Shown here: positions 1-64,000 of the stretch, piece after piece
Numbering within the stretch: position 1 is the first letter of the stretch
Layout: each line of letters opens with the position of its first letter
Origin: Eledone cirrhosa
Taxonomy: Eukaryota
Direction of reading: 5' to 3'
Assembly (NCBI GenBank): GCA_964016885.1
Contig: OZ024741.1
Span: 352,966,001-353,030,000 of the forward strand
DNA: 64,000 nucleotides
Program-made: the position numbers and the translations under genes
The notes under the pieces: generated by a model
Databases searched by the model: none
The model's input: only the letters and a program-made list of their open reading frames with translations
What the model was told of the DNA's origin: nothing

Positions 1-1010
1 GTAACCTTCCTGAACCCAAAGCTTCAAAACATACCGAAACCCACCGCACAACACCTTACTGGACTCCTTTGAAGAGGACCTGCTGAAAATGATCAAAAAC
101 GTTAAGCTCAGAAAGAAACACCAATCCATTCTTAACGTCCCTTGATACACTAATAACTAAAATCAAGAATGAGCCGCACCTCTTCGTCACCTCCGACAAA
201 ACCAAAAAGCTGTACAAGATGGACGCGAGTGGTTATAAAAAATTCATCTATAAGGAACTACACAAAGACTACAAAAAGACACCCTCTAGTACCCTAAATG
301 GACATAAATAGAGTAGGGAAGGATATAGTCACCAGCTTAGAAATAGAAAAGTACACTAACCCGTACGTCCCTCTGACGCCTAAATTTTCTCTTAAGGATC
401 ACAAATATGACTTTAATGAAAGCCCCTCTATTAGACTAATATGCCCCTCTACATCAGATATAGGTAAGATTAGTAAAGTGATCCTCGACAGAGTACTACT
501 CGAGCTTAATAGAAAGGCTAAGGTCTGCCTCTGGGGCAACACCGACCAGGTCATAAATTGGTTCACCGAGTTGCCGGATAAAGCCACCCTGAAATTTAAC
601 CGAGGAATTTCCTACATCCCTAACGCTAGCTCTAGAAACGACCCCCCTCATAAAACTAACGTTATAGTAAGCCATACCTATAACCGATCACGCGGCGACC
701 TCGTTGAAGTCGGATATAATAGAATAGATAACCGCACCAAAGATCACGTCGCCGGCGACGGTGAACGCTGTAGATTACTCAAACTATTCCCCTATTACAA
801 AACCAACAAAGGCGACGGCCTACTACCAACGCCTTCCAACCAACATCTTCGTGTACATAAACATGGAAGAGGTAGAAAGAGTGCACCCGAGCATAAAGTG
901 AAAGGTGCACCGAACGGGCGACTGCGCATTAACACACATAAGAGCGGTCACTTAGATGGAACCACCCGTAGCAAAAGTACAAGGAGACGTAATCGCCACC
1001 GTAACGTCCT

Positions 1011-1885
1011 ATGGTTCCACCCCCCTACTCTCGGAGTGTGGCCTCCAACATACACCGGATGTTCTTCGAAGCCTTAGAGAAGAACTTCCCGCCCAACCAT
1101 AGGTATAGAAAAATTCTTAATAGGAACAATATAAAAATATCCTTCTCTACTACTCCTAACCTAGCAGACATCATAGGAACAACGAACCACAGTAAGATCA
1201 CCAAGACACAGCACCTCGACACAGACGCACCTACACCTGACAATAACTATATTGGCCTTAACAACTCCCTGGCAGCATCCAATAGTGTTGGCAACGGCAT
1301 CCGCAGACGCAACCAGAATGACCGCGAAATGACTGTGGAACATGCAGAACATGACGTGCGGAATAACAATCACAACACCCCGCGTGCTGTGGGTTGTAAC
1401 TGTGCTAACGACAGCTGCGGTAGCGTAGGTAACAACGTAGGCAGCAACAATGATAGCCTTACCGTGGGAAATAGACGGAACCGCGACAGAAATTGCAACT
1501 GCCGCGACAGAGGACGCTGCCCCCTTAGAGGATACTGCTTGACTGATAGGGTTATATATAGATGCACTATTACTAGCCACAATAGCGTTAAACATTATAT
1601 AGGGGCCACCTCCAGCCCGTTCAAAATTAGGTTTCGAACACATCTCCACTCTTTCACAAATAGAAAACTAAGGCACTCCACTTCGCTCGCGGACTACATC
1701 ACATCACTAAAGGACTTAAACATCAGCTTCTCCACGCACTGGGAGATTGTCGGCAGGTCTGCATCCTTAAAAATTCAAGAGGAAATGCGATCTTTGCCTC
1801 ATGGAGCTCTACCACATCATAACTGCACCCCACGAGCTCATCAACAGCAGAGCTGAAACAGCGATAAGTTGTACACATCGCTTAA
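1011..1885 (+). pseudogene. PLE thumb/linker plus GIY-YIG endonuclease, frameshifted near the C-terminus
   Basis: VIYRC...HYIGATSSPFKIRFRTHLHSF in ORF 1011-1856. The C-terminal KCDLCLMELYHII...LINSRAETAISCTHR continues in another frame from about 1780. Confidence 0.88.
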
Positions 1886-2218
1886 AAATATCCTTCTTCA
1901 GATGGGTTAAGGATGAAGAGTGAAATAGTGCACTGGATCTCCCTGCAACAAATCTTAACACCCCGGCAAACAGGCGCTGCAAAATAACACCCAGGAAACA
2001 ATCCTTGCATACCAGACCCAGCCTCAGACAAACGGATGCGGCAAAAAAAAAAAAAAAAAAATTTGTCCGGGAAAGACTGCCCTAACACCGGCCAGAGTTA
2101 CCTCCCTTGACCTGCTGCAAAATCAAAACAAGATATTTTTGCGAGCAATGAACCTTGATGTGGATTTAACCCCCAAAACTCTTTCCGAGCAATATAAGGA
2201 ACACTTGTGATTATTTAT

Positions 2219-2258
2219 GCCCTTGAGAAGCCCAACTGGGCGAAACGTACGTAGGTGA
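2219..2258 (+). ncRNA. Minimal type I hammerhead ribozyme, variant core (UUGAGAA)
   Basis: cc-TTGAGAA-gccc aact gggc-GAAA-cgtacg-TA-gg. Helix III is palindromic (ACGTACGT) and the motif lies in the PLE 3' region, where such motifs are expected. Confidence 0.8.
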
Positions 2259-2438
2259 TATTTTAAATAAACATGTTTTAACGGTCTATTCTCCGATTTT
2301 TTACTTTCCCACGTATATATATATATATATATATAAATAACCGTCTTTGTTTTTGTAGTTGGTGGTGCTATTAGGGAGTTAAATATCATAATGAAATGAC
2401 AGGAGGCTGGATTTGTGTAAATCCTTGAAAGGTTTATT

Positions 2439-2496
2439 ATACTATGATCATTTCAATGACCGGGTTCCGTATGAATCCGGTGATATCATCAGGTAT
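2439..2496 (-). ncRNA. Hammerhead ribozyme-like motif, left arm of the fold-back
   Basis: Reverse-complement copy of 2653-2710. Confidence 0.65.
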
Positions 2497-2652
2497 TCGA
2501 AATATAATACGTGAATGTAATAGATAAAATCCATGGGGCTGAAAATCGAGGACCCGAGGCTGAGATTGAAGGAACAGAATAGCGGTCGCCCTCGGGTCCT
2601 CGATTTTCAGCACCATGGATTTTATCTATTACATTCACGTATTATATTTCGA

Positions 2653-2710
2653 ATACCTGATGATATCACCGGATTCATACGGAACCCGGTCATTGAAATG
2701 ATCATAGTAT
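2653..2710 (+). ncRNA. Hammerhead ribozyme-like motif, right arm of the fold-back
   Basis: atac-CTGATGA-tatc accgg..ccggt catt-GAAA-tgatca-TA-gtat followed by AATAAA. Stem I is atac/gtat, helix III is palindromic (ATGATCAT) and the base of stem II is imperfect. Confidence 0.65.
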
Positions 2711-2924
2711 AATAAACCTTTCAAGGATTTACACAAATCTAGCCTCCTGTCATTTCATTATGATATATATATATATATATCTATACATATGTATGTACAT
2801 ATATATATATATATTTGATGTGAAATCGAGTGTATAAACAGATATTGTTAAACTATACTCGGTCCTCTGTATTATCTTCGTTTTGGTTTTCTTTTATTCA
2901 ATCCATCATTAGTGCATGTGCTTT

Positions 2925-3117
2925 TATAGGGAGCATGGCCCTTCCATGTATAACTATACATAGTTAACCATTTTAGGAAAAATCATTTCCCCCAAATAGC
3001 TGACTGAATACGCACGTGCTTTTTCACATACATATTTTTTCCATTCCCCGATTGAATCTGTGACTTATATATATCTATATATTTGAAGTGTGCATTCATT
3101 TCTGGGACACCCTCTAT
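2925..3117 (+). mobile_element. Possible Tc1/mariner remnant
   Basis: TTTCTGGGACACCCTCTA at about 3099-3116 resembles a TACAGGGTGTCCCA-type TIR. A decayed SPDLNPxD-like stretch lies at about 3040-3066. Confidence 0.35.
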
Positions 3118-3160
3118 ATGTAAGTATATATACAGGAGGAGGGATATATATATATATATA

Positions 3161-3265
3161 TTATTGAATAAAATGACAGGAGCCTGGACTGGTGAAATTC
3201 CTTAAGATTTGATAAATCTTTAAGGAATTTCACCAGTCCAGCCTCCTCTCATTTTACTCAATAAT
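3161..3265. repeat. ~100-bp hairpin related to the 2383-2766 fold-back family
   Basis: ttattgaataaaatgacaggagcctggactggtgaaattccttaagattt pairs with aaatctttaaggaatttcaccagtccagcctcctctcattttactcaataa. It shares aaatgacaggag-ctgga and the flanking gcaccaccaac with 2355-2412. Confidence 0.85.
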
Positions 3266-3403
3266 AATTAACTCCGTTCTCGCACCACCAACAAGATTCA
3301 ACATAAACGAAGATGGGTGAATTGCATTACGTCGAATGCTTTTCCTTTGCATCACGGTTGACTATACGGAATGACCAGTTCTATCCAGTGGTGAACCAAC
3401 AAA

Positions 3404-3464
<61 letters not shown>

Positions 3465-4051
3465 CTCGGTGAATGGCTAATACAGAAATGGAAGCGAAGA
3501 AATAGATATAGACATTATAATAAAAAGCAAACAAACAAACATACCGAATTACTGTGCAGTACAACTATCCATATCACATATATACTACAAACTTAATCGA
3601 AAAAAACCCCCCAAAACAACAAAAATCACTTTGAAACTCTTCGATGTTTTATTACGGAAATTCCGGTGTCAGCAGCGTTATGACGTCAGTAAAAAGGTAA
3701 AGATTTCCTATACAGTAGCAGTGCGGCTGACTGTAACTTATGTTAAGCTAATGAATAAAGAAAACAATGTAACTCATATGCCACTTACCTCGTAAAATAT
3801 TGAACAAATAAATGATTAAATATATAAATATATAAAATAGAAACCTAAAATGGAAAAATAAGTTTAAATGAAATCAGCGAAACTAAAAATAGAGAACATT
3901 AATTCACGTAAACATATTGCTTGATAAGGTATATTGAATTTTGTACTACTTTTAAAGGAATTTCCTTTCTGATAGTGACTTCCTTCATATTTTTCGCTTT
4001 CTACTATTGCTTACCTTTTACTTTCTTATCTCTTATCCTTGTTTTCTCTCC

Positions 4052-4200
<149 letters not shown>

Positions 4201-4281
4201 ACACATACGCCACACTCTCTTTTAATCTATCTATCTAAGTATCTATCCATTTATCGATCCATTCACCCATCTATCTATCTA

Positions 4282-4379
4282 TGCATTTGTGATAATATTT
4301 TACACGTTTTTATTGTATGTAAACTTCCCCCTTTGTATTTGTCCCCTTCTTTTGTGCCCCTGTGGCTAATAAAGAAACA
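4282..4379 (+). mobile_element. ~100-bp 3' terminus of the TATC-type Tx1 element
   Basis: Near-identical to 11673-11770 and bounded by (TATC)n on both sides. Confidence 0.9.
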
Positions 4380-4430
<51 letters not shown>

Positions 4431-6040
4431 AGATCTAAGGTCGGCACCTTACTGGAGGAGTACGAAAAGTTCACAGGGGCTAAGCTGAACCGGGACAAGT
4501 CGATCGGTTTGCAACTCGGCACGTGGAGGGGCAGACCGATGCCCTCCGATAGCGTCGTCGGACGCTGGACGGAGGGCCCGGTGAAGTTGCTCGGGGTCTG
4601 GTTCGGACCGGACCTCCAGGTGGAGAAAAACTGGGCGGAGGTTACGAACAGGGTGTTTGCACTGACCCAGAAGTGGGCCAGTTGCAAACTATCCCCGAAA
4701 GGTCGGGCGGAGGTGGCGAACACCTACATAGCGTCCGTCATCTACTACCGCCTGACCGTAGTGCCCTGCCCAAGGGAAACCCTCACCAAGATGGAGCGCG
4801 CGCTCTTCCAATTCCTTTGGAAGAGGCGGGCTCCTATGGTGAGGAGATCCATCTGCTGTCAACACCCTTCGAAAGGAGGGCTGGGGATGCCGTGGCTAAT
4901 GATGCGTAAACACGCATTAAGGCTACGGCACCTCTACGTATTCCTCACCGGACAACCGGTGTGGGCCTCGTTTGTGAGACGAACCTTTCCCAGACTCGTC
5001 TCACTCACCGAGCTGCAATCCTGGGTCAAGCAAAGACCGAGAAAACTGGGCGCCTGGCACACTGAGTGTGCCCAGGCGCTCACCGCCCTCTGGCAGGCGG
5101 ATCCGGTTATCAGTGGAGACTCCACCGCAACATTCTATAGAGGGCTGGTACGCAGCAGGTGCGACGACGCCCTCGGAGAAGCCCTAGACATGGAGGAGGA
5201 CGAACTGGCCAGCCTGTTCGGTAGGACATTCAGCCCGGGACCTATGGACAACTTCCAGAAGTCCCTGGCCTGGCAGTGCTACCGAGGGGCTTTACCCGTT
5301 CGAGAAAGGCTCTACAGACACGGGCGCCCGGGTAGGGACCCCGCCAAAAAGATCTGTCCCAGATGCGTGTGCGACGAGGAAACCGTTGCACACGCATTAG
5401 TACACTGCTCGGGCGTAGCCGATCTGTGGGGCTATGTCGAACAACTGCTGTCAAGGGTGGGACCGATCCGGTTGACCACCGAGTCTATTGTAATGATCAA
5501 GCCGCCCCCCCCCCCCCCCTTCAAAGATGAAGCAGAGGCGGTGTTTCTGTGCGTAATAGCCATGGCGAAAGAGGTTGTATGGTGGACGCGTCTGAAAGGA
5601 CTGAGGTCGGGCACCTTTCTCTCTGGCCAACAACTGGTCCGGTTCTTCCGATATCATTTCGGAAGAAGGATCAGGATGGAGAGAGAGGTGCTGCACCCCA
5701 GCCGTTTCTATGAAAGATGGGTGAAAGTGGCGAGAATGGCCCGTGTGAATGGGCCTTCACTCTACATCAGACTATAGGTGAGGAAGATGAAAGACCAAGG
5801 GAGCACCCCTTCTCTGTGCTCCTGAGGAGAAGGGTTGCACACTTTTTTTCGGGGGTGTGTGCGACCCCCCAAGGCGCCTCCTCTCTATTGAGGATTTTGT
5901 TAAAAATTTTATTTTTTGTTATATCTTATTTTATTTTTATATTTTGTTATTGCCTTCTCCTTATTGAGGACGCCTTTTTGTGTAAACTCCCCCCTTTGTA
6001 CTTGTCCCACTTTTGATGCCCTAGTGGCAAATAAAAGAAA
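4431..6040 (+). mobile_element. 5'-truncated Tx1-clade LINE (ORF2 C-terminal part plus 3' UTR) in (TATC)n
   Basis: VKLLGVWFG, LSPKGRAEVANTYIAS, GGLGMP and CCHC CPRC..EETVAHALVHC, with a stop at 5777. Ends gtggcaaataaaagaaa plus (TATC)n; (TATC)n 4380-4430 lies upstream. Confidence 0.93.
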
Positions 6041-6042
6041 TA

Positions 6043-6092
<50 letters not shown>

Positions 6093-6314
6093 CCAGACGT
6101 GTGTAACTTCGCGGAGAAGTTTCCGTTAATTTATGTAAGAAAAAAAACGTGAGTTTTCAGTTAAATGTTATATTATTGTGTAACTTGACCCCCCGTCTGG
6201 ACCTTCAGGTGGTGGGTCAACTCATTTTCGCCCCTACAGGGGCGAAATATTCGTTTCAAAAATGTTTTCTCCATCGAATTTAGGAAAAAATATCGTAAGA
6301 AGTTTGATTACGTT

Positions 6315-8218
6315 ATGCACGCTGCGTTCAACGATAATGGTGGTGGAGAGTCGGTAATTCTACATAGCTCGCAGTCAATATCGTCTTCTTCCCTAGATAC
6401 TATGGCGATGGAAAGAGGAAATGAAAATATAAAAACAAATTCATATCCAAACAACACAAATGACACGAAACAGTTCAATGACAACAAAAATAACAACAAC
6501 ACCAATAATGATGATAAAAACAACAATGACAACAACAACAAAGAAAAAATAAAGACAACACCAATAACACCAGCATCAAAGACAACAACAACACCAACAC
6601 CAACACCAAGGAAAATACGAATAATATCAACATCAGTGACAACAAGAATAACAACAACAATACAACAATAATGACAACACCACCAACACGGATAATTCCA
6701 CAAAGAAACCAAAAATCTCCTTTGCACTGACAGTTAAAAAAAAGGAGGAACTGACATATCTCGACATAACAAATGCCGAACAACTTTTAAAGGACGCTAG
6801 GAGATATGTCACTTTCGAAAAAAATAGTGCTTTCAGCATCAATTCTCCGGTAGAAATTCGCAAGGAAACTGCTCTCAAAACGATAGTTTTTAGGACAGTT
6901 TCCAATTCTACCCGAAAACCAGTCCAATTGTCACAGAAAGAAATTGAACTGGTTTTCAAAAATTCAATGAATGATATTGCATTCATTCAAAGAAGCAAAC
7001 TCTTTGGGAGTATTTCGGTACTCATGAAGGATCAATTGACGGCCCAAAATTACTCTGTGTCGCCAATTGTATCCAACCTGTATACCTTTTTCCCTACATA
7101 CATGGGAAAAAGGACACAAAAGATTAAAATCACGAGTGTCACACCAAAGGTGAACATATGGTGGATACTGTGCGGCTTCATCAATTTTGATGAAGATAGA
7201 ATACTGTCAGTAGGAAAGTCCACCAGAGATGTATTCAATGGGACTAGCATTGAAGTTCTGGTGCAAATGAGCCCAGAGCGAATAGCAATGATCCCACAAC
7301 GTGTACTCCTGGACGGACTCACCTACATAAACTTTTCGGTTGAGGGTAGGCGGCCTTCATGTTACCACTGCTTTAGCAGGGGTCACCTGAGGGCTTCCTG
7401 TCCTAAATTAATGAGTAAAAAAAGGCTCTTCTGCCGACACCCATCAAAACAACACAACCACCAACACACCACAACAACAACAACACCAACACACAAAAAT
7501 AATCACAACAAACACAGTCCCACCCAACCCCACTCCACCTAAAACCACTGCAAAATCACATACAGACACAACAGCTCCCCAAGACATACCCCTCTCCAAT
7601 CACACAGACGATACAACAGATGAGGCTATCTCGCCATCACCCAGTGAAGACGAGGGAGAACCCCATCGCTCGAAAAGAAATATAAGACATCACAAATGCA
7701 AAAAACCAGCAAACACTACCACAAACATACAACCACCAACACAAACAACAAAAACATCCCAAACAAAACGCCCGCCTCCTGAAAACAAAATACCTACAAC
7801 AAAACGAAAGCACACACAAGAACTACAGACAAAAACAAACACAACACAAGAAAATTACACTTACACTTACATAAACACTGAAAACAAAACACTAATGGAG
7901 ACCATCACGAACGACCCTTCGGTGAAAACCGAAGGGAAAACTTTCGCCCAATCTATTAAAAATAACAAAAAACTGAACCTAAAACTGATTAGGGTCCCTA
8001 TACAAACTTATAGGTCCCTAAAAGAAACATTTGAGAAGGATGTGGGGAATTCCTGCGTGAAAACACTTAACCGCGTCCTTATCAAATGTCTCCCCACCCC
8101 AGACACCCCCATCCCACCAGACCCCACCCCACCAAACATCTCCGTCCCCACTCCGCCGGAAACCAACACCCCCATGGAAATCGTGCGGCCTGGTCCCCAG
8201 GAGACGAAGGGTAAGTGA
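6315..8218 (+). pseudogene. Tx1 ORF1 (Asn/Thr-rich N-terminus, CCHC knuckle), frameshifted
   Basis: ORF pieces 6315-6671, 6928-7542 (VEGRRPSCYHCFSRGHLRASC) and 7895-8218. Confidence 0.85.
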
Positions 8219-8251
8219 TCTCTTTTCCTCTTTTAACTTTTCAGCACCAAC

Positions 8252-11200
8252 ATGGCCAATATAAGAGTTGGATGTGTGAACGTACACGGCCTGGGGATGC
8301 CCTGGAAACAGGGCAAACTCTTAAACGACCTCGGGTCGCACAGTATGGATGTGGTAGCCATTTGCGAGTTCAGGATCCACAGCGAGCGACAGCTGGCCCC
8401 CATCTTCGATGACTTTGAGATCTACGCATCTCTCTCTGTCAGCCGGGGGGTGGGGGTGGAGTTGCCGTTTTGCTGCGGAAACACCTGGGCCTCGTAACAC
8501 AGACAGTACATCTGGACCCGGAGGGTCGACTGGTGGTCCTAGACGTTGACGGTAGTGGCTGGTAGCTGCATATGCCCCATCCGGGACACCACGGCCAGAC
8601 TTCTTCAAACGTCTAGAGACTTTTCTGGGAACGTCCCGCTCCTTGCTTTTAGTGGGGGACTGGAATGGAATCCTAGATGCACGTTGGGACTATGTGGGAG
8701 CATGTCCCGATAAAGGGGGGTGTAACAGCCTCAAACAGTTAATCGACCGATTTGACCTGGCCGATAGATATCGACTAGATTTTCCGACTGTACCACTGGA
8801 CTAATCGTAGCAGAACATCTAGATCGTACCTAGATAGGGTTCTAGTTAGAAATAAGGATAGGGACATGTTAAGCTGTCCACAAATGTTCATGGTTGCCTA
8901 TTCAGATCACAAACTAGTGACCTGCATGGCCAACCTTGATAGAACCCATAGACAAGGACCCGGCTACTGGAAGCTGAACTTGTCGTTAACGACAAGCAAA
9001 GCCTACAGTAGACGGATTAGCACTTTAGTTAAACAGCACTTGACAGGGGCCACTGTCAACAACAGATGGTGGTACTCTCTCAAGAGGGCAGTTAGATTAG
9101 ACTCGTTAGTTTTTAGTAAAGAATTAGCGTTAGATAGAAATAGAACCGAGAAGGAACTGGTAGATAAAGTAGAAGAGGCAATTAGAAGTGGCAACGTAGC
9201 CAGCGTGCTAGCAACGAGAACGGCCTTGGACCAGTTCTTCGACGCAAAGCACGAGGGCTGCGTTGTCAGAAGCAAAATACGTGCTCTGGGAAACGAGGGA
9301 GCCAAAGCTGTTAGCTGGGCCCGAGTGACGGAGGCAAAAAGTAGCAACAAGTCCACGATTCGGTCTTTGAAGGACCAAAACGGACGCGTGATACGTGAGC
9401 CGAAGCGGCACTTTGCTTAACTGTTCGGGCGGGGCGGCGCGCCGGGAGGGGCTATGGATTTTGGTCCATACCTCGACGGCCTACCGCGACTCTCGGACAG
9501 CGAGGCAAAGTTCTGCGAAAAGTCTCGACGGTCTACCATACGAATTTTACGTAGCAATGCCGGACTTATTCTCCAGTCTCCTGGAAGCGGTCTACTGCAA
9601 CTGGCAACAGAACGGGAGAATTCCCAGTTCTGTAACCGTCAGGAAGGACGAGAATAAGGGGGATGACATAGGCAACTTCCGGCCCATAACTCTGCTAAAT
9701 ACAGAGTTACAGATTTTGACCAAGGTGTTGGCAAAGAGGCTGGGAGAAGCGCAGACATGCACAATCCCGACCAGGTCGATACACGACAACCTCCACCTCA
9801 TGCGATACATCATAGAGAGGGTAGGGTGTAAACCCGGCTTCGGTGGGGCTCTGATCAACTTGGATCAGTCTAAGGCTTTCGATAGGGTTGACCATCGTTA
9901 CCTGGATGCGGTGCTCGAGGCGGCAGGCTTCGGACCCGTGTTCAGGGGCTGAATTGCTGCAATGCATAACAGCAACATCTGCTCAAGAGTCAAGGTGAAC
10001 GGCTACCTGGATGCGGTGCCGTTCCATATTACGCGATCCATTCGACAGGGATGCCCTCTCTCCTCCCTTCTGTACGTACTGACTCTCGAGCCACTACTGC
10101 GGAAGTTGGAGCGATTGCAGGGCATCCCTCTGGAACCGGGACTGCGGAAAGCGGCGTCGGCCTACGCCGACGACGTGACAGTAATGGTGTCGAGCGCCTC
10201 GCAAATCGAGGAAGTCGGCACCTTACTGAAGGAATAAGAAAGTTTCACAGGAGCGAAGCTGAACCGGGACAAGTCCATCGGTTTGCAACTCGGATCGTGG
10301 AGAGGCAAACCGGTGCCTTCCGATGGTGTCGTCGGACGCTGGACGGAAGGACCGGTAAAGCTGCTCGGGGTCTGGTTTGGTCCGGACCTCCAGGTGGAGA
10401 AGAACTGGAACGAAGTGACGGCCAAGGTGTTTGCACTCACCCAGAAGTGGGCCGAGTGCAAACTATCCTTGAAAGGTCGAGCGGAGGTGGCGAACACTTT
10501 TATAGCGTCCGCCATCTACTACAGCTTTACCGTCTTGCCTTGTCTAGCCAAAATGCTCTCCAAATTGGAGCGCGCGCTCTTCCAATTCCTTTGGAAGAGG
10601 CGGGCTCCTTTGGTGAGAAGATCCATCTTCTGCCAACACCCTTCTAACGGAGACCTGGGGATGCCGTGGTTGACGATGCGCAAACACGCGCTCAGGCTGC
10701 GGCATCTTTACGTATTCCTCACCGGACAACCGGTGTTGGCCCCGTTCGTGAGGCGAGCCTTCCCACGACTCGTCTCGCTGACCGAGCTGCAGTCCTGGGT
10801 CAAGCAAAGACCGAGGAAAATGGGCGACTGGCACATCGAATGTGCTCAGGCGCTCACAGCCCTCTGGCAGGCGGACCCGGCGAACAGTGGAGACTCCACT
10901 TCGTCATTCTATAGAGGGTTGATCCGCAGCAAGTGCGACGACGCGCTCGGTGAAACTCTAGGCGTAGAGGAAGATGAACTGGCCAGTCTGTTCGGTAGGA
11001 CCTTCCGTCCGGGACCGATGGACAACTTCCAAAAGTCCCTGGCCTGGCAGTGCTACCGAGTAGCTCTACCAGTTCGCGACAAGCTCTACAGACATGGGCA
11101 CCCTGGCACGGACCCTGCAAAAAAGATCTGTCCGAGGTGCGTGTGTAACGAATAAACCGTCGCGCACGCATTCATACACTGCCCGGGCGTCACTGACCTG

Positions 11201-11531
11201 TGGGGCTATGTAGAACGACTATTGTCGGGTATTGACCACCGAGTCCATTGTCATGATCAAACCGCCACCCTCCTTCAAAAACGAAGGAGAGGCGGTTTTC
11301 CTTTGTGTGATAGCTATGGCGAAAGAGGTTGTATGGTGGACAAGGTTGAAAGGGCTGAGGTCAGACACCTTTCTCTCCAGCCAACAACTGATTCTTTTTT
11401 TCAAATACCACTTTGGAAGAAGAATCAGGATGGAGAGAGAGGTGCTGTACCCCAGCAAGTTTTATGAAAGGTGGGTGAAAGTGGCGAGAATGGCCCGAGT
11501 GAATGGGCCTTCTCTCTATATCAGCCTGTAG
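8252..11531 (+). pseudogene. Tx1 ORF2 (APE endonuclease-RT-CCHC), many stops and frameshifts
   Basis: NVHGL, GDWN, SYLDR, SDH, GPGYWKLN, FRPITLLN, LDQSKAFDRVDH and AYADD, spread over several frames. Confidence 0.93.
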
Positions 11532-11770
11532 GTTGAGGAAAAGGAGGAGGAGAGGAAAGGAGTACAAACTCTTCGTACTCCTGGAGTTGAGGGTTGCACA
11601 TTTTATCGGGGGTATGTGTTACCCATATGAACTGTCTCCCTCTATTGGGGAAAATCGACTAATTTTTTAAATTGCATTTGTGATAACATTTTACACGTTT
11701 TTATTGTATGTAAACTTCCCCCTTTGTATTTGTCCCCTTCTTTTGTGCCCCTGTGGCTAATAAATAAACA

Positions 11771-11872
<102 letters not shown>

Positions 11873-11922
11873 TTAAACGAATCTCCTCCTCCCCATCCTC
11901 CCCCTCTCCTCCTCCCATCCCA

Positions 11923-12270
11923 TTCTTCTTCTTCTTCTTCTTCTTCTTCTTCTTCTTCTTCTTCTTCTTCTTCTTCTTCTTCTTTGCTCACTTATTCTCG
12001 GAAAGGTCGTGAGGAGGCAGATTCCTCAAACACTCCTTCCAGTGGATCCTCTCAGAAGAAACCGTCTCCAGTTGATCCGGCTGGATTCCTAAGCAAAACC
12101 AGCCGAACTCATGGATGTTATCCAACCATCTTGTTCGGGATCTACCCGTGGTTCTCCTTGTCAGTTGGTTTTGTCCGTAAAATATCTCCAGAAATTATTT
12201 CCTGAGACATTCTAAGCACATTCTTGTAATATGGGACCTGTGATCTTTCAATTCAGAGAACTAGTGGCCC
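11923..12270 (-). mobile_element. 3' end of an RTE-clade LINE with a (GAA)n tail
   Basis: Minus strand reads IERSQ...GRSRTRWLDNIHEFGWFCLGIQPDQLETVSSERIHWKECLRNLPP, followed by (GAA)n at 11923-11983. Confidence 0.8.
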
Positions 12271-12679
12271 TACACAAAGCGACCCTCTAACGTTACTCCA
12301 TTTTTACGATCAAGGAAAACGACGTGTACGAATTCTGAAGAAACAAACGAAAACAACTCGAGTTAACGCCCTTTTTTTATAAGGGCACACATGTAATATA
12401 GCGCTTGCGGCCGGCCTGATGATGAACCATATCTCATGCGACCCTGCTTCTCGAAAAAGGTTGCCCATGGCTGATATAGCATATACAAAATGTCAAGTAC
12501 ACTACACTATCAACAACTCGCCAACATAATATTAATAACATCATCTTGTATTTGTTTTGCAAGATCTTTTTGTGCTGAAACGAATTTGTTATACTTCGGG
12601 AAGGCCATGCTGCCAATAAAACACACACACACACACACACCAATTGAGTTTCAATGAGGTTCTATTATTAGTTAGGCAA

Positions 12680-12872
12680 GTAGGGTAGCAGAATCATCAT
12701 AGCATCAGGTAAAATACTTCGTGGTGTTTTTTCCGGCTTTTACCTTCTCCATTCAAATCCTGTTGAGGTCAACCTTGCGATTAATCTTTCTAGAATCGAT
12801 GAACCAAAGAACCAGTTAAGTACCGAGGTCGATATAATCAACCTTAACCTTCCTCTAAATTGTTGGTCTTGT
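12680..12872 (+). mobile_element. Old, diverged copy of the main tRNA-headed SINE
   Basis: ttcaaatcctgttgaggtcaaccttgc...tcgatgaa...accagt...aattgttggtcttgtg matches the family layout. Confidence 0.7.
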
Positions 12873-12938
12873 GAATTATTAGTTATGTAAATAATTCATT
12901 CCTCAGTTAGGAGGGTTATTCAATTGTCATATTTGATT

Positions 12939-12981
12939 GTCGAAGCTCTTTCGTCACACATTCTGTGACCTTCTCAACGAT
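12939..12981 (-). ncRNA. Hammerhead-like motif (PLE pLTR remnant)
   Basis: tcg-TTGAGAA-ggtcac agaatgt gtgac-GAAA-gagc-TT-cga; same family as 21378-21420. Confidence 0.6.
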
Positions 12982-13378
12982 TATACTTATTTTTCTGTGT
13001 CTCCACTTCGTTTCTATTTTGCATGATTTACTCTACAATGCATACATACCACACTACAAAACAACTTATGCCACATTAAAAACAATCTACTAAACGAAGG
13101 AAACAACACTAAAATAACCTAGGAAACATCAGAAATCCCACAACAGAACGAAAGTGATGTATTTTACAAGCACACTTCTATATTCCCCAAAGACAATATA
13201 GTACACAACTCAAAAACATGGAGTTGCATCAGATAGTGCAGTAGAAATTTGCATAAATCTGTTAAAAGCATGATAATTGATAATAATTGTAATAATAATT
13301 TTCGTCTAAGTAGAAGCCGTTCTCTTATTTGAACTTTTGAGAACTAGTAAACATGTTATCTTTACATGTAGAAGTTCT

Positions 13379-13380
13379 TG

Positions 13381-13431
<51 letters not shown>

Positions 13432-13510
13432 CATCATCATCATAATCATCATCATCAACATCATCATCATCACCATCATCATCACCACTATTATCATCAT
13501 CATCATCAGC
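13379..13510. repeat. (CAT)n microsatellite
   Basis: Direct reading. Confidence 0.95.
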
Positions 13511-13919
13511 AGCAGTAGTAATACCAACAATTGTAGTAACAGCATTGTCATTATCATCAATATCATAATCCTGAAAAGCAGTAGTAGCAGTAGTTGAATT
13601 TGCTGTTGACTGATGTCTTTGTAACTAACATTAATGATGAACAATAATCACTAAGTGCTCTTTCTCGCTTTCTGACCTAAACTACGTGTCATCCAGATGA
13701 AACAGGGGAGATATCGTTGGCTTTATTAGAAAGTTTTAACTGATCACTTAGTAATCAACTTCATAGAGTTAGAAGGTTATTACATTTTCATATTTATATT
13801 TCAACCGTCTGGCCTACTTCTATATCTTCCATTTAAGATTTCAAACAAAACAGTACAAATAAGAACAGCAACGACAACCTCAACAATATAAAGATATTAA
13901 CACTTACTTGCTAAGAATT

Positions 13920-13945
13920 TTCAACTATGATTTAAGTGAAATTTT

Positions 13946-14038
<93 letters not shown>

Positions 14039-14327
14039 ATATACTGTATGTTTATTTTAAAACATTTTGAAGACCATTCGCTATAAATTTTAAAGTCGTT
14101 ACTACATCACATACTTAGTCTCGGCAAAAGCAAAGGGGAGTAATCGACGGTCACAGTTTCTCACTCATAAGCGGCAGAAGCGAAGGGGCATGTGGTCTTG
14201 ACAACTGCTTATGAGCGAGAAACGGTGACCGTCGATTACCACCCTTTGCTTTTGCCGAGACAAAGTATGTGATGTAGTCACTACTTTAAAATTAATAGCG
14301 AATGGTCTTCAAAATGTTTTAAAATAA

Positions 14328-14369
<42 letters not shown>

Positions 14370-14397
14370 ACAAAATTTCACTTAAATCATAGTTGAA
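13920..14397. repeat. Nested inverted repeats
   Basis: Inner arms at about 14050-14172 and 14206-14328. Outer arms ttcaactatgatttaagtgaaattttgt at 13920-13947 and 14370-14397. (CA)n and (TA)n lie between them. Confidence 0.9.
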
Positions 14398-14419
14398 CAT
14401 TTCTAACAAATAATAGATT

Positions 14420-14776
<357 letters not shown>

Positions 14777-15074
14777 ACTTCCGACATAATTTACGTCTGA
14801 CTTGTATATTAGCCACATCTTCAATCCTCAACGGGTGTTAGGTGTATCATAAATGTTTTTGAATTCGTCTTCTTTATATTTCAGTCACATGATTATTTAA
14901 AAAAAAAAAAAAAAAGACTTACATATAAATGTATTATTGGTCTGGGAAATGGTGGAGGATTGATAGTTAATTTAATTGGCAAATGTATCGAGTCATTAAC
15001 CAGAGTTATATAGGTTATAAATTCACCTGGCAATCACTTTTATGACTTACTTTATATTTCTTGTTTGTCAACCT

Positions 15075-15930
15075 ACGCACATACGTTTTACATTTACTAC
15101 ATATAAATTTTGGCTTATTAAGAAATTGTGTTCTTCCTGCCTCATTCGGTGACTAAAGAAACATTTACATATATGTTTACTTCTCTGTTGCAAACCTCCA
15201 GGCCACGGTAAGAAGATAGAGATAACTAAGTCGTGGTTCTTTACTATATATTCCTCGACCAGTTTAGGAGGACCCTCAGAAAAGATTGTAGGCGATGATG
15301 TTTGTCTTCTGGCTATTTAAATATATAAACAGGTGTAACGAATCCGCCAGTGCTGTTATGGGATATACAGAGACAGTACTGTGGCAATAACAAAACAGGA
15401 ATAATGCACACCACAGTTTTTCCAACCAATATGTCGGCATTCATCTGACATAGTTGAATGCGATTCCTAAAATCTACACTATTATACACTACCTTTAACT
15501 AAACAGAATATTTCACATCAATCTGATATAGTTGAATACGACTCCTAGAATCTACACCACAGCATACGACTAGTAAATAACTTCGTCGTGTAACACATTT
15601 TAAATCAAAATCATTAATTTAGACTTAAGACCTCCTCAGCAGTTCAGCGTACGGGTTAGTAAGCTGATTTATCACCGCTTTTTTCCTATTTCTGCCCAAT
15701 TGATGCCCGTCACTCGTAGTTTTCCTGGAATGCTTTTTACCATGTTTTTTTTTTTATCTGGGGGATATAGTGTTTCTAGCCACTCCGGACCGATGTTCTG
15801 TCAAAATACAGCACAATATCTGAGAATTGCATATTCAGAGGTTTCCTATATTCCTTATACAATTATGCCAGGTGACTTTGTGAATCTGTACGCAGGCACC
15901 ATTGATTGAAAACGTCAAGAGGTTTTGTTG
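15075..15930 (-). mobile_element. Possible highly decayed piggyBac-like transposase remnant
   Basis: Broken minus-strand frames give SMVP..., KLWCALFLFC and KPKFICSKCKTYV (CRD-like) in the expected order. Support is weak. Confidence 0.3.
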
Positions 15931-16308
15931 GAAATACTATGCTGTTGGTAGTACGATGGTATTGTACAGGTGAAAAAAAAAAAATTGGCAAGGTCGGACA
16001 CACTTATCATTTTTACAGTTTTATGGTGTTGAAAGGAATTAATACCATTTTATGGCTAATTCAGATGATTAACTAAAAACGTCTCCTTTACTTTTCACTT
16101 CACTTTCATTTCCTACCATTTATATCATTTTATATATTATTAATGTTTCTTCAATCTATTCTTTTATATGAACTTTGTTAAACCTTTCATTAATTTTCTC
16201 GCTATCTTCACATTTCATCATTTCTAAACAGACATTCAATAAATTTTAAATGATATCTATACCGAGAATTGACAGAATTTTGACTGTTTTTCAGCCTATA
16301 TTAATTCA

Positions 16309-16414
<106 letters not shown>

Positions 16415-16673
16415 TTCACTCGGTTAACGAACAGTGTGCATGCAATACAAATGACCAAGCTTGTCACCCAGTGTGTCAGGCTGAATTTAAAGGTACACGT
16501 GTCTGTGGAATGCTCAGCCACTTGAAAATTAATTATTAATTTCACGAGCAGACAATTATATTCGAACAATTGGAACACTCGTCATTGAAACCGATGGAGG
16601 TCAAACTATATATATATACACACACACGCATACGTATATATTCTTTTTTTCGACATGAAATCAGAAAATTTAT

Positions 16674-16724
<51 letters not shown>

Positions 16725-16759
16725 CAACGCCCCACTACTACTGCTGCTGCTGTTGTATT

Positions 16760-16889
16760 TTTTACGGTTTGAGTTCAAATCCCGCCGAGGTTAACTTTGC
16801 CTTTCATTCTTACAGGGTAGATAAAATGAAGTACCAGTAATGCACTGGGATAATTGTTGGCCTTGTGCCAAAAGTAGAAACAGTTATTA
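16760..16889 (+). mobile_element. 5'-truncated SINE
   Basis: gagttcaaatcccgccgaggttaactttgcctttcat...aagtaccagtaatgcactgg...ggccttgtgccaaaagtagaaac. Confidence 0.9.
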
Positions 16890-16890
16890 T

Positions 16891-17121
16891 GGGCTGTCGA
16901 TTGGCAGTATCGGTAGAGGGTCGGACGCCATACTTTGCAGCAAAGACTTACGGCCCTTTATGGTCTGAGTTCAAATCCCGCCGAGGTTAACTTTGCCTTT
17001 CATCCTTACGGGGTCGATAAAATAAAGTACCAGTCACGCACTGGGGCCGATTTAATCGACTTTCCCCTCCCCCAAAATTGCTGGCCTTGTGCTAAAAGTA
17101 GAAACATTTATTATTATTATT
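16891..17121 (+). mobile_element. Full-length tRNA-headed SINE with an (ATT)n tail
   Basis: A box TGGCAGTATCGG, B box GAGTTCAAATCC, family core and ATT tail. Confidence 0.92.
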
Positions 17122-17249
17122 AAATGTTTATTTTCTTAGTCTCTTTCATGAATTTCATTTAACACAAAGAGAAACCCAAACTGTATCGTTCTGTATCATC
17201 TGTAATATTTCCTTAATGTTAGCCCTGTGTGGCTAATAAAGAAATCATT
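17122..17249 (+). mobile_element. 3' terminus of an ATT-type Tx1 LINE directly after a SINE tail
   Basis: ctgtatcgttctgtatcatctgtaatatttccttaatgttagccctgtgtggctaataaagaaatcatt resembles 41304-41372. Confidence 0.75.
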
Positions 17250-17530
17250 CAGGAGTTTCCTTCTTATATGACAGTAGTAGATCAGTATCTATTCGTGGTG
17301 TCTTTTCAAAGATATATAGACATAGATATTCTAGATTAAGAAATATCTCCGAAAAAAAGGAGAGGTTTTGATAGTTAATAATCTGTTGTAAGTCAGGGTT
17401 ATATGATGCTGATCTAGTTTCAATACTCGAGATCAAAATGAAGTATCAGTTACAGATGGTCTCAATCACAGTACTTTCCAAGGAACCTATTACGGTTATA
17501 AAATCTCTCTCTCTCTCTCTCTCTCTCTCC

Positions 17531-17654
<124 letters not shown>

Positions 17655-17785
17655 GTGAGATTTTTTTTACAAAATGAAAAATAACCGAGGTGTCCTACAC
17701 GAGTGAAAGTATAAAGAAAAAGAGATGAAATCGAAAATGCAACTGGAGTCTTATTTTTAAAAAAAATATATATATTTATTTGGTT

Positions 17786-17823
17786 CCTTTACCGGTTTCG
17801 CAGTTCTTCTGCTTTTCAAAAGG
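17786..17823 (-). ncRNA. Minimal hammerhead ribozyme, variant core (UUGAAAA)
   Basis: cctt-TTGAAAA-gcag aagaa ctgc-GAAA-ccgg-TA-aagg followed by AATAAA. All stems are intact, helix III is the palindrome ACCGGT, and the motif sits between TA tracts. Confidence 0.75.
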
Positions 17824-17854
17824 TGAGTTGAGATGGAGGGTCTGTGGTTTTTCT

Positions 17855-17898
<44 letters not shown>

Positions 17899-18273
17899 AG
17901 AAAGTAGTACAGCATAATCGGAGCTCTGGTTGCGGGCAAGCTAACGAATGCTGTCGGGAAGTGCAGCCAAAAGCACTGAATAAGGAATTTTACCTTAGAG
18001 TTATATATATATAGTGAAACAAGTGTGGACTTTAGAAAACGTTGTATGCAGGTCACGTTATATAAAGAAAAAGATAAAAGAAAACAACGCACCTTGTATA
18101 TATATATATATATATATATATAAACGAGGTGGCTTCATAACATGTACAAAATGTACAAATATATATATCGACAGTCGATCGACTTTCATCAAATCGACCA
18201 AGGAAACAATGTTTCCGTTGGTCTTTCCAATTGCTAATACTATGTGTCGCAACTCCAGGTAGAAGGACCAATA

Positions 18274-18381
18274 TGAAATAAAGTGTCTTGCTCAGGTAGA
18301 TAACGCATCGCCTAGTCCAGGAATCGAACTCTACAACCTCACGATTGCGAATCCAATTCTCTAACCATCCAGCCACGCGCC
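18274..18381 (-). mobile_element. 5' part of a second SINE family (tRNA head plus CORE/V/Meta-like box)
   Basis: ggcgcgTGGCTGGATGGttag...GAGTTCGATTCC...cctgagcaagacactttatttca. Confidence 0.8.
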
Positions 18382-19264
18382 GTCAAACACATACTCACAT
18401 ACATATATATGTCTGTGTGTGTGCGCGCGCGCGCGCGCGCGTGTCTGTGTGAATAAGAGTGAGTTGTCTAATAGACATGCCAATGAAAACACACACACAC
18501 ACACATATATAGTAGCATAGTACCCGTCAAAAATCATGGTGCTTGAATCACCAAGTTTACCTTGAACATTGTAATTTTGTATCAGCCTTCCTCCTCCTTC
18601 CTCTTCTACTTCGTTCTTCTTCTTCTTCTTCTTCTTCTTCTTCTTCTTCTTCTTCTTCTTCTTCTTCTTCTTCTTCTTCTTCTTCTTCTTCTCTGTTGTT
18701 CGACCGCTCCGTATCGGTAAAATAAAGTCCCAGTCATTTAATGGTGCAGTTTAATCAACTAACCCTCCAAATTTCTAGCCATGTGACTTAATTAGAAACA
18801 ATTATTATTACAATTACTATCATCATAGTCATAACAATTCGGCTTGCAGTTTGCAATTTAAATCAATATTTTCATTTTACTTTTATTTAAATCGACTAAA
18901 ATAATTTTCTCTCATATTTTCTTCAATTATTACCTAACATATACTCATATAATTCGTTTTCTGACAAAAAAAATATGTTATTTTCTACAACAATTTTCCG
19001 GAAAATATGAAGAAATTATTTGAACTATACGGCATAAAATTATTTGAAAGATACGTTTTTGCCGTTGAAAGAGATTACAGCCAAACAGCAGTGTTACACC
19101 GTGTATATGAGGATTGGCGGGTGACTAGTTTGCTAGCTGACCCGATTATGGAAGAATATAAAACGGTTTCCATTATCTGTCGTCATTTCATGGGACTTTA
19201 AATGTATCTTATACCATCCGTACAATATGATATCTTGACCCACAAATATTGACATGTTATACGT

Positions 19265-19372
19265 GAAATACTAGAGTTGACTTTTATATGAGGTCTATGG
19301 AAAATTCCAGATTTTGGGGGCAAAAATATGGGGGCGAATTTTACATGAAATCGAGTATTACTCGAACATATA
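19265..19372. mobile_element. Possible Tc2/pogo-type DNA transposon end
   Basis: Repeated GAC/GAA-TTTTA(T/C)A(T/C)GA sub-terminal motifs ending in ttactcgaacatatata at a TA tract. Confidence 0.35.
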
Positions 19373-19408
19373 TATATATATGTGTGAAGTGTGAGTGTGT
19401 GTATGGAT

Positions 19409-19508
<100 letters not shown>

Positions 19509-19869
19509 TATTTGCTATTTATAGAGGAAAATATGAAAATAAATAAATAATATTAAAAGTAGTCTTTCATAATTCATAGAACAAACGGATCCAGTATCGA
19601 AGTATAGATATTTAATGAAATCCGTACATCTGTGTAAATCAGGTAAGACCATAAAGACTTTAAAGAGGAATATTATATTTATAATATCACTTTTAAAAAG
19701 TGTTTGAGAAACGGAGCAGACACGGTGTTTGCGTGGTACAACTGCTTATTATATAATTGCTAATTTTAAATAGCAGTTAGTGTTCAGAGGTCAATCCCAA
19801 AAGAAGAAATAGAATTTTGCTTATAGTTCGTCCTTTTGGTAGCTAGAAAAAGAAGTTTCCTTCTGTTTC

Positions 19870-20217
19870 ACCAGGCCACACAACCATGATTTGAAGGGCA
19901 TAGGCATCATGCTTCGCAGAAACATCGATCAGCCTAGTTTGTGTAATGAGATGCGTATGGTTGTGATTGAACTACAGCATCACGTTATCGAAGCCAAAAT
20001 CCTCACTGGATATGGTAAGGGACTCATCGTATTTATACCTAGAATACCGTTAATACCAACGGATGTCCACTTTCAATTCAAGCGATTGCAATTCCTTGTT
20101 AGAGTCAGTTACGCAATAATCATTAACAAGTTCGAAGATCAACCACTGCAGGTTGTGGGTTTCCACCTAGAAGATGGCTATTTCTCACATGGTCAATTGT
20201 ATGTAGGTTATTTTTAA
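19870..20217 (+). pseudogene. Helitron Pif1-like helicase C-terminal fragment
   Basis: IMLRRNID..LCN..VIEAKILTG..VFIPRIPLIPTD..FQFKRLQF.VRVSYAIIINK....FSHGQLYVG (helicase motifs V-VI, decayed). Confidence 0.9.
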
Positions 20218-20511
20218 CTTTATCCCAAAGAATAAAGTTAAAAGCATTGGATATACTGAAGTTCTGTAAATGTTCTATAATTTTCGGAGAAAATGTCAAT
20301 TGCAATCATATCGAGGTCAGATTAGTTGAAAACACTCAAAACCTTAATTATTACCAATTTTATTTAGTGCTATTAGCGATCAACCAACTTTTTTTAATAA
20401 GTATTATAGATATTTATTTCTTCCACAAATATGTTTTATATTTACAGTCAAAACGTTTTTTCGCTTTTGTTTCATTATTTTCCATTCCCTTCTTTAACAT
20501 CTAGTTATTAA

Positions 20512-20630
20512 TTATTGTTTCTACTTTTGGCACAAGGCCAGCAATTATCCCAGTGTATTACTGGTACTTTATTTTATCGACCCCGTAAGGATGAAAGGCA
20601 AAGTTAACCTCGGCGGGATTTGAACTCAGT
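20512..20630 (-). mobile_element. 5'-truncated SINE
   Basis: Reverse complement of the family core and tail. Confidence 0.9.
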
Positions 20631-20757
20631 CCGTTATTAATTAATGTGATTAATTAATGTGTTAAATACCTGAATACATCTTGTTACGGTCTAACACTTA
20701 TAGATTTTGTTGTTAATTTTTCCATCTACCGTTTAAACATCATTATTATTATGTTGA

Positions 20758-20950
20758 GGGCGGTGAATTGGCAGTATCGGTAGAGGGTCGGACGCCATGC
20801 TTCGCAGCATAGAGTTACGGCTCTTTATGATTTGAGCTCAAATCCCGCCGAGTTTAACTTTGCCTTTCATCCTTATGGGGTCGATAAAATAAAGTACCAG
20901 TCACCCCCCCCCCAAATACCCACCTTGTGCCTATATAAGAAACCATTATT
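20758..20950 (+). mobile_element. SINE, full head, internally shortened
   Basis: gggcggtgaattggcagtatcggtagagggtcggacgcc...aaagtaccagt...ccttgtgcctatataagaaaccattatt. Confidence 0.9.
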
Positions 20951-20973
20951 ATTGTTGTTGTTGCTTTTATTAA

Positions 20974-21006
<33 letters not shown>

Positions 21007-21150
21007 CAAGTAAGTATGTTTTGAAACAGTGAGCAGGTTTGAAATTAGAAAATAGAATAGCTTTCACCGTATTTTTGACTAATAATGGGGTTTAGAACCC
21101 TCAGATAAATGGGGTTTAGAACCCTCAGATAAATGGAAAAAGGTGAGTAT

Positions 21151-21221
21151 TGACGTACATGGGAGTCGAACCCACATCTTTGGTTATCGCGACCACTGTG
21201 CTACCATTACACCAACACATC
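21151..21221 (-). tRNA. tRNA-like unit (pseudogene or SINE head) with a non-canonical anticodon loop
   Basis: Cloverleaf GATGTGT TG GTGT AATGGTA GCAC A GTGGT CGCGATA ACCAA AGAT GTGGG TTCGACT CCCAT GTACGTC A. A TTTTT run lies about 10 nt downstream. U33 is missing. Confidence 0.55.
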
Positions 21222-21239
21222 ACCCATCTCTTTCCATTC

Positions 21240-21430
21240 AAATTAGAAGCTACATTCTTAGCGAGTTTAAATGGCAAGAACTCTTTCATTCGCCAACTTG
21301 TTTTTTTGTGTCACACAAAAACAAGATGGCGTAGGACAGAACAAAGGAGCGGCACAAAAACAAAGAAAAGAATCCCAGTCACTGAAGAGGTCACAGAATG
21401 TGTGATGAAAGAACTTTGACAATATATGAA
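21240..21430 (+). mobile_element. PLE 3' remnant with a hammerhead at 21378-21420
   Basis: QELFH..C..SHKNK resembles a PLE C-terminus, followed by gtca-CTGAAGA-ggtcac agaatgt gtgat-GAAA-gaac-TT-tgac. Confidence 0.65.
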
Positions 21431-21630
21431 CAATCGTCTGGTTGTGGAACCAACCAACCAACCGGAAATTTATAAATTCATAAATTTATAAATTTAATTT
21501 ATAATAAATTGAAGTGAAAGCAACTGGTGCGTGTGTTTCTTATTGGCAACATGACCCTCCCAAAGTATAACAATATCGGTTTCAACACACGTTTTTAGAT
21601 AAAGAATCTTGCTAAACAAATTCAGAAACG

Positions 21631-21695
<65 letters not shown>

Positions 21696-21794
21696 AATGG
21701 ATATCAATCACTCTCTATACAACTTTGCATTTCTGATGATTTCATACGAATGAAACAGTTCTAGTCCTGTAGAAGCCATTTCTTTATTAAACAC

Positions 21795-21952
21795 TTGTTT
21801 CTACTTTTGGCACAAGGCCAGCAATTACCCCAGTAAGTTACTGGTGCTTTATTTTATCGACCCCGTAAGGATGGAAGTCAAAGTTAACCGGGGAAGGATT
21901 TGAACTCAGATCATAAAGGGCCGTAACTCTATGCTGCAAGGTCTGGTATTCG
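21795..21952 (-). mobile_element. SINE
   Basis: Reverse complement of the family core (tgtttctacttttggcacaaggcc...ggatttgaactcaga). Confidence 0.88.
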
Positions 21953-22978
21953 ACAGTAAGGCTGAAATGTAGGGGTGTAGGAGGAGATGATGTATATGTA
22001 TATTTGGCTATATTTGTACAACACTCCCGAGCGTATCTATGAATATCTGTGTAGGCATATCAGTGTGTCTTTCTCTCTCTTTCTCTTTATATATGATGGC
22101 TGCAAACTCTGCTAAAAGTATTGCAATCGCTTGTCAGATTATAGAGTTTGGTGCAATTTTAGGCTACGGCCAGCCACACAAACCTGTAACATAACCAGAA
22201 CAAGCAATACCTGTGCTTATAGTTTCCATTTGTTAATATCGTATTTTACTCCAATTATTTGTTGAGTGCTTTATATCAGTTATAAAAATATTTGCTTGTT
22301 GTATCCCAACAATTTAAATAGAACTTTTACATATATTTATAATGTGGGTAATATTAAATATTATCCAATTACAAGTATGAGAATAGCTCAATGTAAATTA
22401 ACAAGTGTATTACAGAGCCGAAATACTAGGAGCAGCTAAAAGCATAAACAATTTAAAAACATCTTGCTTTAGAAAGATTAAGTATAGTGCAAGACATATA
22501 TCATAATTTTTTAAATAAAAATATATCATAAGCATTACAAAAGTTTAAAAAGTTAATAAGAGCAGGTGTGCAGTTCAAATATAAATTTAAAATATAAAAA
22601 ATACTTCTCCAAAAGATATTTTTAATAAAGGATATAAAATATTCGACTGCATCATTCAGTCATAAAGATAAACTTTTATTTTCCAAACCATTCAAAGGTA
22701 ATAATGCTTTTAGCTGCTCCTAATTTTATTTTATTCCATTTATACGCTCATATTTTTCAAATGCTTCTTCTACCGTTGCTATCTTTTCTTATATAAATGT
22801 TAATATTTATGCTTACTTCCCATATTATATATCCTCCTAATGTTCTTACGACAAACTTCTGATATTATATTTGTGTTTCAACCTTTATTATATACTCCGA
22901 TGTGGTCGGCCTTGTGCTTGGATGAAACGATCGTAAATTATTAAATGTTTTAAACACTCTTTGATTGTTGTTTATAAA

Positions 22979-23107
<129 letters not shown>

Positions 23108-24057
23108 TGAGAGAAAATTAGTTATTTGTAGACAAACATGAAAATAATTAAATAAATGAAAGTAAATATTAGTCTTTAAAAATAACCGAACCCGGTATCG
23201 AATGATGTAAAATATTTAAGCAAGTCCATACGTAAGTGTAAAGTAGGTAACACCATAAAAACACAGGTTAATATTTACAATATAACTTTTAAAAAATCTT
23301 TAGAATTTCGAACAGTTTCGATGGTTGAGTGGCACAACTGTTGGTTTTATAACAGTATAACTGCTAATTTTAAAGGGCACAGAAGAACTTTGCTTCTCTT
23401 TTTGCTTACTAGAAGAAGATAGAACGTAGAAGTTCCAGTCGTCCTTCGCTCAACAATTCCTCCTTCAATACATACATATATATCAAGTTGTTTATAAATT
23501 AATGCAACATTTTAAACATTGTTTCTAAAACGACATATCTCAGTTCAGAAAAAAAAATCATTAGTGATCGAAATAAAGACCATTAGAATCTACACAATTT
23601 TCCAACATGATACAAGTTTATTTGTTACAGTAACATAGACATTTTGTAGGAGATAATTCCTCCGAAGGCAATTTTTGCGGTTGTTTGGTTGTTGAAAACA
23701 TTTCCTTACAAAAAGTTGTCGAAAGGCATGGAAAAAGGGTAGTCAGTTGGCGAAATATCAAGTGAGTATATGATTGTGTAGTGTGGTAAATCAATATATA
23801 GATATATATCAGTTCCGAACACAAAGGAACCAAACTCCTACTGTCACTGCCTCTGTCTCTCCTGCTCTCTCCAACTCTCACTATTATGAGAAAATGGGGG
23901 CCCACGCGATGGACACTCCGCGGCCCCGGCGGACAAAATAGGGAAGGCGTTTCCCAGAAGGATGACGAGGGAGACGTTCTGGAAGAGCCGTTACAGCTCG
24001 CGAGTGAGTATACTGGATAAGGCAGAGTTCTGCAGCCGATTGTTTAAAAACATTTTT

Positions 24058-24375
24058 TGCTGGTTATGCGATGTATGGTCAGGTGTTGTCGTGCAAGAAG
24101 ATTGGACCATTTCTATTCACCAATACTAGACCCATACATTGCAATCTTTAGTGTGTTTCACCAATTTCGTGGCCATACTTCCATGCTGTGGTTGTTTCAC
24201 CGGGATTAAGAAAACTGCAGTGGATTAATCCGGTTGCAGGACCACCAAAGTCAACATAACCTTCTTTTAGTTCAATATCGGTTTTGTGAAATGCTTAAGA
24301 GCTTCATTTCGGTCTAACTACTGTACTAAATGTCGTACATTACAATGTGATCAATAAAAAGGTCGACATTTCGTG
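24058..24375 (-). pseudogene. Mariner transposase fragment (Hsmar1/cecropia-like)
   Basis: LDRNEALKHFTKPILN*KKVM...GLIHCSFLNPGETTTAWKYGHEI...LVNRNGPIFLHDNT*PY matches the mariner HDNARPH region. Confidence 0.85.
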
Positions 24376-24470
24376 CAAAAGGGACGACTACATTTCACAC
24401 GAAAACACACATGTATGTATGTATGTATGTATGTATGTATGTATGTATGTATGTATGTATGTATGTATGT

Positions 24471-25075
24471 CAGGTCACCAGTTGGTGCTACTGGTAACAT
24501 GTATCCCAGTACAACCTGTCCCATGGTCGGGTCGTTGGCGACTAAACTGGCAACCCCACCAAGGTTTCTTGGTGAGGAGGGTGACTTTGGACATCCTGCA
24601 GGACTAAAAACAAGACCTGTCAAAGGGCAAAGGAGCTCTTAAGAGTCAATGGCCATCCAAAATCACCGGGAGAGATGACCCCTTAACCTTTGTCAAGGCA
24701 GAATTCTAGGAGAAGGAAAACTCTGATATAACACCTGCAACTCTGATGGTATCCAATGGTGTTGACTTGTTCTTCTTTTTGGTAAATATCATCTTGGTTA
24801 AGAGAGTGGGACTGGCTTTGTGCAGTGCCTTTGCTCACTATAAAAGCTTCACGGCACAGGCATTGCTTTATATCTGGAGATCTCTCTGCACTTGTCGTCA
24901 CATGGTACCATGGGCCCAGCACTATGTGTCAATAATTGTCACAAGTGTAGTGTTTGTACCAGAGTTTTCAAGTCGCTGGCTGGACTAAAAGGTCACACTC
25001 GTTCAGTGCATCGGTAGGGGTTCTCCTATATGGATATAAAGTAGTGGCCGTACTCGAAAACGAGTTGGCAGCCAC
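24471..25075 (+). mobile_element. 605-bp non-coding RTE-like non-autonomous element, copy 1, in (TATG)n
   Basis: RTE-5'UTR-like motifs (aaactggcaacccc, agaaggaaaactctgatataa), a terminal hairpin gtggc..actcg aaaa cgagt..gccac, and (TATG)n on both sides. The family assignment is from recall. Confidence 0.65.
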
Positions 25076-25310
25076 TATGTATGTATGTATGTATGTATGT
25101 ATGTATGTATGTATGTATGTATGTATGTATGTATGCAAGTATCTATGTATGTATAACTGTAAGTAAGCATGTATGCATGTATGTATGTATGTGTGCATGT
25201 ATGTATATATGTATATATGTATGTATATGTATGTATGTATGCATGTATATATGTATATATGTATGTATGTGTGTATGTATGTATGTATGTATGTATGTAT
25301 GTATGTATGT

Positions 25311-25915
25311 CAGGTCACCAGTTGGTGCTACTGGTAACATGTATCCCAGTACAACCTTTCTCATGGTCGGGTCGTTGGCGACTAAACTGGCAACCCTACC
25401 AAGGTTTCTTGGTGAGGAGGGTGACTTTGGACATCCTGCAGGACTAAAAACAAAACCTGTCAAAGGGCAAAGGAGCTCTTAAGAGTCAATGGCCATCCAA
25501 AATCACCGGGAGAGATGACCCCTTAGCCTTTGTCAAGGAAGAATTCTAGGAGAAGGAAAACTCTGATATAACACCTGCAACTCTGATGGTATCCAATGAT
25601 GTTGACTTGTTCTTCTCTTTGGTAAATATCATCTTGGTTAAGAGAGTGGGACTGGCTTTGTGCAGTGCCTTTGCTCACTATTAAAGCTTCACGGCACAGG
25701 CATTGCTTTATATCTGGAGATCTCTCTGCACTTGTCGTCACATGGTACCATAGGCCCAGCACTATGTGTCAATAATTGTCACAAGTCTAGTGTTTGTACC
25801 AGAGTTGTCAAGTCGCTGGCTGGACTAAAAAGTCACACTCGTTCAGCGCATCGGTAGGGGTTCTCCTACATGGATATGAAGTAGTGGCCGTACTCGAAAA
25901 CGAGTTGGCAGCCAC
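25311..25915 (+). mobile_element. 605-bp RTE-like non-autonomous element, copy 2
   Basis: Colinear with copy 1 at +840 bp with scattered substitutions; (TATG)n flanks. Confidence 0.65.
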
Positions 25916-26179
25916 CATGTATGTACGTATGTTTGTACGTATGTATGTACGCATATTTCCTTACTAGTTCTTTATGTTTGGTTTTGAACAATAGAGATCC
26001 TATATTCATAAGTCTATTAACCTTTCGAGACCTTGTGTGTGTGAGATATCTATATATACTATATAATTTTCCTATTTGTATGTTATGCATATACCAACAA
26101 GTGAATTCTTTGATCTGTCTTTCTAGACAACATTCTATTACAATCTTCAATGTTTTTCTTTAAAAGATGAATCCAAAGG

Positions 26180-26400
26180 ACTGCTGCGTACACATTTGCC
26201 ATTAAATGATTATATTTATCAGTAAAGCGAACAAATAACTTTCTCGCATCCACCACTGAATAGAATAAGTCATATACTCTTTTATCAACTTCGGCCGATG
26301 CCGTAGTCTTAGAATGTCAGTAGCCAATTTAAACATTTTTGCTAGCACAGTCAACGCGAAAACCAAATAGAAGTCATAAATTATAACGGTACCTAGCATA
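26180..26400 (-). mobile_element. Possible hAT dimerisation-domain remnant
   Basis: MFKLATDIL followed, after a frameshift, by TTASAEVDK, resembling LA..IL..PATSAEVERxFS. Confidence 0.4.
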
Positions 26401-26628
26401 TTTTTCTCTGAATTACCAAATACCCAAACACCTATAATATAGTATCCTTATCGGTGAATATTGGCAGCGTTCTATAGAAGATTTAACATTGAAAGAGAGT
26501 CCTGTCTGCTAAATCACCTCAGTTGCGACTATAAATTCAATACTTGCTGTCACCAGATTTCAACTAGAAATTACTACAGTTGGACCAGATTCATGTAATT
26601 TGTTAGTAATTTTATTATCAAGGAGGTG

Positions 26629-27012
26629 AGGGCGGTGGATTAGCAGTATCGGCAGAGCATCGGACACCATGCTTCGTGGAATAGAGTTACGGCCCTTTAC
26701 GTTCTGATTTCAAATCCCATCGAGGTTTGTTTTGCCTTTCATCCTTACGGGGTCGATAAAATAAAGTGCCAGTAAGCAATGGGATTTATTTAATCGACTT
26801 TCCACTTCCCTTCAAATTGCTGGCCTTGTGCCTAAAGTAGAAACAATTATTAAGGAGACGGTAAATTGGCAAAGTCGTTAGAACTTCAGATAGAATACCC
26901 TATTTTATTCGTTCTGGCTCTCTGCGCTCCGAATTCAAATCATATCGGGGTCAACTTTGCCTTTCATCTTTTCGAGGTCGATAACAAAACATTAGTCTAG
27001 TCCTGGGGTCGA
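26629..27012 (+). mobile_element. Two tandem SINE copies (26629-26850 and an older one at 26857-27012)
   Basis: Two heads and cores with ttcaaat..gg(t/g)..tttgcctttcatc..ggtcgataa. Confidence 0.88.
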
Positions 27013-27423
27013 ATCTTCTTCTATATCTATTTCTCATTTCCTCTTTTTAACTTTCTCTCTCTCTCCTTCTGAGGAAGAAATCTGCAGTATTAAGAACTGG
27101 AGAAGAGATCGGCTCCGCCAAGTTTAAAATGTCACAGCGGCACCCCCACGACTCCATCAGGAGTTACAGGTCTATATATACTAAGGAAGCAAGATTTGTT
27201 TTACTTCAGTTTACTCCAGCCTTTCTAAATTAAGAAATTCGTTCAATACACAAGAGAGAGAATAATGTGTTTTCTACTTGTTTCTTTGAATAATTTTAGT
27301 GATCTTCGTCATATTTCCAATATTTTGAAAAATCTTTAAATAATATATAAAAACTACTTTTTAATGTTAAAACAATGGAAACAACAAAACTCTCGAAATT
27401 TGAATAAATAAATAAAGTAGAAT

Positions 27424-27580
<157 letters not shown>

Positions 27581-28301
27581 ATATATGTATATATATAAAG
27601 AAAAGAAAAATCATAAAGCGTTACAAAATTTCAGATATGCGTCTGTAGATATGGAATAAACATCACAATTTATACATTTTTCTGAGACTTTAATCATCAA
27701 ATTATAAAAACAACAACCCAAGAAACGCACAATTCTAGATAAATATAATAACTATAGAATATTTAAATACATATTGGAAAAATTGTAGAAGATATTGAAA
27801 ATAAAATACTACAGCACGTCATTTAGGGATAGAGTTCTATTTTTTTTGTGAGAGATTCTACATATTTCTTTTGTTCACAGATTTTATATAATTCCCTTTT
27901 ATATAGTTCCCCAACCTTAGCAAATTCAATGTTGATCTGGGAAGCATTCCAGTGAAACCGATTGTTCACTAAACTCTAACGTAACAACCTCAATCCCACC
28001 GTAACAAAGGTAATTGTATCACTCGTCAGTAACCAGCCCATTTATCATCATCAATTATACTGCTCAATGATTCTGATTTCTGTTGAGCTACATAACGGTG
28101 ATCTATCAGTTTGAGACATTCAGCGAAAGAAATATTATTGCTTTTACCATAAGAAAATGCTTCAATCGTGTGCGTTACAAGAACCTTTTCATTTAATTGC
28201 CTAAGTTAACGGCTCTACACATATCTTGAATAATGTGTATATTGGATCTGAATTTTCCTGTAAGTCTTTTCCATTGTAGTTTGAGTAAACAAATCTGTCC
28301 C

Positions 28302-28568
28302 TATCCTACATTATATCAATAGGGATAGGCCAGCAATTAGAGGGGAAGGAGTCCCACATTATATCAATGCGGGATAGGCCAGCAATTAGAGGGGAAGGAG
28401 AAAGAGGATTAAAACTACCCCAGTATATTACTGGTACTTTTATCGACCCCATTAGGATGAAAGACAAAGCTAACCTCGGCCGAATTTGAACTCAAAACGT
28501 AAAGAATCATAACTAAATACTGCAATGCATTTCCTCCGACGCATTAACGATTCTGCTAATCTACCACC
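28302..28568 (-). mobile_element. Older SINE copy with a ~50-bp tandem duplication at its tail
   Basis: ctggtacttttatcgacccc..gatgaaagacaaagctaacctcggccgaatttgaactca; the unit cattatatcaat..gggataggccagcaattagaggggaaggag occurs twice. Confidence 0.8.
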
Positions 28569-29051
28569 CTCCCTGGAGCTTAATAACAACAACAATTCCT
28601 TAAATATCTGTACTACTTTCATCTACACACAACTTAGACACTTCAAGCCAGACTTGCATTTGTTTAACAACATTCTTGAAAATATCCTCCCAAGAGAACA
28701 TAATGATCAAATATCCCTTTCAACAGAATTAAGATTAGTCACTGTGTATATCAGAAAAAAAAAACATCTTGCATAACTACAGCTCTCCTGCTCACGAAGA
28801 AAATACAACTAAATGATATAAGTGTTAGGTTTCATAGACATCAACGAGTTTTCTTTGTACACTACTGCCAAATAGGCTAGACCTCCTTTTCATTTCTCCA
28901 ATACTTCAGCATATGTGATCATTATTAGAAGACTTCTGAGGGAGCATTCATAAACATCAAATTCTACATTTAAAACACAAATACTAAATAAATACACTCA
29001 ATGAATAGTTGACACTCTTAACACCCGAGTAATAAGGTTGATGATGATAAA

Positions 29052-29105
<54 letters not shown>

Positions 29106-29409
29106 GATGCCGATGATTCCTTAACAACAAGACGTCCACACATTTACACGAGATATATATTAGTCGATTTACTCGTTGACAACATGTAAGCTGTTACTAA
29201 ATTCGTCAACCCTGACATTTATAACCCGAAAACACTAATTCCAGCTTTCTGCAGAAGTGATTCTCAAATGAGAGGCACTTGGCTCCCAGGATAGGAATTT
29301 CAAACCACTAAGGAGGACCTTTAACTGAGGGAGTAATTGGGGCAGAAATGATATTCAAAGGAGGAATCCAAACTAGGAAATAGCCGTTAATATTGTGTAT
29401 ATATTGAAT

Positions 29410-29640
29410 GAACTACAATATACCCAACAATAGTGTACATTGTATATATATATCAAATGAAATACTTATATACCCCCAAACTACAATATACCCAAAATAC
29501 TTATATACACCCAACACTACAATATACCCAACACTAATGTACAATTGTGTATATATCAAATGAAATACTTATATACCCCAAAACTACAATATACCCAACA
29601 ATAGTGTACAATTGTATATATATCTAGTGAAATGTTAATA
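29410..29640. repeat. Minisatellite, ~68-bp unit, about 3 copies plus a partial
   Basis: Recurrent actacaatatacccaaca..tgtaca(a)ttgtatatatatc..tgaaatacttatatacccc. Confidence 0.85.
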
Positions 29641-30419
29641 TATCCAACTATGAGGGCGATCATGAATTAACAGGTCACAAAAACAACAAACACACAAACA
29701 GACAAACAAACAAGCCCCCCCCCCCCCAAAAAAAAAAACTGCTGCTTTTTATATATAATCCCATTTGGGACAATACAATTATTGAGGTTTAAAAATCTTG
29801 CTCATATTAATATGGTGCTTAGGCGAAAAATTACTACATTACAATTGAAAATGGTGAGGAATGGAAGAAATGAGGGATTCCAAGGAGATGAATATAAGCT
29901 TCGTTACACACCTCTTCAGAATAATGGAAACTTTAGAAATAGATTATTCAATAACAATTCTTAGTTTTAAGCTTAACAATCGTACAGAAATTTGTCTCAT
30001 TTTGAAATTATGCACTGATTGGAACTAATTTCTCTTTATTCTCCCTTTCCTCCAACATCGTCTCCTCCTCCTCCTCCTCCTTCTTCTTCTTCTTCTTCTT
30101 CTTCTTCTTCTTCTCGTCGTCGTCACCCTCCCCTCCTCTCCTTCACCCCCTCACCCCTCCCCTCCTCCCCGTCACAACTTACTACCCCACATCCCATCCT
30201 CCTCCTCACTCCTCGTCCCGCTCCTCCTCCCCTCGAACCCCCTCTCGTCGTCCTCATTCTCCTCTCCCCGCCACTCCTCCCTCCCTCCCTCCCTCCCTCC
30301 TCTATGTTGACGTTATATGTGACTTAGTTTCCGCCATGTTTTAGTGCTCCATTTATTGTACGTCATTTTACCAGAGATCAACATACACATATCTGCCACG
30401 AACTAGGGAAACGAATAGG

Positions 30420-31530
30420 CGCACATATATACACACACGCATATATGTACACACACGCATATATATATATACACACACGCACATATATACACACACGCAT
30501 ATATGTACACACACGCATATATATATATATACACACACACGCACATATATACACACACGCACATATATACACACACGCATATATATACGCATACGCATAT
30601 ATATATACACACACGCATATATATACACCGACGCATATATATATACGCACATGCATGTATATATACACATGTGCGCACACATACACAGACACATGCACAC
30701 ACACATACACATGTGCACACGCAGACATATACATAAACACTCATACATACACATATTACACAAATATAAAGGCATACAAACTTACACACGCATACGCAAG
30801 CATACATACATATATACATATACGCATCAACACATATACACACGCACATACATATACACACGCAAACATACACGCACACACACACGCACATACATATACA
30901 CACTCAAACATACATGCACACACACTTACACTCATACATGCGCACATACACATATATACTCACATATGCATAGATATCCAAATACACACACATACATACA
31001 CATAAATACACATAGGCATACACACTCATGCGCACACGCATACATACAAACACACACATATACACATACGCATTAACATTTACACAGACACATGTGCACA
31101 TACATACAAACACACACACATATACAGATACTCATTAACATTTACAAAGACATAGACACAGATGCCCGCACAGACAGACACACACACATACATAAATACA
31201 CATAGGTATATACACACATACACACATGCATACATACAAACACACACATAAACATTTACACAGACAGACACATATGCCCACACATAGATATAAGCACACA
31301 CATGCAAACACACATATATACACATACTCATTAACATTTACAAATACATAGATACATATGCCCGCACACAAACAGACACACAGGCACATAAACATACACA
31401 CATACACACACACAGGCACAGACACAGACACACATATACACACACATACACAGGTACACACACATACACATACAGACACACACACATATACACAGACACA
31501 CAGGCACACGCACACTCACAAACACAATAC

Positions 31531-31567
<37 letters not shown>

Positions 31568-31590
31568 TACACTCACACACATACATACAG
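30420..31590. repeat. Long degenerate CA/TA-rich simple-repeat region
   Basis: Alternating purine-pyrimidine units such as gcacatatatacacacac and ctcattaacatttaca. Confidence 0.95.
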
Positions 31591-31766
31591 ATATAAAAAT
31601 ATCGACCCGAATCTATGAGAATAAGACAATAAATCTCAAGAAACTAATGATTTAGCTGGATTGAATGGAACACTGGAATCATATGAGGCGGGAACAAGTC
31701 AAATAAAAACTACTGTCCACAACGGTGGAGACGTTTTCTAAACTGGCTCATTATTACTAGTTTACT

Positions 31767-31816
<50 letters not shown>

Positions 31817-31845
31817 TATTATTATTATTATTATTGTTGTTATTA

Positions 31846-34800
31846 CTCTTTGAGTCTCAGTCATTGATGTTAGTTAACTGGAAAGTTTGTTGAAATGAAT
31901 ATCAAGCCACTACCTGCAGCCTCAGATATTCAGGACGTATCGGAGGGTTCTTGCTGTTCCCAGCAAGCATGCCTTTTGAAGCGTTCCAAAAAGCGTGAAG
32001 GGGCCAATTTTCTTTAACCATCCCTGGAAACTTTTTGAGATAGTCCCTAGTGCGCCTATGACAATCGGGATCACTTTGACTTCATGGCAGTGTTTACACT
32101 CTGGATACAATGTGAGCCACAGTCTCCTCTCTCTCTCCACAGATCCTGCACCGTGGGCTAGCCTCCTCCTTGTAAATATGGTGTTTCAACCACTTCGTTT
32201 TGAGGGCCTGCTCCTGCGCAGCCATTAACATTCCTTCTGTAGCCTTTTTAAGGTCTCCTCTTTTTAACCAGTTCCATGTCTGTGGATCTCTAAATTCAGT
32301 TTTCTCAAAGAAGGTACTATGAAGGAATTTTTCCTGAAGGCTGCTCTTTCTCCTTGATGTTATTTCCTCCTTGGACATCCCCTGGCCTATTGTCCCCTCC
32401 TTCAGTACAGTTCTGAGCATTGGCTCCTTACTATCAGTCACGTATTTGTGTAGGTTGTTTTTCTCCATCTGAACACAGTCCTCTATGCTGATAAGACCTC
32501 TTCCACCCTCAGATCTCCTTAAGTAGAGTCTATCGACATCACTCCTCTTGTGGAACATGTTGTAGATAGTCAATAGCTTCCTAGTCTTCCTATCCATTTC
32601 TTTCTGTTCAGCAACATTCCATCTCAGAATTCCCGCACTGTACCTAATAATAGACACAGCTCGGGAATTTACTGAACTTATGGCATTCCTACTGTTCAGA
32701 TGTGACTTTAATACGCTCCACACTCTCCGAATGTATTCAGTTCTTATCAATTCCTTCATTTTTTTGTTCTTGATGTCATCAGCCTCCAGAACACCCAAAT
32801 ACTTGTATCCTTCTTCAGAGTCAATTTCCTTTATCATCTCACCCGTTGGTACCTGGATTCCGTTACTTCTGCTCAACTTACCCCTCCTCATCACAATGAC
32901 TCCACACTTACTAATACCAAATTGCATACATATATTATTGGTGAAAATACGGACAGTGTCAACAAGCACATCCGACTCCTTCTCACTCTTCCCGAAGAGC
33001 TTAAGATCGTCCATGAAGAGGAGGTGATTGATGGTAAGGCCTCCCTTTCCCAACCTGTATCCTGCGCTCACTTTTCGCAGTACACTGGTCAGGGGCATCA
33101 GGGCAAGGACAAACAACAGAGGGGACAGACTATCTCCCTGGAAGATACCTCTCTTGATCTTCACGCTTCCCAAGGATTCTCTAGTTGATGTTAACTCTGT
33201 TTCCCAGGACTTCATAATTTTGCCCAACAACTGTCTGATCTTATCTGCCACCCTGAAGATCTCCAGGCTTTTGGTGATCCAAGAATGAGGCACCATGTCA
33301 AATGCCTTTTTGTAGTCTATCCATCCCATGGCAAGACCAGTGTGTCTCCTCTTGCAATTCCTCATTACCATCTTATCAATAAGTAACTGGTCCTTTGTAC
33401 CACGTGACTTATTTCGGCATCCTTTCTGTTCGTCCGGTAACAAGTTGTTTGTGTGGAGGTGATGGTAGATTTCCTCAGACATAATGCTTGTCAACAGTTT
33501 CCACATTACGGACAGACATGTGATAGGTCTATAGTTGGTAACATCATTACCCTTGATTCGGTCTTTCATTATCAGAACTGTGGTACCTTTTGTCAACCAC
33601 TCTGGTACCTCACCTGACATCAAGCAGTCATTGAACATGGTTGTCAGTTTCGGGTGGAGGGATGTTATATTTTTAATCCAATACCCCTGCACGCCATCTG
33701 GATCTGGTGATTTCCAGTTGGTTAGTTTTTTGGCTTGCCCCTTAAGAGTTTCAACTGTGATACTCAAATCAGTTTGTTGGTGTGCCTGTTCACTAATCTC
33801 CTTCTGTACTGTCTCAATCCACACTGCCTGGTCATTATGTTTAACATCCTGCTCCCATATTCCTCTCCAGAATGTTTTAGTTTGTTCCGCCTCAGGGATC
33901 AAGTCGTTGCCTCTTTCTTTCCCTTCAAGCTGTCCAAACAGCATCTTCTGGTTGTTGTCGAACATGCGGTTCTGTCTATACTGACTGACTCTGTTCTCGT
34001 ATCGCCTGATTTTTGCACTCTTTGCTACAATGCGTTGCTTCAGTTCCTCTATGATAATATTTAGCTTTTTCCTCCTAGTTTTGTACTTTATTTCCAGTCT
34101 ATTTTATGTGTCTATGTTTTTTAGTGTCCCATTCAGTAGGGACTCAAGCATTCCAATGTCATTTCTCATTTCCCTGATTTGACCATTCAGTCGTTTCTTC
34201 CACCAAGGCTCTGCTCTTTCTTGTCTGTTGTTTCCTCTCGCTTTTATACCAAGTAGTTTCCTCACCGTATTTGCTGTTGCTTTGAGGATATTGTTGCACT
34301 CGTGAAGGCTCCTCGCCTCAAGGTATGGGATGACTTTGTTTACCTTAGCTGTTGTTTCTTTTAACTTTTTCCTGTCTACAAATCTTAGGTTAATAGGTCT
34401 CCCACTATCATTGTTCAATTCATCTACCACTAAGTTTAGGATATCAACCAAATCTTGTCCTAGCCCATCAGCATTCATCTCCTCAGTGGCCGTATCTCTG
34501 TTCCAGGTATTATTTATCTCAGCATTCAGATCATTGTCTGCTTCGGGTGGTTCCTCCGTTCTCTCGACCTCTTCACCTTCATCTCCCACTGGCTCGTTTG
34601 CCTGGCATTCTCCACTCTCCATCTCCAAGCTAATCTCTCTGCTCAGTTCCTCCAGTTCCAGCTCGCTTATCCACCCATTAGTTCTTATTACCCGAGCCTG
34701 CCCGGCCAATTTTTGTTCATCTAATTTAAATAGACCAATCTCGTTCCAGATGTTATGCATCCGTTTCCTATAGCCTTTCTCCTTGGGGTTACTCTTCAGG

Positions 34801-36429
34801 TAACATTGCATAACAGTTCTCTTCAATTCTTTCGTCCAGTTGGTTCTGGTCCCTTTCCTTCTTCTTCTTCCTCCGACACCAGCAGTATTTGGTTGACAGC
34901 CAGGTCCCTGCTGCTGAGCCAGGGAGCACCTGTTGGGTGAGAGTCTGTCACATGACATTCTAGTCTCCATTTCACCGTTATTCGAACTGTTTAGGTTCGA
35001 CATTTAAACACTCTTATCGAGGATTGGCGAATGTATGGTTACATAACCACCGGTGAATTCATCGTCTCCGGTGGTTCCGTCACTCCACACGATTTTTGTG
35101 TGGCATTATCACGCTGTAGACGAACATAAATAAACAAACAAACAAACAGGCAAAAAAAAAACCAAAAATGAATACGCATAAGTTTCATTGTAATGTAGTG
35201 TTTGAATGTCTGACTTAGTTTTTCCCTTCCCTTCTCTGTCCGTCTGTTTGTTTTTCTCTTCATTCTTATTTTCTTTACGTTTTTCGTTGTTGCTGTGCTG
35301 CTTTAATTTTGATTTTTTTTTTTTGATTTTGACCGGGTCATAAATTCAGTCTATTTATATATTTTGATGGCTTCCTCTTTTAGTGGGGTTTCTACGATGT
35401 AGCAGGGGGTAGCGGGAGAGAATAGCAGCGGTAGTGACAATGAGGCAGTGGTGGTGGTGGCGGTGCTGTGCTAGCAGCAACTAGCAGGAGGTAGTGGGAG
35501 AGAATAGCGGTGGTAGCGATAAATCATTATTAGGCAGTGGTGGTGGTGATGTGGTCGTATTACTGTAGTGATGGTGTTGAAGTTGGAGTAGAAATAGCGG
35601 CTGAGTCGACTTAACCAGAGTTTTCATCGTGGTAGTGGTGGTGGTGTTGGTGGTGAAATTATCTTGAGTTATTTAGTCATTTTGTCATTTTCCTCCTTTT
35701 CGACTCTAACATTCCTAATCCAAAATTAAATATTAATCTTGTTTATTAATATTGTCTAGTGATACCGCCATCTTCCCCTTTCGTAAGTTAACAGAAGGTA
35801 ATGGGGGGGGGGATAGCGGTGGTAGCAATGAAGGAGTGGTGGCGGCGGTGATGGGATAGTGGTAGTAATGATGGATGGGCGGCGGTGGCGGTGACTGTAG
35901 TGATGGCGTTGTCGTTACTGAGTTTTGTTGAATGAACTGTATTTTTGTTTGATCGGTGAATCTATGGGGTTAGTCGCGTATATGTGTTGACATATTTTCT
36001 TAATATTGGAATTAAACATTTTGTTAAAACTTAATTATTATGCTGAGATTGGTGGTGGTGGTGGTGAAATTGCCGTTATCTGGCTGATGTGTTTAGTGTA
36101 GACAGAGGGGTGATGGGGTAGGTGGTGTATCTAGTTTCTGGTGTTGGTGAAATTGCTGTTATTTGGCTGTTCTATATAGTGTAGACAGAGGGGTTTTCTT
36201 CCATTTATAACCATTTTCTTTTTTGAATATAAAATGTATTATACAAAATTGAATATTTGAGCGATATAACAATATATTATGGATCCGAATTTTTTGGGAC
36301 TCAAGCCGGATGTTTTATGTATCATTTGTACTAAGAATTGTTATTTCACAATTGATTTAAATATGTTAAAAATCAAAACTTACGGGAGCGATTTCACGAC
36401 CTTCTATCCACCATGTGCGTCTTCTGCCC

Positions 36430-36430
<1 letters not shown>
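31846..36430 (-). mobile_element. R4/Dong-clade non-LTR retrotransposon copy A, near full length, bounded by (TAA)n
   Basis: Single ORF from ATG 35003 to stop 31922 (broken) with RT motifs YRPITCL, GIFQGDSLSPLLF and FMDD, and CCHC CRICGEREETVAHIVS. (TTA)n at 31816-31845 and 36431-36481. The 5' boundary is inferred. Confidence 0.9.
31922..35003 (-). pseudogene. R4/Dong polyprotein (RT-CCHC-RLE) with a stop, a frameshift and an RLE deletion
   Basis: ORF pieces 34104-35003, 32094-33965 and 31922-32140. ECKH is fused directly to CHEVKVIP, unlike copy B. Confidence 0.9.
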
Positions 36431-36481
<51 letters not shown>

Positions 36482-39400
36482 GAATGCTATGGTTGACGGA
36501 GGCTCGGCTCTGTAAGGTATTGTAAATTTTGAACGCTATAACAATTGTAAATTGTTTAAAACTTTAACGAACTTGTAGACAAAAACACCCTCCTCCTCGT
36601 GAGAGGGGTCTTTCTGCCCGTTATTTGGCCCTTCGGGGTTAAATAACTGCTTATTGGGGTTTTGTACCCAATATTTATTTTAAACAAAAAAAAAAACAAC
36701 ATGGCTACGAAAAAGAAATTTCATAGGTCACTCCCACTCATTCCGTCTTCTTCTTCCTCAATCATCACTACAGCAGAGTGAAGATTGTCTCTCTCCCTCC
36801 CTTCTTTAAATGTGTCCCTCTCCCTCCCTTCTCTTTCGCAAGCGACGAAAGAAAAGAAAAGTCTCGTGCAAAGCGTGCAAGGTTTCTCCACGACGACGAC
36901 GACAGCGACGAAACAGGTGTGCGGGAAATACGAAAACCCAGTTCATTCGTCTGACGTCAGGAATAATAGCAGTAGCAGCCGTAATAACAACAGCAACAGT
37001 GACAATGAAAACAACAGTAGCAGCCGCAACAGCATCACCAGCAGCATAAACAACAACAGCATTAGCAGCAGCAACACCAACAACAACCACAGCAACAGCG
37101 GCGGAGGCAGTAGTCGTAGTACCTGCAGCAACAACAAAAGTAACAGCAGCTCTGACGACAACAACAACAACAGCAGCAAAGAAAAACCAATCTCATTTGC
37201 AGGTATTTCGAAAAACTTGGAAACAATCCTCATAACAAATGAGGAATTAGAGGAAGCGAAGAAGATGGTGACAAAGAATGGAGACCGAGCAATCTGCAAG
37301 GCAGCGGAAACATTTTTCGAAACCCAACAGCACTGTACGGTCACGTACCGTACAGTAAGTACAAAATCCCGTAGGGTGGAAAGAGCCACAGAGGCTCAAA
37401 TACAAAAAGCCTTGGGGTCTGTGTGGCAGCGGAAAACGCACATCACCCGAGGCAAAAAATATGCCACCGTAGACGTACTTTTTGCCACACCCCAGGAGGC
37501 AAAGGCCCAATCCGTAGTGACCCTAAGGAGCGAGGAAATGGTGTTGGTGCCCTCCTACTGCGGGCAAAAAATTGTGAGGGTCAAACTGACCCACGTCCCC
37601 CCCGGAATGGCCCCTTCTTGGCTGGCCGCGTCTGTCCTCGTCGGAATCGAGGACAAAACAACTGTACTGCAAGTACAGAAAAAAGTAAGAGAAGATTGGG
37701 TCGGCACCTCTATTGAGATGCTAATCCAAACCAACCAGGAGTGCATCGAAGCTATCCCGGATGTGATAGACTTCGATAACGGCACTCAACTGCCCATAAG
37801 TGTTGAGGGCAAACGCCCGAAATGCTTTCGCTGTGGATCGAAGACTCACCTCAGGGCCTTCTGCAACGAGAAGACCCTGAGAAAGGAGAAAACCCCCTTC
37901 CTTCCGAAACAGGCTCCACGGCTACCAGCAACAGGACAAGCGGCAACCAGGAACGATAGGTCCGTGGCACCCATACCCACGCCACGGAAATCAAAAACAG
38001 CAGCAGCAGTGGAAATATTAACAACAACAACAGCAATACCAAATGCAGCTGCAACAGAGACTCCAGTGCAAACATCACCAACAACAACAAGTGAAAGAGT
38101 GGAGCTGGTACCCATCCCCGACCTCACAGAATCAGACATGTAGTGTGAGGTGGGAGAGGGATGGCAAAAGGTCGTAAGAAGGCACAAACGCAGAAGCAGC
38201 GCATCGTCGCCTTTGAAAAGGGAGGAAAGAAATGAGAAAAGGGTAAAGTCTACTGCAAAGAGACCCACAGCAGCAACACCACCAACACCATCACCACCCA
38301 CACTAGCACCAACATCACCACCGGCGACAACCCCACCGCCAACAACACCTTCAACACCACCACCACAAGCACCAACATCGCAAACACAACAACAAAACAC
38401 ACACACCCAGCAACAACGACAAGAAAATAGCAGAACCACACCCCACCCCCAGAAAAACAAATGCACGGCAATAAATACACACAACAATAAACTAATGACT
38501 TACATAATTGAACACACAGACATTTCACAACACGGCTACATAATACCAGCACCAATCAAAACGCCAACTAACATAAGACTGCTAAAAATAGCACAGAAAC
38601 AATACACAAACATTAAAACGAAATTCCCCAACGCAGTTGGTGATTTCAGGGACCTAGGAGGAACTATCAATCGAAGAGTATATTCAGACATTCTCATAGA
38701 AGAGCCGACGACCAGCCGAAGGGACGATTCAACGGTCCCTTCACCAGACGATCAAGTGAAAAGGGATGTAAAAACCATCCCTCCTCTACCAAAAGTACGG
38801 TAAGTGATCTTTCCCATCTTTTCCACTCTATTTTAAACATGACCTCACTCAGAATAGGCAGCATAAATGTGCGTGGCTTGGGGTCGTCATGGAAGCAGGG
38901 TCACCTGCTCAACGACCTCAGGTCACTAAACATAGATGTAGTGGCCATCAGCGAGACCAGAATCTCCGAAGCACGGGCCTTCGCACCGATCTTCGGCGGC
39001 TACGATGTGTACGCATCTCCCAGCCGTCCTGGATCGGGGGGAGGAGTTGCTGTGCTTTTTCGGAGAGGTTTGGATCTCGCCATACGGGCCATCTTCCTGG
39101 ACCCAGAGGGTAAGCTGGTGGTGCTGGACGTGACCAGTGGAGACGGGCAAGCTTTCAGGCTAGTGGCCGTCTATGCCCCGACAGGGGCAGGGCGGCCTGA
39201 TTTCTTCCGGCGTCTGGAGACCTTTCTTGGAACGTCCCGCTTTTTAGTGTTAGTGGGCGACTGGAACGGGATTTTAGATGCACGCTGGGACTATGTGGGA
39301 TTAGCGAATAGGGGTGGAGGGTGCAAGAGCCTCACCAACCTGCTCAGGCATTTTGAACTGTCTGACAGGTACCGATTGGATTTCCCGAATGTGCCAATGT

Positions 39401-41369
39401 GGACTTGGACAAATCGCATAGGGTCATCCAGATCATATCTAGATAGAGTATTTTGTAGGGAAATAGATAGGACTAGCATAGGCTGTCCACAATTCAAGAT
39501 AGTCAGCTACACGGACCACAAATTCGTGATCTGTGTGCTTGACTTAGATAGGCTTCATAGACGAGGACCCGGCTACTGGAAGCTAAACGCGTCCTTACCA
39601 GCGCGCAAGGCCTACAGAAACCGGATTAGCGAACTAGTTAAGCGGGCGTTGACGGGGGGCCATCGTCAACAACAAGTAGTGGTTTGCTCTGAAAAGAGCG
39701 ATTAGAATAGAATCCATTAGGTTTAGTAAGGCTTTAGCAATAGAGAAAAATAGAGCAGAGGGAGAACTAGTTAGAAAATTAGACGAGGCGCTTAGCAAAG
39801 GCATCGCGACCGACGTGCTTGCGGCGAAATTGGCCCTTGACGAATTCTTCAATGCAAAGCACGAAGGCTGCGTTATCAGAGCTAGGGTGCGTGCTCTCAG
39901 ACACGAGGGGACGAAAGCCGTTCAATGGGCCCGAGTGGCGGAGGCGCGTCGTGGCAACAAAGCCACGATCCGGTCTTTGGTGGACCACGACAGGCGCATG
40001 CTACTCGATCCCGGGCAAATGTGTGAAGCTTTTCAGCGACACTTCGCTCAGCTGTTCGGGGGCAGCGGTGGGCCGGGTCGAGGGATGGACTTTAGTGTCT
40101 ACCTCGACGGACTGCCGCGGCTCTCGGCCACTGAGGCGAAGTGTTACGAAGAGCCGATAACAGCCGCTGAAGTAAGGGAGGCAATGACTGGCTGCACAAG
40201 GGGTAAATCGCCTGGTTTGGATGGTCTGTCCTATGAACTTTACGTACAGATGCCAGACTTGTTCGGAGGCCTCTTGGCGGACGTCTACTGCAACTGGCAA
40301 CAGAACGGGAGAATTCCCAGCTCTGTGAGCCGAGGAACGGTGGCACTTCTGAGAAAGGATCCGAACAAGGGGGATAACATAGATAATTTCCGGCCCATAA
40401 CTCTGCTAAACACAGAGTTCAAGATTTTGGCCAAGGTGCTAGCAAAGAGGTTGGCGCTTGTCGTTGGTGGTCTGGTGGGAGAGGCGCAGACATGCGCCAT
40501 TCCCGACAGATCCATCCACGACAACCTCCACCTCATGCGATACATCGTAGAGAGGGTAGCTAGGGAACCTGGCACGGGTGGGTCCTTGATTAATTTAGAT
40601 CAGTCGAAAGCTTTCGATAGGGTCGACCATTGTTACCTAGCGGCAGTCCTGAGGGCGGCTGGCGTTGGGTCCGTCTTCAGAGGCTGGATCGCTGCCATGC
40701 ACAGCGACATCTGCTCTGTGGTGAGAGTGAACGGTCACCTTTCGGAACCGTTCAACATCATGCGCTCGGTCCGCCAAGAATCTCCCCTCTCGTCCCTCTT
40801 GTAGGTATTGACTCTCGAGCCATTACTGCACAAACTGGAGACGTTGAGGGGCGTCCCGCGCGAACTATGATGCGGAAGATCCGTGTCAGCATATGCGGAC
40901 GATGTCACCGTAGTGCTGTCGAACGCCAAACACATCGAGGCGATCGGCACTACACTAAGAGAATACGAAGCGGTGATAGGAGCAATGATCAACCAGGAAA
41001 AGTCAGTGGGCCTGCAGCTCGGCACCTGGAGAGGCAGGTCCATGCCGTCCAACAGCGTCTGTAGTTTGAGAAATGGAAAAATTGAGAGAGGGCGCTTGCC
41101 ATGGTGGTCAGGGTGGCCGTGGTCTTTTGTTTTGTTTTCGCCACGAGTAACCCTCGGAGGTTTTCCCCCTATTGGGGAATTTTTCATTGTTTCAATTTTC
41201 ATTTTTATTGTTTATATATATATATGTTTCTATGTCCTTTTTTTTTCTTTTCTTATATAAATAATAAAAATATTTACACGCACAAAACCCACATCGTACC
41301 GTCCTGTACCGTCCTGTGCCGTCTGTAATGTTTTTCTTGATGTCAGCCCTTGTGGCCAATAAAGAAATC
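36482..41369 (+). mobile_element. ATT-type Tx1-clade LINE with an intact 5' end and the ORF2 C-terminal third missing
   Basis: ORF1 36701-38803 has two in-frame stops and CFRCGSKTHLRAFC. ORF2 from 38839 has APE and RT (AYADD) and jumps at 41059 to the stop and 3' UTR. (TTA)n on both sides. Confidence 0.94.
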
Positions 41370-44338
41370 ATTATTATTATTATTGTTTTTGAGTCTCAGT
41401 CATTGATGTTATTTAACTGGAAAGTTTGTTGAAATGAATATCAAGCCACTACCTGCAGCCTCAGATATTCAGGACGTTACGGAGGGTTCTTGCTGTTTCC
41501 AGCAAGCATGCCTTTTGAAGTGTTCCAAAAAGCGGGGCGGGACTAATTTTCCTTAACCATCCTAAGAGACTCTTTGAGATAGTACCTAGTGTGCCTACGA
41601 CAATCGGGACCACTTTGACTTCATGGCAGTTCCAAATCCTTTTTACCTCCCACTTTAAGTCCTGGTATCGGTTAATTTTCTCCATCTCCTTCTCTTGCAC
41701 TCTCGTGTCGAATGGGCAGGCCACATCTACAATCAGGCACGATATTTTTTCCTTGTCCAAAACCACCAGGTCAGGCCTATTGTGTTCTAATTTCTTGTCC
41801 GTCTGTATCCTAAAATCCCACAGCACCTTCACCTGATCGTTTTCTATCACCGACTCTGGCTTATGCTCATACCACTTCTCAGAATGTGATAAATTGTTTA
41901 CTTTGCATAGGTGCCAGTGGATCACCCTGCCCATCACATCATGTCTCCGGCCGTTATAGTGAGACTGGGCTAGGTGTTTACACTCGGATACAATGTGAGC
42001 CACATTCTCCTTTCTCTCTCCACAGATCCTGCACCGTGGGCTAGCCTCCTCCTTGTAAATATGGTGTTTCACCCACTTCGTTCTGAGGGCCTGCTCTTGA
42101 GCAGCCATTAGCATTCCTTCTGTAGCCTTTTTAAGGTCTCCTATTTTAAACCAGTTCCATGTCTGTGGATCTCTAAATTCAGTTTTCTCAAAGAAGGTAC
42201 TATGAAGCGATTGTTCATGAAAGTTGCTCTTCCTCCTTGGATATCCCCTGGTCTATTGTCTTCTTCAGTACAATTCTGAGCATTGGCTCCCTACTGTCTG
42301 ACACGTATTTGTGCAGGTTGTTTTTCTCCATCTGATCACAGTCCTCTATGCTGATAAAACCTCTTCCACCTTCAGATCTCTTTAAGTAGAGTCTATCGAC
42401 ATCACTCCTCTTGTGGAACATGTTGTAGATAGTCAATAGCTTCCTATTATTCCTATCCATTTTTTTTTTTCTGCAACATTCCTTTTCGGAATTCCCGCAC
42501 TGTACCTGATAATAGACACAGCTCGGGAATTTACTGCACTTATGACATTCCTACTATTTAGATATGATTTTAATACACTCCTTACTCTCCTAATGTACTC
42601 AGATCTTATCAATTCCTTCATTGTTTTGTTTTTGATGTCATCTGCCTCCAGAACACCTAAATATTCGTATCCTTCTTCAGTGTCTATTTCTTTTATCATC
42701 TCACCTGTTGGTACCTGGATTCCGTTGCTTCTGCTCAATTTACCCCTCTTCATCACTAGGACTCCACACTTATTAATACCACATTGCATATCAATGCTGA
42801 AAATACGGAGAGTGTCAACAAGTACATCCAACTCATTCTCACTCTTCCCAAAGAATTAAAGATCTTCCATGAAGAGGAGGTGGTTGATTGTAAGCTCTCT
42901 TTTTCCAAACTTGTATCCTGCTCTCACTTTTCGCAGTATAATGATCAGGGGTATCAGGGCAAGGACAAACAACAGAGGGGACAAACTGTCTCCCAGGAAG
43001 ATACCTCTCTTGATCTTCAGGCCTCCCAGGACTTCATAATTTTGCTCAACAACTGTCTGATGTTATCTGCCATGTTGAAGATCTCTAGGCTTTTGGTTAT
43101 CCAAGAATGAGGTACCATGTCGAATGCCTTTTTGTAGTCTATCCATCCCATGACAAGACCAGTGTGTCTCCTCCTGCAATTCCTCATTACCATCTTATCA
43201 TTAAGTAACTGGTCATTTGTATCACGTGACTTCTTTCGGCATCCTTTCTGTTCGTCCGGTAACACGTTGTTTATGTGGAGGTGATGGTAGATTTCCTCAG
43301 ACACAAGGCTTGTCAACAGTTTCCACATTACGGACAGACATGTGATAGGTCTATAGTTGGTAACATCATTACCCTTGATTCGGTCTTCCATTACCGGAAC
43401 TGTGGTACCTTTTGTCAACCACTCTGGTACCTCAGCTGACATCAAGCAGTCATTGAACATGTTTGTTAGTTTCGGGTGGAGGGATGTTATATTTTTAATC
43501 CAATACCCCTGCACACCTTCTGGGCCTGGTGATTTCCAGTTGGTTAGTTTTCTGGCCTGCCCCATAAGAATTTCAGCTGTGATACGCAAATCAGTTTGTT
43601 GGTGTGCCTGTTCACTAATCTCTTTTTGTACTGTCTCAATCCAGACTGCCTGGTCATTAAGTTTAACATCCTGCTCCCATATTCCTCTCCAGAATGTTTT
43701 AGTTTGTTCCGCCTCAGGGATCAAGTCGTTGCCTCTTTCTTTCCCTTCAAGCTGTCCAAACAACATCTTCTGGTTGTTGTCAAACAGCGGTTCGGTCTAT
43801 ACTGACTGACTCTGCTCTCATATCGCCTGATTTTTGCACTCTTTGCTACAATGCGTTGCTTCAGTTCCTCTATGATAATATTTAGCTTTTTCCTCCTAGT
43901 TTTGTACTTTATTTCCAGTCTATTTTTAGTGTCTATGTTTTGTAGTGTCCCATTCAATAGGTCTCAAGCTTTCCAATGTAATTTCTCATTTCCTTGATTT
44001 GACCATTCAGTCGTTTCTTCCACCAAGGTTCTAATCTTTCTTGTTTGTTGTTTTCTCTCGTTTTTATGCCAAGTAATTTCCTCACCGCATTTGCTGTTAC
44101 TTTGAGGATATTGTTGCTTTGGTGAAGGTTCCTCGCCTCAAGGTATGGGATGACTTTGTTTACCTTAGCTGTTGTTTCTTTCAACTTTTTCCTGTCTACA
44201 AATCTTAGGTTAATAGGTTTCCCACTATCATTGTTCATTTCATCTACCACTAAGTTTAGGATATCAACCAAATCTTGTCCTAGCCCGTCAGCATTCATTT
44301 CCTCAATGGCCGTATCTTTATTCCAGGTATTATTTATT

Positions 44339-44752
44339 TACGTCCCTTTACGATCTGAGTTCAAATCCCGCCGAGGTTGACTTTGCCTTTCATCCTTACG
44401 GGGTCGATAAAATAAAGTACCAGTAATGCACTGGGTAATTACTGGCCTTGTGCCTAAAGTAGAAACAATTATTTATTTCAGCATTCAGATCATTGTCTGC
44501 TTCGGAATCTTCCTCCGTTCTCTCAACCTCTTCACCTTCATTTCCCTGCTGGCTCGTTTGCCTGGCAGTGGATTGGCAGTATCGGTAGAGGGTCGGACGC
44601 CATGCTTTCCAGCATAGTTACGTCCCTTTATGATCTGAGTTCAAATCCCGCCGAGGTTGACTTTGCCTTTCATCCTCACGGGGTCGATAAAATAAAGTAC
44701 CAGTAATGCACTGGGTAATTGCTGGCCTTGTGCCTAAAGTAGAAACAATTAT
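44339..44752 (+). mobile_element. Two SINE insertions inside Dong copy B (44339-44467 and 44568-44747)
   Basis: The family core occurs twice, both copies ending at attatttattt, separated by a duplicated host segment. Confidence 0.92.
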
Positions 44753-45617
44753 TTATTTCAGCATTCAGATCATTGTCTGCTTCGGAATCTTCCTCCGTTC
44801 TCTCAACCTCTTCACCTTCATTTCCCGCTGGCTCGTTTGCCTGGCATACTCCACCCTCCATTTCCAACCTAATCTCTCTGCTCAGTTCCTCCAGTTCCAG
44901 TTTGCTTATCCACCCATTAGTTCTTATTACCCGAGCCTGCCAGGCCAATTTTTGTTCATCTAATTTAATAGACCAATCTCGTTCCAGATGTTACGCATCC
45001 GTTTCCTATAGCCCTTTTCCTTGGGGTTACTCTTCAGGTAACATTGCATAACAGTTCTATTCAATTCTTTCGTCCAGTTGGTTCTGGTCCCTTTCCTTCT
45101 TCTTCCTCCAACACCAGCAGTATTTGGATGACAGCCAGGTCCCTGCTGCTGGGCCAGGGAGCACCTGCTGGGTGAGAGACTATCACATGACATTCCAGTT
45201 TCCACTTCACCGTTATTCGAACTGTTTAGGTTCGACATTTAAACACTTATATCGAGGATTGGTGAATGTATGGTTACATAACCACCGGTGATTTCATCAC
45301 CCCCAGTGATTTGATCACCCCCGGTGATTTTAGCGTGGCACTATGACGCTGTAGACGAACATAAATAAATAAACAAATAAATAGGTAAAAACTTTAAAAA
45401 AATAAACATAAGTTTCATTGTAATGTAATGTTTGAATGTTTAATGTTTTTTTGTTTGTTTGTTTTTTTTTGTGTTTTTTTTTCTTTACGTTTTTCGTTGC
45501 TGCTGTGCTGTTTTGATTTTTGATTTTTTGATTTTAGCTTCATGAGAAGTAGGGCTGTTGCGTTCAAAACTTTTGAAATTTGTTTCAACTTGTTGCTTAT
45601 CATTATTATTATTATCA

Positions 45618-45832
45618 GCCGTGGTTAACTTTGCCCTCCATCCCCACGGGGTCGACAAGACAAAGCACCAGCAATGCACTGGGCAATTGATGGCCTTGTG
45701 CCAAAAGTAGCAACAATTATTATTATTATTATATCATACGGGGTCGATAAAACAAAGCACCAGCAATGCACTGGGCAATTGCCGGCCCTGCGCCAAAAAA
45801 AAAAAAAATAGAAACAATTATTATTATTATAT
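45618..45832 (+). mobile_element. Two 5'-truncated SINEs in (ATT)n within the Dong B 5' region
   Basis: ggggtcga(c/t)aa..caaagcaccagcaatgcactgggcaattg occurs twice, each copy with an ATT tail. Confidence 0.85.
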
Positions 45833-46439
45833 TATAATTTAGATTTGACATCGTTTAAACTAAACACTTTGTGAGAGTTTTAGAGGTACAGCAGCAATCA
45901 TGTTTTTGGTGTTGTTATTGCTGCTTCTGACCGGGTCACCAAATCAGTCTATTTATATCTTTTGATACCTTCCTTACTTAGTGGGAATACTACTATCCCT
46001 CTGTCTTAACAGGAGGTAGTGGGAGAGAATAGCGGCGGTAGCGATAATGATGCAGTGGTGGTGGTGGTGATGTGATAGTAGTACTGTAGTGATGGTGTTG
46101 AAGTAGCAGTTGGTTTTGCTAGATTTTTTGTGTGGTAGTGGTGATGGTGCCGGCGGCGGTGGTGGTGTTGGTGGTAAAATTATTTGCCTGCTGTTTTTCC
46201 ATGTAGCCATTTTCCTTTTTTTGACTATAACATTTCTCATCCAAAATTAAATATTAAATATTAAATAATAAGATACACACGTGGTGGATAGAGTGTTATG
46301 GAATCGCTCCCGTAAGGTTTTGATTTTTACGTATTTAAAACAATTGTAATAGAATAATTCTTATTACAAATGGAACATAAGATTACAGATTTTTTACTCT
46401 CAGCAAGTGACAACACATCACATTAAGGCATAGGGCCTT

Positions 46440-48536
46440 CTAAACACAGAGTTCAAGATTTTGGCCAAGGTGCTAGCAAAGAGGTTGGCGGTTAGTGGTC
46501 TGGTAGGAGAGGCGCAGACATGCGCCATCCCCAAAAGATCCATCCACGACAACCTCCACCTCATGCGATATATCGTGGAGCGGGTAGCTAGGGAACCTGG
46601 CACGGGTGGGTCCTGGATCAATTTATATCAGTCGAAAGCTTTCGATAGGGTCGACCATCTTTATCTGGCGGCAGTCCTGAGGGCGGCTAGCTTTGGACCT
46701 GTCTTCAGAGGCTGGATCGCTGCCATGCTAGCGACATCTGCTTTGTGGTGAGAGTGAACGGTCACCTTTCGGAACCATTCAACATCATGCGCTCGGTCCG
46801 CCAAGGATGTCCCCTCTCGTCCCTCTTGTACGTATTAACTCTCGAGCCATTACTGCACAAACTGGAGACGTTGAGGGGCGTCCCGCGCGAACTATGATGC
46901 GGAAGATCCGTGTCAGCATATGCGGACGATGTCACCGTAGTGCTGTCGAACGCCAAACACATCGAGGCGATCGGCACTACACTAAGAGAATACGAAGCGG
47001 TGACAGGAGCAATGATCAACCAGGAAAAGTCAGTGGGCCTGCAGCTCGGCACCTGGAGAGGCAGGTCCATGCCGTCCAACAGCGTCGTCGGACGCTGGAC
47101 GGACGGACCGGTTAAATTGCTAGGGGTCTGGTTCGGTCCGGACCTCCAGACGGACAAAAACTGGGACGAGGTGACGAGCAGGGTGGCTTCTCTCACCCAG
47201 AAATGGGCGGAGAGGAAGCTATCCCTGAAAGGTCGAGCGGGGGTGGCTAACGCGTACATCGCGTCTGTCATCTGCTACCGCCTGACCGTCGTACCTTGTT
47301 CTAAGCCCCGCCTGACTGCGCTGGAGCGTTTGCTCTTTCGCTTTTTGTGGAAGGGACGCGCTCCGATTGTCAGGCGGTCCATCGGCTGTCAACACCAGCT
47401 ACGTGGAGGGCTGGGCATGGCATGGCTAATGATGCGCAGACACGCGCTCAGGCTACGACATCTCCATCTCTTCCTCGACGGTGATCAGGTGTTGTCGCCG
47501 TTTGCTAGACGCGTCTTTCCCCAGCTCGTCTCCTTGACGGAGCTGCAGTCCTGGGTCAAGCGAAGACCGAGAGAGAGCGCTTGGAGACTGGAATGTCTTC
47601 AGGCGTTCATAGCCCTCGACCAATCGGGCAATGTGATCGGTGGAAACTCCACCTTGGCGTTCTATAGAGGATTAGTGGAGGGGAAGAGCGACGACGTACT
47701 TGGGGAAACTCTAGGCGTCGACGAAAATCAACTAGCCAATCTCTATGGAAGAACTTTCGGGCCAGGGCCTATGGACAACTTCCAGAAATCGCTGGCCTGG
47801 CAGTGTTACCGAGGAGCTTTTCCAGTTCGGGATAAACTCTACAGGCATGGAGGTGCCGTCAGCCGGTCATGTCCGAGATGCGCGCAGGGCGAGGAAACCG
47901 TCCTGCATGCACTCGCCCAGTGTCCGAGCATTGCTGACTTGTGGGTTTATGTCGAACACCTGCTGTCGCGTGTAGAACGGATCCGACTATCAGCTGAGTC
48001 CATCGTGAGGATTTCCTCACCCTCTTCCTTTAGCCGGGAAGGGCAGGCAGTTTTTATCTGTCTGGTGGCCATGGCGAAAGAGATAGTATGGTGGACACGT
48101 TTGAAAGGGTTGAAGACGAGCACTTACCTCTTCGGTGATGCCCTGATTGACTTTTTCAAATTTCATTTGAAAAGGAAAATCAGAGTAGAGATGGAAGTGC
48201 TCTCTTCCCAGCATTTTGTTGAAAGATGGGTGAGAGAAGCAAGAATGGCCCGAGTGAATGGGCCTACTCTGAGTACGTATATGTAAATTAAAGGTAGAAA
48301 ACTGGGAGAGGGCACTTGCCTTGGTGGTCAGGGTCACTGTGGCCTTTTACTGGGCTTTCTCCACGATGGCCCACGGAAGTCTCCCCCCTATTGGGGAATT
48401 TTTCATTGTTCTTTTATTACATCCTCTGTTTTTTTGTTTTTTTACACGCAGAAATGCCCATTTGTACCGTCCTGTATTGTCCTGCACTGTCCTTAATGTC
48501 TACTTTATGTAAACCCTTGTGGTTAATAAAGAAAGC
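46440..48536 (+). mobile_element. ATT-type Tx1 3' half (RT to 3' UTR)
   Basis: ORFs 46461-46751 and 46910-48286 (AYADD, CPRC..EETVLHALAQC). Ends cccttgtggttaataaagaaagc plus (ATT)n. Confidence 0.94.
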
Positions 48537-48561
48537 ATTATTATTATTATTATTATTATTA

Positions 48562-51500
48562 CAGCTGCATTTATCTTGCTTTATGTTCATACGAGTTATC
48601 ACCAAGTCACAACCAGTGACCTCAAGAGACAACAAGGTCCGCCATGTTCAAGAAAGAACATACATACGCACAGTTGCATCTTTAGGTGTTTAGACTTGTG
48701 ATGTACTTATATTGACAGAATCTTCCTTAGTATATGGGCAGTTCCCATTAGTACTATCTTTTGTATTTCTCCTATACGCGAGTTTCCTGGGATTTGCGAA
48801 AAGTAATCATTAGACCCCTTAGGTATCATTCCTAGAGCGCCTACAGCCACTGGTATTGTTTTAGTTCTCAATTTCCACATTTTTCCAATTTCTATCTCCA
48901 GGTCCTTATACTTGCTCAATTTTTCAAATGTTTTTACAGATACATTCTTGTCTATTGGAACGGACATATCAATTAGCAGGCATACCTTCTTTTTAAAGTC
49001 CTTCAGTATTATATCAGGTCTATTTGCATCTATTTTTCGGTCTGTTTGGATGCTAAAGTTCCACAAGATTGAGATATGATTTTTTCAAGTATGGGTGGTC
49101 GTTGATGCTCCCACCAATTCTTTTGATGGGGCAGGTCAAAATGCTTACACATTATCCAATGTATGTATTGTGCAGATCTGTGATGCCTGTTTAGGTATTC
49201 GGTTGGAGCTATAGGACTGCACATTGAAATTATATGATCAATGGTCTCTGGTTGTTTTTTACATACACGGAATAATGGGCTGCATCTATTTTTTATTATG
49301 TTGGCTTGGTAATTTTTTGTTGGCAGACAATGATCTTGTGCTGATATAATCACTCCTTCAGTCTCCGATTTCAGTCCAGAGGATGCCAACCACTGATGGG
49401 TTAAAGTTTTGTCAACATCAGGATTGTTAGCTCTTTCTGGGTCTTTTCCATACAGAGGCTTTTCTTGCCATTTCTTAGCCAGTTTCTGTAGCAGTTCTTT
49501 CTTTGCAGTTACTTTTACCTGCTTTGCTTTTTCTGTGTTTTCCATTTCAGCAGTAAATGGGACTTCTGAAATTTGTAGTCCATTACTGTATCTTTGTGCA
49601 TCTTTTGTAATGGAGTATGATCTTTTAATGCTTTCGTGTTTCAAAACGAGTTTGATCCTCCAATCATGTGATTCCCTTAGATATGTAGATAATCCAATTG
49701 TTGCAGTTTTCAACGCAATATCTGACTGGATTAACCCACGTCCTCCTTCTTTCCTAGGGAGATATATTCTATCTGTATCTGCCTTAGGGTGATGCATTCT
49801 GTGCATGGTTAAGAATTTTGTATCGAGTCTACGGATCTCTGTGCTTGACCAGTTGATGACATTGTAACTGTAGGTTACAACTGGTATGGCAAGCGTGTTT
49901 ATGGCATCGATCCTATTCCTTGCATTCAATTCCGTTCTTAAGATTGCTCTTACTCTGCGGTAACATTCCTTCCTTATCCTTTCCCTCATTGTCGAGTGCT
50001 AGATATTTGTAAGTTTCCTCTTGATCAAGTTCTCTTATCACATTCCCCCGATCAAGATTAATGTCTGAACCTTTCAGCAGCTTTCCTCTGGTGAACGTTG
50101 CTTTGGCGCATTTATCTAGTCCAAACTCCATTTTAATGTCATTACTGAACTGCTCCACAGTGGATAATAGCCCTTGCAATTGTTCATCATTTTTTGCAAA
50201 TAGTTTCAGGTCATCCATGTAGAAAAGTGATTAATGGTTTTGTCATAGACTTTATATCCATGTTTTGTTTCATTGAGCATTTTACTTAATGGTATAAGCG
50301 CGATGCAGAATAAAAGCGGTGATAAAGAGTCACCCTGAAAAATTCCACAGTTAATATTAACTTCTCCAGCTTCCAGTGATTTTGTTTCACTATTCAAAAG
50401 GAGTGTCGTTTTCCATGTCTTCATACTGAATGACAAGAACCTCCTGACAACGGGAGATATTTTGAAAATCTCTAAACATTTTTCAATCCAACTGTGTGGC
50501 AAACTATCGAATGCTTTTTTTTAATCTATCCAAGCAATTGATAGAGTTTTGTGTCTATTATGACAATCTTCCAGTATCATTTTGTTAACCAAAAGCTGAT
50601 CCTTACAGCCATATGAGCCTCGTTTACACCCTTTCTGCTCATTGGGAAATAGGTCATTTGTTATCAGGTGGTCATATGTATATTCAGTTAGGACTGATGT
50701 TAAAATTTTATACATTGTGGTCAAGCAAGTTATCGGTCTGTAATTTTTGGGATTGTTTGTCTCATCATTCTTCGGAAGCAGGAATGTAATGCCGTTAACT
50801 AGCCATGATGGTATCTTTTCTGGCTCCTTAACTATATCATTGTAAAGTTGGGCTAACAGCTCATGAGACTCTGTGAAGGCATTTATCCAAAAATTTGGTA
50901 TTTTGTCTTTTCCTGGGGATTTCCATTTGCTGTGTTTTTTAAGAGCCAAACGCAACTGTTCAACTGTTATATTTTCCCATATTTGTTCCTCAAGGTGAGC
51001 TGTATCTTTCATTTGTCTGTCTATCCATGGGGCATGTATATTATGAACTTTTTCTTCGGCCCAGATCTTTTCCCAGAATTCTTGCACTTCCTCCTTGGGT
51101 GGTATTGATTTACCAGTTATTGTTGACTTACTAATTTTTCTGTAGAAGTTTCTTTGGTTGTTTTTGAACATATTATTGTCCTTATAGAATCTAGATCGTT
51201 TTTCAAAGCGCCTTATACGAGCAGCTTTGGCCGACACTTTTTGCTTGATTATTTCTATCAGCATGTCTATGTCACTTGTTGATTTCATACTGTACTTTCT
51301 TTTCAATTTTCTAAGTTTAGTTTGTTTAACATGTTCACCTACTTTGTAGTTTGTTAAAATTTCTATGTCAGATCGGAGAAGGTTTATTTGGCGATTGATG
51401 TTCTCTTACCAAGTAGATTTCTTGTGGGAATTCCTTTGTTTTTTCATTTTTACTCCACATAAGTGAGTGGTGACTTTAGCCGATGCATAATAGAGATGAT

Positions 51501-51875
51501 TTAAATCAGTAATGTTTAGTTTGTTTGTGATGATAATGTTTTTGAGAATTATGTTAGTCTTGTGTATTATCTTTTGGTTCTGTTTGGAGTTCTGGATCTT
51601 AGGGAGGGTGTCTCGTTCCCCCATGTCAGATTCTTTCATTTTCATCCATTCGATCATAATTTCATCCTTCAAGTTGGCAAGTTCATTCTCATTCATTTCT
51701 TTATCATTTACGATCTCATTGTTTTCATTCTGAGTTTCATCTTGAGCATGCACTCCCTCCACTTTTTCGATTCTTTCTTTAATTTGTTCTGTTGTCAGTG
51801 ATTCTGCCCCAAACCTGGGATTCGGAGTGTTACAATTTACCTCGTTTTCACTGACACATGTTTCATATTCCCTTC

Positions 51876-51876
<1 letters not shown>
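48562..51876 (-). mobile_element. R4/Dong-clade copy C (a second, divergent family), 5'-truncated, in (TAA)n
   Basis: NYRPITCL, GIFQGDSLSPLLF, YMDDLKLF and RLE RPDIILKD..LLIDMSVP..KYKDL, with a stop at 48707. (TTA)n at 48537-48561 and 51877-51911. Confidence 0.92.
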
Positions 51877-51911
<35 letters not shown>

Positions 51912-54900
51912 GGTCTAAGCGGACGTATTTTGCTCGCTCACAGTAAGTCGCTTTATTTGCCTGTTTAAATTATTTGTTGTTAAATATTTCTTGTTGTGTA
52001 AGGGATATAAGCCCTTAGACTTTGCCCCGTGAATGGGGAAAGTATAATATTTGGGCTTTTTGGCCCAAATATTTGAACTTTTTTTTACATGTTAAAAAAT
52101 TTACGAAGAAAAAAAACATGGCTGAGCCACGCCCCCCAGCGATATGTCGGCTGTCGTGCGACAACGACGTAGAAGTTGAGAGGAGCGCTACAGCGAAATT
52201 AACACAAATTGATAACACAAATACCACCACAAACAATGTAAACAAAGACACCAATGATACCAATGAGAACTCTAATTTGAAAAAAATGACAGTAACAGCG
52301 ACAACGAAAATACAGATAACAAAAAAAAACAAAACAAATAGAACAACAATATCAACACCACTAACATGAAAACAAATAGCGACAACACCAACAGCAACAA
52401 TACCAACTGCACCGAGAACAACGGTGGCAACAAAGACAACAATGATAACAGCGAAAGTGCTAACAACAACACCAACAAGAACAACGTCAACAACACCCCA
52501 ACGAAAACAAGACCACTTTCGCTGCGGCAGCAGCAAAAAAGAGGCCATGCTTCAACATAGACCTCTCAAACAAAGATGAAAAGTTGGCCCAGGCATGGAA
52601 GCTCATCAAGCAAGAGCAAATTTGGACCAACTTAACTGTCCCGGTAGAAGCTATTGAGGCAGTGGAGCGCAAAACGGTGCATTATAGATGCATCTCAGCA
52701 CAAACCAAAAGGGCAGCGTTAATCCCACAAGAAGATGTCGAAGTCGCGCTGAGCTGCATCAGAGAAGACACCCAGTACATAGAGAGGGGCAGACAGTACG
52801 GCACCATTTCGGTGTTGTTCAAGTCAGAAACCCTCGCTATGAAACACGCTATGACTCCTTGCAAAACCAGCAAGGTCATAATGTACCCCTCCCACATGGG
52901 AAAAAGAACGGCCCGTCTCCGCATTCCCAGAATCCCACCAGGACTTGACATGTGGTGGCTTCTGGGATGTGTGATTGTGGAGGGGACGGATACAGTCCTT
53001 ATAGAAGTGACCAGAACGGCCAGAGAGGACTGGTCTGGGGTTGACCTGGAGATCCTTCTCCAGATCAGGCCCGAGAATATGAAGACAATCCCAGACCACA
53101 TCCGCCTTCAGAATGGGACTGTCATTCACATTATGACCGAAGGCAAAAGGCCGCAGTGTTTTGTTTGTGGGGAAAAAACCCATTTGCGAGCCTTCTTCCC
53201 TCAACTGCTGAAAGAGGCAAGGGGTCGAAAGGCTCCACTGTTGGCTCCACAACCAACACCTGCACCGGCTAAACCACCACCAACAACACCAATAGAAAGA
53301 CCACCACCAACATTGACCACCCAGGGGGGAAACGAGGAAAGCTGTCAAATTCCCCCTCTCCCCCAAAATACACACACCAATAAAACCTTAAACATACATA
53401 CAGACACACTTACAGACACAGACCCCTTATCTACCAGTAGTGAAAATGAGGGAAATCCCAAATCCCTCAAAATACAAAAAAGGAAACACAAAAAGAAAAA
53501 AAAAATCAACAAAGCACAAAAGCACCACAATAAAAAACGCAGACACCACCCACGCAAACACCTCTCCAATAACACCAACATCAACACCACCATCACCATC
53601 ACCAGAATCCCCCAAACGCAAACAACCGAAACAGACGCAAGAACAAATATACACACAAACATCTGAAACCACAGACACCGCACTCACAATAAACACAGAT
53701 ACAATCGAAACAACACCACCAAAACCATCACCACCACAGCCACGCAAACAAATAAAATCACACCAACAAAACATACAAAACTTCGTGCTTGTCAGGAGGG
53801 TCAACAAGGAACTTATGGCCCTCTTAGCACGAAGTGAAAATATACAAAAAGAGGGGGACATTTTTAAATCGAGCACATTTCGCGTGCCGGAAGATTTGGT
53901 TCTGGTGCGAATGTCACTCGACATATTCAAAGAAATACGAGACAGCTTTCCTCGGGACGTGGGAACCCCGAACGTAAAACCTACTTCATGACTTTTAAAG
54001 GGGTTCCCAAAAGCCTCAACAACCTGATCAGCCAGTTCCAACTGTCTGACAGGTACCGACTAGATTTCCCTAATGCGCCAGTGTGGACCTGGGCTTACCG
54101 CATAGGGTCATCTAGATCGTATATAGACAGGATATTCATTAGGAAAATAGACAGAAATAGTGTAAGCTGTCCACGTATTGAAACGGTCGCCTATTCAGAT
54201 CACAAGTTTGTGATCTGTATGGTCGACCTAGATAAGACGCGTAGGTTAGGACCTGGTTACTGGAAGCTAAACATATCATTTCCGGCACGTAAGGCTTACA
54301 GGGACCAGGTGAACAATTTAGTTAAGAAAAAGTTGACAGGGGGAGGCGTCAACAATAGATGGTGGGGGGGCTCTCAAAAGAGAGATTAGAGTAATGTCGA
54401 TAGAGTTTAGCAAAGAGGTAGCATTAGAGAAAAATAGAAAGGAGGGGGAGTTGTTAGATAAGTTAGACGAGGCTATTGGTAGTGGCATTGCAACTTGTGT
54501 GCTAGCGGCGAGAATGGCATTAGACCATTTCTTCAATGCGAAACACGAAGGTTGCATTGTCAGAGCTAAGGCGCGTGCTCTGAGAAACGAGGGAACCAAA
54601 GCTGTTAGATGGGCCCGCGTGGGAGAGGCGCAGCGTGGTAATAAAACCACGATTCAGTCTTTGACGGACCGAAACGGGCACGAGCTGAGCGATTCCAAGA
54701 GGATGTGTGAGGCCTTTCGCCAACATTTCGCTCGGTTGTTCGGGGGAAGTGGCGGGTCAGAGATGGTGGTGGACTTCAGTCCCTACCTCGATAGCTTGCC
54801 GCAACTCTCGAAGGCTGACGCTGGGCGCTGCGAAAGGCCAATTACTTCAGCTGAGATTCAGGATGCCCTTGTAGGCTGCATGAGGTGCAAGTCACCCGGT

Positions 54901-57221
54901 TTGGATGGTTTGCCCTACGAGCTTTACGTAAGTATGCCAGACTTGTTCTCCAATCTCCTCGAAGCCCTCTACTGCAACTGGCAGAAAAACGGGAGTATTC
55001 CCAGTTCTGTGAGCCGGGGCGTAGTGACGCTGATAAGGAAAGACGAGAACAAGAGGGACACATTAGACAATTTCAGGACCATAACTCTGCTCAACACAGA
55101 GTTTAAGATTTTGGCCAGGGTGTTAGCGAAGAGGTTAGCGCTTGTCGTCAGGAATTTGGTTGGGGAGGCGCAAACTTGCGCAATCCCGACCAGGTCCATA
55201 CACGACAACCTCCACCTAATGCGATACATCATAGGGAGGGTAGGGTGTAAACCTGGCTTCGGTGGGGCTCTGATCAATTTAGACCAATCGAAAGCATTCG
55301 ATAGGGTCGACCATCGGTACCTGGAGGCTGTCCTCAAGGCAGCTGGCTTCGGCCCCGTCTTCAGAAGCTGGAACGCTGCAATGCATAGCGGCACCTGCTC
55401 GATGGTCAAAATTAATGGCCACCTCTCGGAACCGTTTCAGGTCTCCCGATCGGTCCGTCAAGGGTGCCCTCTCTCCTCCCTTCTGTACGTATTGACTCTC
55501 GAGCCTTTACTGCGGAAGCTGGAGCTGTTACAGGGCATCGCGCTCGAACCGGGGCGCGGAAAGGCTGCGTCGGCTTATGCGGACGACATCACCGTGATGG
55601 TGTCGGACACCTCAGAAATCGAGGTGGTCGGCAACTTATTGGAGGAATGTGAAAGGTTGACTGAAGCAAAACTTAACCCGGAAAAGTCAGTAGGCTTGCA
55701 ACTCGGCACCTGGAGAGGCAAGTCCATGCCCTCCAACAGCGTCGTTAGGCGCTGGACGGACGGACCGGTAAAGTTGCTAGGGGTTTGGTTCGGGCCAGAC
55801 TACAGGTGGATAAGATTTGAGACGAAGTGACGGGCAGGGTAGTCAGTCTCACCCAGAAATGGGCTGGGATGAAGCTATCACTGAAAGGTCGGGCGGAGGT
55901 GGCGAATGAGTACATCGCGTCCGTCATCTACTACCGTCTGACTGTCGTCCCTTGCCCCGTTCGCGCCTCGCCATCTTGGAGCGGCTCCTCTTCAAATTCT
56001 TGTGGAGGGGTCAGGTTCCGGTGGTGAGTCAGTCCATCTGCTGCCAGCACCCTCTACGTGGAGGGCTGGGCATGCCGTGGCTAATGATGCGCAGGCACGC
56101 GCTGATGCTGCGGCATCTCCAGATATTCTGCCTAAACGGTGAACAGGTGTGGTTGCCGTTTGTCAGACGGGCCTTTCCGCAGCTCGTTTCTTTGACTGAG
56201 TTGCAGTCCTGGGTCAAGAAGAGACCGAGACTGGGTGACTGGCATCTGGAATGTTGCCAGGCACTCACTGCCCTCTACCAGGCGGGCAATGTGGTCAGTG
56301 GAACTTCCACTCTCGAGTTCTATAGAGGATTAGTGGTGGGCAAGTGCGACGACGCACTCGGAGAGGCTCTGGGAGTCAACGAAGTCGAACTAACCAGTCT
56401 GTACCGGAGGACTTTCGAGCTGGGGACGATGGATAATTTCCAAAAATCCCTCGCTTGGCAGTGCTACCGGGGGGGGGGGGGCACTGCCGGTTCGAGATAA
56501 ACTCTACAGGCACGGAAGTGCTGTCAGACGGACCTGCCCGAGATGCGCACAGAGCGACGAAACCGTTCTGCACGCACTCGTCCAGTGTCCGTGCATTACT
56601 GACTTGTGGAGTTATGTTGAATAGCTGTTGTCGCGTGTAGAACGGATCCGGCTATCGGCCGAGTCCATAGTGAAGATCGACCCGCCGCCTTCTTTTGGCC
56701 AGGAAGGGCAGGCAATTTTCCTCTGTCTGGTGGCAGTAGCGAAAGAGGTTGTATGGTGGACGAGGTTGAAAGGACTGAAGACAGACACTTTTCTCTTCGG
56801 CCAATCCCTCATCAACTTTTTCAAGTTTCACTTGGAAAGGAAGGTGAGGGTGGAGAGTGAAATGCTGCCCCCCAGTACATTTGCTGAAAGGTAGGTGAAT
56901 GTGGCGAGAATCGCCCGTGTGAGTGGGCCTACTCTGGTCATGCGGCTGTAGGTAGGTAAATTTGAAGAGGAGAGGGGTGCCCTTCCAGGGTTCTCTCGAA
57001 GCGTCGGGTCGTTCAGGACTGGTGGGGTACCTAAGCGAACCCTAGGTCGTCATCCCCCCTATTGGGGAATGTTTTCTTGTAATTTTCTTCTTACTTTATT
57101 GTTACTTTGTTATTGTTACTTTGTTTATTTATATTATTTACTCGATTTTTCTGTAAAACCCCACTGTTCCAGTCTTTTGTATTGTCCCCTATATGTCGGC
57201 CCTTGTGGCCAATAAATGAAA

Positions 57222-57223
<2 letters not shown>
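51912..57223 (+). mobile_element. ATT-type Tx1-clade LINE with a distinct ORF1; ORF1 end and APE N-half deleted
   Basis: ORF1 from ATG 52118 (CFVCGEKTHLRAF) is fused near 53995 to mid-endonuclease (SYIDR, SDH). RT at 54394-55830; 3' end gcccttgtggccaataaatgaaatc plus (ATT)n. Confidence 0.94.
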
Positions 57224-57256
<33 letters not shown>

Positions 57257-57262
57257 GTTATT

Positions 57263-58012
57263 CTTTGAGTCTCAGTCATTGATTAACTGGAAAGTTTGTT
57301 GAAATGAATATCAAGCCACTACCTGCAGCCTCAGATATTCAGGACGTATCGGAGGGTTCTTGCTGTTCCCAGCAAGCATGCTTTTTGAAGCGTTCCAAAA
57401 AGCGGGGCGGCGCCAATTTTCTTTAACCATCCCTGGAAACTTTTGAGATAGTACCTAGTGCGCCTATGACAATCGGGACCACATTGACTTCATGGCAGTT
57501 CCAAATCCTTTTTACCTCCCACTTTAAGTCCTGGTATCGGTTAATTTTCTCCCTCTCCTTCTCTTGCACTCTCGTGTCGAATGGGCAGGCCACATCTACA
57601 ATCAGGCACGATCTTTTTTCTTTGTCCAAAACCACCAGGTCAGGTCTATTGTGTTCCAGTTTCTTGTCCGTCTGTATCCTAAAATCCCACAGCACCTTCA
57701 CCTGATCGTTTTCTATCACCGACTCTGGCTTATGCTCATACCACTTCTCAGAATGTGGTAAATTGTTTACTTTGCATAGGTGCCAGTGGATCACCCTGCC
57801 CATCAGGTCTCCAGCCCTTATAGTGAGTCTGGGCTAGGTGTTTACACTCGGATACAATGTAAGCCACAGTCTCCTCTCTCTCTCCACAGATCCTGCACAG
57901 TGGGCTAGCCTCCTCCTTGTAAATATGGTGTTTCACCCACTTCGTTTTGAGGGCCTGCTCTTGCGCAGCCATTAGTATTCCTTCTGTAGGCTTTTTAAGG
58001 TCTCCTCTTTTC
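57263..58012 (-). mobile_element. R4/Dong-clade copy D (family A/B), 5'-truncated RLE end
   Basis: CRICGEREETVAYIVSEC and RPDLVVLD..IVDVACPFD; same 3' UTR as A and B; (TTA)n on both sides. Confidence 0.93.
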
Positions 58013-58030
58013 AATTATTATTATTATTAT

Positions 58031-58242
58031 GGGCGGTGGATTGGCAGTATCCGTAGAGTGTCGGACGCAATACTTTCCAGCATAGTTACGTCTCTTTACG
58101 ATCTGAGTTCAAATCCCGCTGAGGTTGACTTTGCCTTTCATCCTTACGTGGTCGATAAAATAAAGTACCAGTAATGCACTGGGTAATAGCTGGCCTTGTG
58201 CCTAAAGTAGAAACAATTATTATTATTATTATTATTATTATT
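58031..58242 (+). mobile_element. Full-length SINE in (ATT)n
   Basis: gggcggtggattggcagtatcc...gagttcaaatccc...ggccttgtgcctaaagtagaaacaattatt. Confidence 0.92.
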
Positions 58243-61200
58243 GGTTGGTGAAGCCACGCTTCTTATCGCCTCCAGTCTTTTTCAACGTTTTACCTCTTTT
58301 TCAACCGTTCTAAACCTTTTATTCAAGTTTTAAATTTGATAAAAGTTTAGAAGAAGTGACCCACCTAATACAGGGGTTCACTAGTAAATAATACGGCACC
58401 CCTTTACGGGGTGTCGTATTCGTATTTGTGTAAAAATATTTTTTGAAAAATTTCAACATGGATAACACAAAAAAGAGAGAGAGCGCTGTCAGACAACACA
58501 GAGGGAGAGGGAGACTTTATCAGCATGTCAACAAGACAGCGTTCCAGCGGAGGTAAATATAAACGAAAATATTACAAAGGAAAAAATGATTGTTACAGAT
58601 TTAAAATTAACAAATATTTCTAACACAAACAAAACCAACAATAACACCAACAACATCACCAACAACAACACCAAAAATAACAGCGGTAAAGTCGAGAAGG
58701 ACAATAACAAAAATAACAGCGGTAAGGTCGAGAACGACAATAACAAAAATAACAGCGGTAAGGTCGAGAACGACAATAACAATGACAATAACAACAGCCA
58801 CAACAACAATAATAGTAGGAACAGTATCAACAAAAACAACAATAATAACAACAGCCACAATAACAGTAACAGCAGCAACAGTATCAACGAAAACAACACC
58901 AACAACTGTACCAACGAAAAGAACAACAATGACACCGATACCTGTTATAGCGACCTCAGCACCACCAGTAAGACCAGTAGCGGCAGCAATAGTGGTGCTG
59001 CTGAAAAAGGGACCACTTCTTTTGCAGGTGTCGCCCGAAATATCGAGACAGTGTTAGTCACAGAGGAGGAGATGGCAGTCGCAAGGGCCATGGTGACAAG
59101 AAGCGCAAATAGAGTTTCCCTGAAACCTCCACCCGATTTTTTCAAGGACCAGCAGCTACGAACAGTGACTTACCGCACCGTAAGCAAAATCTCACATCGA
59201 GTGGAGAGAGCCACGGAGGCTCAAATCCAAAAGGCCTTGGGTGCGTCTGGGCACGCAAAACCCACATCACCCGAGGCAGAAAGTACGCCACAGTAGACGT
59301 ACTTTTCGCCACCCCCCAGGAAGCAAAGTCTCACTCTTTGGAAACCCTAAAGAGTGAGGAGTTAGTTTTGGTGCCCTCCTACTGCGGGCAGAAAATTGTG
59401 AGAGTCAAAGTGACCCAGGTCCCACCCGACGTGCCCATACCTTGGCTGTCCGCGCCTGTCCTTGCTGGAATTGAGAACCGGGCGACCATGCTGCAAGTAG
59501 AAAAAATAGGGAGAGAGAACTGGTCAGGTATAGGCATGCAAATGCTTATACAAACTGACCAGGAATGTATCGAGGCTATCCCCGATATCATAGACTTTGA
59601 GGAAGGACTCCAACTCCCTATAAGTGTAGAAGGAAGACGGCCAAAATGTTATCTCTGTGGGTCGAAAGGTCACCTCAGGGCCTTTTGCCCGCAGAAGACA
59701 CCGAAGAGGGCCCCTCTCCTTCCAATACCTGATCCGCTGCTACCAAGAGCAGGACAGGCAACACACGAAGAAGCCCCTTCCACGGTGAGTAGGAGGGCAA
59801 CGTCCGTAGCACCCGTACCAAGGCCACGGATAACTAAAGCAGCATCATCAGTAGCGGCAACACCAATAGCTACATTTGAAATAGCTACACCAGCAACAAC
59901 ATTGCCGAAGAGGGCTCCACTACCACCACCAACAGTCGTGGAGCACATACCCCTCCCAGACGCCACAGAATCTGACATGGAGTTTGAGGCGGGAGTAACG
60001 TGGCAAACAGTCTGCCACAAAAAAGAAAAAAGAAAAAAACCCTTAGATTCACCCTCCAAAAGCGAAGGCATACAAAGAGGGGTAAAGGCAGCAAGGAAAC
60101 TTGCAGCAATACCACCACAAACACCAACAACGCAAACACAACAAGACACACACACCAAACAGCAACAAGAAGAAAACGGCAACAAAATCACCCCTCCCCC
60201 CAAAAAGTACACAGCCATAAACATGGCAAAAAAAGAACTCATAAAATATATAAAGCACAACACAAACATCACGGAAAAAAATTACTACACCCCACCAACA
60301 CCAAGAACTCTCCCGACAAACATAAGCATCATCGAAATCTCAATAGAACAATACAAACCTTTAAAACAAAAATTCCCCAACGCAGTTGCAGACTTCAGAG
60401 GGACGGTTACCAAGAGGATATACACTGACATCCTCTTGGAAACACCCATGACCAGCGAAAGGGACCGTTCTACTGTCCCTTCACCACACGAACAAGGTAA
60501 GTGACCCTTTCTCATTTGCCCCGTTTCTCATCCAATATGGCTGTACTCAGAATAGGCATTATAAATGCACGTGGCCTGGGGTCATCTTGGAAGCAGGGTC
60601 ACCTGCTCAATGACCTCAGGTCACTAAACGTAGATGTGCTGGCCATCAGCGAAACCAGAATCTCCGAGGCACGGGCCTTCGCACCGATCTTCGGCGGCTA
60701 CGGTGTATACGCATCTCCCAGCCGTCCAGGATCGGGGGGAGGGGCTGCCGTCCTTTTTCGGAGAGGCTTGGATCTCGCGATACGGGCCATCTTCCTGGAC
60801 CCAGAAGGTAAGTCGGTGGTGCTGGACGTGACCGGCAGCGAAGGCAATGCTTTCAGGCTAGTAGCCGTCTACGCCCCAACAGGGGCAGGACGGCCAGATT
60901 TCTTCAGACGTCTAGAGACCTTCCTTGGAACGTCCCGCTCTTTAGTGTTAGTGGGCGACTGGAACGGTAGCTTGGATGCGCGCTGGGATCGTGTGGCGCT
61001 AGTGGATAGGGGAGGAGGGTGCAAGAGCCTCACCAACCTACTCAGACGTTTTGAACTGTCTGACAGGTATCGACTGGATCACCCGAATGTGCCAATGTTG
61101 ACATGGACAAACCGCATCGGGTCATCCAGATCGTATCTAGATAGGGTATTCTGCAGGGAACTAGATAAGGCTAGTATAAGTTGTCCACAATTTAAAATAG

Positions 61201-64000
61201 TCGACTACACAGACCACAAATTTGTGTTCTGTGAGATCGACATAGACAGACTTTATAGACAAGGGCCTGGTTACTGAAAGCTGAACGCGTCTTTCCCGGC
61301 GCGCAAGGCCTACAGAGACCGGATTAGCGTATTAGTTAAGCGGGCGTTGACGGGAGCGGTCGTCAACAACAGGTGGTGGTTCGCTCTGAAAAGGGCAATT
61401 AAAGTAGAGTCGATTAGGTTTAGCTAAGGAGTAGTGATAGAGGAAAATAGAGTAGAGGGAGAGCTAGTCAGAAAGCTAGAAGAGGCGTTTAGGACAGGCA
61501 TCGCAACCGACGTGCTTGCGGCGAGATTGGCACTCGACCAATTCTTCAACGCAAAACACGAAGGCTGCGTTGTCAGAGCTATAGCGCGTGCTCTGAAACA
61601 CGAGGGGACAAAAGCCGTCCAATGGGCCCGGGTGGCAGACGTGCGACGTGGCAATAAAGCCACAATTCGGTCTTTGTCTGACCAAAACGGATGCGTGATG
61701 CCCGAACCCGAGCGGATGTGTGAAGCTTTTCACCAGCACTTTGCTGAACTGTTCGGGAGCGGCGGCGGCCCGGATCGGGGCATGGTCTTCAGTGCATACC
61801 TCGACGGACTGCCTCGGCTCTCGACGACCGCAGCACAGTGTTGCGAAAAGCTAATAACAGCCGGTGAAATACGGGAAGCGATGGCTAACTGCACAAGAGG
61901 TAAATCGCCAGGTTTAGATGGTCTGCCCTACGAGCTTTATACATTTATGCCAGACTTGTTCGGTGACCTCTTGGCAGACGTCTACTGCAACTGGCAGCAG
62001 AACGGGAGCATTCCCAGTTTTGTGAGCCGGGGAGCAGTGGCGCTGCTGAGAAAAGACCCGAACAAGGGGGATGCTATTGATAATTTCAGGCCCATAACCC
62101 TGCTAAACGCAGAGTTCAAGACTTTGGCCAAGGTGTTAGCAACGAGGTTAGCGCTTGTCGTCAAGGGTCTGGTGGGAGAGGCGCAGACATGCGCCATCCC
62201 GGACAGATCCATACACGACAACCTCCACCTCATGCGATACATCATAGAGAGGGTGGTTAAAGAACCTGGCAAGGGTGGGGCCCTGATCAACTTGGATCAA
62301 TCCAAAGCATTCGATAGGGTCGACCATCGGTACCTGGCGGCGGTCCTCGAGGTAGCCGGTTTCGGGCCCATTTTCAGGCGTTGGATCGCAGCAATGTACA
62401 GCGACATCTGCTCAGTTGTGAGGGTGAACGGTCACCTGTCGCAGCCGTTCAGTATCATGCGCTCAGTCCGCCAGGGTTGTCCCTTCTCGTCCCTCTTGTA
62501 CGTATTGGCTCTCGAGCCGTTACTGCACAAACCGGGGGCGATGAGGGGCGTCCCACGAGAACTAGGATGCGGGAAATCCGAGTCGGCTTACGCTGACGAC
62601 GTCACCGTGGTGGTGTCGAGCACCAGACACGTCCAGATGCTCGGCACTGCTCTCAAGGAATACGAAACGGTGACAGGAGCAAAGATAAACCAGGAAAAGT
62701 AGGTGGGCTTGCAGCTAGGAACCTGGAGAGGAAAGTCCATGCCGTCCGACAGCGTCGTGGGGCGTTGGACGGACGGACCGGTTAAATTGCTCGGGGTCTG
62801 GTTCGGACCGGACCTCCAGATGGAGAAAAACTGGAACGAGGTGACGAGCAGGGTGGCCTCCCTCACCCAGAAATGGGCTGAGAGGAAGCTGTCCCTGAAA
62901 GGCCGGGCGGAAGTGGCGAATGCGTACATCGCATCCGTCATCTGCTACCGCCTCACCGTCGTCCCTTCGCTCCAGCCCAACTCTCACCAAAATGTAGCGC
63001 CTCCTCTTCCGCTTTTTGTGGAAGGGACGCGCTCCCATGTTCAGACGATCCATCTGCTGTCAACACCCGTTGCGTGGAGGACTGGGCATGCCATGGCTGA
63101 TGATGCGCAAACATGCGCTGAGGCTGCGACATCTCTGGTGTTTCCTTGACGGTGAATAGGTGTGGTCGCCGTTCGCAAGGCACGTTTTCCCACAGCTCGT
63201 CTCCTTCACGGAGCTGCAGTCCTGGGTCAGAAAAAGACCGAGGGATAGCGCTTGGAAACTGGAATGTCTCCAGACGCTCACTGCCTTCTGCCAGCTTGGC
63301 ACCAGTATCGGTGGAACATCCACCTCGGCGTTCTATAGAGGACTAGTGGAAGGGAAGTGCGACGACATTCTCGGAGAGATCCTGGGCGTCGAAGATCAGC
63401 TGTTTGCTCTCTTCCGGAGAACTTTCGGCCCGGGGCCTATGGATAACTTCCAAAAATCCCTGGCCTGTCAGTGCTACCGGGGAGCGCTGCCGGTTCGAGA
63501 TAAGCTCTACAGGCACGGAAGTGCCGTCAGCCGAGCCTGTCCGAGATGCGCGCATAGCGACGAAACCGTTGTGCACGCACTCGTTCAGTGCCCGAGCATT
63601 GCTGACTTGTGGAGCTATGTCGAACAGTTGCTGTCACGTGTGGGACTGATCCGGTTGTCGACTGAGTCCATCGTGCAGATGGTCTCGCCGTCTTCCTTCG
63701 AGGAGGAAGGGCAGGCGGTTTTCATCTGCCTGGTGGCCATGGCGAAAGAGATTGTGTGGTGGACAAGGTTAAAAGGATTAAAGACAAACACTTTCCTCTT
63801 CGGCGAATCCCTAATTAACTTTTTCAAGTTTCACTTGAAGAGGAAAATCAGGGTGGAGAGGCAAGTGCTGCTTTCTAGCAAGTTTGTTGAAAGGTGGGTG
63901 AATGTAGCGAGAATGGTCCGAGTGAACGGGACCACTCTGAATATACGTCTGTAGTTTGAGAGATGGAAAAGTTGAGAGAGGGCGCTTGCCCTGGTAGTCA
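58243..64000 (+). mobile_element. ATT-type Tx1-clade LINE, essentially full length, 3' UTR runs off the window
   Basis: ORF1 58458-60504 is Asn-rich, has CYLCGSKGHLRAFC and is frameshifted. ORF2 60537-63954 has APE, RT (AYADD) and CCHC with several stops. Preceded by (TTA)n. Confidence 0.95.

What the first reader, a model, noticed from the sequence alone, without database searches (positions are those of the whole stretch)
31816..64000. 32-kb alternating Dong(-)/Tx1(+) array on a shared (ATT)n landing pad
Seen: the order is DongA(-), Tx1(+), DongB(-), Tx1(+), DongC(-), Tx1(+), DongD(-), SINE(+), Tx1(+), with (ATT)n at every junction except about 46430. Polarity is absolute: RLE elements end in (TAA)n and APE elements end in (ATT)n, so they prime on opposite strands of one repeat. 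Known: Dong targets TAA repeats. Inference: each insertion regenerates target for both clades, giving a self-growing array. Perfect alternation is 2 of 70 possible 4+4 orders, although one pair may stem from a rearrangement. The convergent/divergent layout could yield antisense read-through RNA and a piRNA-cluster-like trap.
Basis: partly seen in the sequence, partly recalled or inferred. Interest (0 to 1): 0.75.

Follow-up and report, generated by a model that had tools for sequence, protein, structure and literature searches.

The report
Two retrotransposon kinds stack on ATT
Two unrelated kinds of jumping gene sit in the same ATT repeats, facing opposite ways, and pile into long mixed stacks across this probably octopus-type genome, likely because each cuts its own strand of the repeat and leaves a repeat for the next; the strict alternation seen here breaks just past the window and is probably chance.

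Summary
The array is real: four Dong-like RLE LINEs (-), four Tx1-like APE LINEs (+) and a SINE, joined by (ATT)n at every junction but 46436. It runs on past the window: a fifth, very young Tx1 follows Tx1_4 directly, so the order is D-T-D-T-D-T-D-T-T (about 38.4 kb; P=9/126). In 1.27 Mb sampled around element ends on contig C1, junctions were TD 57, DT 46, TT 27, DD 59 (odds ratio 1.65, p=0.13; pooled with a second sample 1.70, CI 0.99-2.91). Only 1 of 29 chains of four or more elements alternates. Strict alternation is not a rule, but a mild cross-clade bias is not excluded. Polarity holds at 172 of 177 tract-bearing junctions. Stacking is real: 61 of 95 long ATT tracts touch such a LINE and 34 lie between two (OR 6.6). 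Best reading: two independent microsatellite-targeting LINE clades regenerate a shared target, as TRAS/SART do on telomeric repeats. An ATT target for Tx1 was not found in the papers searched. The piRNA-trap idea is untested. The scan noted the same phenomenon at eight other loci of this genome.

The parts
31767..31845 (+). Left end: (ATC)17 running into (ATT)7 plus imperfect units; likely the original compound microsatellite
   Evidence: 'original' is inferred
31846..36429 (-). DongA: RLE-type LINE of the A/B/D family, with both ends; about 340-nt deletion at 32090/91 removes part of the C-terminal region; one stop at about 34104
   Evidence: RVT_1 3e-24; 90% aa to intact copy P0001; self-alignment
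36430..36481 (+). (ATT)17, head-to-head junction
36482..41369 (+). Tx1_1: chimeric APE-type LINE. 36482-41059 belongs to the Tx1_5 family (97%); 41060-41369 is a Tx1_4-family 3' end (91%, against 67% to its own family's end); CGTC microhomology at the join
   Evidence: microhomology read
41370..41384 (+). (ATT)5, tail-to-tail junction
41385..46435 (-). DongB: same family as DongA (90%), frameshifted. SINE pieces at 44335-44473 and 44564-44753 with a 233-nt tandem duplication; SINE fragments and ATT tracts at 45602-45839; 5' tip (about 46275-46435) inverted
46436..48536 (+). Tx1_2: 5'-truncated, starts inside the RT region, no tract at its head; 94.5% to Tx1_5
48537..48560 (+). (ATT)8, tail-to-tail junction
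48561..51876 (-). DongC: second Dong family, 5'-truncated; 89-95% aa to intact copy P0002
51877..51909 (+). (ATT)11, head-to-head junction
51910..57223 (+). Tx1_3: another Tx1 family (74-77% nt to the others); the N-terminal part of the endonuclease region is missing
57224..57256 (+). (ATT)11, tail-to-tail junction
57257..58013 (-). DongD: 757-nt 3' fragment of the A/B/D family
58014..58242 (+). (ATT)5, 187-nt SINE (58029-58215) with ATT tail, (ATT)9
   Evidence: the SINE label rests on length, copy number and tail; no Rfam match
58243..64000 (+). Tx1_4: third Tx1 family with both ends; ends 245 nt past the window and is followed by (ATT)6, Tx1_5(+) (L091:2264-8290; open frames of 702 and 1161 codons; up to 99.7% to other copies) and (ATT)13

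Best explanation
This is one of many mixed stacks in this genome where Dong-like (RLE) and Tx1-like (APE) LINEs sit in (ATT)n repeats in opposite orientation, likely because each clade independently nicks its own strand of the repeat and leaves a tract on both sides, so the order within a stack is close to random. Inferred steps: by target-primed reverse transcription, Tx1 (tail ATT) would be primed from a nick in the AAT strand and Dong (tail TAA) from a nick in the ATT strand. Each insertion splits or duplicates the tract, adding one target. Tracts next to LINEs are longer and more often hit again, so stacks grow. Deletions, 5' truncation and SINE insertions then erode them. The run of alternation here is a chance run, cut short in view by the window edge.
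For: Two architectures: a single ORF with RT, CCHC, RHD, PD..D and K..Y motifs whose best solved relatives are R2 proteins, against APE-RT-CCHC nearest L1 ORF2p among solved structures, with Xenopus Tx1 among its homologs. Copy numbers from exact patterns (lower bounds): 14,435 ATT-tailed Tx1 ends, 5,145 DongA-family ends, 544 DongC ends, against 31,790 V(ATT)7 tracts. Tail tracts: Dong 126 of 131, Tx1 83 of 97; head tracts 100 of 131 and 59 of 97; 30 of 30 full-length Tx1 heads have a tract. Polarity 172 of 177. Of 95 consecutive long tracts, 34 have a LINE on both sides, 27 on one, 34 on none (OR 6.6, p=3e-5); LINE-flanked tracts are longer (median 12-13.5 units against 8, p=4e-5). All four junction types are common. 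The youngest copy, Tx1_5, landed beside another Tx1. Window copies come from three Tx1 and two Dong families at 74-97% identity, so the array is not a tandem duplication.
Against: Cross-clade junctions run slightly above expectation in both samples: 54.5% against 48.7%, second sample OR 1.95, pooled p=0.054. Purely random order may therefore be slightly wrong. Nick positions and strands were not measured. No empty site was compared, so target duplication is inferred from flanking tracts. Whether long tracts attract insertions or insertions lengthen tracts is not resolved; regional bias or purging of solitary copies could also produce the clustering. The sample comes mostly from the first 69 Mb of C1, is anchored on element ends, and junctions within one stack are not independent.
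Confidence: 0.8

Rival explanations
1. Weak real bias toward cross-clade neighbours. Same-clade neighbours are direct repeats and are lost more often by deletion or recombination, or each enzyme prefers a tract flanked by the other clade, so stacks drift toward alternation.
For: Pooled OR 1.70 (0.99-2.91, p=0.054). Tx1_1 is a two-family chimera that could be a collapsed Tx1-Tx1 pair.
Against: Tract-only pooled OR 1.43 (p=0.22). Only 2 family-switch elements were flagged among 245 elements of 500 nt or more, and only 1 of 29 chains alternates. My merging rule can fuse same-clade neighbours and so inflate the OR. The chimera could also be an RT template switch.
Confidence: 0.12
2. Obligate partnership: one clade targets the other's end, or Dong-Tx1 pairs move or duplicate as a unit, giving strict alternation.
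For: Seven cross-clade junctions in a row in the window. Tail-to-tail junctions like the window's recur: 49, 14 and 10 alignments among 377 loci (overlapping loci not removed).
Against: The array ends T-T. 86 of 189 junctions are same-clade. 0 of 11 chains of five or more elements alternate. Window units are different families. Tail-to-tail recurrence is expected because tails are fixed ends.
Confidence: 0.02
3. Passive accumulation: the tracts are only the elements' own tails, and copies pile up because insertions into repeat-rich DNA are tolerated.
For: A SINE and a third, CR1-like family also end in ATT; Tx1 head tracts are missing in 38 of 97 copies.
Against: 30 of 30 full-length Tx1 heads and 100 of 131 Dong heads abut a tract, which a tail cannot supply, and head-to-head junctions carry tracts as long as tail-to-tail ones (median 10 against 9). 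Fixed polarity needs strand-specific recognition.
Confidence: 0.04
4. Misassembly: the assembler joined repeat copies at microsatellites.
For: Every junction but one is a simple repeat.
Against: Neighbours are different families or 3-25% diverged, polarity is fixed, and the same architecture occurs throughout the C1 sample, which random mis-joins would not give.
Confidence: 0.02

Closest known systems
TRAS1Bm and SART1Bm in (TTAGG/CCTAA)n telomeric repeats of Bombyx mori (PMC7265360, passages read)
   Same: Two LINE families insert into one short tandem repeat in opposite directions; target choice is set by the endonuclease recognising two to three repeat units, regardless of flanking sequence.
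   Different: TRAS and SART are close relatives with the same endonuclease type (both R1-clade APE: recalled) and sit at telomeres. Here one is RLE-type and one APE-type, and the target is a dispersed trinucleotide microsatellite at thousands of interstitial sites.
Dong, R4 clade (B. mori Dong, DongAg, DongBg, Darwinula Dong1/2; PMC3812793 and PMC7998251, passages read)
   Same: RT plus REL endonuclease, no N-terminal zinc fingers, (TAA)n target, known in molluscs. Dong-R4 and L1-Tx1 are both listed as recently active in Octopus vulgaris (PMC13282606, passages) and as expanded in coleoids (PMC8967140, passages).
   Different: Two families 35% identical share the target here and stack with Tx1; the passages read do not describe such mixed stacks.
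Kibi (TC)n, Koshi (TTC)n and crocodilian Tx1 in (TTCC)n/(TTTC)n (PMC4494074, passages read)
   Same: Tx1-clade APE elements with a microsatellite target; tandem insertions that sandwich a target duplication are described there for the Tx1-mobilised SINEU-3.
   Different: The (ATT)n target, and the (TATC)n target of a sister family in this window, were not found in the papers searched. Kojima and Fujiwara 2004 could not be read and Repbase was not available.

Membership tests
R4/Dong clade | Single ORF with RT followed by CCHC knuckle and restriction-like endonuclease | tested here: met
   P0001 (1135 aa) and P0002 (1216 aa): RVT_1, CxxC..H....C, RHD, RPD..D, K..Y; RLE stretch aligns weakly to an R2 structure
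R4/Dong clade | No N-terminal zinc fingers (unlike R2) and no APE domain | tested here: met
   No CCHH/CCHC motif in the first 400 aa; no Exo_endo_phos match
R4/Dong clade | Insertion in (TAA)n repeats | tested here: met
   Tail tract 126 of 131, head tract 100 of 131; DongC tails 30 of 30
R4/Dong clade | RT groups with named Dong/R4 references in a tree | tested here: inconclusive
   None of the 120 listed homologs carries a name; the tree has no named Dong, R4, NeSL or HERO row
R4/Dong clade | Divergent N-terminal SANT/Myb-like domain (PMC7998251) | not tested
   No profile-profile search of the N-terminus was run
Tx1 clade (L1 group) | ORF1 plus ORF2 with APE, RT and C-terminal CCHC | tested here: met
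   P0003: Exo_endo_phos, RVT_1, zf-RVT; Tx1_5 has frames of 702 and 1161 codons; weak zinc knuckle in Tx1_4 ORF1 (E=0.004, below cut-off)
Tx1 clade (L1 group) | RT phylogeny places it in Tx1 rather than L1 | tested here: inconclusive
   Three of the six named homologs are Tx1 proteins, Xenopus Tx1 at 298 bits for residues 65-900 against human L1 at 182 bits for the whole protein in a different search; the tree has no L1 row and leaves the node open
Tx1 clade (L1 group) | Sequence-specific target | tested here: met
   14,435 of 21,684 Tx1-type ends are followed by ATTATT (the rest include TATC-tailed families); 30 of 30 full-length heads abut a tract
TRAS/SART-like opposite-strand sharing | Fixed opposite orientation in one repeat | tested here: met
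   172 of 177 tract-bearing junctions
TRAS/SART-like opposite-strand sharing | Endonucleases nick opposite strands of the repeat | not testable with these tools
   Inferred from orientation and target-primed reverse transcription
piRNA cluster / transposon trap | Long precursor transcript and piRNAs mapping to the locus | not testable with these tools

The most novel reading that the evidence does not exclude
An RLE-type and an APE-type LINE clade have converged on opposite strands of (ATT)n and occupy about two thirds of the long ATT tracts of this genome; their stacks are shaped toward cross-clade neighbours (OR about 1.7) by loss of same-clade direct repeats or by mutual target preference, and the convergent pairs feed antisense RNA into silencing.
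Probability: 0.12. Interest if true: 0.6.

Novelty: new variant of a known kind. Interest (0 to 1): 0.33.

Why it matters
It shows two different endonuclease classes using one dispersed microsatellite from opposite strands, a dispersed counterpart of TRAS/SART. It also gives a simple route by which tens of thousands of LINE copies pack into self-renewing stacks that hold most long ATT tracts (61 of 95 sampled). The ATT- and TATC-targeting sister Tx1 families are a natural pair for studying how an APE endonuclease changes target. The headline alternation itself is not special.

Tried and rejected
Strict alternation: rejected. By hand, about 2-3 alternating chains would be expected among the 29 at even odds; 1 was seen. 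Tandem duplication of a Dong-Tx1 unit: rejected, because the units are different families. The idea that tails add longer tracts than heads: no support, with median tract units TD 9, TT 9.5, DD 8, DT 10. Collapse of same-clade pairs as a common event: only 2 of 245 elements flagged, one of which looks like two separate Dong copies. Assembly check: contigs of four public runs (at most 2 samples, 1 study) laid on 40700-52300 and 46200-46520 gave only short pieces, and none of those listed bridges a junction; inconclusive. No RNA holder listed. Rfam: no match in 31600-64000 at E<=0.1. A genome-wide count of tail-to-tail junctions was not obtained, and the planned sample of Dong heads (70 places) was not analysed, so the DT:DD ratio rests on the 112 segments alone. 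The RT tree could not place the elements among named clades. Papers: passages only were read of PMC4494074, PMC13282606, PMC3812793, PMC8967140, PMC4640811, PMC7998251, PMC7265360, PMC4824008, PMC8557442 and PMC1635306; no supplements were read, and target tables there or in Repbase may list an ATT-targeting Tx1. Kojima and Fujiwara 2004 and Xiong and Eickbush 1993 were not held. A search for cephalopod piRNA clusters with Dong listed 3 papers, none on this by title or start of abstract. Two further look-ups of earlier findings returned nothing.
Full report
Setting. The window is G000:C2:352,966,001-353,030,000 of a 3.0-Gb assembly. The nearest named homolog of the Tx1-type protein is from Argonauta hians (73% identity), so the host is probably an octopod. 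This is an inference; I did not identify it further.

1. The observation. Self-alignment, tract search, Pfam and translated searches confirm the order DongA(-), Tx1_1(+), DongB(-), Tx1_2(+), DongC(-), Tx1_3(+), DongD(-), SINE(+), Tx1_4(+), with (ATT)5-17 at each junction except about 46436. The left end is (ATC)17(ATT)7. All copies inside the window are broken by stops, frameshifts, deletions or truncation. The array does not end at 64000. Tx1_4 finishes 245 nt further on and is followed by (ATT)6, a fifth full-length Tx1(+) and (ATT)13, then non-element DNA. The whole array is about 38.4 kb and reads D T D T D T D (s) T T. The chance of eight or more runs among 4+5 elements is 9/126 = 0.07, not 2/70. 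The fifth Tx1 is the youngest by identity (up to 99.7% to other copies, against 95-98% for the rest) and has open frames of 702 and 1161 codons. The latest insertion therefore chose a tract beside another Tx1.

2. What the elements are. Intact copies elsewhere give P0001 (DongA/B/D family, 1135 aa) and P0002 (DongC family, 1216 aa), 35% identical to each other. Each is a single ORF with RT, CCHC knuckle, RHD, PD..D and K..Y motifs and no N-terminal zinc finger, and the best solved relatives of P0001 are R2 proteins. With the (TAA)n target this matches the R4/Dong description in PMC7998251 and PMC3812793 (passages). No named Dong sequence was retrieved, so membership by tree is open. P0003 (1204-residue frame) is APE-RT-CCHC, nearest L1 ORF2p among solved structures, with Xenopus Tx1 among its homologs. 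The tree had no L1 row and does not separate Tx1 from L1. The window holds three Tx1 families (74-81% nt between them) and two Dong families, so it is not a duplicated unit. Tx1_1 is a chimera: its body is 97% to Tx1_5, and its last 310 nt are 91% to Tx1_4's end and 67% to Tx1_5's. DongB's 5' tip of about 165 nt is inverted, with the breakpoints abutting in an uninverted copy (L120:3593/3596), the geometry of twin priming (the term is recalled from L1).

3. Genome-wide context. Exact patterns give lower bounds: 21,684 Tx1-type 3' ends, 14,435 of them followed by ATTATT; 5,145 DongA-family ends; 544 DongC ends; 31,790 tracts of the form V(ATT)7. I fetched 140 of 151 planned stretches around the first-listed Dong ends and the first-listed Tx1 ends on C1 (Tx1 ends of the GCT variant left out). 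They were merged into 112 segments of 1.27 Mb and annotated against a library cut from the window and loci. Of 201 junctions, 57 were Tx1-Dong tail-to-tail, 46 head-to-head, 27 Tx1-Tx1, 59 Dong-Dong, 11 of opposite polarity and 1 with a TATC-type Tx1. The odds ratio for cross-clade neighbours is 1.65 (CI 0.90-2.99, p=0.13), or 1.32 (p=0.43) for the 172 junctions with a tract. A second sample took 30 DongC tails, 30 Tx1 tails and 30 full-length Tx1 heads. After dropping 9 loci that overlapped earlier ones or each other, DongC tails had 10 Tx1, 11 Dong and 6 no neighbour; Tx1 heads had 15 Dong, 7 Tx1 and 3 none; Tx1 tails had 8 Dong, 4 Tx1 and 17 none (the last set was not pooled). The pooled OR is 1.70 (0.99-2.91, p=0.054), or 1.43 (0.81-2.50, p=0.22) with tract-bearing junctions only. 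One of 29 chains of four or more elements alternates strictly, and none of 11 of five or more (chains are cut by segment ends). Alternation is thus no rule. A mild bias is neither shown nor excluded, and my merging rule may undercount same-clade pairs.

4. Polarity and target. Of 177 tract-bearing junctions, 172 keep Dong(-)/Tx1(+) relative to ATT. Of the 11 opposite junctions, 6 have no tract and most look like internal inversions. Among copies with both ends in view, Dong has a tail tract in 126 of 131, a head tract in 100, and both in 96; Tx1 in 83 of 97, 59 and 55. All 30 full-length Tx1 heads abut a tract. A tail cannot supply a head tract, so the elements go into existing tracts. Of the first 100 V(ATT)7 tracts on C1, I examined 95: 34 have a Dong or Tx1 on both sides, 27 on one and 34 on neither (two of the flanking Tx1 are reversed). 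The two sides are strongly associated (OR 6.6, p=3e-5), and flanked tracts are longer (median 12-13.5 units against 8, p=4e-5). The pattern favours tracts that start at Tx1, SINE or CR1-like tails, so the 64% figure may be high.

5. Mechanism. Shown: two architectures, a shared tract, fixed opposite orientation, tracts on both sides, stacking beyond independence, mixed order. Inferred: under target-primed reverse transcription the nicked strand becomes the cDNA strand, so Tx1 would nick the AAT strand and Dong the ATT strand. Each insertion leaves two tracts where there was one. Longer tracts, regional preference or survival bias then concentrate later insertions. Untested: the nick sites, empty sites, and any RNA effect.

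6. Known relatives and novelty. TRAS1Bm and SART1Bm insert in opposite directions into one telomeric repeat (PMC7265360, passages). Dong on (TAA)n and microsatellite-targeting Tx1 families are known, and both superfamilies are reported as abundant and recently active in octopus. An ATT target for Tx1, and RLE/APE sharing of one microsatellite, did not appear in my searches; the key 2004 survey and Repbase could not be consulted. Eight unreviewed notes of this scan describe the same phenomenon at other loci of this genome; my reading was set before I saw them, and my own counts agree with them. Verdict: a real, genome-wide variant of known microsatellite targeting; the alternation headline does not hold. 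Interest 0.33.

Noticed in passing
window 4282-11872: A second stack, of one clade only: Tx1 3' fragment, (TATC)13, 5'-truncated Tx1 (4431-6040), (TATC)12, long Tx1 (6093-11770), (TATC)26, all on +. The protein is about 68% identical to the ATT-type ORF2 in its C-terminal half, so a sister family appears to use another microsatellite; the same is seen at L070.
   Followed up: partly
L251, L254, L262, L266, L272, L280 and others: A third family ends in (ATT)n and forms the left flank of 12 of 95 long tracts (counted by eye; sequences). It may seed new tracts.
   Followed up: partly
window 58029-58215 and many loci: The SINE has the same polarity as Tx1 and a similar last 30 nt before its ATT tail, so Tx1 may mobilise it; not tested beyond this comparison.
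   Followed up: partly
window 44335-44846: SINE inserted into the DongB ORF at an ATTT-rich site, with a 233-nt tandem duplication at 97.9% identity.
   Followed up: no
L128:5042-9987: About 5 kb of tandem 45-nt units that match the first 46 nt of the SINE: possibly a satellite born from a SINE head.
   Followed up: no
window 1-2060: Broken retroelement-like region; a stretch near 1590-1660 reads like a GIY-YIG endonuclease of a Penelope-like element (by eye, label recalled); Pfam gave no match for two frames there.
   Followed up: no
window 24411-25949: Two 699-nt direct repeats, 96.9% identical, each ending in (TATG)n.
   Followed up: no
L157, L174, L198 segments: Internal or 5' inversions without a tract in both Tx1 and Dong copies.
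   Followed up: no
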